Part shown: piece by piece, positions 1 to 51,802 of the stretch
Layout: each line of letters starts with the position of its first letter
How positions within the stretch are numbered: position 1 is the first letter of the stretch
Assembly (NCBI GenBank): GCA_036564195.1
Contig: DATCLA010000234.1
Coordinates: forward strand, 1 to 51,802
Reading direction: 5' to 3'
DNA from: Bacillota bacterium
Lineage (GTDB): Bacteria > Bacillota > UBA4882 > UBA8346
DNA: 51,802 bases
Translations under genes and position numbers: made by a program
The notes under the pieces: generated by a model
The model's database searches: none
Told to the model about the DNA's origin: nothing
What the model saw: the letters and a program-made list of their open reading frames with translations, nothing else

Positions 1-1
1 C

Positions 2-3000
2 CTGCAGGCCGGTAAAGAGGGCGTATACGTCAATCTGAATTCCGGCGCGGTGATTGGTAAGATCATCTCCGGGGACAGTGCCAATGGTTTCGGCGATGTG
101 GTCATCAGCGCCGATGGGTCGCTGATTCCCCTTGCGGTGGCGGCCGGCGACGCCAACGTGACCGGATCGAATATTACGATCGATACGGCCATGGGGAGTA
201 TCGGATCTTTAGTAAACCCATTCGTGATCAGCGCCAATCAAAGTTCACTGGCCAACGGTGGTACGAGCGGCGGCGTGGTTAATCTCAGCGCTCCGATGGA
301 TATCGGCGTTACTCAGATTGCCGGTGATCTGTTAGTGGATCAGATTAAATCGACCGCGGATGGGAATATCCTGATTAATGTACCCAACGGTAACATTTAT
401 AACGCCAGCGGACAAACGGCCGCTCAGGCCCTCAGCCGTGATCAGGCGGAAAAAGTTTGGCGGACGCTGGGTCTGACCGAAGCCGACGGGGCGGAAACCG
501 GGAAAGCAACCGACGCGACGGTTGTCAAATTCGAGTCGTTGGTGGATTGGTACTATAACCAATACTGGCAATTACGCAATCTAGGCACCGTCGCTTCCGA
601 TGGAACGTTAACTTTAAGCGATGCTGGCGTTCAGATGATGACAGCTCAGGCAGCCGCGGCGTTGAATATTCCAAACCCGACTGCGGATCAAGTCCGGACT
701 TATGCTAATCAACTTTACCAGAGCGATTGCAATTTCTTGAGTATCGTGGCGGCCGGCGGAGTGCCCAATGCCAGTCCGGATCGAGCGGGCAATGTCGTGA
801 CTCCGGTAAACTTAAATGAGATTAGCGATTATACGACTTACAATAAGGACTTCCACTATACTGCCACGTCCGAACAGATTAGCGCTTTAACCGCTAATGC
901 CGTTTGGACGGTGGATGAATTGACCGCGGCCATCAGCCGGACGGCGTTATTACCGTCGTCGAGCACCCCGGTGGGGAACACGACGCCGAATATTGTCGGA
1001 CGGGATGTGACCATTAATACAGGTAATGCCATCGGCAAATTGGTTGATCCGGTTGCCATCAGTCTGACGGATTTTCAAAATAAAACCCTAACTGATGGGC
1101 AAAAAGCTGCTTTGGCCCTGGCTAAAAGTCCTGGAGACGTAGTAGGTATCGGCACGGATTCTGAGGGCAAGATAGTTACCTTTAGCTTTGAGGTTGTTGA
1201 TGGAAAATTGACCGTGCCGGAAGGGTACACCTTGACCGGACTGCAATTATCACAAACTGCGCCGGTTTATGTGGATGCCACCGGTAAAATCAAGGCTAGT
1301 GCCAGTCAGAAGGGGAGAAAGGACGCTGTATATTTACAGGCCAGCGGTGTCAGCCAGAATTTCGTGATCGACCAGATTACAACTGGCGGTGACATTTATT
1401 TGACAGCGCCTCAGAATATTACCGTGGCGGTCAATAATAACGGAGATCTGCTCTCGACCTATCAACTTCAAGGTGACAATATCAGGTTGGTCTCCGGCAG
1501 CGGCAATATCGGTTCGGCAGAGACACCCTTGATCTATCAAGCCGACGGTGCCTTGATTTTGGCAACCGCGGGACAGGATATTTACTTAAAGAACGCCAAC
1601 GGCGACATGAAGATCGGGGGCGTGGCTGCGGGCGGCACAGCTTGGCTCGAGTCGGAGAGCGGTTCGATCTTACCGCTGTATTCAAGCGGAGTGGCTGTCC
1701 AAGGTGACAATATTTATTTACAAGCGGACAACAATATCGGCTCAAGCACTAATCCTTTGACGGTGCAACTTAGTGGCAACGGCACTTTGAGTGGTCAAGC
1801 GGGCGGCGCTATCACGCTTGCCAGTCCCAGTGGAACATTAGCTTTGACGATTACCGATTTGACGGCTGAAAACGATATTTGGCTGGACGGTGAAGCCGAT
1901 ATAATATTAAAAAATGCGATCACCGCAAATAACGGATCAATTATCATTAACGCCTTGAAGAACGTGACTATTTCCGGGACGGTGCAAACGAGTAATTCAT
2001 TAGATTCAGTGACTATTTACGGGGCCACGATTACCGAAGGTGGCGCTGGGTTAATTCGCACTGCCCAGTTAACTGCTCTTAGCAGTAACGGTCAGACGCT
2101 CATCGGCACCAATGCAGTTGACAGCTTCAACGCTACCAATAGTAATGGCGGTGATATCTTATTTAATAACACCGCCGGTACGTTAACGCTGACCGGAATC
2201 AGCCAGGAAAATGGCGGCAATGTTGCAATTAACAATACGGGTGCCATTGCAGTAACCGGAACCGTGGCTACGACCGGCAATGTTAATTTGACGGCCTCAG
2301 AAGCGATTACCGAGTCGAGCAGTGGTCAGATTATCGATGCCGCGTTACTAACTACTCAGTCCAAAGGCGGTCAAAGCTTAACCGGAGCGAATACGGTGAA
2401 TGCCTTCAATGCGACCAACGCTGGTGGCGGGAACATTGAATTAACCAACACTGATGAGGCGTTGAAGCTGATCGCTATCAGCCAGACAGACGGAGGCAAT
2501 GTAACCTTGAATAATACCGGCACCATTGCAGTAACCGGGACAGTGGCTACTACCGGTAATGTCAATTTGATAGCTTCGGAAACGATCACCGAGTCCGGTG
2601 CGGGAAGGGTTATAAACGCCGCAGTGTTAACCACTCAATCTACCGGCGGTCAGACCTTGACCGGAGCGAATACGGTGAAGGCCTTCAATGCGACTAACTC
2701 CGGGAGTGGCGAGATCCAATTAATCAATAGCGCCGCTGAGTTGGCGCTGACCGGCATCAGCCAGAAAGATGGCGGCAATGTCGTAATTAACAATACGGGT
2801 GCCATTGCAGTAACCGGAACCGTGGCTACGACCGGCAATGTCAATTTGACGGCCTCAGAAGCGATTACCGAGTCGAGCAGTGGTCAGATTATCGATGCCG
2901 CGTTACTGACTACTCAATCTACCGGCGGCCAGACCTTAACCGGAGCGAATATGGTGAATGCCTTCAATGCGACCAATACCGGTGGCGGAGACATTAAATT

Positions 3001-4093
3001 AATCAATACAGCTGAGGCGCTGAACATTGAGGATATTCGGCAGACGGCGGGCGGTAATGTTACGGTGAACAATACCGGGGACATCAACGTCAAGACAGTT
3101 ACGGTAGCCGCCGGAAATATCAACTTGACCGCGTCGGAGTCGATTTTCAACCGGCTGGGAAATACTGATGTTAATATAACTGCGAATACTATTAATTTGA
3201 AGGCCGAGAATGGCCAAATCGGGGAAGAGAGCATCCGTTTAAGGGTATATGCAAAGGAGACAGTGAATGCGGCAGCCGCAGGTGATGTTTATCTGGAAGG
3301 TTGCAACGGAGACCTGGTATCATATTCGATGAGCAGTCAAAACGGGTTCGTTGATTTGATCACCGCTAACGGCAACATTATAATTGACAAGGTTAACGCG
3401 CCGCGGTTAAGCTTCACTCTGAGCCGTCCGGGCGATACACTGCAGCTTGATACTATTAATGTTATCGACAGTATCAACGTTAAGGCGGATAATATCCAAT
3501 TCGGGCAGATGATCCATAGCGGTTCATCACCGTTGCATCTATCCATCAGCGGCGGCAGCAAGGAAATGGCGGATTATGTAACCATCAACATCACTTCCGA
3601 GTTGGGAGCCGTATTTGATAAACTCCATACGGATCAGGGACGGATTAATGCGCAAACCGACAATCTGGACTTTTATAATACCGTTGTCGGTGACCGGGTG
3701 GAATTTTATAATAAATATTATGCGGTGCTTGCCGATAATAACTATGTAAGACTGGAAGATTTCGACGCGCAGCCCTATCCGGAAAACACGCCGTTCTATC
3801 TTTCCTTAAGAAGTGACCGGCTCATTTTAACCGATGCCTATATTGTGAATTATGATCCGGATTTCATTATCAATCGGCCGGACATTCGGAACAGCTTTGT
3901 CCGTGAGGCAATGATGAATCTGCCGATGGTAGCAAGCTCGGCTATTGAACAAATACCTAACCATTTATTAACCTCTGCTAGCGTAAATGGATCGGAAAAC
4001 TACATTGTTTTTGCTCCCGGTAATCTTGAAATCGGGAATGACACCGACCAAAACGGTCAAGTAATAATCGATCAGGAAATTGTTACAGAATAA
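2..4093 (+). CDS. Large secreted beta-helical repeat exoprotein, TpsA / filamentous-haemagglutinin-like (5' end outside the window)
   Basis: The frame is open from nt 2, with no stop upstream of the track's GTG at 50, so the CDS is truncated by the window edge. It is over 1347 aa and G/N/T/A/I-rich. It has recurring short rungs (GNINL, GDNIYL, DIYL) typical of right-handed beta-helix adhesins, plus four 93-aa tandem units. A ShlB/FhaC-type transporter gene starts 75 nt downstream. The diagnostic N-terminal TPS domain would lie outside the window. Confidence 0.7.
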   Translation: MQAGKEGVYVNLNSGAVIGKIISGDSANGFGDVVISADGSLIPLAVAAGDANVTGSNITIDTAMGSIGSLVNPFVISANQSSLANGGTSGGVVNLSAPMDIGVTQIAGDLLVDQIKSTADGNILINVPNGNIYNASGQTAAQALSRDQAEKVWRTLGLTEADGAETGKATDATVVKFESLVDWYYNQYWQLRNLGTVASDGTLTLSDAGVQMMTAQAAAALNIPNPTADQVRTYANQLYQSDCNFLSIVAAGGVPNASPDRAGNVVTPVNLNEISDYTTYNKDFHYTATSEQISALTANAVWTVDELTAAISRTALLPSSSTPVGNTTPNIVGRDVTINTGNAIGKLVDPVAISLTDFQNKTLTDGQKAALALAKSPGDVVGIGTDSEGKIVTFSFEVVDGKLTVPEGYTLTGLQLSQTAPVYVDATGKIKASASQKGRKDAVYLQASGVSQNFVIDQITTGGDIYLTAPQNITVAVNNNGDLLSTYQLQGDNIRLVSGSGNIGSAETPLIYQADGALILATAGQDIYLKNANGDMKIGGVAAGGTAWLESESGSILPLYSSGVAVQGDNIYLQADNNIGSSTNPLTVQLSGNGTLSGQAGGAITLASPSGTLALTITDLTAENDIWLDGEADIILKNAITANNGSIIINALKNVTISGTVQTSNSLDSVTIYGATITEGGAGLIRTAQLTALSSNGQTLIGTNAVDSFNATNSNGGDILFNNTAGTLTLTGISQENGGNVAINNTGAIAVTGTVATTGNVNLTASEAITESSSGQIIDAALLTTQSKGGQSLTGANTVNAFNATNAGGGNIELTNTDEALKLIAISQTDGGNVTLNNTGTIAVTGTVATTGNVNLIASETITESGAGRVINAAVLTTQSTGGQTLTGANTVKAFNATNSGSGEIQLINSAAELALTGISQKDGGNVVINNTGAIAVTGTVATTGNVNLTASEAITESSSGQIIDAALLTTQSTGGQTLTGANMVNAFNATNTGGGDIKLINTAEALNIEDIRQTAGGNVTVNNTGDINVKTVTVAAGNINLTASESIFNRLGNTDVNITANTINLKAENGQIGEESIRLRVYAKETVNAAAAGDVYLEGCNGDLVSYSMSSQNGFVDLITANGNIIIDKVNAPRLSFTLSRPGDTLQLDTINVIDSINVKADNIQFGQMIHSGSSPLHLSISGGSKEMADYVTINITSELGAVFDKLHTDQGRINAQTDNLDFYNTVVGDRVEFYNKYYAVLADNNYVRLEDFDAQPYPENTPFYLSLRSDRLILTDAYIVNYDPDFIINRPDIRNSFVREAMMNLPMVASSAIEQIPNHLLTSASVNGSENYIVFAPGNLEIGNDTDQNGQVIIDQEIVTE
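2059..3150 (+). repeat. In-frame tandem repeat, period 279 bp (93 aa), about 4 units, inside the exoprotein gene
   Basis: Units begin near 2062, 2341, 2620 and 2899 (protein: LLTTQSxGGQxLTGANTVxAFNATNxGGGxIxLxNT...NNTGAIAVTGTVATTGNVNLTASEAITES). Alternate units are nearly identical at nucleotide level. About 128 nt starting at 2227 match about 128 nt starting at 2785 (offset 558 = 2 x 279), with 2 mismatches by eye. Confidence 0.9.
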
Positions 4094-4167
4094 TATGGGG
4101 TATAAAAGTTACATGGAGCTGTACTTCTTCATTGGCTTTACAATATTTGAAGGGCGGAAGGTAATAA

Positions 4168-5829
4168 ATGGTTAAAAAAACGTTAGTTCTTATCATCCTC
4201 ATCCTGGGATTAAGTAGGGTAAATACCATGGCGGCTGAGATTGATCCAGCCGCCGCTAATCCCGGAAACATAAGGCAATCAGTAGAAAACCGGGACTATT
4301 TTCGGCTGGAAAAAGAATTACAAGAGCAAAAGACACCGCAAGAAGAGAGCAATGTCACCGATAAGACGACCAAGCAAGAAGCAACAACGTCTGCCACCAA
4401 AGCACAGCTTTTTGTCAAAAAAATCGGTACTGATGTATCGGAGATATTATCCGAAACGGAGATTGCCGCAGTCACCGCTAAATATGAAGGTCGGTCGGTC
4501 GATATTCAAGACCTTTATCATATGCTGCAAGAGCTTAATGACTTATATATTCAAAAGGGGTTCATTACCGCGAAAGCGATTCTGCCGCCGCAAAAAGTTA
4601 CTGATGGCATAGTTCATGTTAAGTTGGTGGAGGCGCATTTTGGTCAACTTTTATTGGAAGGAAACGAACACACCCGAGACGCGTATATTTTGAAGCGCTT
4701 TTCCCAGCAGAGCGGAGATCTTGTTAATATTAGCACTTTGGAAAAAGAGATCTTTTACTTTAACCGGACCAATGATATTCAACTAAAGGCCGAGTTGAAG
4801 CCCGGTCAAGAGTTCGGGCAGACTGACTGCGTGTTAAAAGTGGTGGAGCCGTCTAATATCCAGGCGACATTATTTAGCGATAATGGAGGCTCCGCCAATA
4901 CCGGCAGGTATCGGCTGGGCCTGTCGTGGGTAAATAATAGTCTTACGGGTAATCGTGATTTTTTGATGATCAGCCCGGTAGGGACTGAAGGAACCTGGGC
5001 CGGATCAGTATTGTATAACCGGCCGATTACCAGGAAAGGGACTTCTTTGGGTTTTAGTTATTCCAAGAACCAGAGCAGCGTAATCTCGGGACCTTTTGAC
5101 AGCCTGGATATTAAGTCGGAGGAAACCGATAGCGGTATTAACCTAAACTACCCGCTGCGGGTAAAACCGAACTTTAAAGCTGATGGGATTGCATCGTTTT
5201 TTAATAAAAAGGCCAAAACGAATTTTTCCGGTAGTACTTTAATTGATTATCAAGTTCAGACTTTTTCGTTGGGCCTGACTTTTCAAAACATTGATCCAGC
5301 CGGCTTCTGGTATCACCGTTACGAATTAACCCGGGGCGATTCGGATATCGGCGACGCTTTTTACCGGTTTAATCTTACGGCGGTGCGGCAGCAAAAGATT
5401 AAAAAGGATGGATTGCTGATTTACCGGGCTACCGGACAATTGAGCAATAATAATCTGCTTCCTACAACGGAACAGTTTAGTATTGGCGGAATAAATACCG
5501 TAAGAGGGTATACCACGGGGATCCTAAGTGGGGATCAAGGATACAATCTTAGTATCGAATATGACTTTCCGCTTAAGTTTTCTCAGCAAGTGAAAGGATT
5601 TGCCTTCATTGATCACGGCGGCGCATTCCCTTATAAAGGGAATAACCAGGGTTCTTCAAGCGAAGACTATTTGACTAGTATCGGTTGTGGATTGAACTTG
5701 TATAATTTAAATAATTTATCAGGAAAGCTGGTGCTCGGAATGCCGATCGACTCATCGAAAAGTGGTTTACAAATTGATTTTTATCTGCAGCGGTCTTTAC
5801 CAATCGGCCGGCGGGAAAAGGATAAATAA
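4168..5829 (+). CDS. ShlB/FhaC/HecB-family two-partner-secretion outer-membrane transporter (TpsB, Omp85 superfamily)
   Basis: 553 aa. It has a signal peptide (MVKKTLVLIILILGLSRVNTMA) and a POTRA-like segment (ILSETEIAAVTAKYEGRSVDIQDLYHMLQELNDLYIQKGFITAKAILPPQKVTDGIVHVKLVEA). A long C-terminal region has the alternating pattern of beta-barrel strands. It carries the conserved Omp85/TpsB loop-6 motif NTVRGY. RBS GGAAGG precedes the ATG. Confidence 0.85.
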   Translation: MVKKTLVLIILILGLSRVNTMAAEIDPAAANPGNIRQSVENRDYFRLEKELQEQKTPQEESNVTDKTTKQEATTSATKAQLFVKKIGTDVSEILSETEIAAVTAKYEGRSVDIQDLYHMLQELNDLYIQKGFITAKAILPPQKVTDGIVHVKLVEAHFGQLLLEGNEHTRDAYILKRFSQQSGDLVNISTLEKEIFYFNRTNDIQLKAELKPGQEFGQTDCVLKVVEPSNIQATLFSDNGGSANTGRYRLGLSWVNNSLTGNRDFLMISPVGTEGTWAGSVLYNRPITRKGTSLGFSYSKNQSSVISGPFDSLDIKSEETDSGINLNYPLRVKPNFKADGIASFFNKKAKTNFSGSTLIDYQVQTFSLGLTFQNIDPAGFWYHRYELTRGDSDIGDAFYRFNLTAVRQQKIKKDGLLIYRATGQLSNNNLLPTTEQFSIGGINTVRGYTTGILSGDQGYNLSIEYDFPLKFSQQVKGFAFIDHGGAFPYKGNNQGSSSEDYLTSIGCGLNLYNLNNLSGKLVLGMPIDSSKSGLQIDFYLQRSLPIGRREKDK

Positions 5830-5855
5830 ATCTTAAATAAAAAGGAGAAAAGAGA

Positions 5856-6164
5856 ATGAATCACGAGATTTTTGCCGACGCGGTCAGCGCCATTCATGTT
5901 AACGGCAACATAGTGCGAATTGATCTGATGACCCGCGAACCGCAACTGAAAAGTAATAACGGTCAACCGGTCTTTGATATCAGTCGACGGTTGATTATGC
6001 CGTTAGAAGGATTCGTCCAATCCTTTGCGGTTCAGGAAGATATCATCAACAAGCTGCTTGCCGCCGGTGTATTAAAAAGAGGCACCAAACCGCAGATAGC
6101 GGCGAATTCCCAAGCGGAACCAAACCAATCCGAACAACCAAAAAATGAAGAGAAAGAAGGTTAA
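5856..6164 (+). CDS. Hypothetical small protein (102 aa), no family recognised
   Basis: A strong RBS (AAGGAG) sits 8 nt upstream of the ATG. The gene is tightly packed between the TpsB and skp genes on the same strand. The first ~75 aa look ordered and are followed by a low-complexity Q/P/E/K-rich tail. Confidence 0.55.
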   Translation: MNHEIFADAVSAIHVNGNIVRIDLMTREPQLKSNNGQPVFDISRRLIMPLEGFVQSFAVQEDIINKLLAAGVLKRGTKPQIAANSQAEPNQSEQPKNEEKEG

Positions 6165-6630
6165 TCCTGTGACATTAGTTGGCAAAAAGACCAGAGAATT
6201 ATTATCAGCAGTGTTAGTTATTTTAGGCGGAGTTATTGGAACGGCTGTTATTCAGCCCCAAGCAGCGTATGCCGCCCAAGTGCCGTCTCAGATCGGTATT
6301 GTAGACTATGTGTACCTGATCGATCATCATCCGGATACGGCAAAAGCCAACGAGGCGTTGCAGGCCGCACGGGATGCGGCGCAAAAGGAATATAATGAAA
6401 AGTCGATTGTTTTAAATGATAAAGGAAAACAGGCGCTTCAGAATGAGTTGAATCAGAAGGTGGAGCAGAAACGGCTGGAACTCTTAAAGCCGATCACCGA
6501 GAAGGTTAATGCGGCGATTAAGGAAGTCGCTCAATCTAAAAAGCTGATAGCGGTGGCGTATAAAAATACCTTTGTCTACGGTGGGGTGGACATTACGCAA
6601 GAAGTAGCCGCTAAGTTGGGAGAAAAATAG
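6145..6630 (+). CDS. skp: OmpH/Skp-family periplasmic chaperone
   Basis: 161 aa. It has an N-terminal signal/anchor (LLSAVLVILGGVIGTAVIQPQAAYA) and a long K/E/Q/L-rich coiled-coil arm (KEYNEKSIVLNDKGKQALQNELNQKVEQKRLELLKPITEKVNAAIKEVA). The C-terminal tail is Skp-like (IAVAYKNTFVYGGVDITQEVAAKL). It overlaps the previous ORF by 20 nt. Confidence 0.8.
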   Translation: MKRKKVNPVTLVGKKTRELLSAVLVILGGVIGTAVIQPQAAYAAQVPSQIGIVDYVYLIDHHPDTAKANEALQAARDAAQKEYNEKSIVLNDKGKQALQNELNQKVEQKRLELLKPITEKVNAAIKEVAQSKKLIAVAYKNTFVYGGVDITQEVAAKLGEK

Positions 6631-6929
6631 GTTCACAGTCAAAAAATCGGGACATCCCCAATGTCCGCACCGTTCACCGAGAGGCAGGTTCTTAGGAATA
6701 GCTGCCTCAATTGTTATTGAGACAGCTCATCCTAGTCGATTTCCCTTTTAATCAGTTAATTTCATCAAAAAAATCTGCTATTTTCCATAGCTGGAGCTTA
6801 TAACCGTACAATAAATTAAATTCCCATTGTTTATCATTAGCCTATATGGCAATTATTATCATATGAGTAATCGGCAAACTTATCGAAAGGGGACGCCAAC
6901 CAATTGGTCTAAAAAAGTTTGAGGTTCAG

Positions 6930-6959
6930 GACTGCCAGGTTTGCAATATTCTGGCAGTC
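6930..6959 (+). terminator. Orphan stem-loop (9-bp perfect stem) in a gene-less stretch
   Basis: GACTGCCAG (6930-6938), a 12-nt loop, then CTGGCAGTC (6951-6959), followed by TACTTTTGT. No intact ORF ends just upstream. Confidence 0.4.
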
Positions 6960-7256
6960 TACTTTTGTGGGCATAACAGCAGATCCTTCGTTTTTAAAAG
7001 GTATGATGCTTCGCAGTCAATTTTGTCAAGGCTCTCACAACGCCGAGCTAGGAAGAACAACGGTTTAAAGTTGCTATTGCTTTGAAACTTCCGGAAACCG
7101 CCAGATCACTGAATTAAGCTTTATTGGTTAGCTAAAACTTGTACTAAAGAATTTGCGGGGCAATGAGACTTATTTTATTGCCATTTTCGACACTTTTGAC
7201 CCGATACGAGGAGAAAGTATCACAAGTAAGTCCACCGATAGAGGAGGATGGGGTAG

Positions 7257-7313
7257 GGCGTATCTTCATATATCACTGGTGAAGTAATAAATGTGGGAGG
7301 TGGAATGGTTTGA
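7257..7313 (+). pseudogene. C-terminal remnant of a short-chain dehydrogenase/reductase (SDR, FabG-like) gene
   Basis: Translation of 7257-7310 gives GVSSYITGEVINVGGGMV followed by a stop. This matches the near-universal classical SDR C-terminus (..ASYITGxxxxVxGGM..). An in-frame TAG at 7254 and further stops upstream show the rest of the gene is gone. Confidence 0.45.
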
Positions 7314-7541
7314 TAAACCGGTTGTATTTCTCGAAGCAATAACCGTTTAAAACTCCCGGAACTAAAGAAACTTTTATATGCATTCCGGAAATTAAATCGC
7401 GCCTAAAATGGTAAAATAGAAGATGTCTTTTTGTAAAAATCTTGGTTAACAAATTGGCTAAAAAACTTTAACAGCAGGAATTGTTGGTAAAAAAGCGAAT
7501 ACTCTACAGAATTTTATACCGATGTGGAAAGGATTTGTTAA

Positions 7542-10500
7542 ATGCCGAAACGTACAGATATTAATAAAGTAATGATTATTGGTTCCGGACCGATTATTAT
7601 CGGTCAGGCCTGTGAGTTTGACTATTCGGGAACTCAGGCCTGTAAAGCCCTGCGTAAGCTGGGATACCAGATCGTCTTGGTAAACTCAAACCCGGCTACC
7701 ATTATGACTGATCCCGGTATGGCTGATGTTACTTATATCGAACCCCTGAATGTGAAACGGTTGACCGAGATTATTGCCCAGGAGCGGCCCGATGCGTTAC
7801 TGCCGAATCTGGGCGGCCAGTCAGCCCTGAACCTCTGCGCCGAGCTTAACCAGGCCGGAGTCCTGAAACAATATGGGGTCAAAGTGATCGGAGTGGAACT
7901 TGATGCAATTGAACGCGGTGAAGACCGGATTGCTTTCAAGGAAACCATGAACCGGCTGGGTATACCGATACCCAAAAGCCAACCGGCGTACAGCGTTGAG
8001 GAAGCGGAACGGATCGCCGCGGAACTGGGCTATCCGGTAGTGATCCGGCCCGCTTATACCATGGGCGGCACCGGCGGTGGACTGGTATACAATGTCGAAG
8101 AGTTACGCCTGGTGGCCAGCAGAGGGATTGCTGCCAGTATGGTAGGCCAGATTTTAGTGGAAGAAGCGGTAATCGGCTGGGAAGAACTTGAGCTCGAAGT
8201 GGTACGGGACGCCAAAAATCAGATGATTACCGTCTGTTTTATTGAAAACGTGGACCCTATGGGCGTTCATACCGGAGATTCGTTCTGTGTGGCACCGATG
8301 TTAACCATCAGCCGGGAAGTACAACAGCGGCTGCAACAATACGCCTATGCGATCGTCGAAGCGATCCAGGTGATTGGTGGGACTAATGTCCAGTTTGCCC
8401 ATGACCCGGTCAGCGACAGGATTGTGGTGATTGAGATTAACCCTCGGACTTCCCGCTCCTCGGCCTTGGCCTCCAAGGCAACGGGCTTCCCAATCGCGAT
8501 GGTCTCGGCACTGCTGGCAGCCGGCTTAACCCTGGATGAAATCCCTTATTGGCGGGAGGGGACCCTGGATAAATATACGCCCTGCGGTGATTATGTAGTA
8601 GTCAAATTTGCCCGTTGGGCCTTTGAAAAGTTTAAAGGTGCCATCGATAAATTGGGTACTCAGATGCGGGCGGTCGGCGAGGTCATGAGTATCGGCAAAA
8701 ATTATAAAGAAGCGTTGCAAAAGGCAATCCGCTCCCTGGAGACCGGCCGTTACGGATTGGGATTTGTTAAAGACTTTCACCGGCGCTCTTTGGCGGAATT
8801 AATTGAGTTACTACGGGATCCTTCCAGTGAACGGCATTTTATTATGTACGAAGCCCTGCGTCAGGGTGCCACGGTTGAAGAGTTGCACCGGATTACCCAT
8901 GTTAAGCAGTGGTTTATTGAGCAAATGCAGGAATTGGTCCAGCTGGAGGGGGAGATCTTAAAATATAAAGGGAGTAGCCTGCCGGATGAGTTATTCCGCC
9001 GGGCCAAAGAGGACGGCTTTTCCGACCGTTATCTGGCCCAACTTTTGGATCTGCCCGAGTCGGAACTGCGCAGTCGGCGTACTGCTTTAGGAATTACCAA
9101 GCGGTGGGAGGCGATTCCGGTTAGCGGAGTTACCGATGCAGCCTATTATTATTCAACTTATCAGAGTAATAATACCCCGGACCATAGCATTACCCCCAGT
9201 AAACGGCGAAAAGTGATGATCCTAGGTGGCGGGCCCAACCGGATCGGCCAGGGAATCGAATTTGACTATTGTTGTGTGCATGCCGCCTTTGCCCTGCGGG
9301 AACTCGGGTTGGAGACAATTATGGTAAATTGTAACCCGGAGACGGTCTCTACTGACTATGACACCTCCGACAAACTATACTTTGAGCCACTGACGGTGGA
9401 GGAGGTGTTGAGCATTTATGAGAGAGAAAATCCGGAAGGGGTAATCGTCCAATTCGGAGGGCAGACACCTTTAAATATCGCGGCGGAACTGGCCCGGGAG
9501 GGAGTGCGGATCCTGGGAACCTCGCCGGAAACCATTGATCTGGCTGAAGACAGAGACCGCTTCCGGATCATGATGGACAAGTTGGGGATTCCCATGCCGG
9601 AGTCGGGAATGGCGGTCAATGTGGACCAAGCCCTGGAGGTGGCGGCACGAATCGGTTATCCGGTGATGGTGCGTCCTTCGTATGTATTGGGTGGACGGGG
9701 AATGGAGGTAGTTTATGACGCGGATAAATTGCGTGAATATATGGCGGCGGCGGTCAATGTAACACCGGAGCGGCCCATTTTAATCGATAAGTTCCTGGAA
9801 AACGCCATTGAGGCCGAAGCCGACGCCCTTGCCGACGTCACCGGGGCGTACGTCCCGGCGGTAATGGAACATATTGAACTGGCCGGAATTCACTCCGGAG
9901 ATTCGGCTTGTGTGATCCCGCCGATTACTATTCCGGAACGGCATTTAGCCACCATCGAAGCATATACCCGTACCATCGCTCGGGAGTTAAAGGTGGTCGG
10001 CTTGATAAATGTCCAATATGCCATTGCTAACGACCGGGTTTATGTGCTTGAGGCTAATCCCCGGGCGTCCCGGACTGTCCCGCTGGTCTCCAAAATTGCC
10101 AATGTTTCCATGGCCTGGGTTGCTACTGAATTGATGCTGGGCGGGTTGACAGTGCGGGATGCCGGCTTTGAACGGCGGAAGATTCCTTATTATGGCGTCA
10201 AAGAGGCGGTTTTCCCCTTTAATATGTTGCCGGAGGTGGACCCGGTCTTAGGTCCGGAGATGCGTTCCACTGGCGAGGTGTTGGGTCTGGCGGACTCCTT
10301 TGGCCTGGCTTTCTTTAAAGCCGAGGAAGCGACCCAGGTCCCGCTGCCGGTTTCCGGGGCGGCGCTGATCAGTGTCGCTGAAAAAGGCCCGGCGGTCTTG
10401 GAAATTGCCAGGGAATTGGCGGAACTGGGTTTTACGCTTAAAGCCACTCGGGGGACCCATCAGTTCCTAACCGAGTCTGGAATCAGTGCGGAACTGGTGC

Positions 10501-10763
10501 TCAAATTGAATGAAGGCCGCCCCAATCTGATTGACGAAATGATGAATAACCAGGTTCAACTGGTGATTAATACTCCTATCGGTAAACGCGGCCAGACGGA
10601 TGACTCCTACATTCGTAAGACCGCCATTAAATATAAGATTCCCTATATCACCACTTTGGCGGCGGCATTGGCCAGTGCCCGAGGGATTGCCGCTTACCGG
10701 GCGTCCTTAAGCGGTGCGGTTACGGTTAAACCGCTGCAAGCTTATCATGGGGACCTCCGCTAA
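7542..10763 (+). CDS. carB: Carbamoyl-phosphate synthase large subunit
   Basis: 1073 aa. The N-terminus is canonical ([58 protein letters not shown]). The ATP-grasp half is duplicated (second copy [31 protein letters not shown]...). The C-terminus is an MGS-like allosteric domain. No carA is adjacent. Confidence 0.97.
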   Translation: [1073 protein letters not shown]

Positions 10764-10795
10764 ACCTGGTGGCAAATTGCGAAATTTGAATGTCT

Positions 10796-10828
10796 AAACC
10801 TGCTGAAATTGCAGGTTTTTTCTTTTGT
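10796..10828. terminator. Rho-independent terminator between convergent carB and ubiE
   Basis: AAACCTGC (10796-10803), loop TGAAATT, then GCAGGTTT (10811-10818), followed by TTTCTTTTG. It has an A-rich left flank and a T-rich right flank, so it could act in both directions. Confidence 0.75.
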
Positions 10829-10836
10829 CAGACTGT

Positions 10837-11547
10837 TTAGGTTACAGTTCCCAGGTGAACCACAGCAATTCCCCAACTTAACGAGTGACATTCCACTTTG
10901 GCCAAGCCTAGTTGGTGGAAGTGGTCGGTTATTTGGGATGCCTCGCCAAAGTTGAGGATTGACTGACAAAGATAGCGGTAGGCTCTTTCATTCTGTGCGA
11001 CCCACCGACCCAAGCTGGTAATACCGTAAGTTAAATACCAGCGGTATAATTGCTTGACCAGCGGTAACCCGGGAGTAACCAACTCCAGGGAGACGATCCG
11101 GCCGCCCGGTTTAACCACCCGTTGCATTTCTCTTAATACTTGCAACGGCGCGGCAACATTACGAAGCCCATAACTGATAATTGCGCCATCGAAGGTAGCG
11201 GCGGCAAAAGGCAGCTTTTGGGCGTCACCTTGAAGGAAACAGACCCTGCCGGAATTAGCGGGAAGCTTTCGGGATTTGGCTACTGTTAACATTCGGGCTG
11301 AGAGGTCCAGACCGATTACTTTACCGTCGGGGCCGACTTTTTTGGCCAGCGACCGGGTGATCCTACCGGTGCCGCAACAGACGTCCAAGAAGTGGGATCC
11401 CGGTTGGACTCCGATCCGGTTAACCGCAAACTTTTGCCAGTAATGGTGGATTCCAAGACTCATAATTGTGTTTAGGCGGTCATATTGGTCGGCAATGGCA
11501 TCAAAGAGGGTCCGGATGGTCTCCGGGTCTTTGGTCAGTTGCGTCAT
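10837..11547 (-). CDS. ubiE: Demethylmenaquinone / ubiquinone-family C-methyltransferase (UbiE/MenG, class I SAM-dependent)
   Basis: UbiE-type N-terminus (FDAIADQYDRLNTIMSLGIHHYWQKFA), SAM motif I (LDVCCGTGRIT), and SYGLRNV plus VKPGGRIVSLE motifs. I prefer the ATG at 11547 (GGGGGAA RBS about 7 nt upstream) to the track's TTG at 11586. Confidence 0.88.
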   Translation of the reverse strand: MTQLTKDPETIRTLFDAIADQYDRLNTIMSLGIHHYWQKFAVNRIGVQPGSHFLDVCCGTGRITRSLAKKVGPDGKVIGLDLSARMLTVAKSRKLPANSGRVCFLQGDAQKLPFAAATFDGAIISYGLRNVAAPLQVLREMQRVVKPGGRIVSLELVTPGLPLVKQLYRWYLTYGITSLGRWVAQNERAYRYLCQSILNFGEASQITDHFHQLGLAKVECHSLSWGIAVVHLGTVT

Positions 11548-11637
11548 TGGTAAATTCCCCCCGGAATTAGGTTGGGTGGATTTCAAGGTTTATATCCGGA
11601 ATTAACCGTAAATTATTGTTAATAAAGAGGTTTCCTG

Positions 11638-13437
11638 ATGGAGTTAATAATGTTAAAATATAGTAACGGCTATGAAAATGTGAAAGGCCCGGGGCGTAAC
11701 ACAGTTAAGTTGTTACGGTTTTCCCACTTCGAGATAACTTTGAACCAAAGGGGTGTTCGAATGGCTAAAGTATTACCCAAAGATTACGGTTCTTACTTAT
11801 GGCGCGGTGGTGAGGCTATCGCGGTTGAGAAAGAAGCAGAACGATTTACCCTGATTCCGGCATACCGGGAAAAGCTGGAGCGGGTAAGCCGTCTTCCCGG
11901 AGTGCAGCGGGTTAAACCCCTTAATCAACAGATTTACCGGGTTGAAATTAATGCTATGGAACGGGATAGCGCCATGGCCCTGCTGCGGTCTGCCCCGTTT
12001 AACGGTATTGTTCACCACGCTTATCATCCAAAAGGTGAGTCTGATACCGTATATTACCTCACTGACAAGATCATCGTGAAGCTGCTTCCGGAGGGCAGTG
12101 TCGCGGAGTTCGAACAGTTATTGGCTAAATACAAACTGAATTTTATTAAGGAATACGAACGGCTGCCTCGGACTTACCTTTTACAGGTTACGGCCTCCAG
12201 CGGAGAAAACCCGTTGAAAATCGCCAACCGTCTGGCCGAAGAGGCACCGGTTGCTTCGGCTGAACCTAATCTGGTGAACCGGTTTTTGCCTTCCTTTATT
12301 CCGAATGATCCGCTGTTTAAAAGACAATGGCATTTAGCTGCTGCGGCAGGACCGCAATTAGTGGCTGAGGCCTCGGTCAATGCTCCGGAAGCCTGGGACC
12401 ATACTTTGGGGGAACGCCGGGTGACCGTAGCAATAATTGACGATGGCTTTGATTTAAACCATCCGGATTTCAGCGGTGCCGGTAAAATTGTACATCCCCG
12501 TGATTACGTTGATGGGGACGCTCATCCTTTCCCTGAAGCATTCCGTGGCGATTATCACGGGACCCCTTGCGCCGGAGTGGCCTTGGCGGAAAGCAACGGT
12601 CGGGGGACGGTGGGGGCCGCTCCGGGCTGTGCCCTGATGCCGGTGCGTTTTCCTCTAACTGCAGATGATGATTTATTAATTGAGATTTTTAATGAAACCG
12701 GCAGTATAGCAGATGTGATCTCCTGCAGTTGGGGACCGCCGCCGGTGTACTCCCCGTTACCGACTGCTTTAGATGATACTTTAACCGATCTGGCTGTCTG
12801 CGGCGGTCCCCGCGGCCAAGGAGTGGTGATCGTAGTCGCGGCCGGTAACTTCAATGCCCCACTTCGCAGTCAGGGTGTCCCCGGCGGGTTTGAATGGCTG
12901 GATTATGGCTCAGGGTTGATCCACCGGACCTTTGGGCGGATTTTAAACGGATTTGCCGCTCATCCCAAGGTAGTGACGGTAGCGGCCTCCACCAGCCTGA
13001 ATAAGCATGCGGCTTACAGCAACTGGGGGCCGGAGGTAAGTATTGCAGCGCCGAGTAACAATTTTCATCCCTTGGACCCCAATCAATATGTAGGGGGACT
13101 GGGTATTTGGACCACTGATAATGAACAATACGGGTTGGGCTTTACCGCAAACAGTAATTATACAGGAAATTTCGGGGGAACTTCCAGCGCCGCCCCTTTA
13201 GCTGCGGGCGTGGCAGCGCTGGTTTTATCGGCTAACCCTAAATTGACTGCGGCTGAGGTTAAACAGATCTTACAGGAGACCGCTGATAAAATTGTTGACC
13301 CGGATCCGGACCCGATTTTAGGGACCAACCGGGGCCAATACGATTCCCAAGGCCGTTGCGACTGGTTCGGTTACGGTAAGGTCAATGCGGCCCAGGCGGT
13401 TCAAAAGGCGCTGCAACTTGCAGAAAATAAGCCATAA
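11638..13437 (+). CDS. S8-family (subtilisin-like) serine peptidase
   Basis: The catalytic triad motifs appear in order: Asp (VAIIDDGFDLNHPDF), His (HGTPCAGVA), Ser (GGTSSAAPLAAGVAAL). No obvious signal peptide. An alternative start is the ATG at 11761 (AAGGGGTG RBS). Confidence 0.9.
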   Translation: MELIMLKYSNGYENVKGPGRNTVKLLRFSHFEITLNQRGVRMAKVLPKDYGSYLWRGGEAIAVEKEAERFTLIPAYREKLERVSRLPGVQRVKPLNQQIYRVEINAMERDSAMALLRSAPFNGIVHHAYHPKGESDTVYYLTDKIIVKLLPEGSVAEFEQLLAKYKLNFIKEYERLPRTYLLQVTASSGENPLKIANRLAEEAPVASAEPNLVNRFLPSFIPNDPLFKRQWHLAAAAGPQLVAEASVNAPEAWDHTLGERRVTVAIIDDGFDLNHPDFSGAGKIVHPRDYVDGDAHPFPEAFRGDYHGTPCAGVALAESNGRGTVGAAPGCALMPVRFPLTADDDLLIEIFNETGSIADVISCSWGPPPVYSPLPTALDDTLTDLAVCGGPRGQGVVIVVAAGNFNAPLRSQGVPGGFEWLDYGSGLIHRTFGRILNGFAAHPKVVTVAASTSLNKHAAYSNWGPEVSIAAPSNNFHPLDPNQYVGGLGIWTTDNEQYGLGFTANSNYTGNFGGTSSAAPLAAGVAALVLSANPKLTAAEVKQILQETADKIVDPDPDPILGTNRGQYDSQGRCDWFGYGKVNAAQAVQKALQLAENKP

Positions 13438-13555
13438 CAACTGATGGCGATCTTAAAGTAATGCCTGAATCCAGGAGTTATCAAGTTTTTGGCGTGGGGC
13501 CCGATTAGCCTCACGTCGGGAGGAGAGCAAGAACAGCCTTCTAATTGCAGGCTGA

Positions 13556-15178
13556 TTATTCCGGATTTTCTATTCCCCGGGGTGGCGCCGGCAGAAAGCG
13601 GATCCCGGGATTTTTTTCGGCTACATTTCGAAAAACCCATTCACTGCGAAATAACGCTACCGGGAGGCCGGATTTATCCTCCAGTAGTAGATCACCCTGG
13701 AGATTGATTTTAGACCGGGCAGTAATTCCCGGACCCTGGAGCCAGCGGGCCATGACGAAGGGAAGGTGCTGTAGTTCAATTTCCACTCCGTACTCACTGC
13801 GCAGCCGGTATTCAAAGACTTCGAATTGGAGGGCGCCGACTACTCCGATGATGAAAGATTCAAAGCCGCTGTCCGGCTGTTTGAAGAGTTGGACCGTGCC
13901 TTCCTGGGTAAGCTGGGTAACGCCTTTGATGAACTGCTTCCGTTTCATGGTGTCTTTCGGCTGAACCCGGGCAAATTGTTCCGGAGGAAAGACCGGAAAG
14001 GGTTCGAAACGAAATTTCCGGTGTTCGCTGCAGAGGGTGTCGCCAATCCCAAAAATGCCCGGATCAAACAGGCCAATAATGTCTCCGGGAAAAGCCTCCG
14101 TGACCACCGTTCGTTCCTGGGCCATAAATTGTTGCGGCTGAGCCAGTTTCACCGGTTTACCGGACTGCATATGAAAGACGCTCATCCCGCGGGTAAATTT
14201 GCCGGAACAGACCCGGGCAAAGGCCAGCCGGTCCCGGTGGGCCGGATTCATATTGGCCTGAATCTTAAAGATAAAGGCAGAAAATTCCTCATTGTCCGGT
14301 TCCAGCAATCCCTCGGAGGTAAAATGGGGTCCGGGTGCGGGTGCCAGCCGTAAAAATTCCGTTAAAAAGGGCTCTACACCAAAATTAGTCATCGCGCTGC
14401 CGAAAAACACCGGAGTCAGCTGGCCGGTTTGAATTTTTTGGTTATCAAACGCTTCTCCGGCAGTATTTAAAAGGTCAATATCGTTACAAAGCGCTTCGTA
14501 AATCTCTGGGCCTAAGATTGAGGCAAAGGCTGGATCGTTCACACTGCCGGTAGTCGTAGGTAATACCCATTGACCGTGGGCGCCGGAGGTTTCCAACAGT
14601 TCGATCTGGGCAAGCCGGCGGTTATAGACTCCTTGGTAATCACCGTTAATACCAATGGGCCAATTCATCGGATAGGAACTGATCCCTAAAACTTTTTCAA
14701 GCTCATCCATTAGCTCAAAAGGGTTTTTACCGTGACGGTCCATTTTATTGATGAAAGTGAAAACAGGAATGCCCCGTTGTTTACAAACCTTGAAGAGTTT
14801 GATAGTCTGGGCTTCAACGCCTTTGGCGACGTCAATTAACATTACCGCGCTGTCGGCAGCCATTAAAGTGCGGTAAGTGTCTTCACTGAAGTCCTGGTGA
14901 CCTGGAGTATCGAGAATATTGATTTGGTATCCTTGATATTCAAACTGTAACACGCTGGAGGTAACCGAGATGCCGCGTTGCTTTTCAATCTCCATCCAGT
15001 CGGAAACCGCATGCTTTTGCGCTTTGCGGGCTTTGACCGAACCGGCAAGGTGAATGGCACCTCCGTATAGCAGCAGTTTTTCGGTTAATGTGGTTTTTCC
15101 AGCGTCCGGGTGGGCGATGATTGCAAAGGTCCGGCGCCGATTAATCTCCGCTTGAAGTTGCTCTTTAAGTTGGAGCAA
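13556..15178 (-). CDS. prfC: Peptide chain release factor 3 (translational GTPase)
   Basis: RRRTFAIIAHPDAGKTTLTEKLLLYGGAI (G1), ILDTPGHQDFSEDT (G3), NKMD (G4), with RF3-like sequence throughout. The start is set at the TTG at 15178, 9 nt after GGAGGG. The track's upstream extension to 15241 adds a hydrophobic leader that RF3 does not have. Confidence 0.93.
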   Translation of the reverse strand: MLQLKEQLQAEINRRRTFAIIAHPDAGKTTLTEKLLLYGGAIHLAGSVKARKAQKHAVSDWMEIEKQRGISVTSSVLQFEYQGYQINILDTPGHQDFSEDTYRTLMAADSAVMLIDVAKGVEAQTIKLFKVCKQRGIPVFTFINKMDRHGKNPFELMDELEKVLGISSYPMNWPIGINGDYQGVYNRRLAQIELLETSGAHGQWVLPTTTGSVNDPAFASILGPEIYEALCNDIDLLNTAGEAFDNQKIQTGQLTPVFFGSAMTNFGVEPFLTEFLRLAPAPGPHFTSEGLLEPDNEEFSAFIFKIQANMNPAHRDRLAFARVCSGKFTRGMSVFHMQSGKPVKLAQPQQFMAQERTVVTEAFPGDIIGLFDPGIFGIGDTLCSEHRKFRFEPFPVFPPEQFARVQPKDTMKRKQFIKGVTQLTQEGTVQLFKQPDSGFESFIIGVVGALQFEVFEYRLRSEYGVEIELQHLPFVMARWLQGPGITARSKINLQGDLLLEDKSGLPVALFRSEWVFRNVAEKNPGIRFLPAPPRGIENPE

Positions 15179-15952
15179 TGTCAGAAACCCTCCATCTAAA
15201 AGTAGAATCAGAGTCAACAACCTAAAACTCCATTTCACCATTATAGCTTAGAAAAAGCAGTGTTACAAGATGAGAGCCGGTTAATTTCGGATTAACCAGA
15301 TGCTTCAGATTTAAAGGCCAGGCAGGGCCCACATCGCTAACTTCCGAAAATTTGACAGGGAAATTTTGGGATCAAAGAAGGATATTTCCAATTGCTGTCA
15401 AATTACTTTACAAAGTCATTTATAAGTAGATTAAAACATAAAGAAAATAAAATAAATTAAAAACAGGGCATAAGGCGCAGTAATTAAAACATATGGTAAA
15501 TATAATTCGAGTATACCAGCCATACATAGATAGTTCAAACGAATGGTTTTGTAGAATAGATAAACAGCTTAAGCCGTTAATAAATTACGTTTTTAGATGT
15601 TATACATGAGGGTTAAAGCTGAAGACTAAGTTTTTTCAACAGCTACAGCAAGAATCCGCCCACCATAGTAGTGCAGCCGCAATGGTACTGGTAAAACCAA
15701 AACCGGAGCAGCAGGAGATTGTATTGAGCGAAAGTTTGGATATAATGACGAATTAATTTATCATCTGTTTTCTTTACAAAAGCCCAGTCAAGTTTGGAAT
15801 GACCGGGTTTTTCTGTTAATTCGGTTTTGCGCTTGAAACTAAAATAGAGATAAACATCATTAAAGGGAAATATGGGGAAAGGAGGTGGGAGCGCCAACAG
15901 CGATTGTGCCTAAGCAGGCAGAGCTTAGATTGGGGGAAAGGAGGTTTTAAAT

Positions 15953-17509
15953 ATGAAAAGACCGGTGTTGGGTTTATTTTTGGCCATTGTGGTCTTGGTT
16001 GCGGTTTTTAATCTTTTTACAACTCAGGCTGCTCCCAACGGGTTTGTTTATCGTGAAGGGAAAAACTTTATGCTGAACGGAAAGATCTTCCGGTTTGGCG
16101 GCGCCAATAATTATTACCTTCATTATAAATCAACCTCAATGATCGATGATGTCTTAAATGATGCGGTAGCGATGAACCTGAAGGTCATTCGCTGCTGGGC
16201 TTTTATGAACGGAAACGGCCAGGAGAACATCGTGATGCAGCCTTCGTTGGGCGTCTATGATGATGCCGGTTTTGCTCGGCTTGATTACACTTTACAAAAA
16301 GCGGAATCTTTAGGGCTGAAGTTGATTTTGGTTTTGGTTAATAACTGGGATGATTTTGGCGGAATGAACCAGTATGTAAATTGGACCGGCGCAGGCAATC
16401 ATGATGCTTTTTATACCAATGCCCAATGCAAACAGGCTTATAAAAATTATGTTAAGTATGTAATAAACCGGACCAATTCCCTTACGGAAGTTCAATATAA
16501 AGACTGTCCCGCCATTTTTGCTTGGGAACTCGGAAATGAACCGCGCTGTCAATCGGATTCTACCGGCCGGACCTTGGTGGAATGGGCCGATGAAATGAGT
16601 ACCTATATTAAGAGTATCGACCCGAACCATATGGTGTCTGTGGGTGATGAAGGGTTTTTTGCCCGGAAAGAGGAGACAGACTGGTTTTATAACGGCGGAG
16701 AAGGAGTTGATTGGGATAGTCTGATTGCCCTTAAAAACATTGACTTCGGTACGGTCCATCTTTATCCCGACCATTGGGGCAAGACGGCGGAATGGGGCAT
16801 TCAATGGATTAAAGACCATGCCCCAAAAGAGAAACCGGTCATCTTAGAAGAATATGGAATCAGGGGTGATAAGGACAAAGTCTATCAAACCTGGTGTGAG
16901 ACTGCACTTAATTGCGGCTATAACGGCACTATGTTTTGGATTCTCACCGGTATCCAGGACGATGGCCAGCTTTATGCTGATTATGACGGTTTTAGAGTGG
17001 TTTACCCCAGTACCACGGCAACAATCCTTGCTGAGCATGCCAAAGCGATGGCTGGCAACCCCAGCTTTACCACTACTCCCACTACGACATCTACAATTAT
17101 TCCAACGGCGCCGGCTACGGTTAGCCCAACCACAACGCCTCCGGTAACATCGACCAATACGAATACTCCAACAACAACGCCGAGCCTAAGCGGTAGTTGT
17201 GCTGTATCTTACAGCCAAAACGATTGGGGCAGCGGTGCTACAGTGAACATTTCTATCGAGAATAACGGCAGCAACATGATTAATGGTTGGAACTTGACTT
17301 TTAGTTTTCCCGGCAATCAGCAGATTACTAACATGTGGTGCGCTAAATATACCCAAAGCGGTGCAGCGGTCACTGTTACTAATGAGGCTTGGAACGGGAC
17401 CATTCCCGCAGGGGGTAGTGTTAACTTTGGCTTTAATATTAGCTATAGCGGGTCAAATTCCAAACCTTCCAGCTTTACATTGAATGGAGCTCCCTGCACT
17501 GTTGATTAA
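15953..17509 (+). CDS. Secreted GH5 endo-beta-1,4-mannanase with C-terminal CBM2
   Basis: Signal peptide. The N-terminus is typical of a GH5 mannanase (GFVYREGKNFMLNGKIFRFGGANNYY). The acid/base motif is FAWELGNEPRC and the nucleophile motif is VILEEYG. I recall this pattern from fungal/bacterial GH5_7-type mannanases, but the subfamily is tentative. A T/P-rich linker leads to CBM2 (17198-17506). Confidence 0.85.
   Translation: MKRPVLGLFLAIVVLVAVFNLFTTQAAPNGFVYREGKNFMLNGKIFRFGGANNYYLHYKSTSMIDDVLNDAVAMNLKVIRCWAFMNGNGQENIVMQPSLGVYDDAGFARLDYTLQKAESLGLKLILVLVNNWDDFGGMNQYVNWTGAGNHDAFYTNAQCKQAYKNYVKYVINRTNSLTEVQYKDCPAIFAWELGNEPRCQSDSTGRTLVEWADEMSTYIKSIDPNHMVSVGDEGFFARKEETDWFYNGGEGVDWDSLIALKNIDFGTVHLYPDHWGKTAEWGIQWIKDHAPKEKPVILEEYGIRGDKDKVYQTWCETALNCGYNGTMFWILTGIQDDGQLYADYDGFRVVYPSTTATILAEHAKAMAGNPSFTTTPTTTSTIIPTAPATVSPTTTPPVTSTNTNTPTTTPSLSGSCAVSYSQNDWGSGATVNISIENNGSNMINGWNLTFSFPGNQQITNMWCAKYTQSGAAVTVTNEAWNGTIPAGGSVNFGFNISYSGSNSKPSSFTLNGAPCTVD
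17198..17506 (+). repeat. CBM2 cassette copy 1 (dispersed ~310-nt coding repeat)
   Basis: [64 protein letters not shown]. Cys at module positions 1, 48 and 100. Confidence 0.9.
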
Positions 17510-17579
17510 AAGCATGTCTGCACTGACATCGATGACATAGGCTAAATCAAATGATTTATTCACAATCGGGGGTGTTCTA

Positions 17580-19892
17580 ATGCGTAAATTATACCAAGCG
17601 CTAATTGTTTTGGCAATACTGGCAATAGCCATCTTTACAGCTTCGGGGCTGTTTGCGGCGGCTGATTTTAATTATGCCGACGCTTTTGCCAAATCAATTC
17701 TTTATTACGAGGCCAGTTGGTGCGGTCCGGATGCGGGCACAAACCGTCTGAAATGGCGCGGGCCGTGCCATACTGAAGACGGTGCCGATGTGGGACTGGA
17801 CTTGACCGGCGGCTTTCATGACGCCGGCGACCATGTCAAATTCGGACTACCGCAAGTATATGCCGCTTCCACTTTGGGCTGGGCTTACTATGAATTTAAA
17901 GACACTTTCATTGCCAAAGGCCAAGACGGTTATATGCTCAGGATTTTAAAGCATTTTAACGACTATTTTCTCAAATGTTTTCCGAATGATACTACTTTTT
18001 ATTATCAATGCGGTGACGGGACCACCGACCACTCCTATTGGGGCCCTCCCGAACTTCAGACTACCGAGATAACTACCAGGCCTACTTTATATGCAGCGAC
18101 ACCCAGCACTCCGGCTGCGGATGTTTGTGGTAGCGCGGCTGCTTCATTAGCTTTAATGTACCTCAATTATCAGGATATGGACCCAGCTTACGCTAAACAG
18201 TGCCTGGACGCAGCGAAACGGCTTTTCGACTTTGGTAATAAATACCGGGGTAAGAGTGAAAGCGGTGGGTTTTATGGTTCCACTTCCTATCTGGATGACT
18301 TATGCTGGGGCGCAATCTGGCTCTATCTGGCAACTGACGATGAAGCTTACTTGACTGCCGCCGACGCCTTAATGTTGGAGAAGGGGATTGACGGGGTTAA
18401 CAGTTATAGCAACCATTGGACTCATTGCTGGGATGATGTTTTCGGCGGTGTCTTTGTAAAATTGGCCCAGATTACCAAGGACCCCAAATATGTGGCAATA
18501 GCCGAAGAAAACTTGGATTATTGGATTAATGGCGCTCCCACAACTCCGGGCGGGGTAAAATATATCAATTCCTGGGGCGCGCTGCGTTATACAGCCGCCG
18601 AATGTATGCTGGCAGTAGTCTACTACAAGACCACCAATGATCAGCGCTACCTAAATTTCGCCAAGGAGCAGATCGACTATATACTGGGTAATAACCCCCG
18701 TAACAGCTCTTATGTGGTGGGGTTCGGTAATAATTATCCGAAATTCCCGCACCACCGGGCGGCCAGCGGCCGAATGGAAGCGGCCCCGGCTTATGAGTCG
18801 AAGAAAGACCCGCAAAAGCACCTTCTCTACGGTGCCTTGGTTGGAGGGCCGGATTCAAACGACGGTTATAGTGATGCGGTGGACGAGTATGTCTATACTG
18901 AGGTAGCCATTGATTACAATGCCGGCTTTGTCGGAGCCATGGCCGGGATTACCAAATATTTCGGCGCCAACCAGACTCCGGAAGAAACTCCCGGGATTGA
19001 GGATATCAGTAAAGAGTATTTTGTCGAAGCGAAAATCATGGGTGAAAATGAGCAGGCGACAACGGTAGACGCCTATATCCATTGTGATACCATGCTGCCG
19101 CCGCGTTATGTTAAAGGGCTTACCTTCCGTTATTTTGTTGATTTAAGTGAATACTATGAGGCCGGAATGACAGCCGCCGATATTACGACTGCCGTTAATT
19201 ATGCACCCAACAGCGGAGTGCTTTCCTCCTTAAAGCCCTGGGATGAAGCAAACCATATTTATTATGTGGAAGGTAGCTGGCCTAAGACTGCCAATTACGG
19301 CACCATCGAATTCCAATTCCGGCTGGCTAATTATAATTCTAAACTGTGGGATGGCAGTAACGACTTCTCCCGGCAGGGTTTAACCGGCAGTCTGGCAGTA
19401 ACCGACCGAATTGCCCTTTATGTTGATGGTAAAAAAGTCTATGGTAAAGAGCCTTCCAGTTCCGACAGTACTCCCAAGCCGACGGCTACGGTAATACCCA
19501 CCGGATCGGTTCAGCCGAGTGCACCTGTTACTCCGACCGTTACTCCGACAGCCACGCCGACTGCTTCCCCCGTCCCGGCTTGTGCGGTGATTTATACCAT
19601 GAACGATTGGGGCAACGGCGCGACCGTGAGCATTACCATTAAGAATAATGGGACAACGGCCATCAACGGCTGGGAACTGGCATGGAACTTTGGAGGAAAC
19701 CAAAAGATCGTTAATCTGTGGAACGGTAAGTATACCCAAAATGGCAGCGCGGTTACTGTAACCAATGAGGCTTATAACGGAACTATTCCTGCTAACGGTA
19801 CAGTGAGTTTTGGTTTCAACCTTAGTTACAGCGGTTCTAATGCCAAACCGGCCAGTTTTACTTTAAACGGAAACAGTTGCACGGTTCTTTGA
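17580..19892 (+). CDS. Secreted GH9 endoglucanase with CBM3c and C-terminal CBM2 (processive Cel9A/E4-type architecture)
   Basis: Signal peptide. GH9 motifs are present: [63 protein letters not shown]. The fused CBM3c reads EYFVEAKIMGENEQATTVDAYIHCDT..LTFRYFVDLSE. A PT linker leads to CBM2 (19581-19889). It is a paralogue of the gene at 40548. Confidence 0.92.
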   Translation: MRKLYQALIVLAILAIAIFTASGLFAAADFNYADAFAKSILYYEASWCGPDAGTNRLKWRGPCHTEDGADVGLDLTGGFHDAGDHVKFGLPQVYAASTLGWAYYEFKDTFIAKGQDGYMLRILKHFNDYFLKCFPNDTTFYYQCGDGTTDHSYWGPPELQTTEITTRPTLYAATPSTPAADVCGSAAASLALMYLNYQDMDPAYAKQCLDAAKRLFDFGNKYRGKSESGGFYGSTSYLDDLCWGAIWLYLATDDEAYLTAADALMLEKGIDGVNSYSNHWTHCWDDVFGGVFVKLAQITKDPKYVAIAEENLDYWINGAPTTPGGVKYINSWGALRYTAAECMLAVVYYKTTNDQRYLNFAKEQIDYILGNNPRNSSYVVGFGNNYPKFPHHRAASGRMEAAPAYESKKDPQKHLLYGALVGGPDSNDGYSDAVDEYVYTEVAIDYNAGFVGAMAGITKYFGANQTPEETPGIEDISKEYFVEAKIMGENEQATTVDAYIHCDTMLPPRYVKGLTFRYFVDLSEYYEAGMTAADITTAVNYAPNSGVLSSLKPWDEANHIYYVEGSWPKTANYGTIEFQFRLANYNSKLWDGSNDFSRQGLTGSLAVTDRIALYVDGKKVYGKEPSSSDSTPKPTATVIPTGSVQPSAPVTPTVTPTATPTASPVPACAVIYTMNDWGNGATVSITIKNNGTTAINGWELAWNFGGNQKIVNLWNGKYTQNGSAVTVTNEAYNGTIPANGTVSFGFNLSYSGSNAKPASFTLNGNSCTVL
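19581..19889 (+). repeat. CBM2 cassette copy 2 (variant subtype: NLWNGKY, EAYNG)
   Basis: [66 protein letters not shown]. Only the two canonical Cys are present (positions 1 and 100). Confidence 0.9.
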
Positions 19893-20015
19893 TTGGCTGT
19901 ACCCACAGGCAGTAATGGTGTAACTTAACTGTTTTTTCACTATGACTTATTGAGGCGACAAATTGCTTTCGGAAAAATGAGTGTCCGGAAGCAGCAGCAA
20001 AAAGGAGGGTCAGTT

Positions 20016-22310
20016 TTGAGCAGAAAGTATTTGGTTTTACTGTTAATCACGGTTTTAGCCTTAAGTATGCATGTAGGCAATATTTTTGCCGCTTCCTACA
20101 ATTACGCTGAAGCCTTGCAAAAGTCGATCTACTTTTATGAGTGCCAGCAATCCGGACCATTACCGGAGTGGAACCGGGCGCGGCAATGGCGGGGCGACTC
20201 CTGTCTCAATGATGCTGTAACCGGCGGTTGGTTCGATGCCGGCGATCATGTGAAGTTTGGCTTGCCGATGGCTTATAGCGCTGCCATGCTTGGTTGGGCA
20301 ATGTACGAGTACGGTGAGGCGATTGCCGTGGCCGGACAAGCTACCGCCCTGGAAAACAATCTCCGGTTTGTCCTGGACTACTTTGTTAAGTGTGACCGTG
20401 GGACCAGTATGGTCTATCAAATCGGCGACGGCCACAAGGACCATTCCTGGTGGGGACCGGCAGAAGTGATTGAGAAGGAGATGACTCGGCCGGCTTATAC
20501 CACCAATGCTTCCTGTGTAACCGCAGAAACCGCGGCGGCACTGGCAATCGGCGCTAAATTATTCAATGACAGCACTTATCTAAAACATGCCAAAAGTCTG
20601 TTTGCTTTGGCCGATTCCGTCAAGAGCGATAGCGGTTATACGGCAGCCAATGGTTTTTATGACTCCTGGAGCGGTTTCTGGGATGAACTGATCTGGGCGG
20701 CGGTCTGGTTGTATATTGCTACAGGCGATGAAGCTTATTTAAAGAAAGCCGAATCCTATGTCGGCAACCTGAGTAAAGAGGGGCAGACCGATAAGATCGG
20801 TTACAAATGGGCCCATGCCTGGGATGACGTCCGTTACGGCGCTTTGCTGATGCTGGCAAAGCTTACCAATAAACCGGAATATCACGAGTTTATGCAGATG
20901 CACCTGGACTATTGGACCGTTGGTTATAACGGAGAACGAATTACTTATACACCCGGCGGTCTGGCCTGGTGTGATACCTGGGGGTCGTTGCGTTATGCCT
21001 CAACAACAGCCTTTCTGGCCTTTGTTTATGCCGACTTCATCACTGACGCTACCTTGAAACAGCGTTATCAAAGTTTCGCGGAGCGACAGATCAACTACTG
21101 CTTGGGTGACAATCCCCGTAAAAGCAGTTATGTAGTGGGTTTCGGTAATAATCCGCCCAAGCACCCGCACCACCGGACCTCCCACGGTTCCTGGTGCGAC
21201 ATGCAGAATACTCCGGCTAACCACCGGCACATTCTCTACGGGGCGCTGGTCGGCGGGCCCGACAGTTCGGACAGGTACACCGATGACATCAGCAATTATA
21301 CCACCAACGAGGTAGCTACCGATTATAACGCGGGATTCACTGGCGCTTTGGCTAAAATGTATAGCCTGTACGGGGGTAAGCCATTGTCGAACTTTCCCGA
21401 ACCGGAACCGGTCGAAGACGAGTTCTTTGTGGAAGCCGGTATTAACTCTTCGGGAAATACCTATACCGAGATTAAGGCATTGTTAAATAACCGTTCCGGT
21501 TGGCCGGCCCGTACCATTAAAGATCTGTCGTTTAATTATTATGTTGATTTATCGGAGGTTTTTGCTGCCGGCTATACCGCAGCAGATCTGACAGTATCAG
21601 CTGGTTACCAGGAGTTTCCGGTTACCATCTCCGGCCTGACCAAACACAGCGGCAATATTTACTATGTCAAAGTTGCCTTTAAAGACGGCACCAATATCTG
21701 GCCGGGCGGGCAGTCCGAATATGCCGGGGAGGTACAATTCCGGATCGCGGCGCCGACCGGGACCAGTTTCTGGGATGCGACCAATGATTATTCGTACCAA
21801 GGCTTAACCAATGCGGTAGTAAAAACCAAATATATTACTGTCTATGACGGGAACAAACTGATTTATGGGATCGAACCGGACGGCGTCGGACCGAGCCCGA
21901 CTCTAAGTCCGACTCCAAGTAAAAGCCCAAGTCCGAGTCCAAGTACCAGCCCGAGCCTGAGTCCAAGCCCGACTCAAACTCCACCGGTAACAGGTTGTTC
22001 GGTAGCTTATACCATGAATGATTGGGGCAGCGGTGCGACTGTTACTATCACAATCAAAAACAACGGGACAGTTGCGATTAACAATTGGGAACTGAAGTTC
22101 AGCTTCCCGGGAAATCAAAAGATTACTAACCTGTGGTGTGCGAAGTATTCGCAGAGCGGTGCGACAGTAACTGTGACCAATGAGGCGTGGAACAGTACCA
22201 TTGCCCCGGGAGCTACGGTAAGTTTTGGCTTTAATATCAGCTATAGCGGGACTAATACCAAACCGGCCGCATTCACCTTGAATGGCGCAGCCTGTACCGT
22301 TATCAATTAA
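20016..22310 (+). CDS. Secreted GH9 endoglucanase with CBM3c and C-terminal CBM2
   Basis: GH9 motifs: [68 protein letters not shown]3c reads [40 protein letters not shown]. An (SP)n linker leads to CBM2 (21996-22307). The start is set at the TTG at 20016 (AAGGAGGG 6 nt upstream), which gives a clean signal peptide. The track's 19950 and the ATG at 19977 are alternatives. It is a paralogue of the gene at 44815. Confidence 0.92.
21996..22307 (+). repeat. CBM2 cassette copy 3
   Basis: [52 protein letters not shown]. Three Cys. Confidence 0.9.
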
Positions 22311-22330
22311 CAACTAAATGCGCAGGAACG

Positions 22331-22376
22331 TTTCTTTCCTGACAGCTAAGACCAGATCTTACTGTCAGGAAAGAAA
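22331..22376 (+). terminator. Perfect 15-bp stem-loop downstream of the GH9 gene (terminator or RNA-processing/stability element)
   Basis: TTTCTTTCCTGACAG (22331-22345), a 16-nt loop, then CTGTCAGGAAAGAAA (22362-22376). There is no clear U-tract after it. Confidence 0.55.
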
Positions 22377-22415
22377 AACTGCCGCAGGTGATGTACTTTT
22401 GAATGGAGGATTGGG

Positions 22416-23759
22416 ATGGTTGGACGTAAACAAATACTCTGTTGCGGATTGCTGATTGTAATGTTAACGGTAGGCGTCTCATTGGGCTGGCGGAGTTTGG
22501 AAATAAACCGGAGACCACCCAAGCCCCATCCCTTTGGTTACCGGGCTTTAAAAATAAATGGTAAATATGTTGAAGCGACAGTCTTTCAACAGGAGCAGAG
22601 GCGGTTTTATGACCGTTGGAAACGTAATGGACCGATGTTGCGCCTTTCCGACGAAGCCCGTAATGATTTGCTTTTAGAAACAGTGATTAACCGGGCGGTC
22701 ATGGAAGACTATCTCCGGCAACAGCCGGGGGCGGAGATCAACCTCCAAGTGGTGCGGCGCTATATTGACCGCTATGTCAAAACCCATTACCCTACTGAAG
22801 AAGCTTGGCAGGCTTATCTGAAGAGTGTTTATTGCACGGATGAGGCTCAGTTGGAACAGGTCGTCGCAGTCTACCTGTTACAGTTGAAATATTTTCCGGC
22901 AGTAGCTAAGAAGTACGGCATTACTGTTTCACCGTCCGAGTTAGCCCAACGTGACCGCAGCCAACGGGAGGAAAACCGCAAGGCGGTGATCCGTCATATT
23001 TTGATTGCTCCCCATGACCGTACGCCCCGCCAGGCAGAGCAACTGGCCCGTAAGGTTTATCAGAAACTAAGTACAGGATTGGATTTTCAAGCAGCGGTTA
23101 AAAGCTACTCCGACGACCACCAGACTAAAGACCAAGGGGGACGCTTGGGTCCGTTAACCCGAAACCAGGTGCCGCCGGAGTTGGTCTGGAAAATCTTTAA
23201 CGCCCAACCCGGGCAGTTGTTCCCCCCGGTTAATACCAAATACGGCTGGGAGATTGTAAAAGTGGACCGTTTTATCGAGTCGGGACATCCCCTGTCCGAG
23301 CTGCGGGCGATGATCACAGTTGCCAAGTTTATGGCTTCAAAGGAGTACGAAACCTGGTTACAAGAGCTTAAAGCCGTTGCCAGGATCGAAATCACTGAAC
23401 CCTGTTTTCAGGCTTACCGACTCTCAAAAGCCCAAAAACACCATCAGGCCGGTCAAATTTATGAACGCCTTTACCATCAGTATCAAGCGGAGTTTTACTT
23501 ACAACGAGCGCTGGAAAGTTACCTGGCGGCTCAAAACTGGAAGAAATTAATTGAACTGGGCCAATTAGGTATAAAAAAACATGATAATCAAGTACCGTAT
23601 TATTTGTATGCCGCCGAAGGATTTTACCGCAATCGTCGTCGGCAGGAGGCTTTAAAACTACTAAAAAAAGCAGACAAACTGGCAGCTGGTAATCTAGTTC
23701 TGAAAAATATGACCATCCAAGCCTATCAGAAGCTGGGCTTAGAAAGCGGCTTAAAATAA
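22416..23759 (+). CDS. Membrane-anchored parvulin-type peptidyl-prolyl cis-trans isomerase (PrsA/SurA-like) with helical-repeat C-terminus
   Basis: N-terminal TM anchor (ILCCGLLIVMLTVGVSLGW). Parvulin domain: VIRHILIAP..FQAAVKSYSDDHQTKDQGGRLGPLTRNQVPPELVWKIFNAQPGQLFPPVNTKYGWEIVKVD. The C-terminal ~110 aa look like TPR-type helical repeats. Confidence 0.8.
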   Translation: MVGRKQILCCGLLIVMLTVGVSLGWRSLEINRRPPKPHPFGYRALKINGKYVEATVFQQEQRRFYDRWKRNGPMLRLSDEARNDLLLETVINRAVMEDYLRQQPGAEINLQVVRRYIDRYVKTHYPTEEAWQAYLKSVYCTDEAQLEQVVAVYLLQLKYFPAVAKKYGITVSPSELAQRDRSQREENRKAVIRHILIAPHDRTPRQAEQLARKVYQKLSTGLDFQAAVKSYSDDHQTKDQGGRLGPLTRNQVPPELVWKIFNAQPGQLFPPVNTKYGWEIVKVDRFIESGHPLSELRAMITVAKFMASKEYETWLQELKAVARIEITEPCFQAYRLSKAQKHHQAGQIYERLYHQYQAEFYLQRALESYLAAQNWKKLIELGQLGIKKHDNQVPYYLYAAEGFYRNRRRQEALKLLKKADKLAAGNLVLKNMTIQAYQKLGLESGLK

Positions 23760-23912
23760 ATTGAACCGGTTACATCCGGTGACCAGTTAACCTTTTCGAA
23801 CCATTTGTTCCATATCCACAAGAAAGGCTGCGGAAAGGGAGTGAGGCCGTTATTATGGTTACCACATTATTACAGTAGCGGTAGATATGGAGAATGGTGG
23901 TAATATAGAAAA

Positions 23913-26363
23913 ATGAAAAAAGGAAGGTGTTATTGTTTGAAAAAGTTTTGGTTGGCAGGCTTATGTCTATTCCTACTACTCGGGGCGGTAATCTTGCCTT
24001 TGCTTCCCCAAAATAAAGTAGCAGCGGAAGACGAAGTTTACAAAGCCCGTTTCTTAGAGATGTGGGAGAAGCTCCATGATAAGAATAACGGGTACTTCAG
24101 TCCGGAGGGTATTCCCTATCACACCCGGGAGAATCTGCTTTGTGAGGCTCCGGATATTGGGCATGCTTCCGTTAGTGAGACCATCAGTTATTGGGTCTGG
24201 TTAGAGGCTTTATATGGGAAGTTTAAAGGTGATTGGGAACCGTTTAAGAAATCCTGGGAGATTACTGAGAAATACTTCATTCCCAGTTCGGAGTTTCAGT
24301 TGGAATCCTCTTTAAGCCGGATTAAAACGAACCACCCGGCTGATTACGCTCCGGAGCTGGATACACCGGAAGAATATCCGGCGCCGTTGGACTTTGACAA
24401 GCCGGTCGGTTCCGATCCGTTGCATGACGAATTATATTCAACCTATGGCAAGCATCAAATTTATGGGATGCACTGGATCATCGACGTTGATAACTGGTAT
24501 GGTTACGGCCAAAAAGAAGACGGCAAAAGCCGACCATCTTTTATCAACACTTTCCAAAGAGGCTGCCAGGAGTCAACCTGGGAAACAATTCCGCACCCCT
24601 GTTGGTTAGATAAATATATCGGGATTCAAAAGATCTTTATCAAACAACCCGATGGCGAACCGGGTCCGCAATGGCGCTACACCAATGCTCCAGATGCCGA
24701 TGCCCGTCAGATTCAGGCTACTTACTGGGCTTACAACTGGGCCAAAGAGCAGGGAGTTGATTTATCCGCTTATGCTCAGAAAGCTGCCAAGATGGGTGAC
24801 TACTTAAGGTACGCTCTGTTTGATAAACACTTCATGAAGATCGGCAGCGGTGTTGTCGGCGGATCCCCCGGAAGCGGTTATGATTCCTGTCATTACCTGA
24901 TTTCCTGGTACTATGCCTGGGGCGGCGCAATTGACGGTTCCTGGGGCTGGATCGAAGGCTGTAGTCATAATCATCAAGGGTATCAAAACCCATTGGCTGC
25001 TTATGTCCTGTCGCAGGAGTCTGCGTTTATCCCGAAGTCACCGAAAGCCAAAGAAACCTGGCAAAAGAGTATGGAACGGCAGATTGAGTTTTATCAATGG
25101 CTGCAATCTGCGGAAGGCGCGATTGCCGGCGGTGCCACCAACTCCTGGAAAGGGCGTTATGAGGCGATTCCTTCCGGTCACTCCACCTTCTACGGCATGG
25201 CCTATGACTGGCAGCCGGTGTGGAATGACCCGCCCAGCAACAACTGGATGGGTTATCAAACCTGGCCGATGCAGCGTCTGGCGGAGTTTTACTATGTAAC
25301 CGGCAACCAGAAGGCCAAAGCGATTTTGGACAAATGGGTCCGTTGGGCTAAGAGTGAAACTACCATCAGTGGTAATACCTTCCAAATCCCGGCCACTTTG
25401 AATTGGTCCGGACAACCGGATACCTGGACCGGCACACCAACCGGCAACCCGAACTTGCATTGTGAGGTTGTCGCCTACAACCAGGAACTGGGTACCGCCG
25501 GATCGTTGGCCAATACCTTCCTCTTCTATGCCCAGGCGTTGCGGAAACATAACCCCGATGAGTATCAATCAGTAGGACTTCCTGTGGTTGAAGTTGCCAA
25601 GCAGCTCATCGATATCATCTGGGATAACTTCCGTGATGAATACGGGGTTGCCTGTGATGAGCCGAAACCGGAATATAACCGTTACTGGGAACAGGACGTT
25701 TATGTGCCGAACGGAATTAATATTACCATGCCCAGCGGCGACGTGATTAAACCCGGGATCAAGTTTATCGATATCCGGACCAAGTTAAAACAAGAACCGG
25801 AGTGGCAGATGATTGAAGAATACCGTCGGAATGGGACAGTTCCGGTCTTCAGATATCACCGTTGGTGGCATGAGGTTGATTACGCAATGGCCTTAGGTAC
25901 TTATGCCATGTTTGACTGGGATCTGCCGGATCCGACAGTTAAACCCACCGCCAGTGCAACGATCAAGCCGACCACCAGTCCGACGATTGAGCCTACTGTT
26001 ACTCCGACTACTATTCCGAGCCCAACTCCAACCCAGTCGGTAGGATCGGGTTGCGCAGTCTCCTATGAGATGAATGACTGGGGTAGCGGCGCGACGGTAA
26101 ACGTGACCATTAAGAACAGCGGGGCCACCGCAATTAACAATTGGACCCTGGCATTTAGCTTCCCGGGCAATCAAAAGATCACCAATCTGTGGTGCGCTAA
26201 ATATTCTCAAAGCGGCGCTGCGGTAACAGTTACCAATGAGGCCTGGAACGGTTCGATCCCGCCGGGCGGTAGTGTTAACTTTGGTTTTAATATCAGTTAC
26301 AGCGGCAGCAACGCCAAACCGACCAGCTTTACGCTGAACGGTATTCCCTGTTCAATTTTATAA
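23913..26363 (+). CDS. Secreted GH48 exoglucanase (cellobiohydrolase, CelS/Cel48-type) with C-terminal CBM2
   Basis: GH48 signature N-terminus: YKARFLEMWEKLHDKNNGYFSPEGIPYHTRENLLCEAPDIGHASVSETISYWVWLEALYGKFKGDW. The catalytic module is GH48-sized (about 640 aa). A PT linker leads to CBM2 (26052-26360). An alternative start is the TTG at 23937 (GGAAGGTG 7 nt upstream). Confidence 0.93.
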   Translation: MKKGRCYCLKKFWLAGLCLFLLLGAVILPLLPQNKVAAEDEVYKARFLEMWEKLHDKNNGYFSPEGIPYHTRENLLCEAPDIGHASVSETISYWVWLEALYGKFKGDWEPFKKSWEITEKYFIPSSEFQLESSLSRIKTNHPADYAPELDTPEEYPAPLDFDKPVGSDPLHDELYSTYGKHQIYGMHWIIDVDNWYGYGQKEDGKSRPSFINTFQRGCQESTWETIPHPCWLDKYIGIQKIFIKQPDGEPGPQWRYTNAPDADARQIQATYWAYNWAKEQGVDLSAYAQKAAKMGDYLRYALFDKHFMKIGSGVVGGSPGSGYDSCHYLISWYYAWGGAIDGSWGWIEGCSHNHQGYQNPLAAYVLSQESAFIPKSPKAKETWQKSMERQIEFYQWLQSAEGAIAGGATNSWKGRYEAIPSGHSTFYGMAYDWQPVWNDPPSNNWMGYQTWPMQRLAEFYYVTGNQKAKAILDKWVRWAKSETTISGNTFQIPATLNWSGQPDTWTGTPTGNPNLHCEVVAYNQELGTAGSLANTFLFYAQALRKHNPDEYQSVGLPVVEVAKQLIDIIWDNFRDEYGVACDEPKPEYNRYWEQDVYVPNGINITMPSGDVIKPGIKFIDIRTKLKQEPEWQMIEEYRRNGTVPVFRYHRWWHEVDYAMALGTYAMFDWDLPDPTVKPTASATIKPTTSPTIEPTVTPTTIPSPTPTQSVGSGCAVSYEMNDWGSGATVNVTIKNSGATAINNWTLAFSFPGNQKITNLWCAKYSQSGAAVTVTNEAWNGSIPPGGSVNFGFNISYSGSNAKPTSFTLNGIPCSIL
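26052..26360 (+). repeat. CBM2 cassette copy 4
   Basis: [52 protein letters not shown]. Three Cys. Confidence 0.9.
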
Positions 26364-26378
26364 AGAAAAAAATTTAGC

Positions 26379-26443
26379 CTCATCTCCCCCCTTGCAGGGG
26401 GAGGTGAGACTGGAAAACAGGTGTGCGCTTAGATGTTTTCCAG
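26379..26443 (+). terminator. Two consecutive intergenic stem-loops after the GH48 gene
   Basis: Hairpin 1: CTCATCTCCCCC (26379-26390) pairs with GGGGGAGGTGAG (26397-26408), 12 bp including one G-U, 6-nt loop. Hairpin 2: CTGGAAAAC (26410-26418) pairs with GTTTTCCAG (26435-26443), 9 bp. No strong U-tract follows either. Confidence 0.55.
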
Positions 26444-26498
26444 TAGGAAGCTGAGAGTATCAGATAGAGAGAGGTAAAGGAAAGGTAAGGTAAAGTAG

Positions 26499-28247
26499 AT
26501 GAAAAGATATCACGGCATACTAATAATTACCCTAATCAGCGTAGTCATTATGGTTTTTGCCCGGGCTAACGCAGCCAGTTATAACTACGCTGAAGCCCTG
26601 AAATTAGCTACCGCCTGGTTTGATGCCAACCGTTGCGGGACCGGAGTGGCAACGGATAATGTCTTTTCCAGTTGGCGCAGTGCTTGTCATACGGCGGATT
26701 CGGTTGACGGTGGGTTCCATGATGCCGGAGATCATGTGAAATTCGGGTTACCGGCGGCCTTTTCCGCGTCTGCGATGGGCTGGGCTTTATACGAGTTCAA
26801 GTCGGAGTTCGACCGGGCTGGCGCCACTGATAAAGCCTTACAGGAATTAAAGATCTTCAGCGACTATTTCATGAACTGCTGGAGTAATAATTCTTTTGTG
26901 ATTCAGATCGGTGACGGCGGCAGCGACCATTCTTACTGGGGACCGCCGGAAAACCAGACCACCAGCAGACCGACTTATAAGGCTACCAGCGGTTCACCGG
27001 CCTCGGACATTTGCGGGCAGACCGCCGGAGCATTGGCGTTAATGTATTTGAACTATAAAGACCAAAACGCTGCTTATGCCAATCGTTGCCTGGCAACGGC
27101 AAAAGAGTTACTGACCTTTGCCAAGACCAATTTAGGACGGGGTATGGCCGGTAACGGGTACTACAATTCCAGTTCCCACTTTGATGATCTGTGTTGGGCA
27201 GCTATTTGGTTGCACGTGGCTACCGGAGAGCCGGAATACTTGAATCAGGCAATCGAGTGGTTTGAGCAGAAGAACGACAGCGGCGATAATCCTTATAACA
27301 AGGCCTGGACTTACTGCTGGGATGATTCGGCGATGGGTAATATTATTATGCTGTATAAATTGACCGGAAAACAGAAGTATTATGACGGTATTATTTGGAA
27401 CTTTGACTGGTTTAGCAAAAACCTAACCAAAACTCCCGCCGGATTACCGTACATCAATAATTGGGGGTGCCTGCGGTATGCTTCCGCCGAAGCCGGACTG
27501 ATTTATGTGATGTATAAAAACTTTGGAGTTGATTCCTATAATGCCATTGCCAACCGGGTAATCGACTATTGTTTGGGAGATAATCCCAAGAACCTGTGTT
27601 ATCTCACCAATTACGGCAGTAATGCGGTGAAACATCCACACCATCGGGCCAATGAACCAGTAATGGGCGGTAGGACCAATGGCATGGTTGGTGCCTTAGC
27701 CGGCGGTCCGGACAACGGTGATAATTTCACCGATGATGTGAACCAGTATGTTTATACTGAGGTAGCACTGGATTATAACGCTTCATTCCTGCTGGGGTGT
27801 GCCGGACGTTTATTTGTGGCCGGCGGCGGCCAACCGGCCAGTCCGACTCCGACCGCGACACTTGACCCAACTTTCATTCCAACTGCCAGCCCCACTACCA
27901 GCCCGAGTCCGAGTCCAACTTCAGGAACGGGTTACCTGGTAGCGTACGACATGAATGACTGGGGCAACGGCGCTACAGTAAACGTAACCATTAAGAATAA
28001 CTCCCCAACTGCAATTAACAATTGGACTCTGGAATTTAGCTTCCCGGGGAATCAAAAGATTACCAACCTGTGGTGTGCCAAATACTCACAAAGCGGCGCG
28101 ATGGTAACTGTTAGCAACGAAGCGTGGAATGGTTCCATTCCGTCCGGCGCCTCGGTGAACTTCGGGTTTAACATTACTTATAGTGGCACCAATGCTAAAC
28201 CGGCCAGTTTTACACTGAACGGCAGTCTTTGCAGATTAACTGATTGA
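26499..28247 (+). CDS. Secreted GH9 endoglucanase (no CBM3c) with C-terminal CBM2
   Basis: Signal peptide ending ARANA-AS. GH9 motifs: [70 protein letters not shown] linker leads to CBM2 (27933-28244). It is the tandem paralogue of the next gene. Confidence 0.92.
   Translation: MKRYHGILIITLISVVIMVFARANAASYNYAEALKLATAWFDANRCGTGVATDNVFSSWRSACHTADSVDGGFHDAGDHVKFGLPAAFSASAMGWALYEFKSEFDRAGATDKALQELKIFSDYFMNCWSNNSFVIQIGDGGSDHSYWGPPENQTTSRPTYKATSGSPASDICGQTAGALALMYLNYKDQNAAYANRCLATAKELLTFAKTNLGRGMAGNGYYNSSSHFDDLCWAAIWLHVATGEPEYLNQAIEWFEQKNDSGDNPYNKAWTYCWDDSAMGNIIMLYKLTGKQKYYDGIIWNFDWFSKNLTKTPAGLPYINNWGCLRYASAEAGLIYVMYKNFGVDSYNAIANRVIDYCLGDNPKNLCYLTNYGSNAVKHPHHRANEPVMGGRTNGMVGALAGGPDNGDNFTDDVNQYVYTEVALDYNASFLLGCAGRLFVAGGGQPASPTPTATLDPTFIPTASPTTSPSPSPTSGTGYLVAYDMNDWGNGATVNVTIKNNSPTAINNWTLEFSFPGNQKITNLWCAKYSQSGAMVTVSNEAWNGSIPSGASVNFGFNITYSGTNAKPASFTLNGSLCRLTD
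27933..28244 (+). repeat. CBM2 cassette copy 5 (first Cys replaced by Tyr)
   Basis: [52 protein letters not shown]. Confidence 0.9.
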
Positions 28248-28268
28248 TTAGTTGCACCAGTTTAAGTG

Positions 28269-28308
28269 ATCTCTCCTCTCCCTGTTGTTTTCTACGGAGA
28301 GGGGAGAT
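28269..28308 (+). terminator. Intergenic 13-bp stem-loop with a CU-rich 5' arm and a GA-rich 3' arm
   Basis: ATCTCTCCTCTCC (28269-28281) pairs with GGAGAGGGGAGAT (28296-28308), with one G-U pair and a 14-nt loop. It is built the same way as the hairpin at 26379-26408. Confidence 0.55.
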
Positions 28309-28356
28309 TTCAAAATGAAAATATTTTATTTATTGGAAAGGAAGGTGAATCCTCAG

Positions 28357-30624
28357 ATGAAACGTTCTCATACCCTGTTAGTGCTGGCGATGATTTGTGC
28401 AGTACTGATCCTGCTTTTTTCTCACGCCAATGCCGCCAATCATAACTATAGCGAAGCCCTGAAGTTAGCCACTGCCTGGTTTGATGCGAATCGTTGCGGG
28501 ACTAGTGTAGCCACGGATAATGTGTTTTCCAGCTGGCGCGGTCCCTGTCATACCTCCGATTCGGTCGACGGCGGATTTCATGATGCCGGGGACCATGTAA
28601 AGTTCGGCTTGCCGGCGGCCTTTTCCGCTTCGGCGATGGGGTGGGCTTTATATGAATTCAAGTCTGAATTTGACCAGGCCGGAGCTACCGCCAAAGCATT
28701 GCAGGAATTGAAAATTTTTAGCGATTATTTTTTGAAATGCTGGAAAAATAATTCTTTCGTGGTTCAGATCGGTGACGGTGGCAGCGACCACAGCTACTGG
28801 GGACCGCCGGAGACTCAAACTACCAGCCGACCGACTTATACCGCCACCAGCAGTACGCCTGCTTCTGATATCTGCGGGCAGACTGCCGGAGCACTCGCCT
28901 TAATGTATTTAAATTATAAGAGTGAAAATGCAAGCTATGCCCAGCAGTGTCTGACAACGGCGAAAGCCTTATTTAACTTTGCTAAGACCAATTTAGGCCG
29001 AAGTTCAGTCGCTCAAGGCTTTTATACCTCCAGTTCCCACTATGACGACTTGGCTTGGGCGGCCATCTGGCTTTCCGTTGCCACCGGCGACCAAAGCTAT
29101 CTGGATTCCGCCGCCACCTGGGTGGAGAAGAAGAACGACCAGGGCGATGACCCCTATAAAAAACCCTGGACTTATTGTTGGGATGATTCGACTTTAGCCA
29201 ATCTGATTATGATGTACAAGCTGACCGGAGAAGAGAAATATTACAACGGCATCATTTGGAATTTTGACTGGTACAGTAAGACTCTGAACAAAACTCCTTT
29301 TGGTTTACCCTATTTGGACAGTTGGGGTGTGTTGCGTTATGCTTCCGCCGAGGCCGGTTTGATGTATATCATGTACAAAAACTTTGGGGTCGACAATTAC
29401 ATTAAAATTGCCAATTTAATGATGGATTACTGTTTGGGCAGCAACCCGAAGAATTTGTGTTATCTTACGAATTATGGGTCAAATTCCGTTAAACACCCGC
29501 ACCATCGGGCTAATGAACCCAACCGGGACGGAAAAACTTACGGGATGACCGGAGCTTTGGCCGGCGGTCCGGACAACAGCGATAATTTTACTGATGATGT
29601 CAACCAGTATGTCTATACCGAGGTGGCGCTGGACTACAATGCCTCATTTTTACTGGGTTGCGCCGGACGTTCCTATGTGGCGCGGGGTGGACCTCCCGGT
29701 ACGCCGTTTCCGACTCCGACCCCGGCGGAAACTTGCCCTCCCGGCAATGGTACCGGGCTGGCGGGTGCTTATTATAACGGAGTCAGCCTGTCAGGGACAC
29801 CGGTGTTGACCCGGGTTGATCCCACTATCGATTTTAACTGGGGAGGAGGTTCGCCCGCTACCGGACTGCCCAGTGACGGTTTTTCAGTCCGTTGGACCGG
29901 CGAGGTGGAAGCCCGTTCCACCGAGACCTACACTTTCTATCTTAGTCATGATGACGGAGCCCGGCTTTGGGTCAATAATGTCCAGGTCATCAATAACTGG
30001 ACCGACCATGCCGCGGTCGAAGACAGCGGTACCATTCAGCTGGAGATTGGGAAGAAATATCCGATCGTGGTGGAGTTTTATGAAAATTCCGGAGATGCCT
30101 CTTGTCAATTGTCCTGGAGCACCAGGACCATCGCCAAAGAAATAATTCCCCGAACCCAACTTTATAATTCGGAGTCACCGGCTTCGCCGACACCGACATT
30201 ATCACCAACCTTAACTCCGCCACCGACAGTAACTCCAAGCGGAACACCGACGTCAAGCCCACCGCCGCCAGTCACTCCGACTCCAACCCCAACGGTGACT
30301 GGAGGGAGCAGCTGTACAGTGTCTTATACCATGAATGACTGGGGCAGTGGAGCAACGGTCAATATTACGATAAAGAATAATGGCACTGCCGCAATTGACG
30401 GTTGGAAACTTGTCTTTGAATTCCCGGGTAATCAGAAGATTACCAACCTCTGGTGCGCCCAGTATTCGCAAAGCGGTGCAACGGTGACCGTTACCAATGA
30501 GGGCTGGAACAGCCTTATTCCGCAGGGGGGTTCAGTGAACTTTGGGTTTAACATCACCTATAGCGGTACTAATGCCAAACCGACCAGATTTACTCTGAAT
30601 GGTATAGTCTGCCAGGTTCTGTAA
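28357..30624 (+). CDS. Secreted GH9 endoglucanase with PA14 domain and C-terminal CBM2
   Basis: The GH9 module is very similar to the 26499 gene, with the same motifs. Next comes a PA14 domain (about 29750-30165): GLAGAYYNGVSLSGTPVLTRVDPTIDFNWG..FSVRWTGEVEARSTETYTFYLSHDDGARLWVNNVQVINNW..YPIVVEFYENSGDASCQLSWS. A PT linker leads to CBM2 (30313-30621). The start at the ATG at 28357 aligns with the paralogue's MKR.. start. The track's 28285 and the ATG at 28315 are alternatives. Confidence 0.9.
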   Translation: MKRSHTLLVLAMICAVLILLFSHANAANHNYSEALKLATAWFDANRCGTSVATDNVFSSWRGPCHTSDSVDGGFHDAGDHVKFGLPAAFSASAMGWALYEFKSEFDQAGATAKALQELKIFSDYFLKCWKNNSFVVQIGDGGSDHSYWGPPETQTTSRPTYTATSSTPASDICGQTAGALALMYLNYKSENASYAQQCLTTAKALFNFAKTNLGRSSVAQGFYTSSSHYDDLAWAAIWLSVATGDQSYLDSAATWVEKKNDQGDDPYKKPWTYCWDDSTLANLIMMYKLTGEEKYYNGIIWNFDWYSKTLNKTPFGLPYLDSWGVLRYASAEAGLMYIMYKNFGVDNYIKIANLMMDYCLGSNPKNLCYLTNYGSNSVKHPHHRANEPNRDGKTYGMTGALAGGPDNSDNFTDDVNQYVYTEVALDYNASFLLGCAGRSYVARGGPPGTPFPTPTPAETCPPGNGTGLAGAYYNGVSLSGTPVLTRVDPTIDFNWGGGSPATGLPSDGFSVRWTGEVEARSTETYTFYLSHDDGARLWVNNVQVINNWTDHAAVEDSGTIQLEIGKKYPIVVEFYENSGDASCQLSWSTRTIAKEIIPRTQLYNSESPASPTPTLSPTLTPPPTVTPSGTPTSSPPPPVTPTPTPTVTGGSSCTVSYTMNDWGSGATVNITIKNNGTAAIDGWKLVFEFPGNQKITNLWCAQYSQSGATVTVTNEGWNSLIPQGGSVNFGFNITYSGTNAKPTRFTLNGIVCQVL
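30313..30621 (+). repeat. CBM2 cassette copy 6
   Basis: [52 protein letters not shown]. Three Cys. Confidence 0.9.
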
Positions 30625-30644
30625 TTCAAAATGATCTAAGCATA

Positions 30645-30669
30645 AAGGAGCCGGAAAACCCGGCTCCTT
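30645..30669 (+). terminator. 10-bp stem-loop after the GH9-PA14 gene
   Basis: AAGGAGCCGG (30645-30654), loop AAAAC, then CCGGCTCCTT (30660-30669). It is GC-rich but has no U-tract. Confidence 0.55.
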
Positions 30670-30784
30670 CATTCCACGGAATTAGTTTCAAGGAAGCCGT
30701 AAGCACGTGTTGCTGGTTCTGAAAATAATAACATACCTTTTGGTTTAGCTGATCGAAATATTCAGTCAAGAAGGAGATGATTAA

Positions 30785-33550
30785 ATGCGTAAACAGACCT
30801 GGGGCTTCAGTTTATTGGCAGTCAGCCTGTTGTTGCTACTGGGCCGGGTTAACGTAGGGCTGGTGGGAGCAGCTGAGACTCAGGAATACACCTGGAAAAA
30901 CGTGGTTACCGGAGGCGGCGGCGGTTACGTTCCGGGCATTATCTTCAATACCGCTGAAAAAGATTTGATCTATGCCCGCACCGATATCGGCGGCGCCTAC
31001 CGTTGGGAACCAAGTACTAACAGTTGGACCCAGCTCTTAGCTTGGGTCGGTTTTGATGACTGGAACTGGACGGGTTGTGAAAGCATTGCTACTGACCCAG
31101 TCGATCCCAACCGGGTCTACTTGGCGGTGGGGACTTATACTAACGACTGGACTTCACAAAACGGAGCGATTCTGCGTTCAACCGACCGGGGTCGGACTTT
31201 TAAGCGGACTGATCTCCCGTTCAAGCTGGGCAGTAATATGCCCGGCCGGAATATGGGCGAGCGGTTGGTGATTGACCCCAATAAAAACAGCATTCTGTAC
31301 CTAGGCGCCCGCAGCGGCAACGGCCTCTGGAGGAGCACCGACTACGGCGTAACCTGGACCAAAGTAACCAGTTTTCCCAATCCCGGCACTTATATTCAGG
31401 ACCCCAATGAGCCCTATCTGGCGGACCCGCCCGGAGTGGTCTGGATCACCTTTGACCCCCGTACCGGTTCCCCCGGAAGTGCGACCCAGACTATTTATGT
31501 GGGTGTAGCTGACAAAGGCAATTCAATTTACCGCAGTGAGGATGCTGGTGTCACCTGGACCGCAGTCCCCGGGCAACCCACCGGTTTTCTGCCCCATCAC
31601 GGCATTTTGGGTTCCAACGGTCTGCTTTACGTAACCTACAGCAATACTCAGGGGCCCTATGACGGCTCCAAAGGCGATGTTTACAAATATGATACTGCCA
31701 GCGGCAAATGGACTCTGATTAGCCCGATTCCATCAACCAGCGAGGATAATTACTTTGGCTATGGTGGCCTGGCGGTAGATGCTCAAAATCCCGATACCAT
31801 TATGGTTGCCAGTCTTAACTCCTGGTGGCCAGATGCGATCATCTTCCGGAGCACCGATGCCGGAGCCACCTGGAGCCGGATCTGGGAATGGGCCGGTTAT
31901 CCGTCGCGTACTTTACACTATACCATTGATATTTCCAATGCGCCGTGGTTAAACTTTGGCAATACCAACCCGGTTGATCCGGTGTCAGCGGTTAAACTGG
32001 GCTGGATGATCGGAGATCTTGAGATTGACCCCTTCAACTCGGACCGGATGTTTTACGGTACCGGCGCTACCATCTACGCCGCTACCAACTTGACTGACTG
32101 GGACAAAGGTGGCAAAGTAGCCATCAAGTCGACGGCGGTTGGGATTGAAGAAGCATCGGTGCAGGATTTGATTAGTCCACCGGTCGGTGCCAACCTTTAC
32201 AGTGCATTAGGAGATATCGGCGGTTTCCGCCATGATGATTTAACTAAAGCGCCGGTGGAGATGTATGCGATCCCGTATCCCGGTACCTATAACAGTATTG
32301 ATTACGCGGAACTAAAACCGTCGTTTATGGTCCGAGTGGGCAAAGGCGATCCTGCGGTTGACCCGCCGACCAAGAGCTCAGCCTTTACTTATGACGGCGG
32401 CCGGAGTTGGTTTGCAGGCAATAATGATATTTCCGGCTTAACCGGTGGCGGTACGGTAGCTGCAGCCGCCGATGCCAGCGTAGTGGTATGGGCTCCCAAG
32501 GATGCACCGGTGAGCTATTCCAAAGATAACGGTAACTCCTGGATCCCTTGTCAAGGGGTTCCCGTTAACGCCCAAGTTCGTTCCGACCGGGTGAACCCCA
32601 AGAAGTTCTATGCCTTTGCCCACGGGAAATTTTATATCAGCAGCGACGGCGGGGCCACTTTTGCCGCCACTGTTGCTACAGGGCTGCCGACCGGTGGTAC
32701 CGGGCAGTTCAAAGCGGTTCCCGGCTATGAGGGGGATCTTTGGTTGTGCGGTAACGACGGACTGTACCATTCCACCGACTCCGGGGCCAGTTTTACCAGG
32801 TTAGCTAAGGTTACGACCGCCGATACCATCGGATTCGGCAAGGCGGCTCCCGGCCGGGATTATCCAGCCCTTTATACCTGCGCTAAGATTGATAATGTCC
32901 GCGGAATCTTCCGTTCCGATGATGCCGGCGCCACCTGGGTACGGATTAACGATGACCAGCATCAGTATGGTTGTACCAACACTTGTATTACCGGTGACCC
33001 CCGGATCTATGGCCGGGTCTATCTCGGCACCAATGGCTTTGGGATTGTTTACGGCGATATTGCCGGGCCGGCTCCGACGTCTTCCGATCCGGCAGTTACT
33101 GTTCAACCGTCACCCTCAGGCCCGGTACTAACGGATCAGGCGACGCCTTCGGGTCCGGCACTAACCGTTTCACTCCAACCGACGCCGACTCCAACTCCGG
33201 CGGTAACACCGCCCCCGACAGGTACTGACGGAAGTGAATGTACCGTATCCTACACGATGAATGACTGGGGTAGTGGTGCTACTGTTAATGTAACGGTTAA
33301 GAATAATGGCGCCGCGACAATTGACGGTTGGGAGCTGATCTTTAGCTTCCCGGGCGATCAACAGATCACCAACCTGTGGTGCGCCCAATACACGCAAAGC
33401 GGCGCGACGGTAACTGTAACCAATGAGGCCTGGAATGGCACAATCCCGCCGGGTGGTACGGTCAGCTTTGGCTTCAACCTTAGTTACAGCGGGAGTAATG
33501 CCAAACCAACTGCTTTCAAACTGAACGGAGTCCCCTGCCGGGTCCAGTAA
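30785..33550 (+). CDS. Secreted GH74 xyloglucanase / endoglucanase with C-terminal CBM2
   Basis: Signal peptide. GH74 hallmark N-terminus: YTWKNVVTGGGGGYVPGIIFNTAEKDLIYARTDIGGAYRW. Repeated BNR/Asp-box-like SxDxGxTW motifs (STDYGVTW, SEDAGVTW, STDAGATW, SDDAGATW) span two 7-bladed propeller halves. A PT linker leads to CBM2 (33239-33547). Confidence 0.92.
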   Translation: MRKQTWGFSLLAVSLLLLLGRVNVGLVGAAETQEYTWKNVVTGGGGGYVPGIIFNTAEKDLIYARTDIGGAYRWEPSTNSWTQLLAWVGFDDWNWTGCESIATDPVDPNRVYLAVGTYTNDWTSQNGAILRSTDRGRTFKRTDLPFKLGSNMPGRNMGERLVIDPNKNSILYLGARSGNGLWRSTDYGVTWTKVTSFPNPGTYIQDPNEPYLADPPGVVWITFDPRTGSPGSATQTIYVGVADKGNSIYRSEDAGVTWTAVPGQPTGFLPHHGILGSNGLLYVTYSNTQGPYDGSKGDVYKYDTASGKWTLISPIPSTSEDNYFGYGGLAVDAQNPDTIMVASLNSWWPDAIIFRSTDAGATWSRIWEWAGYPSRTLHYTIDISNAPWLNFGNTNPVDPVSAVKLGWMIGDLEIDPFNSDRMFYGTGATIYAATNLTDWDKGGKVAIKSTAVGIEEASVQDLISPPVGANLYSALGDIGGFRHDDLTKAPVEMYAIPYPGTYNSIDYAELKPSFMVRVGKGDPAVDPPTKSSAFTYDGGRSWFAGNNDISGLTGGGTVAAAADASVVVWAPKDAPVSYSKDNGNSWIPCQGVPVNAQVRSDRVNPKKFYAFAHGKFYISSDGGATFAATVATGLPTGGTGQFKAVPGYEGDLWLCGNDGLYHSTDSGASFTRLAKVTTADTIGFGKAAPGRDYPALYTCAKIDNVRGIFRSDDAGATWVRINDDQHQYGCTNTCITGDPRIYGRVYLGTNGFGIVYGDIAGPAPTSSDPAVTVQPSPSGPVLTDQATPSGPALTVSLQPTPTPTPAVTPPPTGTDGSECTVSYTMNDWGSGATVNVTVKNNGAATIDGWELIFSFPGDQQITNLWCAQYTQSGATVTVTNEAWNGTIPPGGTVSFGFNLSYSGSNAKPTAFKLNGVPCRVQ
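33239..33547 (+). repeat. CBM2 cassette copy 7
   Basis: [60 protein letters not shown]. Its nucleotide sequence is closest to copy 8, in the next gene. Confidence 0.9.
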
Positions 33551-33726
33551 GGCTGTAACCGCTTTAGGGGAATAACCAGAAATTATGATCAAAATTTCCT
33601 AATATTAGTAACTGCTTTTGAGCTGGGACTGTGAAAGAGCAGATCTGAAACTTCCTTAAAATCACTGCATTTTTCAAACTTTCTCAGCAGGCAGGATACT
33701 GTGACCAGAAAGGAGGTTGTTGTGGC

Positions 33727-35991
33727 TTGAATAGAACCAGAAGCCTGGGATTGATGATTCTTATTACTGTTTATATGGTCTGCCTGTTAATTGGTTTTCC
33801 GATTTCTGCCGCCACCTATCCCTATCAAGACCCCAACCTTAGCATTGAGGAGCGGGTTACTGATTTACTCGCCCGGATGACTCTGGCAGAGAAAGCCGGG
33901 CAGATGATCCAGACTGAGCGACACCTGGCTTCCCCGGAGGATGTTAAAACCTACTGTTTAGGCTCGATTTTCAACGGGGGAGGAAATGTCCCCAGCCCGA
34001 ATACACCAACCGGCTGGTGCGAGATGATCGATGCCTATCAAAAGGCTGCTCTGGAAACCCGGCTGCAAATCCCATTTCTTTATGGTACCGATGCGGTGCA
34101 CGGTCATAACAACGTGAAAGATGCCACCATCTTTCCGCATAACATTGGGTTGGGTGCCACCCGGGATCCGGATCTGGTAGAGCGGATCGGTCAAATTGTA
34201 GCCAGGGAAGTGAGGGCGACCGGGGTCCATTGGACCTTTGCGCCTTGTGTCGCTGTACCGCAAAATGAAAAATGGGGCCGTACCTATGAGGGTTTTAGTG
34301 AGGAAACCGCTTTAGTCAGTGAACTGGGCGCGGCGTTTGTCAAAGGGGTCCAAGGTGCCGATTACCATGTCGACCTTAGTCGTAATGATAAAATCGCCGC
34401 CTGCCTTAAACATTATCTCGCCGACGGAGCTACCGAAGGTGGGATTGATGCAGGCAATGCTCTGGTAAACGATGCAGTTTTGCGGTTGAAACACCTGCCG
34501 CCGTATCTGGCCGGAATCGCCGCCGGGGCTCGGACTGTAATGGTTTCGTTTAACCAGATTAACGGTGTAGAGTGCCACGCCAACGGCCAGTTGATTACGG
34601 ACGTCTTAAAAAAGGAGCTTAAGTTTGACGGGATTGTAGTCAGCGATTATAACGGAATTGACGATAATGACCCTTCAAACTACCGCAACGCAGTCAAACT
34701 GGCAGTTAATGCCGGAATTGACATGATTATGACTACGGTCCGCTGGAAGGAATGCCTGGCGGCGATCATCGACCTGACAGAACAGGGTGAGATCGATCCG
34801 GCGCGGATTGATGATGCAGTCCGCCGGATTTTAAGGGTAAAGTTTCAATTGGGTTTGTTTGAAAAACCCTACACCGACCGGTCGTTAATGGCCAGTTTCG
34901 GATCGGAGCAGCATCGGAGGGTAGCCCGGGAGGCTGTCCGTAAATCATTGGTGCTTTTAAAAAATGACCGGAACCTACTTCCTTTAGCCAAGAGCGGCCT
35001 GCGGATTTTAGTCGCCGGGAAATGCGCTGATAATATCGGGTACCAATGCGGCGGTTGGACCATTACTTGGCAAGGGCTGAGTGGCCAGATTACCGCCGGA
35101 ACCAGTATTTTGCAGGGGATTAAAAACGTAGCTCCGGGTAACACCATCACCTACCGGCAAGATGGCAGCGGCGCCGTCGGCCACGACGTGGCGATAGTTG
35201 TAATCGGAGAAACTCCGTATGCTGAGTCCAATGGGGATCATCAGACTTTAGCCTTGGACTACAACGATCTTCAGACATTGCGCAATGTAAAAGATTCGGG
35301 AGTTCCTACCATAGTAGTGTTGATTTCGGGCCGGCCGTTAATGATCAGTGATTACCTGAAAGATTGGGCAGCCCTGGTTGCAGCCTGGCTTCCCGGCAGT
35401 GAAGGCCAGGGTGTGGCGGAAGTGCTCTTCGGCGACTATAACTTCAGCGGTAAATTACCGTTTGTCTGGCCCCAGTCAGTAACCCAGATCCCGATTGACC
35501 CTGGTGACGGAGAAGTGCCGCTCTTTCCCTTGGGAACCGGACTTAGCTATCTCGTTACTCCCACTGCCACGGTTGCAGAATCACCCTCACCTTCTCCGAC
35601 GTCAACGGTTCCGGTGACGCCAATCCCGACTCCGATCGTAACGGTAATCCCCTCTCCAACTCAGGCCGGAGGAAGCCATTTTACAGTGGCCTATACCATG
35701 AATGACTGGGGCAGCGGCGCTACTGTTAATGTAACGGTTAAGAATAATGGCACCGTGACAATTGACGGTTGGGAGCTGGTCTTTAGCTTTCCGGGTAATC
35801 AAAAGATCACCAATCTGTGGTGTGCTCAATACACGCAAAGCGGCGCAACGGTTACTGTAACCAATGAGACCTGGAATAGCACAATCCTGCCGGGTGGTAC
35901 GGTCAGCTTTGGCTTCAACCTTAATTACAGCGGGAGTAATGTCAAACCCACTGCTTTCACATTAAATGGTGCGGCCTGTCAAATTCTATAA
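33727..35991 (+). CDS. Secreted GH3 beta-glucosidase / glucan exo-1,4-beta-glucosidase with C-terminal CBM2
   Basis: TTG start 9-10 nt after GGAGG, then a signal peptide. GH3 N-terminus: YPYQDPNLSIEERVTDLLARMTLAEKAGQMIQ. It carries the GTDAVHGHNN motif and the nucleophile region GIVVSDYNGI. The C-terminal alpha/beta sandwich contains VVIGETPYAESNGD. A PT linker leads to CBM2 (35680-35988). Confidence 0.92.
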   Translation: MNRTRSLGLMILITVYMVCLLIGFPISAATYPYQDPNLSIEERVTDLLARMTLAEKAGQMIQTERHLASPEDVKTYCLGSIFNGGGNVPSPNTPTGWCEMIDAYQKAALETRLQIPFLYGTDAVHGHNNVKDATIFPHNIGLGATRDPDLVERIGQIVAREVRATGVHWTFAPCVAVPQNEKWGRTYEGFSEETALVSELGAAFVKGVQGADYHVDLSRNDKIAACLKHYLADGATEGGIDAGNALVNDAVLRLKHLPPYLAGIAAGARTVMVSFNQINGVECHANGQLITDVLKKELKFDGIVVSDYNGIDDNDPSNYRNAVKLAVNAGIDMIMTTVRWKECLAAIIDLTEQGEIDPARIDDAVRRILRVKFQLGLFEKPYTDRSLMASFGSEQHRRVAREAVRKSLVLLKNDRNLLPLAKSGLRILVAGKCADNIGYQCGGWTITWQGLSGQITAGTSILQGIKNVAPGNTITYRQDGSGAVGHDVAIVVIGETPYAESNGDHQTLALDYNDLQTLRNVKDSGVPTIVVLISGRPLMISDYLKDWAALVAAWLPGSEGQGVAEVLFGDYNFSGKLPFVWPQSVTQIPIDPGDGEVPLFPLGTGLSYLVTPTATVAESPSPSPTSTVPVTPIPTPIVTVIPSPTQAGGSHFTVAYTMNDWGSGATVNVTVKNNGTVTIDGWELVFSFPGNQKITNLWCAQYTQSGATVTVTNETWNSTILPGGTVSFGFNLNYSGSNVKPTAFTLNGAACQIL
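35680..35988 (+). repeat. CBM2 cassette copy 8 (first Cys replaced by Phe)
   Basis: [60 protein letters not shown]. Confidence 0.9.
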
Positions 35992-36021
35992 GATCTAATA
36001 ATTAAGCTGAGGAGGTAAAAG

Positions 36022-38622
36022 ATGAAACTACCAACAGAATTTCCTTTGGCTAAAAGGATGGTTCTTTCCAGGGCTGTTGCGTTACTGGTGCTTTGTTTGT
36101 TGATGTTAATTCCGCCAGCTGTAACTGCCGAGCCCTACTACAATTATGCTGAAGCATTACAAAAGTCGCTTTACTTTTATGATGCTGAGAAATGTGGTAA
36201 AGGGATTAGCGGCGGCCGGTTGGAGTGGCGGGGTGACTGTCATACTGAGGATTACGAGTATCCGGTCAGCAAGTTACCTGAAGAGTTGGTCCGGTATCAA
36301 TCAATCCTCGATCCGGATGGGGATGGTTTGATTGATTTGGGCGGCGGCTTCCATGATGCCGGCGATCATGTGCGGTTTGGGCTGCCCCAGTCATACGCCT
36401 TCTCTACTCTAGGCTGGGGTTTTTATGAGTTCCGGGAGGCTTTTGTCCGGACCGGCCAAGAAGAACACATGCTGGAGATCTTAAAGTGGTTTAGCGACTG
36501 CTACTTAAAGACTATTTACCTGGACAACCAGGGTAAAGTAATTGCCTTCTGCTATATGGTGGGAGACGGGGATATCGACCACTGTTATTGGGGGCCGCCC
36601 GAATATCAGTCGGCCTCGACCTATCCCCGGCCCGCTCGGTTTGCAACTGCGGAAAATCCGGCCAGTGATATTTCAGCCGGTGTTGCCGCCGGATTGGCCA
36701 TTATGTACTTAAACTGTAAGGATGAGGAACCGGAGTATGCTGCCCAATGTCTGGAGAAGGCGGTGGCCTTGTATGATTTTGCCAAAAAGTACCGGGGTTT
36801 AGGTTACAGCGGCGGATACTACGGTTCAGCCTATGATGAGGATGAACTCTCCTGGGCAGCGGTCTGGCTCTATGAAGCTACCGGAAAAATTGAATATATC
36901 CGGGAAATTGATGCCGTTGACTCCGGCGGAATTTATACCGGTTATTTGAGGCGAATTATCGCTGATACCACCAATACTTGGCAGAACATCTGGACTCATT
37001 GCTGGGATGTAGTGTGGGCCGGCGTCTTCACCAAATTGGCAACCCAATTCCCCGATAATGAGCAGTTCGATTACTTTTCCCGCTGGAATCTGGAGTATTG
37101 GACCGGTGGGCAGGTTCCCCATGAGGATCCCCGGGACACGACTTATCTGAAACCGACCCCGGCCGGTTACGCCATGCTCAACACCTGGGGTTCGGCCCGG
37201 TATAATTGCGCCGCCCAATTATGTACCCTGGTTTATCAGAAATATCATCCGGACCGGACGGATTTAACCGACTGGGCCAGGGGCCAGATGGAATACATCA
37301 TGGGTAATAACCCCATGGGTTATTCGTATATTGTGGGTTATGGCAAGGCCTGGGCCCAACACCCGCACCACCGGGCCGCCCATGGCTCTACTAACAATAA
37401 TATGAATGTGCCGGCCGAGCATAAACATACCCTCTGGGGTGCGCTGGTGGGCGGGCCCGACGGAGATGACATCCATAAAGACCTGACTACCGATTACGTT
37501 TATAACGAAGTTGCCATCGATTATAATGCCGCCTTTGTCGGCGCCCTTGCCGGGCATTATCTGCTTTACGGTAAAGACCATCAGCCCTTGGCCGATTTTC
37601 CGCCGGCGGAACCCCGGGTGAATGAGTTTTACGCTGAAGCCAAGGTAGAGCAGGAGAATAAAGAGCGGACCCAGGTAACCATCAGGATCCATAATGACAG
37701 TGTGCAACCGCCGCGGTTTAATACCGCATTGAGCTGTCGTTATTATTTCAACATTACCGAATTATTAGCAGCGGGCCAGTCAATCGAAGCGGTGGAGGTG
37801 GCAGTCATGTACGATCAAATGGTTTCGGAAGGGGCCGCAACCAAACTAACCGGCCCGTTTGCCGCAGATGCCGCCAATGGGATCTACTACATCCAGATGG
37901 ACTGGGCGGGGTTAAAGTTTTTCGGTACCCGAGAATTTCATTTTGCTCTGGTAGCGGCACAGGATTCTGATTATACCACCCATTGGGATCCGAGTAACGA
38001 CTGGAGCCGGCAGGATTTGGGCACCACTTATACGGTGACGGACCGGATTCCCGTTTATTCAGACGGCGTTTTAGTATTCGGCCGGGAACCGGATCCAGTC
38101 CCGACACCGTCGACAGGAGCCACCCCCTCGCCAACACCGGAGCAGCCCGCTTCGGTTCAGGTGTCCTACCGCTGCTGCGAGGCAGGTAGTTCTGTCAATA
38201 CAATTCGTCCTTGGCTAAAGGTGAAAAATACAGGCAGCGCCCCGCTGGACTTGGCCAGAGTCAAACTACGGTACTGGTTTACCGCTGACGGCGAAGGCTC
38301 TCAGACTTATGTTTGTGACTATACCAAAGTCGGCGCTGGTAATATTACCGGTTCCTTTGTTAAGCTCACTAATCCGGTACCTACTGCGGATTCCTATTTG
38401 GAAATTGGCTTTACCAGCGGAGCCGGACGACTGGCGGCCGGAGCCGGTACCGGCGATATTCAAATTCGTTTTCATAAGAATGACTATTCCCCCTATGATC
38501 AGAGCAATGATTATTCGTTTCAACCTGAATTATTGTCACCGGGTGAAAATACCAGAATAACAGCGTATATTGACGGAAAACTGGTTTACGGTACTGAACC
38601 GGCCGGGATCAGCTTACCGTAA
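36022..38622 (+). CDS. Secreted GH9 endoglucanase with CBM3c and a C-terminal CBM3 (a/b type); the only enzyme in the array without CBM2
   Basis: It starts 30 nt after the GH3 stop (RBS GAGGAGG). GH9 motifs: [68 protein letters not shown]3c reads EFYAEAKVEQENKERTQVTIRIHNDS..CRYYFNITE. The terminal CBM3 (about 38155-38619) reads VQVSYRCCEAGSSVNTIRPWLKVKNTGSAPLDLARVKLRYWFTADG..IQIRFHKNDYSPYDQSNDYSF. Confidence 0.9.
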   Translation: MKLPTEFPLAKRMVLSRAVALLVLCLLMLIPPAVTAEPYYNYAEALQKSLYFYDAEKCGKGISGGRLEWRGDCHTEDYEYPVSKLPEELVRYQSILDPDGDGLIDLGGGFHDAGDHVRFGLPQSYAFSTLGWGFYEFREAFVRTGQEEHMLEILKWFSDCYLKTIYLDNQGKVIAFCYMVGDGDIDHCYWGPPEYQSASTYPRPARFATAENPASDISAGVAAGLAIMYLNCKDEEPEYAAQCLEKAVALYDFAKKYRGLGYSGGYYGSAYDEDELSWAAVWLYEATGKIEYIREIDAVDSGGIYTGYLRRIIADTTNTWQNIWTHCWDVVWAGVFTKLATQFPDNEQFDYFSRWNLEYWTGGQVPHEDPRDTTYLKPTPAGYAMLNTWGSARYNCAAQLCTLVYQKYHPDRTDLTDWARGQMEYIMGNNPMGYSYIVGYGKAWAQHPHHRAAHGSTNNNMNVPAEHKHTLWGALVGGPDGDDIHKDLTTDYVYNEVAIDYNAAFVGALAGHYLLYGKDHQPLADFPPAEPRVNEFYAEAKVEQENKERTQVTIRIHNDSVQPPRFNTALSCRYYFNITELLAAGQSIEAVEVAVMYDQMVSEGAATKLTGPFAADAANGIYYIQMDWAGLKFFGTREFHFALVAAQDSDYTTHWDPSNDWSRQDLGTTYTVTDRIPVYSDGVLVFGREPDPVPTPSTGATPSPTPEQPASVQVSYRCCEAGSSVNTIRPWLKVKNTGSAPLDLARVKLRYWFTADGEGSQTYVCDYTKVGAGNITGSFVKLTNPVPTADSYLEIGFTSGAGRLAAGAGTGDIQIRFHKNDYSPYDQSNDYSFQPELLSPGENTRITAYIDGKLVYGTEPAGISLP

Positions 38623-38650
38623 ATTACTTAAAAAGGGTCGGTTATTGATA

Positions 38651-38936
38651 ATGAAGCAATGGTCGCTGTTTTCAGCATTACTCCTGGTCTTGGCTGTTGC
38701 GGTAAGGAGTAACTTAAACTGTTGTTGCTCCGACCGGATTTGTTGCCACTGAAGGCACCAATTTCTCTTTAGACGGTAAACCCTATTTTGCCGGGGGTAA
38801 TTCTTATGATTTATTTACCTACGGTGATGGCTTAGCGGGAGGTGATGCGGACCGAGCCGATCAGAATAAACCGGAAAAGCGAAGTAAGGATGGAGCAGTT
38901 GAAAAGGAATTTGAAAACACTTGTGAGGGGGAATGA
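38651..38936 (+). pseudogene. Frameshifted, truncated remnant of a secreted GH5-like (mannanase-type) gene
   Basis: The ATG at 38651 opens a signal peptide (MKQWSLFSALLLVLAVAV). That frame then runs into nonsense and stops at 38752. A different frame (38718-38936) reads TVVAPTGFVATEGTNFSLDGKPYFAGGNSYDLFTYGDG. This parallels the mature N-terminus of the intact mannanase at 15953 (GFVYREGKNFMLNGKIFRFGGANNYY). It then degenerates and stops after about 70 codons. Confidence 0.55.
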
Positions 38937-39006
38937 AACCGGTACAGAAATTGAATCAGCTGGTAAAAAAGAAAGGAAATTATCTTAATAGTAAAGGAGA
39001 AGGTTG

Positions 39007-40422
39007 ATGAATTTGTCGAGAAAGAACCGACTGCTCACTGGTTTACTGGCTTTATTGATCTTAAGTACGCTCCTGATTTCTGGTGCGGTGCCAGTCGCGG
39101 GAGCCGGCGGGCCGGTGGACACTTATGGCCAGTTGCAGGTGATCGGGAATCAATTGTGCGACCGTTCCGGTAACCCGGTGGCCTTGCGCGGGATGTCGTT
39201 GTTCTGGTCCAATTGGGACACTGGGTTTTACAACAGTAATGTGGTCCAATGGTTGCGCGACGACTGGAAGTGTACCGTGGTCCGGGCAGCGCTGGGAATC
39301 GAACCGCTCGGCGCCTATCTCAGCAATCCGGAAGCACAAAAACAAAAGATAACCGCGGTGGTTGACGCAGCGATCAATCTCGGGATGTATGTAATTATCG
39401 ATTGGCATGATCATAATGCCCATAATCACACCCAACAGGCTAAAGAGTTTTTTGCCGCTATGGCGCAACGCTACGGGAGTTATCCCAATGTGCTCTATGA
39501 GATCTATAATGAACCCGAGAGCGTGGGTTGGACAACGGTTAAAGCCTATGCCGAAGAGGTAATCGCGGCGATCCGTCAACACGATCCCGACAATATCATC
39601 ATCGTCGGTACGCCTAACTGGTCCCAATATGTGGATGCCGCTGCCGATAACCCGATCCGGCAGTCGAATATTATGTATACCCTACATTTTTACGCAGCCA
39701 CCCATAAACAATGGCTGCGTGATAAAGCCACCTATGCTTTGAATAAAGGGATCGCCTTATTCGTCTCGGAGTGGGGTACCAGCGAAGCCACGGGTGATGG
39801 GACGTTGGATTATAGCGAGTCCGATATTTGGATTGATTTTATGCTTAAAAACAATTTAAGTTGGTGTAACTGGTCGTTGTTTACTAAGGAAGAAACCTCC
39901 GCCGCTTTACTGCCGGGGGCCGGAACCAACGGCGGATGGGACAGTTCGCAGCTTTCAGCATCCGGAAAATATGTCCGGGAGAAATTGATCAGTCTGAACA
40001 GTGTTGTTCCAACCATTTCACCGAGTCCGAGTCCCAGTCTAAGTCCCAGCCCCAGTCCGAGCCCTACTCAGATACCGAGTCCCAGTCCGACCGGGACTTC
40101 CGGAAGCGGTTGTACAGTCGCCTATACCATGAATGACTGGGGGAGCGGCGCGACAGTTACTATTACACTGAAAAACAATGGGACGGTGGCAATTAACAAT
40201 TGGAAGCTCGAATTTAGTTTCCCTGGTAATCAACAGATCACCAACCTGTGGTGCGCTAAATACACGCAAAGCGGCGCAGCGGTAACTGCCAGCGGCGAAT
40301 CCTGGAACAGTGTAATTCAACCGGGCGGTACCGTCAGTTTTGGGTTTAACATCAGTTATAGTGGTGCCAATGTCAAGCCGACCAGCTTCACCCTTAACGG
40401 CGTTGCCTGTCAGGTCCTTTAA
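39007..40422 (+). CDS. Secreted GH5 endoglucanase (cellulase, GH5_2-like) with C-terminal CBM2
   Basis: Signal peptide. The sequence YGQLQVIGNQLCDRSGNPVALRGMSLFWS is followed by the acid/base motif VLYEIYNEPE and the nucleophile motif FVSEWGTS. An (SP)n linker leads to CBM2 (40111-40419). The ATG at 39007 is preferred to the adjacent TTG at 39004. Confidence 0.9.
   Translation: MNLSRKNRLLTGLLALLILSTLLISGAVPVAGAGGPVDTYGQLQVIGNQLCDRSGNPVALRGMSLFWSNWDTGFYNSNVVQWLRDDWKCTVVRAALGIEPLGAYLSNPEAQKQKITAVVDAAINLGMYVIIDWHDHNAHNHTQQAKEFFAAMAQRYGSYPNVLYEIYNEPESVGWTTVKAYAEEVIAAIRQHDPDNIIIVGTPNWSQYVDAAADNPIRQSNIMYTLHFYAATHKQWLRDKATYALNKGIALFVSEWGTSEATGDGTLDYSESDIWIDFMLKNNLSWCNWSLFTKEETSAALLPGAGTNGGWDSSQLSASGKYVREKLISLNSVVPTISPSPSPSLSPSPSPSPTQIPSPSPTGTSGSGCTVAYTMNDWGSGATVTITLKNNGTVAINNWKLEFSFPGNQQITNLWCAKYTQSGAAVTASGESWNSVIQPGGTVSFGFNISYSGANVKPTSFTLNGVACQVL
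40111..40419 (+). repeat. CBM2 cassette copy 9
   Basis: [52 protein letters not shown]. Three Cys. Confidence 0.9.
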
Positions 40423-40443
40423 TCCCAACCTAAAATAGGGCCT

Positions 40444-40477
40444 CCGGAGAAAACCGGTTCCCGACCGGTTTCTCCGG
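40444..40477 (+). terminator. Rho-independent-type terminator after the GH5 cellulase gene
   Basis: CCGGAGAAAACCGGT (40444-40458), loop TCCCG, then ACCGGTTTCTCCGG (40464-40477). There is one bulged A. It is followed by TTCTGACTTTC. Confidence 0.65.
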
Positions 40478-40547
40478 TTCTGACTTTCATGAAATCAGGA
40501 ATTGAAATACAGAAATAAGCAATCTTTAGATTAAAGGGGATGGATTA

Positions 40548-42842
40548 ATGAAAAACCGAGCCTTAATTACTTTGGCGGCCTGTACCGTTATCGCGTTTGG
40601 GATGGGGATCGCATTGTCCAAGGTATTGGGCGCAACCAGTTACAATTACGCCGATGCTTTCGCGAAGTCAATCCTGTTTTATGAAGCCAATTGGTGCGGG
40701 CCGGACGCAGGTAATAACCGGATCAAATGGCGGGGCCCTTGCCATGTTAAGGACGGCCAGGATGTGGAGCTTGATTTGACCGGTGGTTTTCACGACTGCG
40801 GCGATCATGTCAAATTCGGCTTGCCCCAGACTTATGCCGCCTCTACCCTGGCGTGGGCTTATTACGAATTTAAGGATGTTTTTGTTGCTAAAGGCCAGGA
40901 TGGTTATATGTTAAACATCCTAAAAAATTTTACCGACTATTTTATGCGCTGCTTTCCGAATGACCACACTTTCTACTACCAAATCGGTGACGGTGACACC
41001 GACCACAGCTACTGGGGGCCTCCGGAATTGCAGAAAACCGAGCGTCCCACTTACTATGTTGCCAACGCCGCCACTCCCGGTTCCGATGTGGCCGGTAACG
41101 CTGCTGCCGCCTTGGCCTTGATGGCGATAAATTATGAGGAGCATGACCCAGCCTATGCGGCAAAATGCCTGGATACTGCCAAAAGGCTGTATACTTTCGG
41201 TATGACCTACCGGGGAAACAGTAAAGGCCAGACTTACTATATGCCCAACTCTTATTATGATGAACTGATGTGGGGTGCCATCTGGCTCCATATTGCCACC
41301 AAAGACCGGAGTTATTTGGATGATGTGGAGCAACTGATGAACGAAAGAGGCATCGGCGGGGATCAGATCCAATATTATAACCATTGGACCCATTGTTGGG
41401 ATGATGTTTTCGGCGGGGTCTTTTTGAAACTGGCCCAATTAAAGGTTAAACCCAAATATCAGACAGTCGTCGAAGAAAATCTGGGCTATTGGATGACCCA
41501 GTTAAAGACCACCCCCGGCGGCCTGAAATACCTACACCAATGGGGGCCGTTGAAATATACCGCGGCTCAGAGTTTTATAGCCCTGGTCTACAATAAGACC
41601 AATCCCAATCAGAAATATGTGGACTTTGCCAAAAGTCAGATCGATTATATTCTGGGCAGTAATCCCAACAATATCTCCTATCTGGTAGGCTTTGGCGACA
41701 AATACCCCCGGTTTCCCCACCATCGGGCCGCCAGCGGCCGCCTGGAAGGCGAACCAGCCAATGAAACCAAAAAGGATCCGGAGCGTCATATCCTTTACGG
41801 TGCTTTAGTCGGAGGGCCGAAAGAGAACGACAGTTATTCCGATGTAATTGAGGATTATGTCTATACTGAAGTCGGACTGGATTACAATGCCGGTCTGGTA
41901 GGCGCTTTAGCCGGAATGACGGAACTTTTCGGTCTCAATCAGCAACCCGAAGCCACCCCGGGGCTGGAAGCGGAACCGCCCCAGTATTATGTGGAAGCCC
42001 AGGTCACTTACGAAAACAATCAACAGACCGTTGTCAAAGCCTATCTCCATAATCTCACCGTCGCGCCGCCGCAATACGAGACTGATTTGACCCTGCGTTA
42101 TTTTGTTGATTTAAGCGAGTATTATGCGCAGGGATTAACTGTGCAGGATCTTACCACCAAGATTGATTTCAGCAATAACGGCGCTAAAATTACACCTTTG
42201 TTAGCCTGGGATGAAGCCAACCATATTTATTATGCGGAAATCAGTTGGCCTGAGGCTGAACTGTACGGTAAATGCCAGGTACAATTCAAAATTGCGGGCC
42301 AGAATTCAATTATCTGGGACCACAGCAATGATTTTTCCCGTTCCGGCTTGGGCAATGCTTTGACCCGGACCCAACGCATTCCGGTTTATAAAAGCGGTAC
42401 TCTGGTCTATGGTCAGACACCTAGTTCCGGCGGAATATCGACTCCTACCGGAAGTACCCACGCAACTCCGACCGCAACCGGGACGGTAACCACTCCCAGC
42501 CCCAGTCCGACAGCGACCTCCCCGGGCAGTTATGCCGTCTCCTATACCATGAATGATTGGGGCAGCGGCGCCACTGTTACTATTACTATTAGCAATAAAG
42601 GGACTACTGCAGTGAACAATTGGGAACTTAAGTTCAACTTCCCGGGAAACCAAAAGATCACCAACCTGTGGTGTGCCCAGTATACCCAAAGCGGTACGGC
42701 GGTAACCGTAACTAACGAAGCCTGGAATAGTACAATCCCGCCGGGAGGTACAGTCAGCTTTGGATTCAATCTCAGTTACAGTGGGACCAATGCCAAACCG
42801 GCCATGTTTACCTTAAACGGTACGCCCTGTACAACGTATTAA
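40548..42842 (+). CDS. Secreted GH9 endoglucanase with CBM3c and C-terminal CBM2 (paralogue of 17580)
   Basis: [34 protein letters not shown] (the usual DAGD is DCGD here), DHSYWGPPE, FPHHRAASG, YTEVGLDYNAG. CBM3c reads QYYVEAQVTYENNQQTVVKAYLHNLT..LRYFVDLSE. A linker leads to CBM2 (42531-42839). Confidence 0.92.
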   Translation: MKNRALITLAACTVIAFGMGIALSKVLGATSYNYADAFAKSILFYEANWCGPDAGNNRIKWRGPCHVKDGQDVELDLTGGFHDCGDHVKFGLPQTYAASTLAWAYYEFKDVFVAKGQDGYMLNILKNFTDYFMRCFPNDHTFYYQIGDGDTDHSYWGPPELQKTERPTYYVANAATPGSDVAGNAAAALALMAINYEEHDPAYAAKCLDTAKRLYTFGMTYRGNSKGQTYYMPNSYYDELMWGAIWLHIATKDRSYLDDVEQLMNERGIGGDQIQYYNHWTHCWDDVFGGVFLKLAQLKVKPKYQTVVEENLGYWMTQLKTTPGGLKYLHQWGPLKYTAAQSFIALVYNKTNPNQKYVDFAKSQIDYILGSNPNNISYLVGFGDKYPRFPHHRAASGRLEGEPANETKKDPERHILYGALVGGPKENDSYSDVIEDYVYTEVGLDYNAGLVGALAGMTELFGLNQQPEATPGLEAEPPQYYVEAQVTYENNQQTVVKAYLHNLTVAPPQYETDLTLRYFVDLSEYYAQGLTVQDLTTKIDFSNNGAKITPLLAWDEANHIYYAEISWPEAELYGKCQVQFKIAGQNSIIWDHSNDFSRSGLGNALTRTQRIPVYKSGTLVYGQTPSSGGISTPTGSTHATPTATGTVTTPSPSPTATSPGSYAVSYTMNDWGSGATVTITISNKGTTAVNNWELKFNFPGNQKITNLWCAQYTQSGTAVTVTNEAWNSTIPPGGTVSFGFNLSYSGTNAKPAMFTLNGTPCTTY
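42531..42839 (+). repeat. CBM2 cassette copy 10 (first Cys replaced by Tyr); near-identical to copy 11
   Basis: [67 protein letters not shown]. Positions 42666-42803 are identical base for base to 44525-44662 (offset 1859). Confidence 0.95.
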
Positions 42843-42868
42843 TGTAAACTCAAAGGAGGCTGTTAGAA

Positions 42869-44701
42869 ATGAAAAGGTTATTATTAGCGTTATTAATCTT
42901 TGCCTCAATCGGTAGTATGCTGGCAGCAATTGATTTTCAAGCCGCAGCCGAAGAGAATTACCCCGGTTTTAGAGTAAAAGGCCGGTTTCTCTATGACAAA
43001 TACGGTGTAAAAGTAATCCTGGTTGGTGTCAATAAGATGGTAATCTGGACGGATATTGACGGTTTGCCCAGTTATGAAGAGATTGCCAAAACCGGTGCCA
43101 ATTGTGTCCGGATTGTCTGGACCTCCGATGGTACTGCTAAACAGCTGGATACCGCCATCTATAACTGCCGGGCTAACTCAATGATCCCAATGGTGGAACA
43201 CCATGGCGCTACCGGGGCCTGGAATGATCTGCAAAAATGTGTCGACTATTGGACCCGTCCCGATGTGGTCGCAGTGATTAAAAAGCACCAAGAGTACTTG
43301 TTAATCAATATTGCCAATGAGTGTGGCGACGCCAACGTTTCCACCAGTGCTTTCCGGACTGAGTATACTGCGGCAGTCCAACAAATGCGGCAAGCCGGGA
43401 TCCATGTGCCGTTAATTATTGACGGCACCGACTGGGGCAAGAATATCAATATCCTCCAGTCGGAAGGTCCGGCGTTGTTGGAGGCCGATCCCGATCATAA
43501 TCTGCTCTTTTCAGTACATATGTGGTGGCCACAGATGTGGGGATATTCGGAACAGACCGTAATTGACGAAATTGCCGAATCAGTCAATTTGAACTTACCG
43601 TTAATCGTGGGTGAATTCGGCGCACTTTGGGAAGAGTCTGCCCAGGGGCAGATTCCCTACAAGACCATTATGGAGCAATGCCATAAAAACCAAATCGGCT
43701 GGTTGGCCTGGTCTTGGGGGCCGGGTAACAATCCCCAAACCTTTTTGGATATGACTGAAGACTCGACCTTTGCGACTTTGCATGGCTGGGGCCTGGAAGT
43801 GGCGGTAACCGATCAATACAGTATTAAAAATACTGCCGTCCGTCCCGCCTGGTTACAGGAGCCGCTGCCGCCATTGCCAACACCGACACCGCTGCCTGTC
43901 GGAAACCTGGCTGTCGGTAAACCGGTTTGGGTATCTTCAGTTGAAAGTAACTCCTATCCTGGCAGTAATGCGGTTGACGGTGATCTGGCGACCCGGTGGT
44001 CCTCGGGAAGTTCGGATCCGCAATATCTTACGGTTGACTTAGGCCGGGTTTATGCCATTAACCGCGTAATCCTCTGTTGGGAGAATGCTTACGGTAGACA
44101 GTATAAGCTCCAAGTATCCGACGACGGGAACAACTGGACCGATCTTTATACCGAGTATAACGGTGACGGCGAAACGGATGACCTGGCGGTAACCGGTAGT
44201 GGCCGCTATGTCCGGATCTATGGCCTGCAGCGCTATAATACGGAATGGGGTTATTCATTATGGGAAATTGGGGTTTACAGTCCGGAAAATATTGAACCGT
44301 CGCCTACCGGAACCATCGATCCGACCCCCACTTTGACCCCAACTGTGGAACCTCCCAGTCCCAGCCCGACGGTGACTTCCGGTACCGGTTGCACAGTCAC
44401 TTATACCATGAATGACTGGGGCAGCGGCGCCACTGTCACTATTACTATTAGCAACAAAGGGACTACAACGGTGAACAATTGGGAACTTAAGTTCAACTTC
44501 CCGGGAGACCAAAAGATCACCAATCTGTGGTGTGCCCAGTATACCCAAAGCGGTACGGCGGTAACCGTAACTAACGAAGCCTGGAATAGTACAATCCCGC
44601 CGGGAGGTACAGTCAGCTTTGGATTCAATCTCAGTTACAGTGGGACCAATGCCAAACCGGCCGTGTTTACCTTAAACGGTACGGCTTGTTCGGTAGAGTA
44701 G
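42869..44701 (+). CDS. Secreted GH5 beta-mannanase (alkaline-Bacillus Man5A-like) with F5/8 type C (CBM32-like) domain and C-terminal CBM2
   Basis: It starts 26 nt after the previous stop (RBS AAGGAGG). GH5 motifs: LLINIANECGD (acid/base), LIVGEFG (nucleophile), GWLAWSWGPGN. The overall order of motifs matches what I recall of Bacillus Man5A-type mannanases. The discoidin domain (about 43903-44280) reads NLAVGKPVWVSSVESNSYPGSNAVDGDLATRWSS..YLTVDLG..RYVRIYGLQRYNTEWGYSLWEIGVY. CBM2 is at 44390-44698. Confidence 0.85.
   Translation: MKRLLLALLIFASIGSMLAAIDFQAAAEENYPGFRVKGRFLYDKYGVKVILVGVNKMVIWTDIDGLPSYEEIAKTGANCVRIVWTSDGTAKQLDTAIYNCRANSMIPMVEHHGATGAWNDLQKCVDYWTRPDVVAVIKKHQEYLLINIANECGDANVSTSAFRTEYTAAVQQMRQAGIHVPLIIDGTDWGKNINILQSEGPALLEADPDHNLLFSVHMWWPQMWGYSEQTVIDEIAESVNLNLPLIVGEFGALWEESAQGQIPYKTIMEQCHKNQIGWLAWSWGPGNNPQTFLDMTEDSTFATLHGWGLEVAVTDQYSIKNTAVRPAWLQEPLPPLPTPTPLPVGNLAVGKPVWVSSVESNSYPGSNAVDGDLATRWSSGSSDPQYLTVDLGRVYAINRVILCWENAYGRQYKLQVSDDGNNWTDLYTEYNGDGETDDLAVTGSGRYVRIYGLQRYNTEWGYSLWEIGVYSPENIEPSPTGTIDPTPTLTPTVEPPSPSPTVTSGTGCTVTYTMNDWGSGATVTITISNKGTTTVNNWELKFNFPGDQKITNLWCAQYTQSGTAVTVTNEAWNSTIPPGGTVSFGFNLSYSGTNAKPAVFTLNGTACSVE
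44390..44698 (+). repeat. CBM2 cassette copy 11; near-identical to copy 10
   Basis: [67 protein letters not shown]. By eye there are only about 8 nucleotide differences from copy 10 over the ~280 nt core. Confidence 0.95.
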
Positions 44702-44814
44702 TAATCAGCCAGAGAATTTAAGAGTGTCGGAAATAAAGATCCTGTTGGCGTAGGATATTTAAAAAATTGCGTTAGCCACTTGGCAAGCTATTTTCGGTGA
44801 AGGAGGAAAGATTA

Positions 44815-47142
44815 ATGAAACGGCTGATCAGACTATTGTTGCTGCTACTAGTTTTAGGCTATAGTTTTGGATCACAGCTCCGGATTGCGGCAGCAACCTA
44901 TAATTACGGCGAGGTATTGCAAAAAGCGATCTATTTTTATGAATGCCAGCAGTCCGGGCCCTTGCCTGAATGGAACCGGGTAGAATGGCGGGGCGATTCC
45001 GGAATGAACGACTATGTGCTGGGCGGCTGGTATGATGCGGGCGATCATGTAAAATTTGGCCTACCAATGTCTGCCTCAGCGGGAATGCTGGCTTGGGCTG
45101 CTTATGAATACCGGGATGCTTTTGAAACCGTGGGTCAATGGGAGACTCTGACTAATAATCTCCGTTTTGTCATGGATTATTTTGTAAAATGTCACCAAGG
45201 TAACACTTTTGTCTATCAGATTGGCGATGGCAGCGCCGATCATTCCTGGTGGGGACCGGTGGAAGTAATTGAAGAAAAGATGGACCGGCCTTATTATACC
45301 ACGACTGCTTCCTGTGTGACCGGCTGTACCGCCGCCACCTTGGCTATTGGTTACCTGGTTTTTAAGGACCCTACCTACTTAAAGCATGCCGAGGAACTGT
45401 TTATTATGGCCGACAGCACCAAAAGCGATGCCGGTTATACTGCGGCCAACGGTTACTATGCTTCGCATAGCGGTTTCTGGGACGAGCTGATCTGGGCGGC
45501 TACCTGGCTATATCTGGCCACCGGTGATGAGGCCTATCTCAGTAAAGCCGAAAGTTATGTGCCCAATCTATCGAAACAGGGCTATACTGCTGATGCGCCG
45601 ATTGAATATAAATGGACCCAAAGCTGGGACGACAAACGTTACGGAGCTTTACTGCTTTTGGCCAGAATTACCGGGAAACAGCTCTATATTGAGGCTACTG
45701 AAAGATACCTGGACTATTGGACAGTAGGATACAATGGCGAACGGATCACTTATACCCCCGGCGGACTAGCCTGGCTGGATACCTGGGGCTGCCTGCGTTA
45801 CGCCGCCAATACCGCCTTTATGGCTGCCATCTATAGCGATTGGGTAACCGATACCGTTAAAAAAACCCGTTATCAGAATTTTGTTAAGAGCCAAATTAAC
45901 TATATCTTAGGGAGCAATCCGCGGAACTCCAGTTATGTGGTGGGGTTCGGCAACAATCCGCCGCAACACCCGCACCACCGGACCGCTCACGGTTCTTGGT
46001 GCGCGCTGATGAATCAACCGGCTAACCACCGCCATATTATTTACGGTGCTTTGGTGGGTGGACCCGACTCAAATGATGCTTATAACGACGCCATTACCGA
46101 TTATATCTGCAATGAAGTTGCCTGTGACTATAATGCGGGGTTCATTGGCGCTTTGGCCAAGATGATCCAATGGTACGGCGGTTCATCACTGAAAAATTTC
46201 CCGCCGCCGGAAAAACGGGAACCGGAGATCTTTACCCAGATTTGCGCCAATACTTACGGTGCTTACTCGGAGATTCGCTTACAAATGAATAACCGTTCCG
46301 GCTGGCCGGCCCGGGTTAGCGACAAGTTGTCCTGCCGTTACTATGTAGATTTAACCGAAGTTTTTGCCAGCGGTTTAACCATTAACGATGTTCATGCCAA
46401 GATCTCAAGTACGATAGCGAAAATCTCCGGTTTTCAGCATTACCGGGGTAATATTTATTATGTAGTAATCGACTTCAGCGGGACCAAAATCTATCCCGGC
46501 GGGATGAACGAGTATTTTAAGGAGATCCAGTTTCAGATCGGCCTGACCTCGGGTCCCCCGTCAGGCTGGGATCCAACCAATGACTTCTCTTACCAGAGCT
46601 CGGGCCCGTCCACGTTTGTGATGGCGGAGAATATCCCAGTTTATGATCAGGGGGTGTTGGTCTTTGGTAAGGAGCCTGATGGTTCGGGAGTTACACCATC
46701 ACCGCATCCAACGGGGACAGTATCGCCGACCTCGATTCCTCCGACGGTACCGCCGACTCAAAGTCCCAGCCCGAGTCCGAGTCCGAGCCAGACTCCGGTT
46801 CCGACTCCGACCCTGACCGTAACCGGCGCTACAGTTAACTATTCAATGAACGACTGGGGTAGCGGCGCAACGGTCACCATTACCATTAGTAATATTGGGA
46901 CTGCTGCAATTAACAATTGGGAACTTAAGTTTAACTTCCCGGGGAATCAAAAGATCACCAACTTGTGGTGTGCCCAGTATTCCCAAAACGGCGCCGCAGT
47001 TACTGTGATTAATGAAGCCTGGAACGGTACAATTCCGCCCGGTGCCTCGGTTAGCTTTGGCTTTAATATCAGCTACAGCGGGACCAATGGCAGACCGACG
47101 CTATTTACCCTAAATGGGGTGCCGGTATCTTTAACAAATTAA
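44815..47142 (+). CDS. Secreted GH9 endoglucanase with CBM3c and C-terminal CBM2 (paralogue of 20016)
   Basis: The ATG at 44815 lies 8 nt after GAAGGAGG; the track's GTG at 44797 overlaps that RBS. GH9 motifs: [68 protein letters not shown]3c reads [42 protein letters not shown]/(SP)n linker leads to CBM2 (46828-47139). Confidence 0.92.
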   Translation: MKRLIRLLLLLLVLGYSFGSQLRIAAATYNYGEVLQKAIYFYECQQSGPLPEWNRVEWRGDSGMNDYVLGGWYDAGDHVKFGLPMSASAGMLAWAAYEYRDAFETVGQWETLTNNLRFVMDYFVKCHQGNTFVYQIGDGSADHSWWGPVEVIEEKMDRPYYTTTASCVTGCTAATLAIGYLVFKDPTYLKHAEELFIMADSTKSDAGYTAANGYYASHSGFWDELIWAATWLYLATGDEAYLSKAESYVPNLSKQGYTADAPIEYKWTQSWDDKRYGALLLLARITGKQLYIEATERYLDYWTVGYNGERITYTPGGLAWLDTWGCLRYAANTAFMAAIYSDWVTDTVKKTRYQNFVKSQINYILGSNPRNSSYVVGFGNNPPQHPHHRTAHGSWCALMNQPANHRHIIYGALVGGPDSNDAYNDAITDYICNEVACDYNAGFIGALAKMIQWYGGSSLKNFPPPEKREPEIFTQICANTYGAYSEIRLQMNNRSGWPARVSDKLSCRYYVDLTEVFASGLTINDVHAKISSTIAKISGFQHYRGNIYYVVIDFSGTKIYPGGMNEYFKEIQFQIGLTSGPPSGWDPTNDFSYQSSGPSTFVMAENIPVYDQGVLVFGKEPDGSGVTPSPHPTGTVSPTSIPPTVPPTQSPSPSPSPSQTPVPTPTLTVTGATVNYSMNDWGSGATVTITISNIGTAAINNWELKFNFPGNQKITNLWCAQYSQNGAAVTVINEAWNGTIPPGASVSFGFNISYSGTNGRPTLFTLNGVPVSLTN
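46828..47139 (+). repeat. CBM2 cassette copy 12 (both canonical Cys lost; only the WC Cys retained)
   Basis: [56 protein letters not shown]. Confidence 0.9.
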
Positions 47143-47337
47143 CCTCTTTTTGCGGGGTTAAACCCGCACTGACTTCATGACTGGCTGTTTGACAGAAACA
47201 TTTTTGGGATAGGTATCAGTTAAGCGCGGGGTGAAGGATATCAAGGCAATAACAGTCTGCTTTTGCCTCGCACTTTCTTCATATTAACTCACTGCCGACA
47301 GTTGGTATAAATCTGAAACAGAAGGAGATGATTTCAA

Positions 47338-50109
47338 ATGAAGCAAAATAATGAATTTTCAGCTAAGATCTGCCCTAAAACTGGTAAAGTGATTAAAATA
47401 AGCCGTTCTGACCAGGCCCGGCGGAGCTGGTGGTTTCCCATTGCCGGACTGATTGGGTTTATTTGGTTTGCAATCCGGGTAATTCCCAAACCAAGCCGGG
47501 CAACTTATCCGTGTCAAAGAGCGGCTTTTCCGTTAGCGGCTTCATTTATTCTTTGGTTAACCGGTTTATGCGGCGGAGCGCTGGCTTTCCGCCGACTGAA
47601 GCAGTACTTCTTAAAGTCATCTCGCCTAGTAGGGGCTCTCAGTATGCTGGCCTTGACTGCCATCACCTGCTTTACCCTTCATTTTTTGCCTGGTAAAGCC
47701 GACGCTGCACCGGTTCGTCTGGCAACCTCTACGGTAGCGATTGTCCAGTCCTCCCAAGCCAACGCCAGTAATATTCAATATGATGAGATTAGGTCGATGG
47801 TTCGAAAGGCAGTTGATTTAGCCGGGGGACTGTCCGGTATAGTCAAAAACGGTGATGTGGTAGTCATCAAGCCTAACCTGGTATCATACAACAGTAACGG
47901 CCGGATTCTAGCAGCAGAGGTCAACGGGAACACTACCGATTGGCGGGTTACCAAAGCAGTAGTGGAACTGGTCCGTGAGCTCAATCCCAGCGGTAAAATT
48001 TATATAATGGAAGGTTCATCAGTCCCGACCCAGGAAGCATTTAACATTCTAAAATATACCTCGGCTAATATCCCCGAAGCGGATCTGATTGTTCCGATCG
48101 AGACGGATAGCGGCGCTTGGCAGGATACTAACTCGACCGGACTAGTTAAGGTTAGTTTACCTGATGGCCTGCTCCATAAGGAATACTATCTGAACCGCAA
48201 GATTAAAGAGGCCGATGTGCTCATTAGCCTGTCATGCCTGAAGACCCATTGGAGTGCCGGTTTTACCGGAAGCTGTAAAAACATTGGGATTGGGGCAACC
48301 CCGGGTAACATTTACGGTATCTCTTCCGGTAATCCGCACCGTAATAATATGGTTACTCATGATAATACTGCCGGTGACCTTCATAAGTGGATCCGTGACT
48401 ACTATAAGTGCCGTCCGGCTGATTTTACCATCATAGATGGCCTGCAGGGATTGCAAAACGGGCCGATCAGTGCTAACAGTTCCGACCAGATGAATATGCG
48501 GTTGATCCTGGCCGGTAAAGATGCAGTAGCGGTAGATACCATCTGTGGGCTGGTCATGAACTGGGATCCGGAAAGCATTGATTATTTGAAATATTTAAAC
48601 AGTGACTCCCTTGGCAATTTAGACACAGCCTGCATTAATGTGGTAGGCAAAAAAGTTGATGAAGTGCGTAAAAGTTTTGCCGGTCGAACACCGGTGGCCG
48701 GAGGTTCCAAAATTACCGATACAGCTCCGCCAAGCTTGACGGTTAATTCGGTTTCACTCCAAGGTAGCATGTTGAATATCTCTTTGGCAACCAGTGCCGA
48801 CACTGTTAAAGTAGAGATCTATCTGGATGGTGTCTTGCAATTGCCGGTATCGGTCTCCAACTTTAGTAATATCACCATTAATACCAACGGGCTTGCCCCC
48901 GGGAGCCATACCGTGAGTGTTAACGCCTACGACCGTTTCTTGAACCGTGCCGAAAAGACGGTCACTGTTAACAGCCAGGGCAGTACTACTCCAGGCAATT
49001 CTCCCAGTCCTACTCCGCTAGTCCCCGGTAACTACAACGCTCCCCGGGCTGTTCAAGCTCCGGTCATTGACGGGCTGGGTAATGATAGTTGCTGGGCTGA
49101 GGCGTCCTGGAGCAGTATTAGTTTTGTCTGGCTGGGGAGCAGCCCGTCACCATCGGATTTCAGCGGCCGTTACAAGATAGTCTGGACCCCCGAGCGGCTC
49201 TACTATTTAGTTGAAATTACCGATGATGTTTTCTCAGCGCCCTATACCAATCCGTTGATTAATTATTATAACAATGACTGTGTGGAGTTGTTTATCGATG
49301 AAGATTGTTCCGGGGGCGAACATACTAACAACCATAACGCCTTTGCCTATCATATTCAACGTAATGGCGCTGTGACGGACAACTCAACCTCCGGAAACCC
49401 CAAGACCTTTAACGACCATGTTGAAGTACAAGTAACCCAAAATGGCAATGTCTATACCTGGGAAATTGCTGTAAAGGTCTTTCCGGATACTTATAATGAA
49501 AACAACAGCAACAATCAACCGGTTAATTTAACCGCCGGAAAAGTCCTCGGATTTGGAGTTGCCTACAATGACAACGACGGCGGCAGTACCCGGGAGAATT
49601 TTATCGGCTCAATGGAGATCTCCGGTACTGATAAAAACGTCGCTTATAAAAATGCCAGTGTCTTTGGGAAACTGCAATTAATCGATAACAGTACCGTGCC
49701 TTCTCCGTCAGCAACATCATCAGTAACAGCGTCGCCGCCGGAACCAACGGCGCTTACTCCCAGTCCAACTTCATCAGTTCCGCCAACCAATGGCTGTACG
49801 GTAACATATACAATCCAAAATGACTGGGGCAGCGGGGCCACGGTGAACGTTACGCTAAAAAATAACCAAACAACAGCGATTACTGGTTGGACTTTGGTCT
49901 GGAACTTTGGGGGTAACCAGAAAATTACCAACCTGTGGAACGGTACGTTTAACCAAAGCGGGACGGAGGTTACAGTAAAAAATGCCGCTTATAATGGGAC
50001 GATCGCTCCTAACGGCATGGTAACTTTCGGATTTAACCTGACGTACAGCGGGACCAATAGCAAACCGGCGAGTTTTAGGTTGAACGGTGCTGTTTGTCAG
50101 GTTCTATAA
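47338..50109 (+). CDS. Multi-domain protein: N-terminal TM segments, DUF362 domain, Ig-like domain, CBM9-like domain, CBM2
   Basis: 923 aa with three N-terminal hydrophobic segments. The last ends in a signal-peptidase-like site (GKADA-AP).
- DUF362-type core: [62 protein letters not shown].
- Ig-like module: [33 protein letters not shown].
- CBM9-like module: [61 protein letters not shown]. This tracks the Thermotoga Xyn10A CBM9 pattern as I recall it.
- A linker, then CBM2 (49795-50106). Confidence 0.8.
49795..50106 (+). repeat. CBM2 cassette copy 13 (variant subtype: NLWNGTF, AAYNG)
   Basis: [73 protein letters not shown]. Only the two canonical Cys are present. It has one extra residue before NDW. 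Confidence 0.9.
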
Positions 50110-50166
50110 AATACCTGGAATTAGATGCTCAATCGTAGTTGCTTAATTGAATAACGGAAAAACCAT

Positions 50167-50235
50167 AAAACTGTGAAAAAGACGGCATCCGGATTGTTTT
50201 GTCGGAACGGATTTCTTTTTCACAGTTTTTGTTGC
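50167..50235 (+). terminator. Strong terminator closing the glycoside-hydrolase array
   Basis: AAAACTGTGAAAAAGA (50167-50182) pairs perfectly with TCTTTTTCACAGTTTT (50214-50229). That is a 16-bp stem around a 31-nt loop, followed by TGTTGC, with Ts already inside the 3' arm. Confidence 0.75.
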
Positions 50236-50273
50236 AGAACTTGCTGGCAGAGTTGAAAGTTTTAGTTTTCGGC

Positions 50274-50301
50274 TTGACAGACCATTAAATTATGATAAAA
50301 T
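50274..50301 (+). promoter_or_regulatory. Sigma-A-type promoter for the perR-rbr operon
   Basis: -35 TTGACA (50274-50279), a 16-nt spacer, then an extended -10 TGATAAAAT (-10 hexamer TAAAAT at 50296-50301). It lies about 70 nt upstream of the GTG start. Confidence 0.6.
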
Positions 50302-50340
50302 AGGAAATATAATTAATACAAATTTAAAATAATAATAAAT

Positions 50341-50355
50341 TAGTAATAATTACCG
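50341..50355 (+). promoter_or_regulatory. Candidate Fur/PerR-type 7-1-7 operator
   Basis: TAGTAAT-A-ATTACCG is an imperfect inverted repeat (core GTAAT-A-ATTAC is perfect). It sits in an AT-rich tract between the promoter and the regulator gene. It resembles the TNATAAT-N-ATTATNA class of boxes. Confidence 0.4.
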
Positions 50356-50370
50356 GAAGAAGGTCTATCA

Positions 50371-50793
50371 GTGGACAGTCGGAACGCAAACTATGGAGCC
50401 AGCCTGATCAAGAAGGGGATTAAACCTTCGTATTCCCGGCTTAAAATATTGGAATATCTGATTAATCATCCGGTCCATCCCACTGCGGATCAAATCTATC
50501 AACACCTGATCGGAGAACTGCCGACTTTATCAAAGACTACAATCTATAATACTTTAAAACTCTTAGTCGATGCCGGGCTGGCGATGGTAGTGACTATTGA
50601 TGATACAGAAACCCGCTATGACGGCAATCCTACTCCTCATGGCCATTTTAAATGCAACGGATGTAGAGAGATCTATGATTTTAAGTTTGATGCCGACCAT
50701 TTAGTGATTGAGGATTTGGAAGGGTTTGTAATCAATACTAAAGATGTTTATTTTAGAGGTACTTGTCCAAAGTGCTTTAAAAATAAAGATTAA
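50371..50793 (+). CDS. perR: Fur-family transcriptional regulator, PerR-like
   Basis: 140 aa, GTG start. Winged-helix region: RLKILEYLINHPVHPTADQIYQHL..LSKTTIYNTLKLLVDAGL. Metal-site residues: HGHFKC. Structural Zn Cys pairs: CNGC ... CPKC. It is directly followed by rubrerythrin. Confidence 0.85.
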   Translation: MDSRNANYGASLIKKGIKPSYSRLKILEYLINHPVHPTADQIYQHLIGELPTLSKTTIYNTLKLLVDAGLAMVVTIDDTETRYDGNPTPHGHFKCNGCREIYDFKFDADHLVIEDLEGFVINTKDVYFRGTCPKCFKNKD

Positions 50794-50812
50794 AAATTAG
50801 GAGGTAGTATTG

Positions 50813-51406
50813 ATGAAAAGTTTAAAAGGTACTAAAACTGCGGAAAATCTGTTGAAGGCTTTTGCCGGGGAATCCCAGGCGCGTAACAGGTACACCTATT
50901 ATGCTTCGGTGGCAGATAAGGAAGGTTTCAAGCAGATCAAAAATATCTTCATTGAAACCGCAGACAATGAGAAGGAACACGCTAAACGGTTTTATAAGTT
51001 TTTGCTTGCCGGACTCGAGGGAGAACTGCCGGCCACGATTGAAATTACCGCCGGTTACCCGGTGGCTCAAGGTTCAACCCTTGACAACCTAAAAGCCGCT
51101 GCCAGCGGTGAAAAAGAAGAATGGTCCGACCTTTATCCGTCCTTTGCCAAAGTGGCCGATGCGGAAGGCTTTTCGGAGATTGCTACTGCCTTCCGGATGA
51201 TTGCCACCGCCGAACAACGGCACGAAATCCGCTATAATAAATTGGCTGCCAATGTAGCTAACGGTACAGTTTTCAAAAAAGACGGCAAGGTGTTTTGGAA
51301 ATGCGGCAACTGTGGCTATGTTCACGAAGGGCCGGAAGCGCCGGAAAAGTGTCCTGCCTGTCTCCATCCCCAAGCCTATTTTGAGGTGTTTGTCGAAAAC
51401 TATTAA
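50813..51406 (+). CDS. rbr: Rubrerythrin
   Basis: A four-helix-bundle diiron domain carries ExxH motifs (EKEHAKRF, AEQRHEIRY) and the N-terminal GTKTAENLLKAFAGESQARNRYTYY. The C-terminus is a rubredoxin-like knuckle (WKCGNCGY..CPAC). The ATG at 50813 follows AGGAGG. Confidence 0.95.
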   Translation: MKSLKGTKTAENLLKAFAGESQARNRYTYYASVADKEGFKQIKNIFIETADNEKEHAKRFYKFLLAGLEGELPATIEITAGYPVAQGSTLDNLKAAASGEKEEWSDLYPSFAKVADAEGFSEIATAFRMIATAEQRHEIRYNKLAANVANGTVFKKDGKVFWKCGNCGYVHEGPEAPEKCPACLHPQAYFEVFVENY

Positions 51407-51430
51407 TCGTTATTTTTGTCATTGCTTAAA

Positions 51431-51480
51431 AACCCAATATTCGGGGGAGAAAACCCCCGGATATTGGGTTTTATTATTTT
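51431..51480 (+). terminator. Rho-independent terminator of rbr
   Basis: AACCCAATATTCGGGGG (51431-51447), loop AGAAAA, then CCCCCGGATATTGGGTT (51454-51470), with one G-U pair. It is followed by TTATTATTTT. Confidence 0.85.
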
Positions 51481-51802
51481 CTAATGCTCCCGGGATAGAG
51501 CAACTGTTCTGTGTCTGCTGCAGAATAAAATCAGCCATTCCAATCTAAATTTATAAATTTACCTAAGTAACGCAGAACAATTGCAACATGGTTTAAAACA
51601 GTCGGTAGATCAAAATGAATCGCTAAATGAATGGTAAATAGTTGACGACAATTGATTTTAAAATTTATTAATTACCGGTAAAATCTTCTTCGTTAAGTAA
51701 CCGGTCCCGTTTACCGGCGGGACGGGCTGCTGGAATTTTGAAATAATTGACCGATGCCGCTCAAAAATATAGGAATAAACTGGCTATTAAGACATATTAA
51801 GC

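Follow-up and report, generated by a model that had tools for sequence, protein, structure and literature searches.

Clostridial cellulosomes contain the nearest relatives of the catalytic modules described here. In cellulosomal species, the core set of GH48 and GH9 enzymes carries dockerins, and the substrate of GH48 and of processive GH9 enzymes is crystalline fibres. GH6 and AA10 are hallmarks of aerobic cellulase systems, and in Fibrobacter and Cytophaga cellulose is degraded by cell contact. The window analyzed here (the whole 51.8 kb stretch of DNA) contains a 34-kb block (15953–50109, + strand throughout) that encodes 14 exported plant-cell-wall proteins according to ORF listing and Pfam scans, namely seven GH9, GH48, GH74, GH3, three GH5 and DUF362-CBM9. 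In our assessment, the array quite probably represents the central set of cellulolysis genes in a clade of uncultured, anaerobic Bacillota that have an outer membrane and use CBM2-tagged free enzymes.

Composition of the array

Thirteen of the 14 proteins end in a Pro/Thr/Ser-rich linker and a CBM2 (Pfam E 4e-29 to 4e-32), and CBM3b terminates the remaining one. An independent DNA repeat search found a 13-copy, 300-nt family at the sites of the 13 CBM2s, so the recurrence of CBM2 is not due to chance. The first-pass annotation had described 14 proteins, 13 of them with CBM2, and PT- or (SP)n-rich linkers; ORF listing, Pfam and the repeat search gave the same inventory and coordinates, and the linker precedes all 13 CBM2s (32–71 residues; 47–71 in 12 of the 13 and 32 in GH74). 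A fifteenth gene of the array, encoding a parvulin PPIase (22416–23759), had been overlooked. Sec-type leaders had been attributed to all 14 proteins, and this held for 13, each with a single N-terminal hydrophobic leader and an AXA-type site; the DUF362 protein has instead three hydrophobic helices within its first 120 residues.

The seven GH9 enzymes belong to four types, and their domains were assigned using Pfam. GH9_a (17580–19892; CBM2 at 19581–19880, 'NLWNG' subtype) has the architecture GH9-CBM3c-linker-CBM2 of the processive-endoglucanase type; its closest PDB structures are Cel9M (1IA6), Cel9G (1G87) and T. fusca E4 (1JS4), and its orthologues in the related loci L003, L010 and L011 show 73–78% identity. 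The same domain order was found in its paralogue GH9_d (40548–42842; CBM2 at 42537–42830; catalytic modules 68% identical), as well as in GH9_b (19950–22310; CBM2 at 21996–22295; orthologues with 72–74% identity) and its paralogue GH9_e (44797–47142; CBM2 at 46831–47121; catalytic modules 71% identical). The real start of GH9_b is probably the ATG at 19977, and the L001 gene call begins 27 nt later; GH9_e probably starts at the RBS-supported ATG at codon 7. GH9_c (26499–28247; CBM2 at 27945–28232), a Cel9M-like GH9-linker-CBM2 protein without CBM3c and closest to 1IA6, is a tandem paralogue of the next gene, GH9-PA14-linker-CBM2 (28285–30624; CBM2 at 30313–30612). Their catalytic modules are 80% identical, and the GH9-PA14 orthologues in L003/L005 and L011 show 71–76% identity. 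The last GH9 (36022–38622, GH9-CBM3c-CBM3b with two CBM_3 stretches) is the sole array enzyme without CBM2; its catalytic module is closest to 2YIK and its C-terminal module matches the CBM3b/3a structures 6D5B, 2WNX and 1NBC.

The other enzymes have the same linker and CBM2 at the C-terminus. The GH48 exoglucanase (23913–26363; CBM2 at 26052–26351; Pfam GH48 E 2e-271) has relatives at 70–79% in metagenomes and MAGs only, below which the identity falls to about 50%. The GH74 xyloglucanase/endoglucanase (30785–33550; CBM2 at 33239–33538) was recognized in Pfam only by BNR/sortilin and CBM_2 matches; a PDB search identified C. thermocellum Xgh74A (2CN2, E=0), and an orthologue with 75% identity is located in L003/L005. 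The GH3 beta-glucosidase/glucan exohydrolase (33727–35991; CBM2 at 35686–35979) carries a Sec-type leader, both GH3 domains (N- and C-terminal) and CBM_2, and is closest to 5M6G, with the barley ExoI type ranking next. Two of the three GH5 enzymes are mannanases. The first, an endo-mannanase (15953–17509; CBM2 at 17198–17497; Pfam Cellulase and CBM_2), has a single Sec-type leader, resembles the GH5 mannanases 8GF3 and 3PZ9, and has a 69% orthologue at the equivalent position in L011. The second (42869–44701; CBM2 at 44390–44689) contains an additional discoidin (CBM32-like) domain (Pfam Cellulase, F5_F8_type_C and CBM_2), with the mannanases 1WKY and 1BQC and the discoidin domains 4ZXE and 2RV9 as closest structures; its CBM2 and that of the preceding GH9_d share 91% nucleotide identity. 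The GH5 endoglucanase (39004–40422; CBM2 at 40111–40410; Pfam) is closest to two endoglucanases of the same family, 6GJF and 1A3H, and its 82% orthologue lies at the end of L003/L005.

The last protein of the array (47338–50109; CBM2 at 49795–50097) was assigned by Pfam as DUF362-Ig-like-CBM9-linker-CBM2. Its AlphaFold model has a mean pLDDT of 81, with values mostly above 90 in the DUF362 core, a LarA-like fold whose structural relatives are LarA-family nickel-pincer racemases only. An orthologue with 81% identity is located inside the array of L017, which continues with esterase-CBM2, GH10-CBM2 and a second esterase-CBM2. The C-termini of 70 close DUF362 relatives carry a T9SS sorting domain in 32 cases, a dockerin in three and CBM2 in three; DUF362-CBM9-dockerin proteins have been reported from cellulose enrichments (PMC5742341).

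The PPIase is of the PrsA/PpiD/SurA type, membrane-anchored and with a TPR-like tail (Pfam Rotamase, weak SurA_N and weak TPR; all NCBIfam PrsA/SurA matches were below the cut-off). It has one N-terminal hydrophobic segment, and an AXA-type site was not evident in the N-terminal sequence. An orthologue (42%) lies inside the array of L011-L013, immediately after GH48. Likely, this protein serves as a foldase specific to the exported enzymes. Promoter and terminator scans gave results at chance level. No strong terminator was found within the array, whose genes may therefore share transcripts or, at a minimum, their regulation; the only strong terminator (51429–51472, 19 paired bases) follows rubrerythrin.

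CBM2 modules and search for cellulosomal elements

The 13 CBM2 copies have 55–88% amino-acid and 59–91% nucleotide identity. Thus, the earlier description of one shared CBM2 cassette is correct as to a single family, but the copies are not identical. Aromatic residues are aligned with the three conserved surface Trp residues of C. fimi Cex in all 13 (W/W/W in 11, W/W/Y in two). The mean identity of CBM2 is 70% within the window versus 57–59% to relatives, and orthologous gene pairs share 53–71% in CBM2 versus 71–78% over nearly full length. The copies therefore group by genome and not by gene, which indicates concerted evolution of the tag. Judged by these identities, CBM2 behaves like an exchangeable address tag whose copies are homogenised within a genome.

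CBM2 had also been regarded as a hallmark of actinobacterial and some gammaproteobacterial cellulases, but it proved not to be diagnostic for Actinobacteria: the copies score equally well against the CBM2 of Clostridium cellulovorans EngD (3NDY) and that of Cellulomonas fimi Cex. The highest identity to EngD, 57%, was found for the CBM2 of the DUF362 protein; the array CBM2s are 46–49% identical to the Streptomyces GH48 CBM2, and the top score for the CBM2 of GH48 was with Cex. Each array protein is shown by its domain composition to bear a predicted crystalline-cellulose anchor of its own at the extreme C-terminus, CBM2a-type in 13 and CBM3b in one.

Profile scans revealed no match to dockerin, cohesin or SLH in any array protein at E<=1e-3, and none was found when five proteins (three of them from the array) were rescanned at E<=5. 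No dockerin-loop motif was present in the six frames of the window, no LPXTG or lipobox was found in the array proteins, and the called genes of related loci, about 100 kb in all, included no dockerin or cohesin. The scans bear out the proposal of a free-enzyme, non-cellulosomal system, and dockerin/cohesin partners were not detected in the window by profile search. Judging from gene content, the array is shown to encode a non-complexed ('free') enzyme system.

Outer-membrane genes and the host lineage

The left part of the window contains, on the + strand, the 3' part of a gene for a giant exoprotein (50–4093, running past the left edge; 1347 C-terminal residues encoded; no Pfam match), presumably a TpsA-type cargo. 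It is followed on the same strand by a TpsB/ShlB-type Omp85 outer-membrane transporter with POTRA domains (4168–5829; Pfam ShlB, POTRA_2 and Omp85; signal peptide), a conserved ORF of 102 aa without a family match (5856–6164) and the periplasmic chaperone Skp/OmpH (6145–6630; Pfam OmpH E 2e-15; signal peptide). The giant exoprotein matches two proteins that are each encoded directly upstream of a TpsB, namely the end of one of 6623 aa in L006 (57% identity) and one of 5723 aa in L009 (31%). The TpsB has 48–57% identity to its relatives, and the small ORF has counterparts at the equivalent position in L006 (63%) and L009 (43%). The order giant protein–TpsB–small ORF is kept in both relatives examined, and a Skp orthologue (55%) comes next in L006, at the equivalent position. 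Further flanking genes are carB, ubiE, S8 and prfC and, beyond the array on the + strand, a PerR-type Fur regulator (50371–50793; NCBIfam PerR) and rubrerythrin (50810–51406; Pfam Rubrerythrin). The flanking TpsB, Skp and perR-rubrerythrin genes noted at first pass were thus located by Pfam and NCBIfam.

The window order (giant gene, TpsB, Skp, carB, ubiE, S8, prfC) is repeated in ENA ERZ4232226 and Logan SRR34534991; hence, the module is linked to housekeeping genes in three assemblies, of which the window and the ENA contig also extend into the array. The G+C content of the TpsB/Skp segment is 0.43 versus 0.46–0.53 for carB and most of the array, so the segment could be an acquired island, yet it is conserved in relatives. 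No BamA, LPS or OmpM genes were found in the window, and the outer membrane is deduced from TpsB, Skp and the giant cargo; the giant cargo, the conserved module order and the two further assemblies strengthen what had initially been suggested. No secretion machinery for the array enzymes was found in the 51.8 kb.

The 120 best named carB matches all belong to Bacillota, the best being Desulfotomaculia and Syntrophomonadia (monoderm, 77%) and not cultured Negativicutes. This agrees with the anaerobic Bacillota-type host suggested earlier and not with a placement in Actinobacteria or Cellvibrio-like bacteria; PerR and rubrerythrin are the reason for the anaerobic reading. The best named TpsB relative, a Negativicutes MAG (48%), is the sole named pointer among the Negativicutes, Limnochordia and Halanaerobiales suggested at first, and a closely similar GH48 was found in one GTDB genome only, 'MAG: Bacillota bacterium'. 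The orthologous arrays all come from MAGs of uncultured Bacillota or from metagenomes. Array orthologues with 69–82% identity occur in conserved order in four other loci from such sources, and the genomic surroundings of the array vary between relatives.

Export, alternative explanations and comparison with known systems

For a core cluster of free enzymes, the first export step would use a cleavable Sec leader on each protein, with the three-helix N-terminus serving the DUF362 protein, and folding may be aided by the membrane-anchored parvulin encoded within the array. With an outer membrane present, the enzymes would need a second translocation step, presumably encoded outside the window, for which a secretin-based type II or type IV-filament-like system would be the most likely route. 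The enzymes would then act bound to cellulose and free of any complex, and the CBM2-tagged GH3 would cleave cellodextrins on the fibre.

Another explanation, unlikely but stronger than those below, is that the enzymes are not released: they would be periplasmic or displayed on the outer membrane and degrade cellulose by contact, with CBM2 partly serving as a tag for surface retention or outer-membrane translocation. An outer membrane is very probable and the window lacks an enzyme export system; all 13 CBM2s occupy the extreme C-terminus, the position of T9SS sorting domains, including those of close DUF362 homologues, and the gene for a giant, adhesin-like TPS cargo lies close to the array. 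However, CBM2 is an ordinary cellulose-binding fold whose planar aromatic face is kept in all copies, the modules match solved CBM2a modules from freely secreted enzymes, and lipobox, LPXTG and SLH motifs were not found. We know of no secretion system that recognises CBM2, and, given what is known of these families, a periplasmic site would make no sense for GH48 and processive GH9 enzymes.

It seems improbable that the array is not native to this clade but was recently acquired by horizontal transfer from aerobic Actinomycetota or Chloroflexota that use CBM2. The nearest enzymes to the catalytic modules are clostridial, GH48 reaches about 50% at most to any named protein, Pfam scans found no GH6 or AA10 in the array, its G+C content is in line with the flanks, and gene order and orthology are maintained across lineages 20–30% apart. 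These points, together with the lower identity of the CBM2s to the Streptomyces module than to EngD, outweigh the CBM2-bearing GH48s of Streptomyces, Micromonosporaceae, Ardenticatena and Thermosporothrix among the top named matches, the best score of the CBM2 of GH48 with Cex and the differing surroundings of the array in relatives.

Still less probable is a chimeric assembly joining outer-membrane genes to the array, or a monoderm host with relic outer-membrane genes, despite the metagenome origin of the window, the G+C content of the TpsB/Skp segment 6–8 points under its neighbours and the monoderm best named carB matches. The same gene order was recovered from different samples, with the ENA contig entering the array, and the module genes are all intact and conserved in order in relatives at 31–63%. 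To our knowledge, a TpsB barrel and a cargo of 5–6 thousand residues (type Vb secretion) have no function without an outer membrane.

Finally, a cellulosome encoded elsewhere (scaffoldin and dockerin partners), with the CBM2 enzymes as non-cellulosomal auxiliaries, is hardly credible, since, although cellulosomal species retain a few free CBM-bearing enzymes such as EngD and dockerin-bearing DUF362-CBM9 proteins exist elsewhere, the full core set (GH48 and seven GH9) is already in the array, no dockerin or cohesin was found in the window or among the called genes of the related loci, and one relative carries the CBM2 tag on GH10 and two esterases as well.

Comparison of the free-enzyme array with clostridial cellulosomes showed that its catalytic modules are closest to Cel9M, Cel9G and Xgh74A; they are clostridial in type by their nearest PDB structures. 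GH48, four GH9 types, a GH5 endoglucanase, GH74 and two mannanases are common to the array and clostridial cellulosome gene clusters, and the CBM2-tagged GH3 and the DUF362-CBM9 accessory protein are added here. CBM2 takes the place of the dockerin of the cellulosomal homologues. Thus, the array looks as if the enzymes of a cellulosome had been converted into free ones.

Gene content and export signals of the array

The array consists of 15 consecutive genes on the + strand (15953–50109), while the ORF listing of the whole window contains 28 ORFs that are 150 aa or longer. According to Pfam domains and solved structures, the first eight genes encode a GH5 mannanase (15953–17509), two GH9-CBM3c enzymes (GH9_a, 17580–19892, and GH9_b, 19950–22310), a parvulin-type peptidyl-prolyl isomerase (PPIase; 22416–23759), GH48, a GH9 without CBM3c (GH9_c, 26499–28247), GH9-PA14 (28285–30624) and GH74. 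The next seven genes encode GH3 (33727–35991), GH9-CBM3c-CBM3b (36022–38622), a GH5 endoglucanase (39004–40422), GH9-CBM3c (GH9_d, 40548–42842), a GH5 mannanase with a discoidin domain (42869–44701), another GH9-CBM3c (GH9_e, 44797–47142) and a DUF362-CBM9 protein (47338–50109). The first-pass annotation had described 14 exported proteins in this region, and their number and coordinates were found to be correct using Pfam, the ORF listing and structure comparison; the PPIase gene had been left out, so that the inventory was incomplete.

A C-terminal CBM2 was found in 13 of the 14 carbohydrate-directed proteins (Pfam E-values from 4e-29 to 4e-32), each time after a Pro/Thr/Ser-rich linker of 32–71 residues, and an independent DNA repeat search revealed a 300-nt repeat family at the same 13 sites. 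GH9-CBM3c-CBM3b is the only array enzyme ending in CBM3b. A single Sec-type leader, namely one hydrophobic segment at the N-terminus with an AXA-type site after it, was present in 13 of the 14 proteins. The exception is the DUF362 protein, which has three hydrophobic helices within its first 120 residues. Neither a lipobox cysteine nor an LPXTG motif was found among the array proteins. The enzymes are therefore a Sec-exported set whose make-up is that of a clostridial cellulosome cluster, and each of them has its own cellulose-binding module (CBM2 or CBM3b at the C-terminus in 14 of 14). The CBM2 occupies the position of the dockerin in the cellulosomal homologues.

A cellulosome reading of the array was ruled out, since the tests for both dockerin and cohesin were negative in the window and in the related loci. 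Dockerin, cohesin and SLH domains were not detected in the 15 array proteins at E ≤ 1e-3, nor in five proteins (three of them from the array) that were scanned again at E ≤ 5. The dockerin-type calcium-loop motif was absent from all six frames of the window, and no cohesin was found among the window proteins or the genes called in the related loci. As far as the window shows, the system is thus not cellulosomal and, judging by its sequence, it is a free (non-complexed) CBM-tagged cellulase system.

The predicted exo-, endo- and processive activities are complementary, as assigned from families and nearest structures: GH48 would be the exoglucanase, GH9-CBM3c the processive endoglucanases, and GH5 and GH9 the endoglucanases. 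The nearest structure to GH74 is C. thermocellum Xgh74A (E = 0). The GH3 protein, a β-glucosidase or glucan exohydrolase, contains both a Sec leader and a CBM2. Enzymes of this class are normally cytoplasmic, periplasmic or untagged, so this combination is unusual and implies cleavage of cellodextrins at the fibre surface.

The array of the window has been enlarged through internal duplication, with the catalytic modules being 68% identical between GH9_a and GH9_d, 71% between GH9_b and GH9_e, and 80% between GH9_c and GH9-PA14. The last two genes (26499–30624) are tandem paralogues, only one of which has PA14, and the a/d and b/e pairs represent a second, dispersed duplication (17580–22310 versus 40548–47142).

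No Rfam families were found in the window, and promoter and terminator scans gave results at chance level, except for the only strong terminator, which lies after the rubrerythrin gene (51429–51472). The 711-bp and 381-bp gaps contained no inverted repeats and no credible small genes. An S8 subtilase gene (11638–13437), whose product has a fervidolysin-like pro-domain, was considered as a cluster member and rejected: the protein has no detectable signal peptide, and the S8 protease encoded beside the array of a relative is not orthologous.

Relatives of the array, the CBM2 tag and the DUF362 protein

Relatives of the GH48-CBM2 protein at 70–79% identity were found solely in metagenomes and metagenome-assembled genomes (MAGs), with the next matches at about 50%. 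A GH48 scan of 185,579 species genomes revealed one locus, in 'MAG: Bacillota bacterium OH_SFB_226'. This MAG, the assembly GCA_023420075.1 and an ENA contig contain, in this order, GH9_a, GH9_b, GH48, GH9-PA14, a GH30-like protein with CBM2, GH5-CBM2, GH74-CBM2 and the GH5 endoglucanase, with an AraC-type two-component system upstream of the array. Three JGI metagenome contigs contain, in this order, the first GH5 mannanase, GH9_a, GH9_b, GH48, PPIase and GH9-PA14. Another JGI contig (locus L017) carries, within its array, an orthologue of the DUF362-CBM9-CBM2 protein with 81% identity, and there the array continues with an esterase-CBM2, a GH10 xylanase-CBM2 and a second esterase-CBM2 (12066–16436); hence, the CBM2 tag reaches hemicellulases in this clade.

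In the sister lineage, genes for an AraC-type response regulator, a histidine kinase and a solute-binding protein precede the array (643–3081 in locus L003/L005 and 81–2529 in L010). The array of the window comes after prfC and has no regulator near it. Since the flanks differ in this way, either the array moved or its flanks were rearranged. In the contig of a carB relative, synteny with the window ends at carB. No shared motif was found in the upstream regions of four arrays.

The 13 CBM2 copies have 55–88% amino acid identity (mean 70%) and 59–91% nucleotide identity, and the closest pairs sit in adjacent genes: GH9_d and the mannanase-discoidin gene (91% of nucleotides), and GH74 and GH3 (86%). 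Alignment with C. fimi Cex, the surface tryptophans of which we take to be Trp17, Trp54 and Trp72, revealed the aromatic triad W/W/W in 11 of 13 copies and W/W/Y in the other two, at the positions NDW, NLW and EAW/EAY. Because the triad is kept in all 13 copies, they are probably of the CBM2a type that binds crystalline cellulose. CBM2 modules are β-sandwiches of about 100 residues, and the predicted model of the CBM2 of the DUF362 protein was superimposed on 3NDY_E with a TM-score of 0.91 and an rmsd of 1.5 Å.

Two subtypes were distinguished, namely 'NLWCA' (11 of 13 copies, with NMWCA in the first GH5 mannanase) and 'NLWNG' (GH9_a and the DUF362 protein). The former thus has an extra internal cysteine (e.g., at 26052–26351). 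Cysteines at both disulfide positions are present in nine of 13 copies; the N-terminal one is missing in four, one of which also lacks the C-terminal one. This pattern, with the extra cysteine of NLWCA and the N-terminal losses, fits a reducing habitat.

Orthologous genes of the different lineages are 71–78% identical over almost their full length, while the catalytic modules of the non-recent paralogues in the window are 35–46% identical. The CBM2 copies group by genome, with a mean identity of 70% within the window and 57–59% between the window and its relatives; even in orthologous genes, the CBM2s of different lineages are 53–71% identical. Since the copies cluster by genome and the genes stay orthologous, the CBM2 has been homogenized within each genome. 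The dockerins of one species likewise resemble one another more than they resemble those of other species. The array is thus a clear case of concerted evolution in a targeting module.

The best match of the GH48 CBM2 was C. fimi Cex (E = 6e-34), and that of the GH9_a and DUF362 copies was Clostridium cellulovorans EngD (3NDY), to which the DUF362 copy is 57% identical. The EngD match provides a precedent for CBM2 in Firmicutes. The identity with the CBM2s of Streptomyces GH48 enzymes was 46–49%. Being roughly equidistant from Cex and EngD, the CBM2 does not allow us to name a donor lineage.

An exhaustive search with the DUF362 core revealed 149 representative clusters at E ≤ 1e-30. The best 70 of these relatives include 32 with a terminal T9SS sorting domain, seven with CBM9, three with CBM2 and three with a dockerin. 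That the homologues end in T9SS, dockerin or CBM2 modules supports the view of these modules as exchangeable address labels. DUF362-CBM9-dockerin proteins have been reported in enrichments from beaver and moose that were fed cellulose (PMC5742341). In the AlphaFold model of the DUF362 protein, most of the core was predicted with a pLDDT above 90, and the only structural relatives found for the modelled core were LarA-type nickel-pincer racemases (14–16% identity), which agrees with the placement of DUF362 and LarA in one Pfam clan (PMC11770544). The extracytoplasmic DUF362 family (47338–50109 in the window; 9042–11771 in L017) is large and has a conserved three-helix N-terminus with the motif ...YPCQ... 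and a LarA-like fold, with the invariant residues K178, N180, K302, K314, H341 and D354. The DUF362-CBM9-CBM2 protein is a candidate for a new accessory factor in the anaerobic breakdown of polysaccharides.

Host, outer-membrane genes and the proposed mechanism

To evaluate the host, the carB protein was compared with available sequences. The named matches belonged to Desulfotomaculia and Syntrophomonadia (Desulfallas, Pelotomaculum, Desulfoscipio and Syntrophomonas; 77% identity), no cultured taxon exceeded 77%, and the identity with sequences labelled 'Firmicutes/Bacillota bacterium' was 79–88%. The carB and rubrerythrin proteins, as translated from the window, had no database record of their own. 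No actinobacterial or proteobacterial proteins were found among the 120 best carB matches. PerR and rubrerythrin point to an anaerobic host.

A gene for TpsB, the transporter of two-partner (type Vb) secretion, is located at 4168–5829; its product has the Pfam domains ShlB, POTRA_2, POTRA and Omp85 and a signal peptide with the leader MVKKTLVLIILILGLSRVNTMA. It is preceded by an ORF (50–4093) that encodes the last 1347 residues of a giant exoprotein (a presumed TpsA-type cargo), contains no Pfam domain and ends 75 nt upstream of TpsB; a gene for the chaperone Skp is located at 6145–6630. The giant ORF matches the ends of two larger proteins, one of 6623 residues (57% identity) and one of 5723 residues (31% identity), and each of these giants directly precedes a TpsB orthologue (L006, 1–12560, and L009, 1–11964, respectively). 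The N-terminus of the window's giant protein, where a TPS domain would be positioned, lies beyond the window edge, and the giant genes of the relatives have no Pfam domain on record. A small ORF (85–102 aa) after TpsB is kept in both relatives and is followed by Skp in L006. The best named relative of TpsB comes from one of these two loci, which is labelled as a Negativicutes MAG (48%) and has the same order of giant cargo, TpsB and small ORF. The G+C content is 0.43–0.49 across 50–6630 and is higher in carB (about 0.53).

In two further assemblies from different samples, the genes from the giant one through to prfC are arranged in the same way, and the ENA assembly extends into the array; hence, the outer-membrane genes were not joined to the array by faulty assembly. 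The outer-membrane biogenesis locus of diderm Bacillota includes BamA, TamB, Skp, OmpM and LPS synthesis genes (PMC5007114). From this set, the window contains Skp alone, plus a TpsB. An outer membrane is thus suggested by three linked genes of the window and not by BamA or LPS genes.

The parvulin PPIase encoded inside the array is membrane-anchored; one of its regions weakly resembles SurA-N, and its tail is TPR-like. Its orthologue (42% identity) was found inside the array of locus L011 (12545–13873) and was absent from that of L003/L005. This protein may be a foldase specific to the exported enzymes.

Knowledge of the families allows us to propose the following mechanism. Crystalline cellulose would be attacked processively by GH48 and the GH9-CBM3c enzymes, while amorphous regions would be cut by the Cel9M-like GH9s, GH9-PA14 and GH5. 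GH74 and the two mannanases would strip hemicellulose, and the CBM2-tagged GH3 would trim cellodextrins on the fibre. The exported proteins could be folded with the help of the membrane-anchored parvulin, which is kept in the array of one related lineage out of two examined, and would then cross the outer membrane via a system encoded outside the window. Diderm Firmicutes are also reported to have a type IV pilus with the PilQ secretin (PMC5007114), so that a secretin-based route would be the most economical guess.

The broadest reading goes further: the array would represent the core cellulases of an outer-membrane-bearing Bacillota lineage not recognised before as cellulolytic, its 50–100 kDa enzymes would pass the outer membrane in a way not yet described for Firmicutes, the C-terminal CBM2 would serve as both an anchor and a translocation or retention label, and the CBM-tagged DUF362 protein would act outside the cell as a new type of accessory enzyme in anaerobic cellulose degradation. 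We consider this reading improbable. If it were true, the genome-homogenized C-terminal CBM2 would have a function comparable to that of a dockerin or T9SS sorting domain.

The novelty of the array as a CBM-tagged free-enzyme system lies in a combination: a tag that evolves in concert is found together with two conserved members that are not CAZymes, in a host that has outer-membrane genes. All parts belong to known families. The two non-CAZyme members, the parvulin foldase and DUF362-CBM9, are candidates for helper functions. The array and its homologues constitute a natural experiment in which dockerin, CBM2 and T9SS tags were swapped while the catalytic and accessory modules stayed the same. 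In addition, they supply a compact set of free cellulases from an anaerobe, validated by orthologues, and make the export of large folded enzymes by diderm Firmicutes a concrete, testable question.

Comparison with known systems

Like the cellulosome clusters of mesophilic clostridia, such as that of Ruminiclostridium cellulolyticum (cipC-cel48F-cel8C-cel9G-cel9E-orfX-cel9H-cel9J-man5K-cel9M), the array is a long one-strand cluster with one GH48, many GH9 architectures, GH5 and a mannanase. Its catalytic modules are closest to clostridial Cel9M and Cel9G, C. thermocellum Xgh74A and 2YIK. However, a cohesin scaffoldin is usually the first gene of cellulosome clusters, whereas the array has no gene for a scaffoldin, cohesin or dockerin and every enzyme ends in a CBM. 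The array also differs from these clusters in the addition of GH3, the parvulin foldase and DUF362-CBM9, and in a host with outer-membrane genes.

Free cellulases of aerobic actinobacteria include Cel9A (GH9-CBM3c-Fn3-CBM2), Cel48A and Cel5A of Thermobifida fusca and the Cex and Cen enzymes of Cellulomonas fimi. As in these systems, the enzymes of the array are independent, secreted and carry a CBM2a behind a Pro/Thr linker, and the architecture GH9-CBM3c-CBM2 is that of T. fusca Cel9A minus Fn3. In the actinobacterial systems, GH48 and GH9 are accompanied by GH6 cellulases and AA10 LPMOs; in contrast, domain scans revealed neither GH6 nor AA10 in the array or the related loci. Furthermore, the host of the array is an anaerobic member of Bacillota with outer-membrane genes, the CBM2 lies at the C-terminus in every case, the genes form a cluster and are not dispersed, and the catalytic modules are of the clostridial type.

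The non-cellulosomal EngD (GH5-CBM2) of Clostridium cellulovorans is likewise a Firmicute enzyme with CBM2 at the C-terminus, but it is a single auxiliary beside a cellulosome, whereas in the array the whole core set is tagged with CBM2. Ruminococcus albus has CBM37 enzymes, and Caldicellulosiruptor and Lachnoclostridium phytofermentans have CBM3-tagged free enzymes. Like the array, these are systems of anaerobic Firmicutes in which one CBM family on most enzymes replaces the dockerin, and the GH9-CBM3c-CBM3b enzyme (36022–38622) is of the CBM3 type of Caldicellulosiruptor and L. phytofermentans. However, the tag of the array is CBM2, those hosts are monoderm and, to our knowledge, they have no comparable 14-gene array.

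Like the diderm Firmicutes (Negativicutes, Halanaerobiales and Limnochordia; PMC5007114), the window combines Bacillota-type housekeeping genes with Omp85-family and Skp genes, but the BamA/TamB/Skp/OmpM/LPS locus is not located in the window. In the open-access literature, neither a GH48/GH9 system in diderm Firmicutes nor a description of this lineage was found. Halocella cellulosilytica is a cultured cellulolytic member of Halanaerobiales. Anaerobic degradation of crystalline cellulose is usually described by three models, namely the cellulosomes of monoderm clostridia, the CBM3- or CBM37-tagged free enzymes of monoderm Firmicutes, and the contact-dependent systems of Fibrobacter and Bacteroidota. 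Compared to these models, the array represents a fourth combination: a cellulosome-type repertoire and an 'aerobe-type' CBM2 tag in a host with outer-membrane genes.

Follow-up and report, generated by a model that had tools for sequence, protein, structure and literature searches.

A DUF362 protein with CBM9 and CBM2 modules at the end of a cellulase gene array: a candidate accessory activity in anaerobic plant cell-wall breakdown

Introduction

The last gene of a cellulase array in an uncultured anaerobe, at positions 47338-50109 of the window (the whole 51,802-nucleotide stretch of DNA analysed), encodes what is very probably an exported, substrate-targeted accessory protein of a conserved subfamily in which a DUF362 core is followed by an Ig-like domain. 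Our preferred reading, to which we give a probability of about 40% and whose mechanism we infer, is that of an enzyme that is secreted, depends on a metal or cofactor, works on the reducing ends of polysaccharides and has been recruited here to cellulose; in our view the gene product is a credible candidate, still unproven, for a new activity assisting the breakdown of plant cell walls. Since the oxidative helpers of aerobic cellulose degraders need O2, anaerobes are generally taken to degrade cellulose with hydrolases alone; an enzyme class of the kind proposed, so far unrecognised, would, if real, give anaerobes an equivalent of the redox “auxiliary activities” with which aerobes break down cellulose. 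The conserved non-hydrolase domain is repeatedly joined to reducing-end- or cellulose-binding modules, dockerins and lactonases and is also found inside cellulase arrays, and this recurrent wiring, together with the array location, places it among the few concrete candidates for an anaerobic accessory activity that is not hydrolytic. Were it only a binding protein, it would be one more uncharacterised CBM-bearing protein of a type noted in 2017.

A non-hydrolase gene closing a cellulase array

The gene is an intact ORF of 923 amino acids with an ATG start in the ORF list of the window, and an identical copy of its protein occurs on seven metagenome contigs from at least four samples. It lies as follows:

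15953..47142, + strand: context of 13 GH genes (12 with a C-terminal CBM2) and a PrsA-like PPIase (Pfam scans)
47322..47327, + strand: Shine-Dalgarno AAGGAG, 10 nt 5' of the ATG (read from the sequence)
47338..50109, + strand: whole gene, with N-terminal membrane module, DUF362 (LarA-like), Ig-like domain, CBM9 and CBM2 (ORF and Pfam)
50169..50235, + strand: intrinsic-terminator-like hairpin and U-run closing the array (dG -29.3 kcal/mol, z -2.3)

It is the final gene of a same-strand, 14-gene cellulase cluster, whose other CBM2-bearing genes carry, by Pfam, GH5 (three), GH9 (six), GH48, GH3 and, in one case, BNR/Sortilin repeats, the last a gene that we take from family knowledge to be GH74; one additional GH9 has two CBM3 modules and lacks CBM2. 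An earlier note, made from the sequence of this DNA, had singled out a real, intact non-GH gene ending an array whose other CBM2-bearing genes have GH modules, and this description holds, for one of those genes by way of the presumed GH74. The terminator that it placed directly downstream is likewise there, positions 50169-50228 forming a hairpin after which comes TTTTTGTT; a simple pattern scan for terminators did not pick up this hairpin, and an Rfam search over the window gave no matches.

Domain architecture

The protein divides into the following parts:

47338..47697, + strand: N-terminal module, aa 1-120, with three hydrophobic helices (hydropathy, AF2)
47698..48732, + strand: DUF362 domain, aa 121-465, with a LarA-like two-lobed alpha/beta fold (Pfam, AF2, Foldseek, conservation)
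48733..49005, + strand: Ig-like/Fn3-like beta-sandwich, aa 466-556 (AF2 strands, Foldseek)
49006..49065, + strand: Pro/Ser/Thr-rich linker 1 (sequence)
49066..49683, + strand: CBM9, aa 577-782 (Pfam; alignments to 1i82 and 7nwn)
49684..49794, + strand: Pro/Thr/Ser-rich linker 2 (sequence)
49795..50106, + strand: CBM2, aa 820-923 (Pfam; 3ndy alignment; identity table)

Pfam places DUF362 (PF04015) at aa 175-403 (E 2.4e-31; 109.8 bits, the gathering cut-off being 24; profile positions 1-198 out of 200) where the earlier note had foreseen it at about 125-455, and the three motifs quoted there were located at aa 178-182 (KPNLV), 301-319 (a 19-residue motif) and 365-368 (IIDG). The CBM9-like module, expected at about aa 560-780, is matched by CBM9_1 (PF06452) at aa 577-782 (E 1.3e-38, 133 bits), and CBM_2 (PF00553) covers aa 820-920 (E 3.9e-30, 104.6 bits). 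AF2 predicts a confident beta-sandwich at aa 467-546, which Foldseek matches to Fn3/X-type cellulase modules (the Fn3-like modules of CbhA and the B1 domain of CelAly). Among Pfam and NCBIfam catalytic domains, no GH or other known CAZyme matched aa 121-556, and the GH entries among the Foldseek matches aligned through the Ig-like domain only or with a TM below 0.2.

The characterised CBM9 member binds reducing ends. The module examined here matches 7nwn (E 1.7e-8) and that member's structure, 1i82 (Thermotoga maritima Xyn10A CBM9-2; E 2.2e-5), and has Tyr at both positions of its aromatic clamp, which holds the reducing-end disaccharide and is presumably formed by Trp71/Trp175, so that aromatic character is retained; an acidic stretch, DxVExFIDE, is also conserved. 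CBM9 falls in a DOMON-like fold group that also holds the cytochrome domain of cellobiose dehydrogenase (CDH). A haem-binding, DOMON-type reading of the module was set aside, its nearest relatives being sugar-binding xylanase CBM9s, whose acidic and aromatic positions persist. The CBM2 aligns with that of C. cellulovorans EngD (3ndy, E 3e-30), the W, W and Y of its NDW, NLW and AAYNG matching W, W and Y of EngD, so that the planar aromatic strip is present, in agreement with its earlier assignment to the cellulose-binding type. It is not the same cassette as that of the hydrolases, as had been claimed: with 56-65% identity to the hydrolase CBM2s, which average 72% among themselves, it is the outlier of the array.

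A conserved extracytoplasmic subfamily and its partners

The subfamily is defined here by a DUF362 core, a following Ig-like beta-sandwich and a set of invariant residues (listed below), of which the query has every column. Its profile matches 321 representatives at E <= 1e-30, spanning Bacillota, Bacteroidota and other phyla, and the Ig-like domain is always attached to the DUF362 of this subfamily (Big_7 is called in 15 of 70 extended representatives). Judging by the Sec or lipoprotein signals of the relatives (a cleavable signal is usual), by T9SS tails, which 25 of the 70 extended representatives carry, and by the presence of dockerins and surface repeats, the subfamily is extracytoplasmic.

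A survey for DUF362-CBM fusions and for DUF362 genes in CAZyme loci, as the earlier note had suggested, found such cases in several other organisms. The fusions comprise DUF362-CBM9-CBM2, DUF362-CBM9-dockerin and DUF362-CBM9x2; the two nearest relatives (76-77% identical) both lie within CBM2-bearing GH arrays, and remoter ones adjoin GH10/GH43, CBM3/GH94 and GH30-dockerin genes. The claim that the protein works with the hydrolases on cellulose is upheld in part, by the array context, the CBM fusions and the relatives in CAZyme arrays; against it, the shared-cassette argument is weak, and the DUF362+Ig core itself, as seen across its sequence relatives, is not cellulose-specific. The majority of relatives lack a CBM. 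Several occur in non-CAZyme contexts, which sits awkwardly with the preferred reading.

Among CBMs, CBM9 is much the most frequent partner: at least 8 of 150 representatives carry it fused, as do, in addition, the DUF362-CBM9-dockerin proteins of L008 and L009 (the former confirmed by Pfam), and in loci L047 and L033 a separate gene just upstream encodes it. The sole recognisable enzyme partners are two lactonase-type beta-propeller families, namely an SMP-30/gluconolactonase-like (SGL) domain, fused in P0316 and present as a neighbouring gene in L035-L037, and a PF10282 lactonase, fused in P0249. Both propeller families are functionally broad, and the links to lactonases and CBM9 involve a minority of family members. 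DUF5107 is a fused partner in eight loci; a mutarotase-like reading of it was set aside, its sole match being an unannotated structural-genomics entry (5cd6), and the sole DUF5107 paper is irrelevant.

Reducing-end chemistry is proposed because the recurrent partners are CBM9 and these two lactonase-type families, and as a specific assignment it is tentative and somewhat doubtful. The core could instead catalyse a reaction that does not involve reducing ends (as an esterase or lyase, for instance, or by acting on a non-carbohydrate polymer), its substrate being set by the appended modules, and the diversity of the latter (T9SS, Big_7, InlB repeats, Cu_amine_oxidN1, CBM4_9, DUF5107) and the non-CAZyme contexts, one other context being starch-related (GH13), would suit this; yet the predominance of CBM9, as fused module and as separate neighbour, the restriction of enzyme partners to lactonase types, and the lack of structural similarity of the core to hydrolase, esterase or lyase folds in Foldseek make this rather unlikely.

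The N-terminal module and the ArsP_1 permease

The N-terminal hydrophobic segments reported earlier are three, at about aa 31-49, 62-85 and 96-118 by hydropathy, with AF2 helices at 32-48, 58-91 and 95-115 (pLDDT 65-87). No Pfam or NCBIfam model covers aa 1-120. Homologous N-terminal fragments number 112, from Planctomycetota, Bacteroidota and Acidobacteriota, and across several phyla the module forms the N-terminus of DUF362 proteins. An alignment of 43 module-bearing sequences, made up of 40 representatives together with P0001, P0002 and the window protein, delimits its conserved core, in which Y-P-C is at least 90% conserved, the Cys being C59:

47473..47529, + strand: conserved 19-residue core motif, aa 46-64, between helices 1 and 2 (alignment, n=43)

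Such helices, with two CBMs on long linkers and a DUF362 domain for which no catalytic activity is known, might suggest a purely adhesive protein, anchored by three TM segments and tethering the cell to cellulose through CBM9 and CBM2, with DUF362+Ig as spacer. This had been offered as the main alternative, a place that it loses to the diderm markers and the co-occurrence with T9SS. The window bears ShlB/POTRA and OmpH/Skp genes, markers of outer-membrane biogenesis, and encodes an RF3 nearest to Negativicutes, and because the organism bears diderm markers, an inner-membrane anchor would keep the CBMs periplasmic, out of reach of cellulose. Moreover, the same N-terminal module is found in proteins with T9SS secretion tails, relatives mostly have ordinary cleavable signals and no CBM, and neither a conserved permease partner nor the 27 invariant positions described below would be expected of a spacer. 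Adhesion as the sole role is highly improbable.

The permease in question, of ArsP_1 type, is encoded by an adjacent, same-strand gene in 22 independent loci. It accompanies none of 7 loci with the fused N-terminal module and 19 of 28 without it (Fisher p = 0.0017), module presence being scored by a strict N-terminal core criterion since a looser HMM gave false positives through linker and DUF362-start positions; a rough NJ tree shows the two states intermingled. What accompanies the core is either a membrane module fused at the N-terminus or a neighbouring ArsP_1 permease gene. The partner permeases, which match PF03773 (E 1e-35 to 1e-45), constitute a separate subfamily with 44-51% identity between phyla; a search for homology between the N-terminal module and ArsP_1, in a three-sequence database, gave no significant match (E 0.05-0.2).

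The frequent same-strand adjacency of this permease, the two-lobed alpha/beta fold of the core and its departure from the catalytic His residues of LarA (see below) would also fit a non-catalytic, flytrap-like receptor that binds a small solute from polysaccharide breakdown and hands it to the permease for uptake. Forms bearing T9SS tails, dockerins or CBMs, however, would work beyond the outer membrane or at the substrate itself, where they cannot dock on an inner-membrane permease; the fused three-helix module is no obvious stand-in for an importer, and the sole characterised ArsP member is an exporter (PMC7176098). Solute reception is in our view quite unlikely, and we rather favour, with some reserve, an enzyme dependent on a membrane-delivered factor.

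The DUF362 core and its structural relationship to LarA

The search for related active sites by fold, proposed in the earlier note, led to nickel-pincer racemases, namely LarA, the lactate racemase with a nickel-pincer-nucleotide (NPN) cofactor, and its homologues. The AF2 model of the core (pLDDT 95, pTM 0.93) is matched by Foldseek to LarA/LarAH structures (8ezf, 5huq, 2yjg, 9q3j, 7s91, 6d6z and 9eia; E 1.5e-8 to 1.3e-5) over 260-314 aligned columns at a TM of about 0.35, and these are its sole enzyme-like structural matches; as modelled, the core resembles nickel-cofactor racemases and not any glycoside hydrolase. DUF362 and LarA share a Pfam clan, CL0471. In the alignment of relatives, 27 positions of aa 121-560 are invariant and roughly half of these are polar, which points to a ligand-binding or active site rather than a spacer, and the polar residues invariant among 65 relatives are K178, N180, D201, R203, K302, K314, N315, H341, D354 and D367. 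Pfam's remark on DUF362 pointed to an Fe-S/ferredoxin-linked role, which was rejected for this subfamily: it has no Fe-S domain, and the sole frequent Cys of the core, C358, is present in 54 of 65 relatives.

Residues of LarA were mapped through a marginal single-sequence phmmer alignment to 5huq (E 0.04):

48019..48021, + strand: S228, aligned with LarA catalytic His108 (column: Ala 44, Ser 11, Gly 8, Cys 2; His 0/65)
48247..48249, + strand: H304, aligned with LarA catalytic His174 (column: His 43/65, Asn 14, Thr 4, Ser 4)
48277..48279, + strand: K314, aligned with LarA Lys184, the NPN-tethering residue (Lys in 65/65 relatives)

The family profile did not reach LarA among PDB sequences, to which single-sequence searches get only marginally (E 0.04-0.16). 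The phmmer alignments end before His200, the nickel ligand of LarA, the invariant H341 lying 27 residues past K314 as against 16 in LarA, and hhalign of the family against an approximate LarA sequence (residues 86-190 confirmed from the phmmer alignment) gave a probability of 16%, with His200 and Arg75, a phosphate contact in LarA, unplaced.

Could the core be a genuine LarA-class enzyme, an NPN-dependent racemase or epimerase that uses proton-coupled hydride transfer on chain ends of the 2-hydroxy-acid (aldonic-acid) type? The fold, the clan and the invariant equivalent of Lys184 speak for it, as do two LarA-like entries that the PDB describes as having a single catalytic His (9q3j and 9q3k), lactonase partners that would yield aldonates, and weak matches over the H..AGF(S/T)G..K motif to Lar_N (PF09861; 18.8 bits, E 0.001, aa 282-320 only) and to NCBIfam LarA-family models (11-18 bits against cut-offs of 460-540). 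Yet the Lar_N score is below the gathering cut-off of 23.3, equivalents of Arg75 and His200 are unmapped, and the His174 position is variable; an enzyme exported unfolded by Sec/T9SS is at odds with NPN made in the cytoplasm by LarB/E/C, and the Pfam-annotated neighbourhoods of the relatives contain no larB/larC/larE-type genes. Because it is without the catalytic His108, the core does not appear to be a LarA-type racemase, and membership of that class is very unlikely.

Proposed role

In the preferred reading, the core would be an enzyme whose metal or small cofactor has to be brought through the cytoplasmic membrane, either by the adjacent ArsP_1-type permease or, as here, by the fused three-helix module with its conserved Cys. 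That module would be removed or left behind on release of the mature protein, an expectation whose one basis is its co-occurrence with T9SS tails. CBM9 and CBM2 would dock the enzyme on cellulose beside the GH48 and GH9 enzymes, and the chemistry at the reducing-end sugar might be a C1/C2 oxidation, isomerisation or epimerisation, with aldonolactone or aldonate ends made or used. A bolder version, which we consider unlikely, is that the DUF362+Ig core represents an unrecognised secreted LarA-fold enzyme class that receives its cofactor through an ArsP-family permease or Cys-bearing module and oxidises, isomerises or epimerises reducing ends.

Two general observations bear on the preferred reading from the opposite side. 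Export by Sec/T9SS is hard to square with a cofactor made in the cytoplasm, such as NPN, and a net oxidation by an anaerobe would require an extracellular electron acceptor.

Beyond cellulose, the LarA-like fold touches on a question in nickel-pincer biochemistry, the role of the sister family DUF362, and the alternation of permease and fused module suggests a maturation route for a secreted cofactor enzyme.

Comparison with known systems

The literature holds no published function that we could find for DUF362, as the earlier note had stated, or for the DUF362-CBM9 architecture. A paper on COG2006 deals with a cytoplasmic homologue, Csac_1294, and was set aside; the TmAT paper mentions DUF3623 and not DUF362, and baculovirus reports of “DUF362x” are irrelevant.

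LarA and the DUF362 core are alike in their overall two-lobed fold and in the motif ADxLIS...H..AGF(S/T)G..K, which includes the Lys that tethers the cofactor in LarA. They differ in the lack of a His at the His108 position and the variability of the His174 position in DUF362, in size (345 aa as against 424 aa, about 80 residues shorter), in location (the DUF362 subfamily protein is exported, its core always followed by an Ig-like domain, whereas LarA is cytoplasmic), and in gene linkage, to a permease in one case and to larBCE in the other. The partner permeases belong to PF03773, as do the organoarsenical efflux permeases of ArsP (TC 2.A.119), from which they differ in adjoining DUF362 genes, with no arsenic-resistance genes in the Pfam-annotated neighbourhoods.

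Cellobiose dehydrogenase and other aerobic auxiliary redox enzymes offer a functional analogy, in that they too combine a non-hydrolytic catalytic domain with substrate-binding modules, and the proposed reducing-end action and lactone products would be similar; unlike them, the DUF362 core bears no sequence or fold relation to the CDH catalytic domain, shows no flavin or haem motif and is found in an anaerobic host.

The association of DUF362 with CBM9 is already known: Wong et al. (2017, PMC5742341), studying enrichments of beaver and moose gut on cellulose, described DUF362 as “consistently appended to CBM9”, in DUF362-CBM9(-dockerin) proteins for which they proposed no fold, mechanism or partner genes. 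These proteins, like S4XJL8 of Sorangium cellulosum, share with the window protein a DUF362 core followed by CBM9 and an association with cellulolytic communities, and others of this kind were recovered here (L008/L009, with dockerin, and P0234, P0237, P0242, P0263 and P0271). Compared with those of 2017, the window protein has a CBM2 instead of a dockerin, which fits a non-cellulosomal, free-enzyme system, adds the N-terminal three-helix module, and comes from a diderm lineage of Bacillota in which its gene is the final one of a GH48/GH9 array.

The DUF362 gene and its cellulase array

The gene under study opens with an ATG 10 nt downstream of an AAGGAG sequence, and the three domains assigned to its product all lie well over their Pfam gathering scores:

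47338-50109, + strand: DUF362 gene (ORF listing), 923 aa
aa 175-403: DUF362 domain, Pfam E 2.4e-31
aa 577-782: CBM9_1 domain, Pfam E 1.3e-38
aa 820-920: CBM_2 domain, Pfam E 3.9e-30

Both the ORF and the domains claimed in an earlier note are thus present, as are the three DUF362 motifs it quoted, and the Pfam search that it proposed matched DUF362 and CBM9_1 at these positions. In a confident AlphaFold2 model of residues 121-560 (pLDDT 95, pTM 0.93), a beta-sandwich (aa 467-546) comes after an alpha/beta core. Aligned with Thermotoga CBM9-2, the CBM9 has Tyr/Tyr at both clamp positions, so that aromatic character is kept, and retains the acidic stretch.

The gene lies within a co-oriented cellulase array: the 31 kb on its 5′ side encode, on the same strand, three GH5, seven GH9, GH48 and GH3 enzymes (Pfam), a BNR/Sortilin-repeat protein, which we take to be a GH74, and a PrsA-like PPIase. 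A C-terminal CBM2 is found in 12 of the 13 array hydrolases. The array ends, as the earlier note had proposed, at a terminator: a hairpin with a dG of -29.3 kcal/mol (z -2.3) spans 50169-50228, and a U-run comes next. Its further claim of a linker-plus-CBM2 cassette common to this gene and the hydrolases proves weaker than stated: the CBM2 here is 56-65% identical to those of the hydrolases, whose mean identity among themselves is 72% (range 63.5-89%), and the cassette is therefore not a recently shared one. Within the array, the PPIase (22416-23759; Rotamase domain, no CBM) has a GH9 gene on one side and the GH48 gene on the other, and may serve as a foldase dedicated to the exported enzymes. 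Unusual architectures occur at 28285-30624 and 33727-35991, namely a GH9 with PA14 inserted before CBM2 and a GH3 enzyme of beta-glucosidase type with a C-terminal CBM2.

Host lineage

The host is most likely a diderm, anaerobic lineage of Bacillota, since the window has genes for an outer-membrane protein of ShlB/POTRA type and for an OmpH/Skp chaperone, and its RF3, 80-87% identical to proteins of Bacillota MAGs, has its closest named relatives in Negativicutes (Sporomusa, Anaerosporomusa; 70-74%):

4168-5829 and 6145-6630: outer-membrane genes
13556-15241: RF3
15953-47142: 14-gene cellulase array (GH48, GH9 x7, GH5 x3, GH74-like, GH3)

A cellulolytic diderm Bacillota lineage would in itself be notable. 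An identical DUF362 protein occurs on seven contigs of metagenomes, drawn from four samples or more, and its neighbours are the same each time. Directly 5′ of the ShlB/POTRA gene lies an ORF of 1347 aa (50-4093), with no match in Pfam, which from its position could be the cargo of a two-partner secretion system. Immediately after the array terminator comes a near-consensus promoter (50274-50301; TTGACA, 16 nt, TAAAAT, with TG), and behind it are genes for a Fur-family regulator (50371-50793) and a rubrerythrin (50810-51406), an oxidative-stress pair typical of anaerobes.

An extracytoplasmic subfamily

Relatives at 50-77% identity to the core number 408, and an exhaustive profile search yielded 321 representatives (E <= 1e-30). 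All relatives contain the Ig-like domain, and their N-termini carry Sec or lipoprotein signals or the same N-terminal module as here. Among the best 150 representatives, scored with single-sequence phmmer queries so that counts are lower bounds, the module was detected in at least 41, CBM9 in at least eight, and CBM2 and dockerin in at least two each. Of these 150, 70 had extra sequence that was still unexplained; scanned against Pfam, 25 of the 70 had a T9SS sorting tail, 15 matched the Big_7 Ig-domain model, at least three had a dockerin (with a few more in later per-protein scans) and one had CBM4_9; others carried InlB-type or Listeria-Bacteroides repeats, or Cu_amine_oxidN1. Both closest relatives lie within CBM2-bearing GH arrays, other relatives are near GH10/GH43, CBM3/GH94 or GH30-dockerin genes, one is near a T9SS amylase, and several have no CAZyme genes among their neighbours. 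The subfamily is extracytoplasmic and not specific to cellulose. That the core is a solute receptor is possible, but hard to square with these surface-secreted or substrate-docked forms.

DUF362-CBM fusions exist beyond this genome, as a survey suggested in the earlier note reveals: the DUF362-Ig-CBM9-CBM2 architecture recurs in one relative (P0235), and in another (P0067) with an orphan CBM2 ORF after it. Occurring in other organisms, the fusion must therefore be older than this species. Short orphan CBM2 ORFs also lie just 3′ of the DUF362 genes of close relatives (contigs L001, 11815-12108; L002, 7392-7685; L015, 3632-3841) and probably represent DUF362-...-CBM2 genes split by frameshift, decay or assembly error. 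One Bacteroidales MAG contig (L011) has two tandem DUF362 paralogues (6605-8008, 9641-11044), and both bear an N-terminal membrane module.

A LarA-like core

We know of no solved structure for DUF362. The only enzyme-like structural matches of the core model were LarA and its homologues (Foldseek E 1.5e-8 to 1.3e-5, 260-314 columns), which are 2-hydroxy-acid racemases dependent on the nickel-pincer nucleotide (NPN). By sequence, LarA was also the sole match of the N-terminal part of the core, a marginal one (E 0.04-0.16); the DUF362 family profile by itself did not reach LarA among PDB sequences. In the literature, DUF362 and DUF2088/LarA share one Pfam clan, CL0471.

LarA is defined by Arg75, His108, His174, Lys184 and His200. 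These residues were placed through the marginal 5HUQ alignment and tallied over 65 relatives:

LarA residues and their counterparts in the DUF362 family
Lys184 (cofactor tether): K314 here; Lys 65/65
His174 (catalytic): H304 here; His 43, Asn 14, Thr 4, Ser 4
His108 (catalytic): S228 here; Ala 44, Ser 11, Gly 8, Cys 2

An hhalign comparison with a LarA sequence reached 16% probability and left Arg75 (phosphate contact) and His200 (Ni ligand) unplaced. The domain appears to be built on a LarA-like scaffold with the tether lysine kept throughout, yet it is unlikely to be a true NPN racemase. The family does not keep LarA's catalytic His pair, the His108 position never being His and the His174 position varying; export is through Sec; and the Pfam-annotated neighbourhoods contained no lar genes. 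Across the family, 27 positions in aa 121-560 are invariant, among them the polar K178, N180, D201, R203, K302, K314, N315, H341, D354 and D367, a pattern that fits a ligand or active site.

A membrane module in cis or a permease in trans

The N-terminal module (47338-47697), which AlphaFold2 folds into three helices with moderate confidence, is not covered by any Pfam or NCBIfam model. Its core motif (47473-47529), located between two hydrophobic helices, is nearly invariant, and DUF362 proteins that begin with the module come from Planctomycetota, Bacteroidota, Acidobacteriota and Bacillota; these 120 residues are not an arbitrary anchor. An adhesive role, in which the transmembrane segments tether the cell to cellulose, was the main alternative in the earlier note. 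It is unlikely in a host that is most likely diderm, and also because the module and a T9SS tail occur together in three single proteins (P0252, P0257, P0262), so that the mature protein must be able to quit the inner membrane. A T9SS C-terminal sorting domain is an odd pairing for a polytopic membrane anchor.

In 22 independent loci, representing two phyla or more, an ArsP_1-type permease gene (PF03773) adjoins the DUF362 gene on the same strand:

L004, 5853-6770: permease
L005, 2911-3789: permease
L010, 8924-9838: permease
L022, 6983-7873: permease
L025, L027, L034-36, L038-39, L041-43, L045-47, L049-51, L058, L066: other permease loci

Across Bacillota and Bacteroidota, these permeases show 44-51% identity and share the motifs SPLCTYGTVP and GVPLYACGGGTIP. 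When the count was limited to loci showing 1.2 kb or more of upstream sequence, the permease was present in none of seven loci with a fused module versus 19 of 28 without (Fisher p = 0.0017), and a rough NJ tree shows both states intermingled. Conserved Cys occur in both permease and module. The one ArsP member to be characterised works as an exporter (PMC7176098); no report of a linkage between ArsP_1 and secreted DUF362 proteins was found in the literature searched.

CBM9 and lactonase partners

CBM9 is either fused C-terminally to DUF362 or encoded by a separate ORF directly 5′, as in L047 (6204-7244) and L033 (3-491), where CBM9_1-only ORFs immediately precede DUF362+Ig genes. The order in L047 is ArsP_1, CBM9, DUF362, the CBM9 ORF ending 3 nt ahead of the DUF362 ORF; the two ORFs of such a pair are perhaps distinct genes, or perhaps halves of a single gene that a stop codon interrupts. 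Lactonase-type propellers are the sole recognisable enzyme partners of the family: in P0316 the fused propeller is PF08450 (SMP-30/gluconolactonase), in P0249 it is PF10282, a different lactonase family, and SMP-30/gluconolactonase-like genes are convergent neighbours on three contigs:

L035, 9089-9763, - strand
L036, 2023-3480, - strand
L037, 1789-3132, - strand

DUF362-Ig-DUF5107 fusions occur in eight loci (among L041-L046 and L049-L051), all with a permease upstream, and DUF5107 has a single PDB match, 5cd6; P0334 and P0351 are such fusion proteins.

Proposed role and relation to known systems

The protein is exported, conserved and not a glycoside hydrolase, has a LarA-like fold as modelled and, judged from its modules, is brought to cellulose here through CBM9 and CBM2. 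The invariant polar set suggests that the core would be an enzyme. The alternation of permease in trans with membrane module in cis suggests that it would require something brought across the membrane, possibly a thiophilic metal or cofactor, given the conserved Cys of both partners and export by the characterised ArsP. With CBM9 and lactonases as partners, its chemistry would be at a reducing-end sugar. We put at roughly one in five the chance that this candidate activity is that of a secreted, reducing-end-modifying enzyme of a new class in anaerobes, which, if true, would be of high interest.

A study of cellulose enrichments in 2017 described DUF362 as “consistently appended to CBM9”, including DUF362-CBM9-DOC1, and proposed no function (PMC5742341); the architecture here is a variant of that published, uncharacterised type. 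To it are added the assignment of a LarA fold, examined residue by residue, the conserved N-terminal module and its alternation with a permease, the links to lactonases and to CBM9 as a separate gene, and the location in a Negativicutes-related cellulase array.
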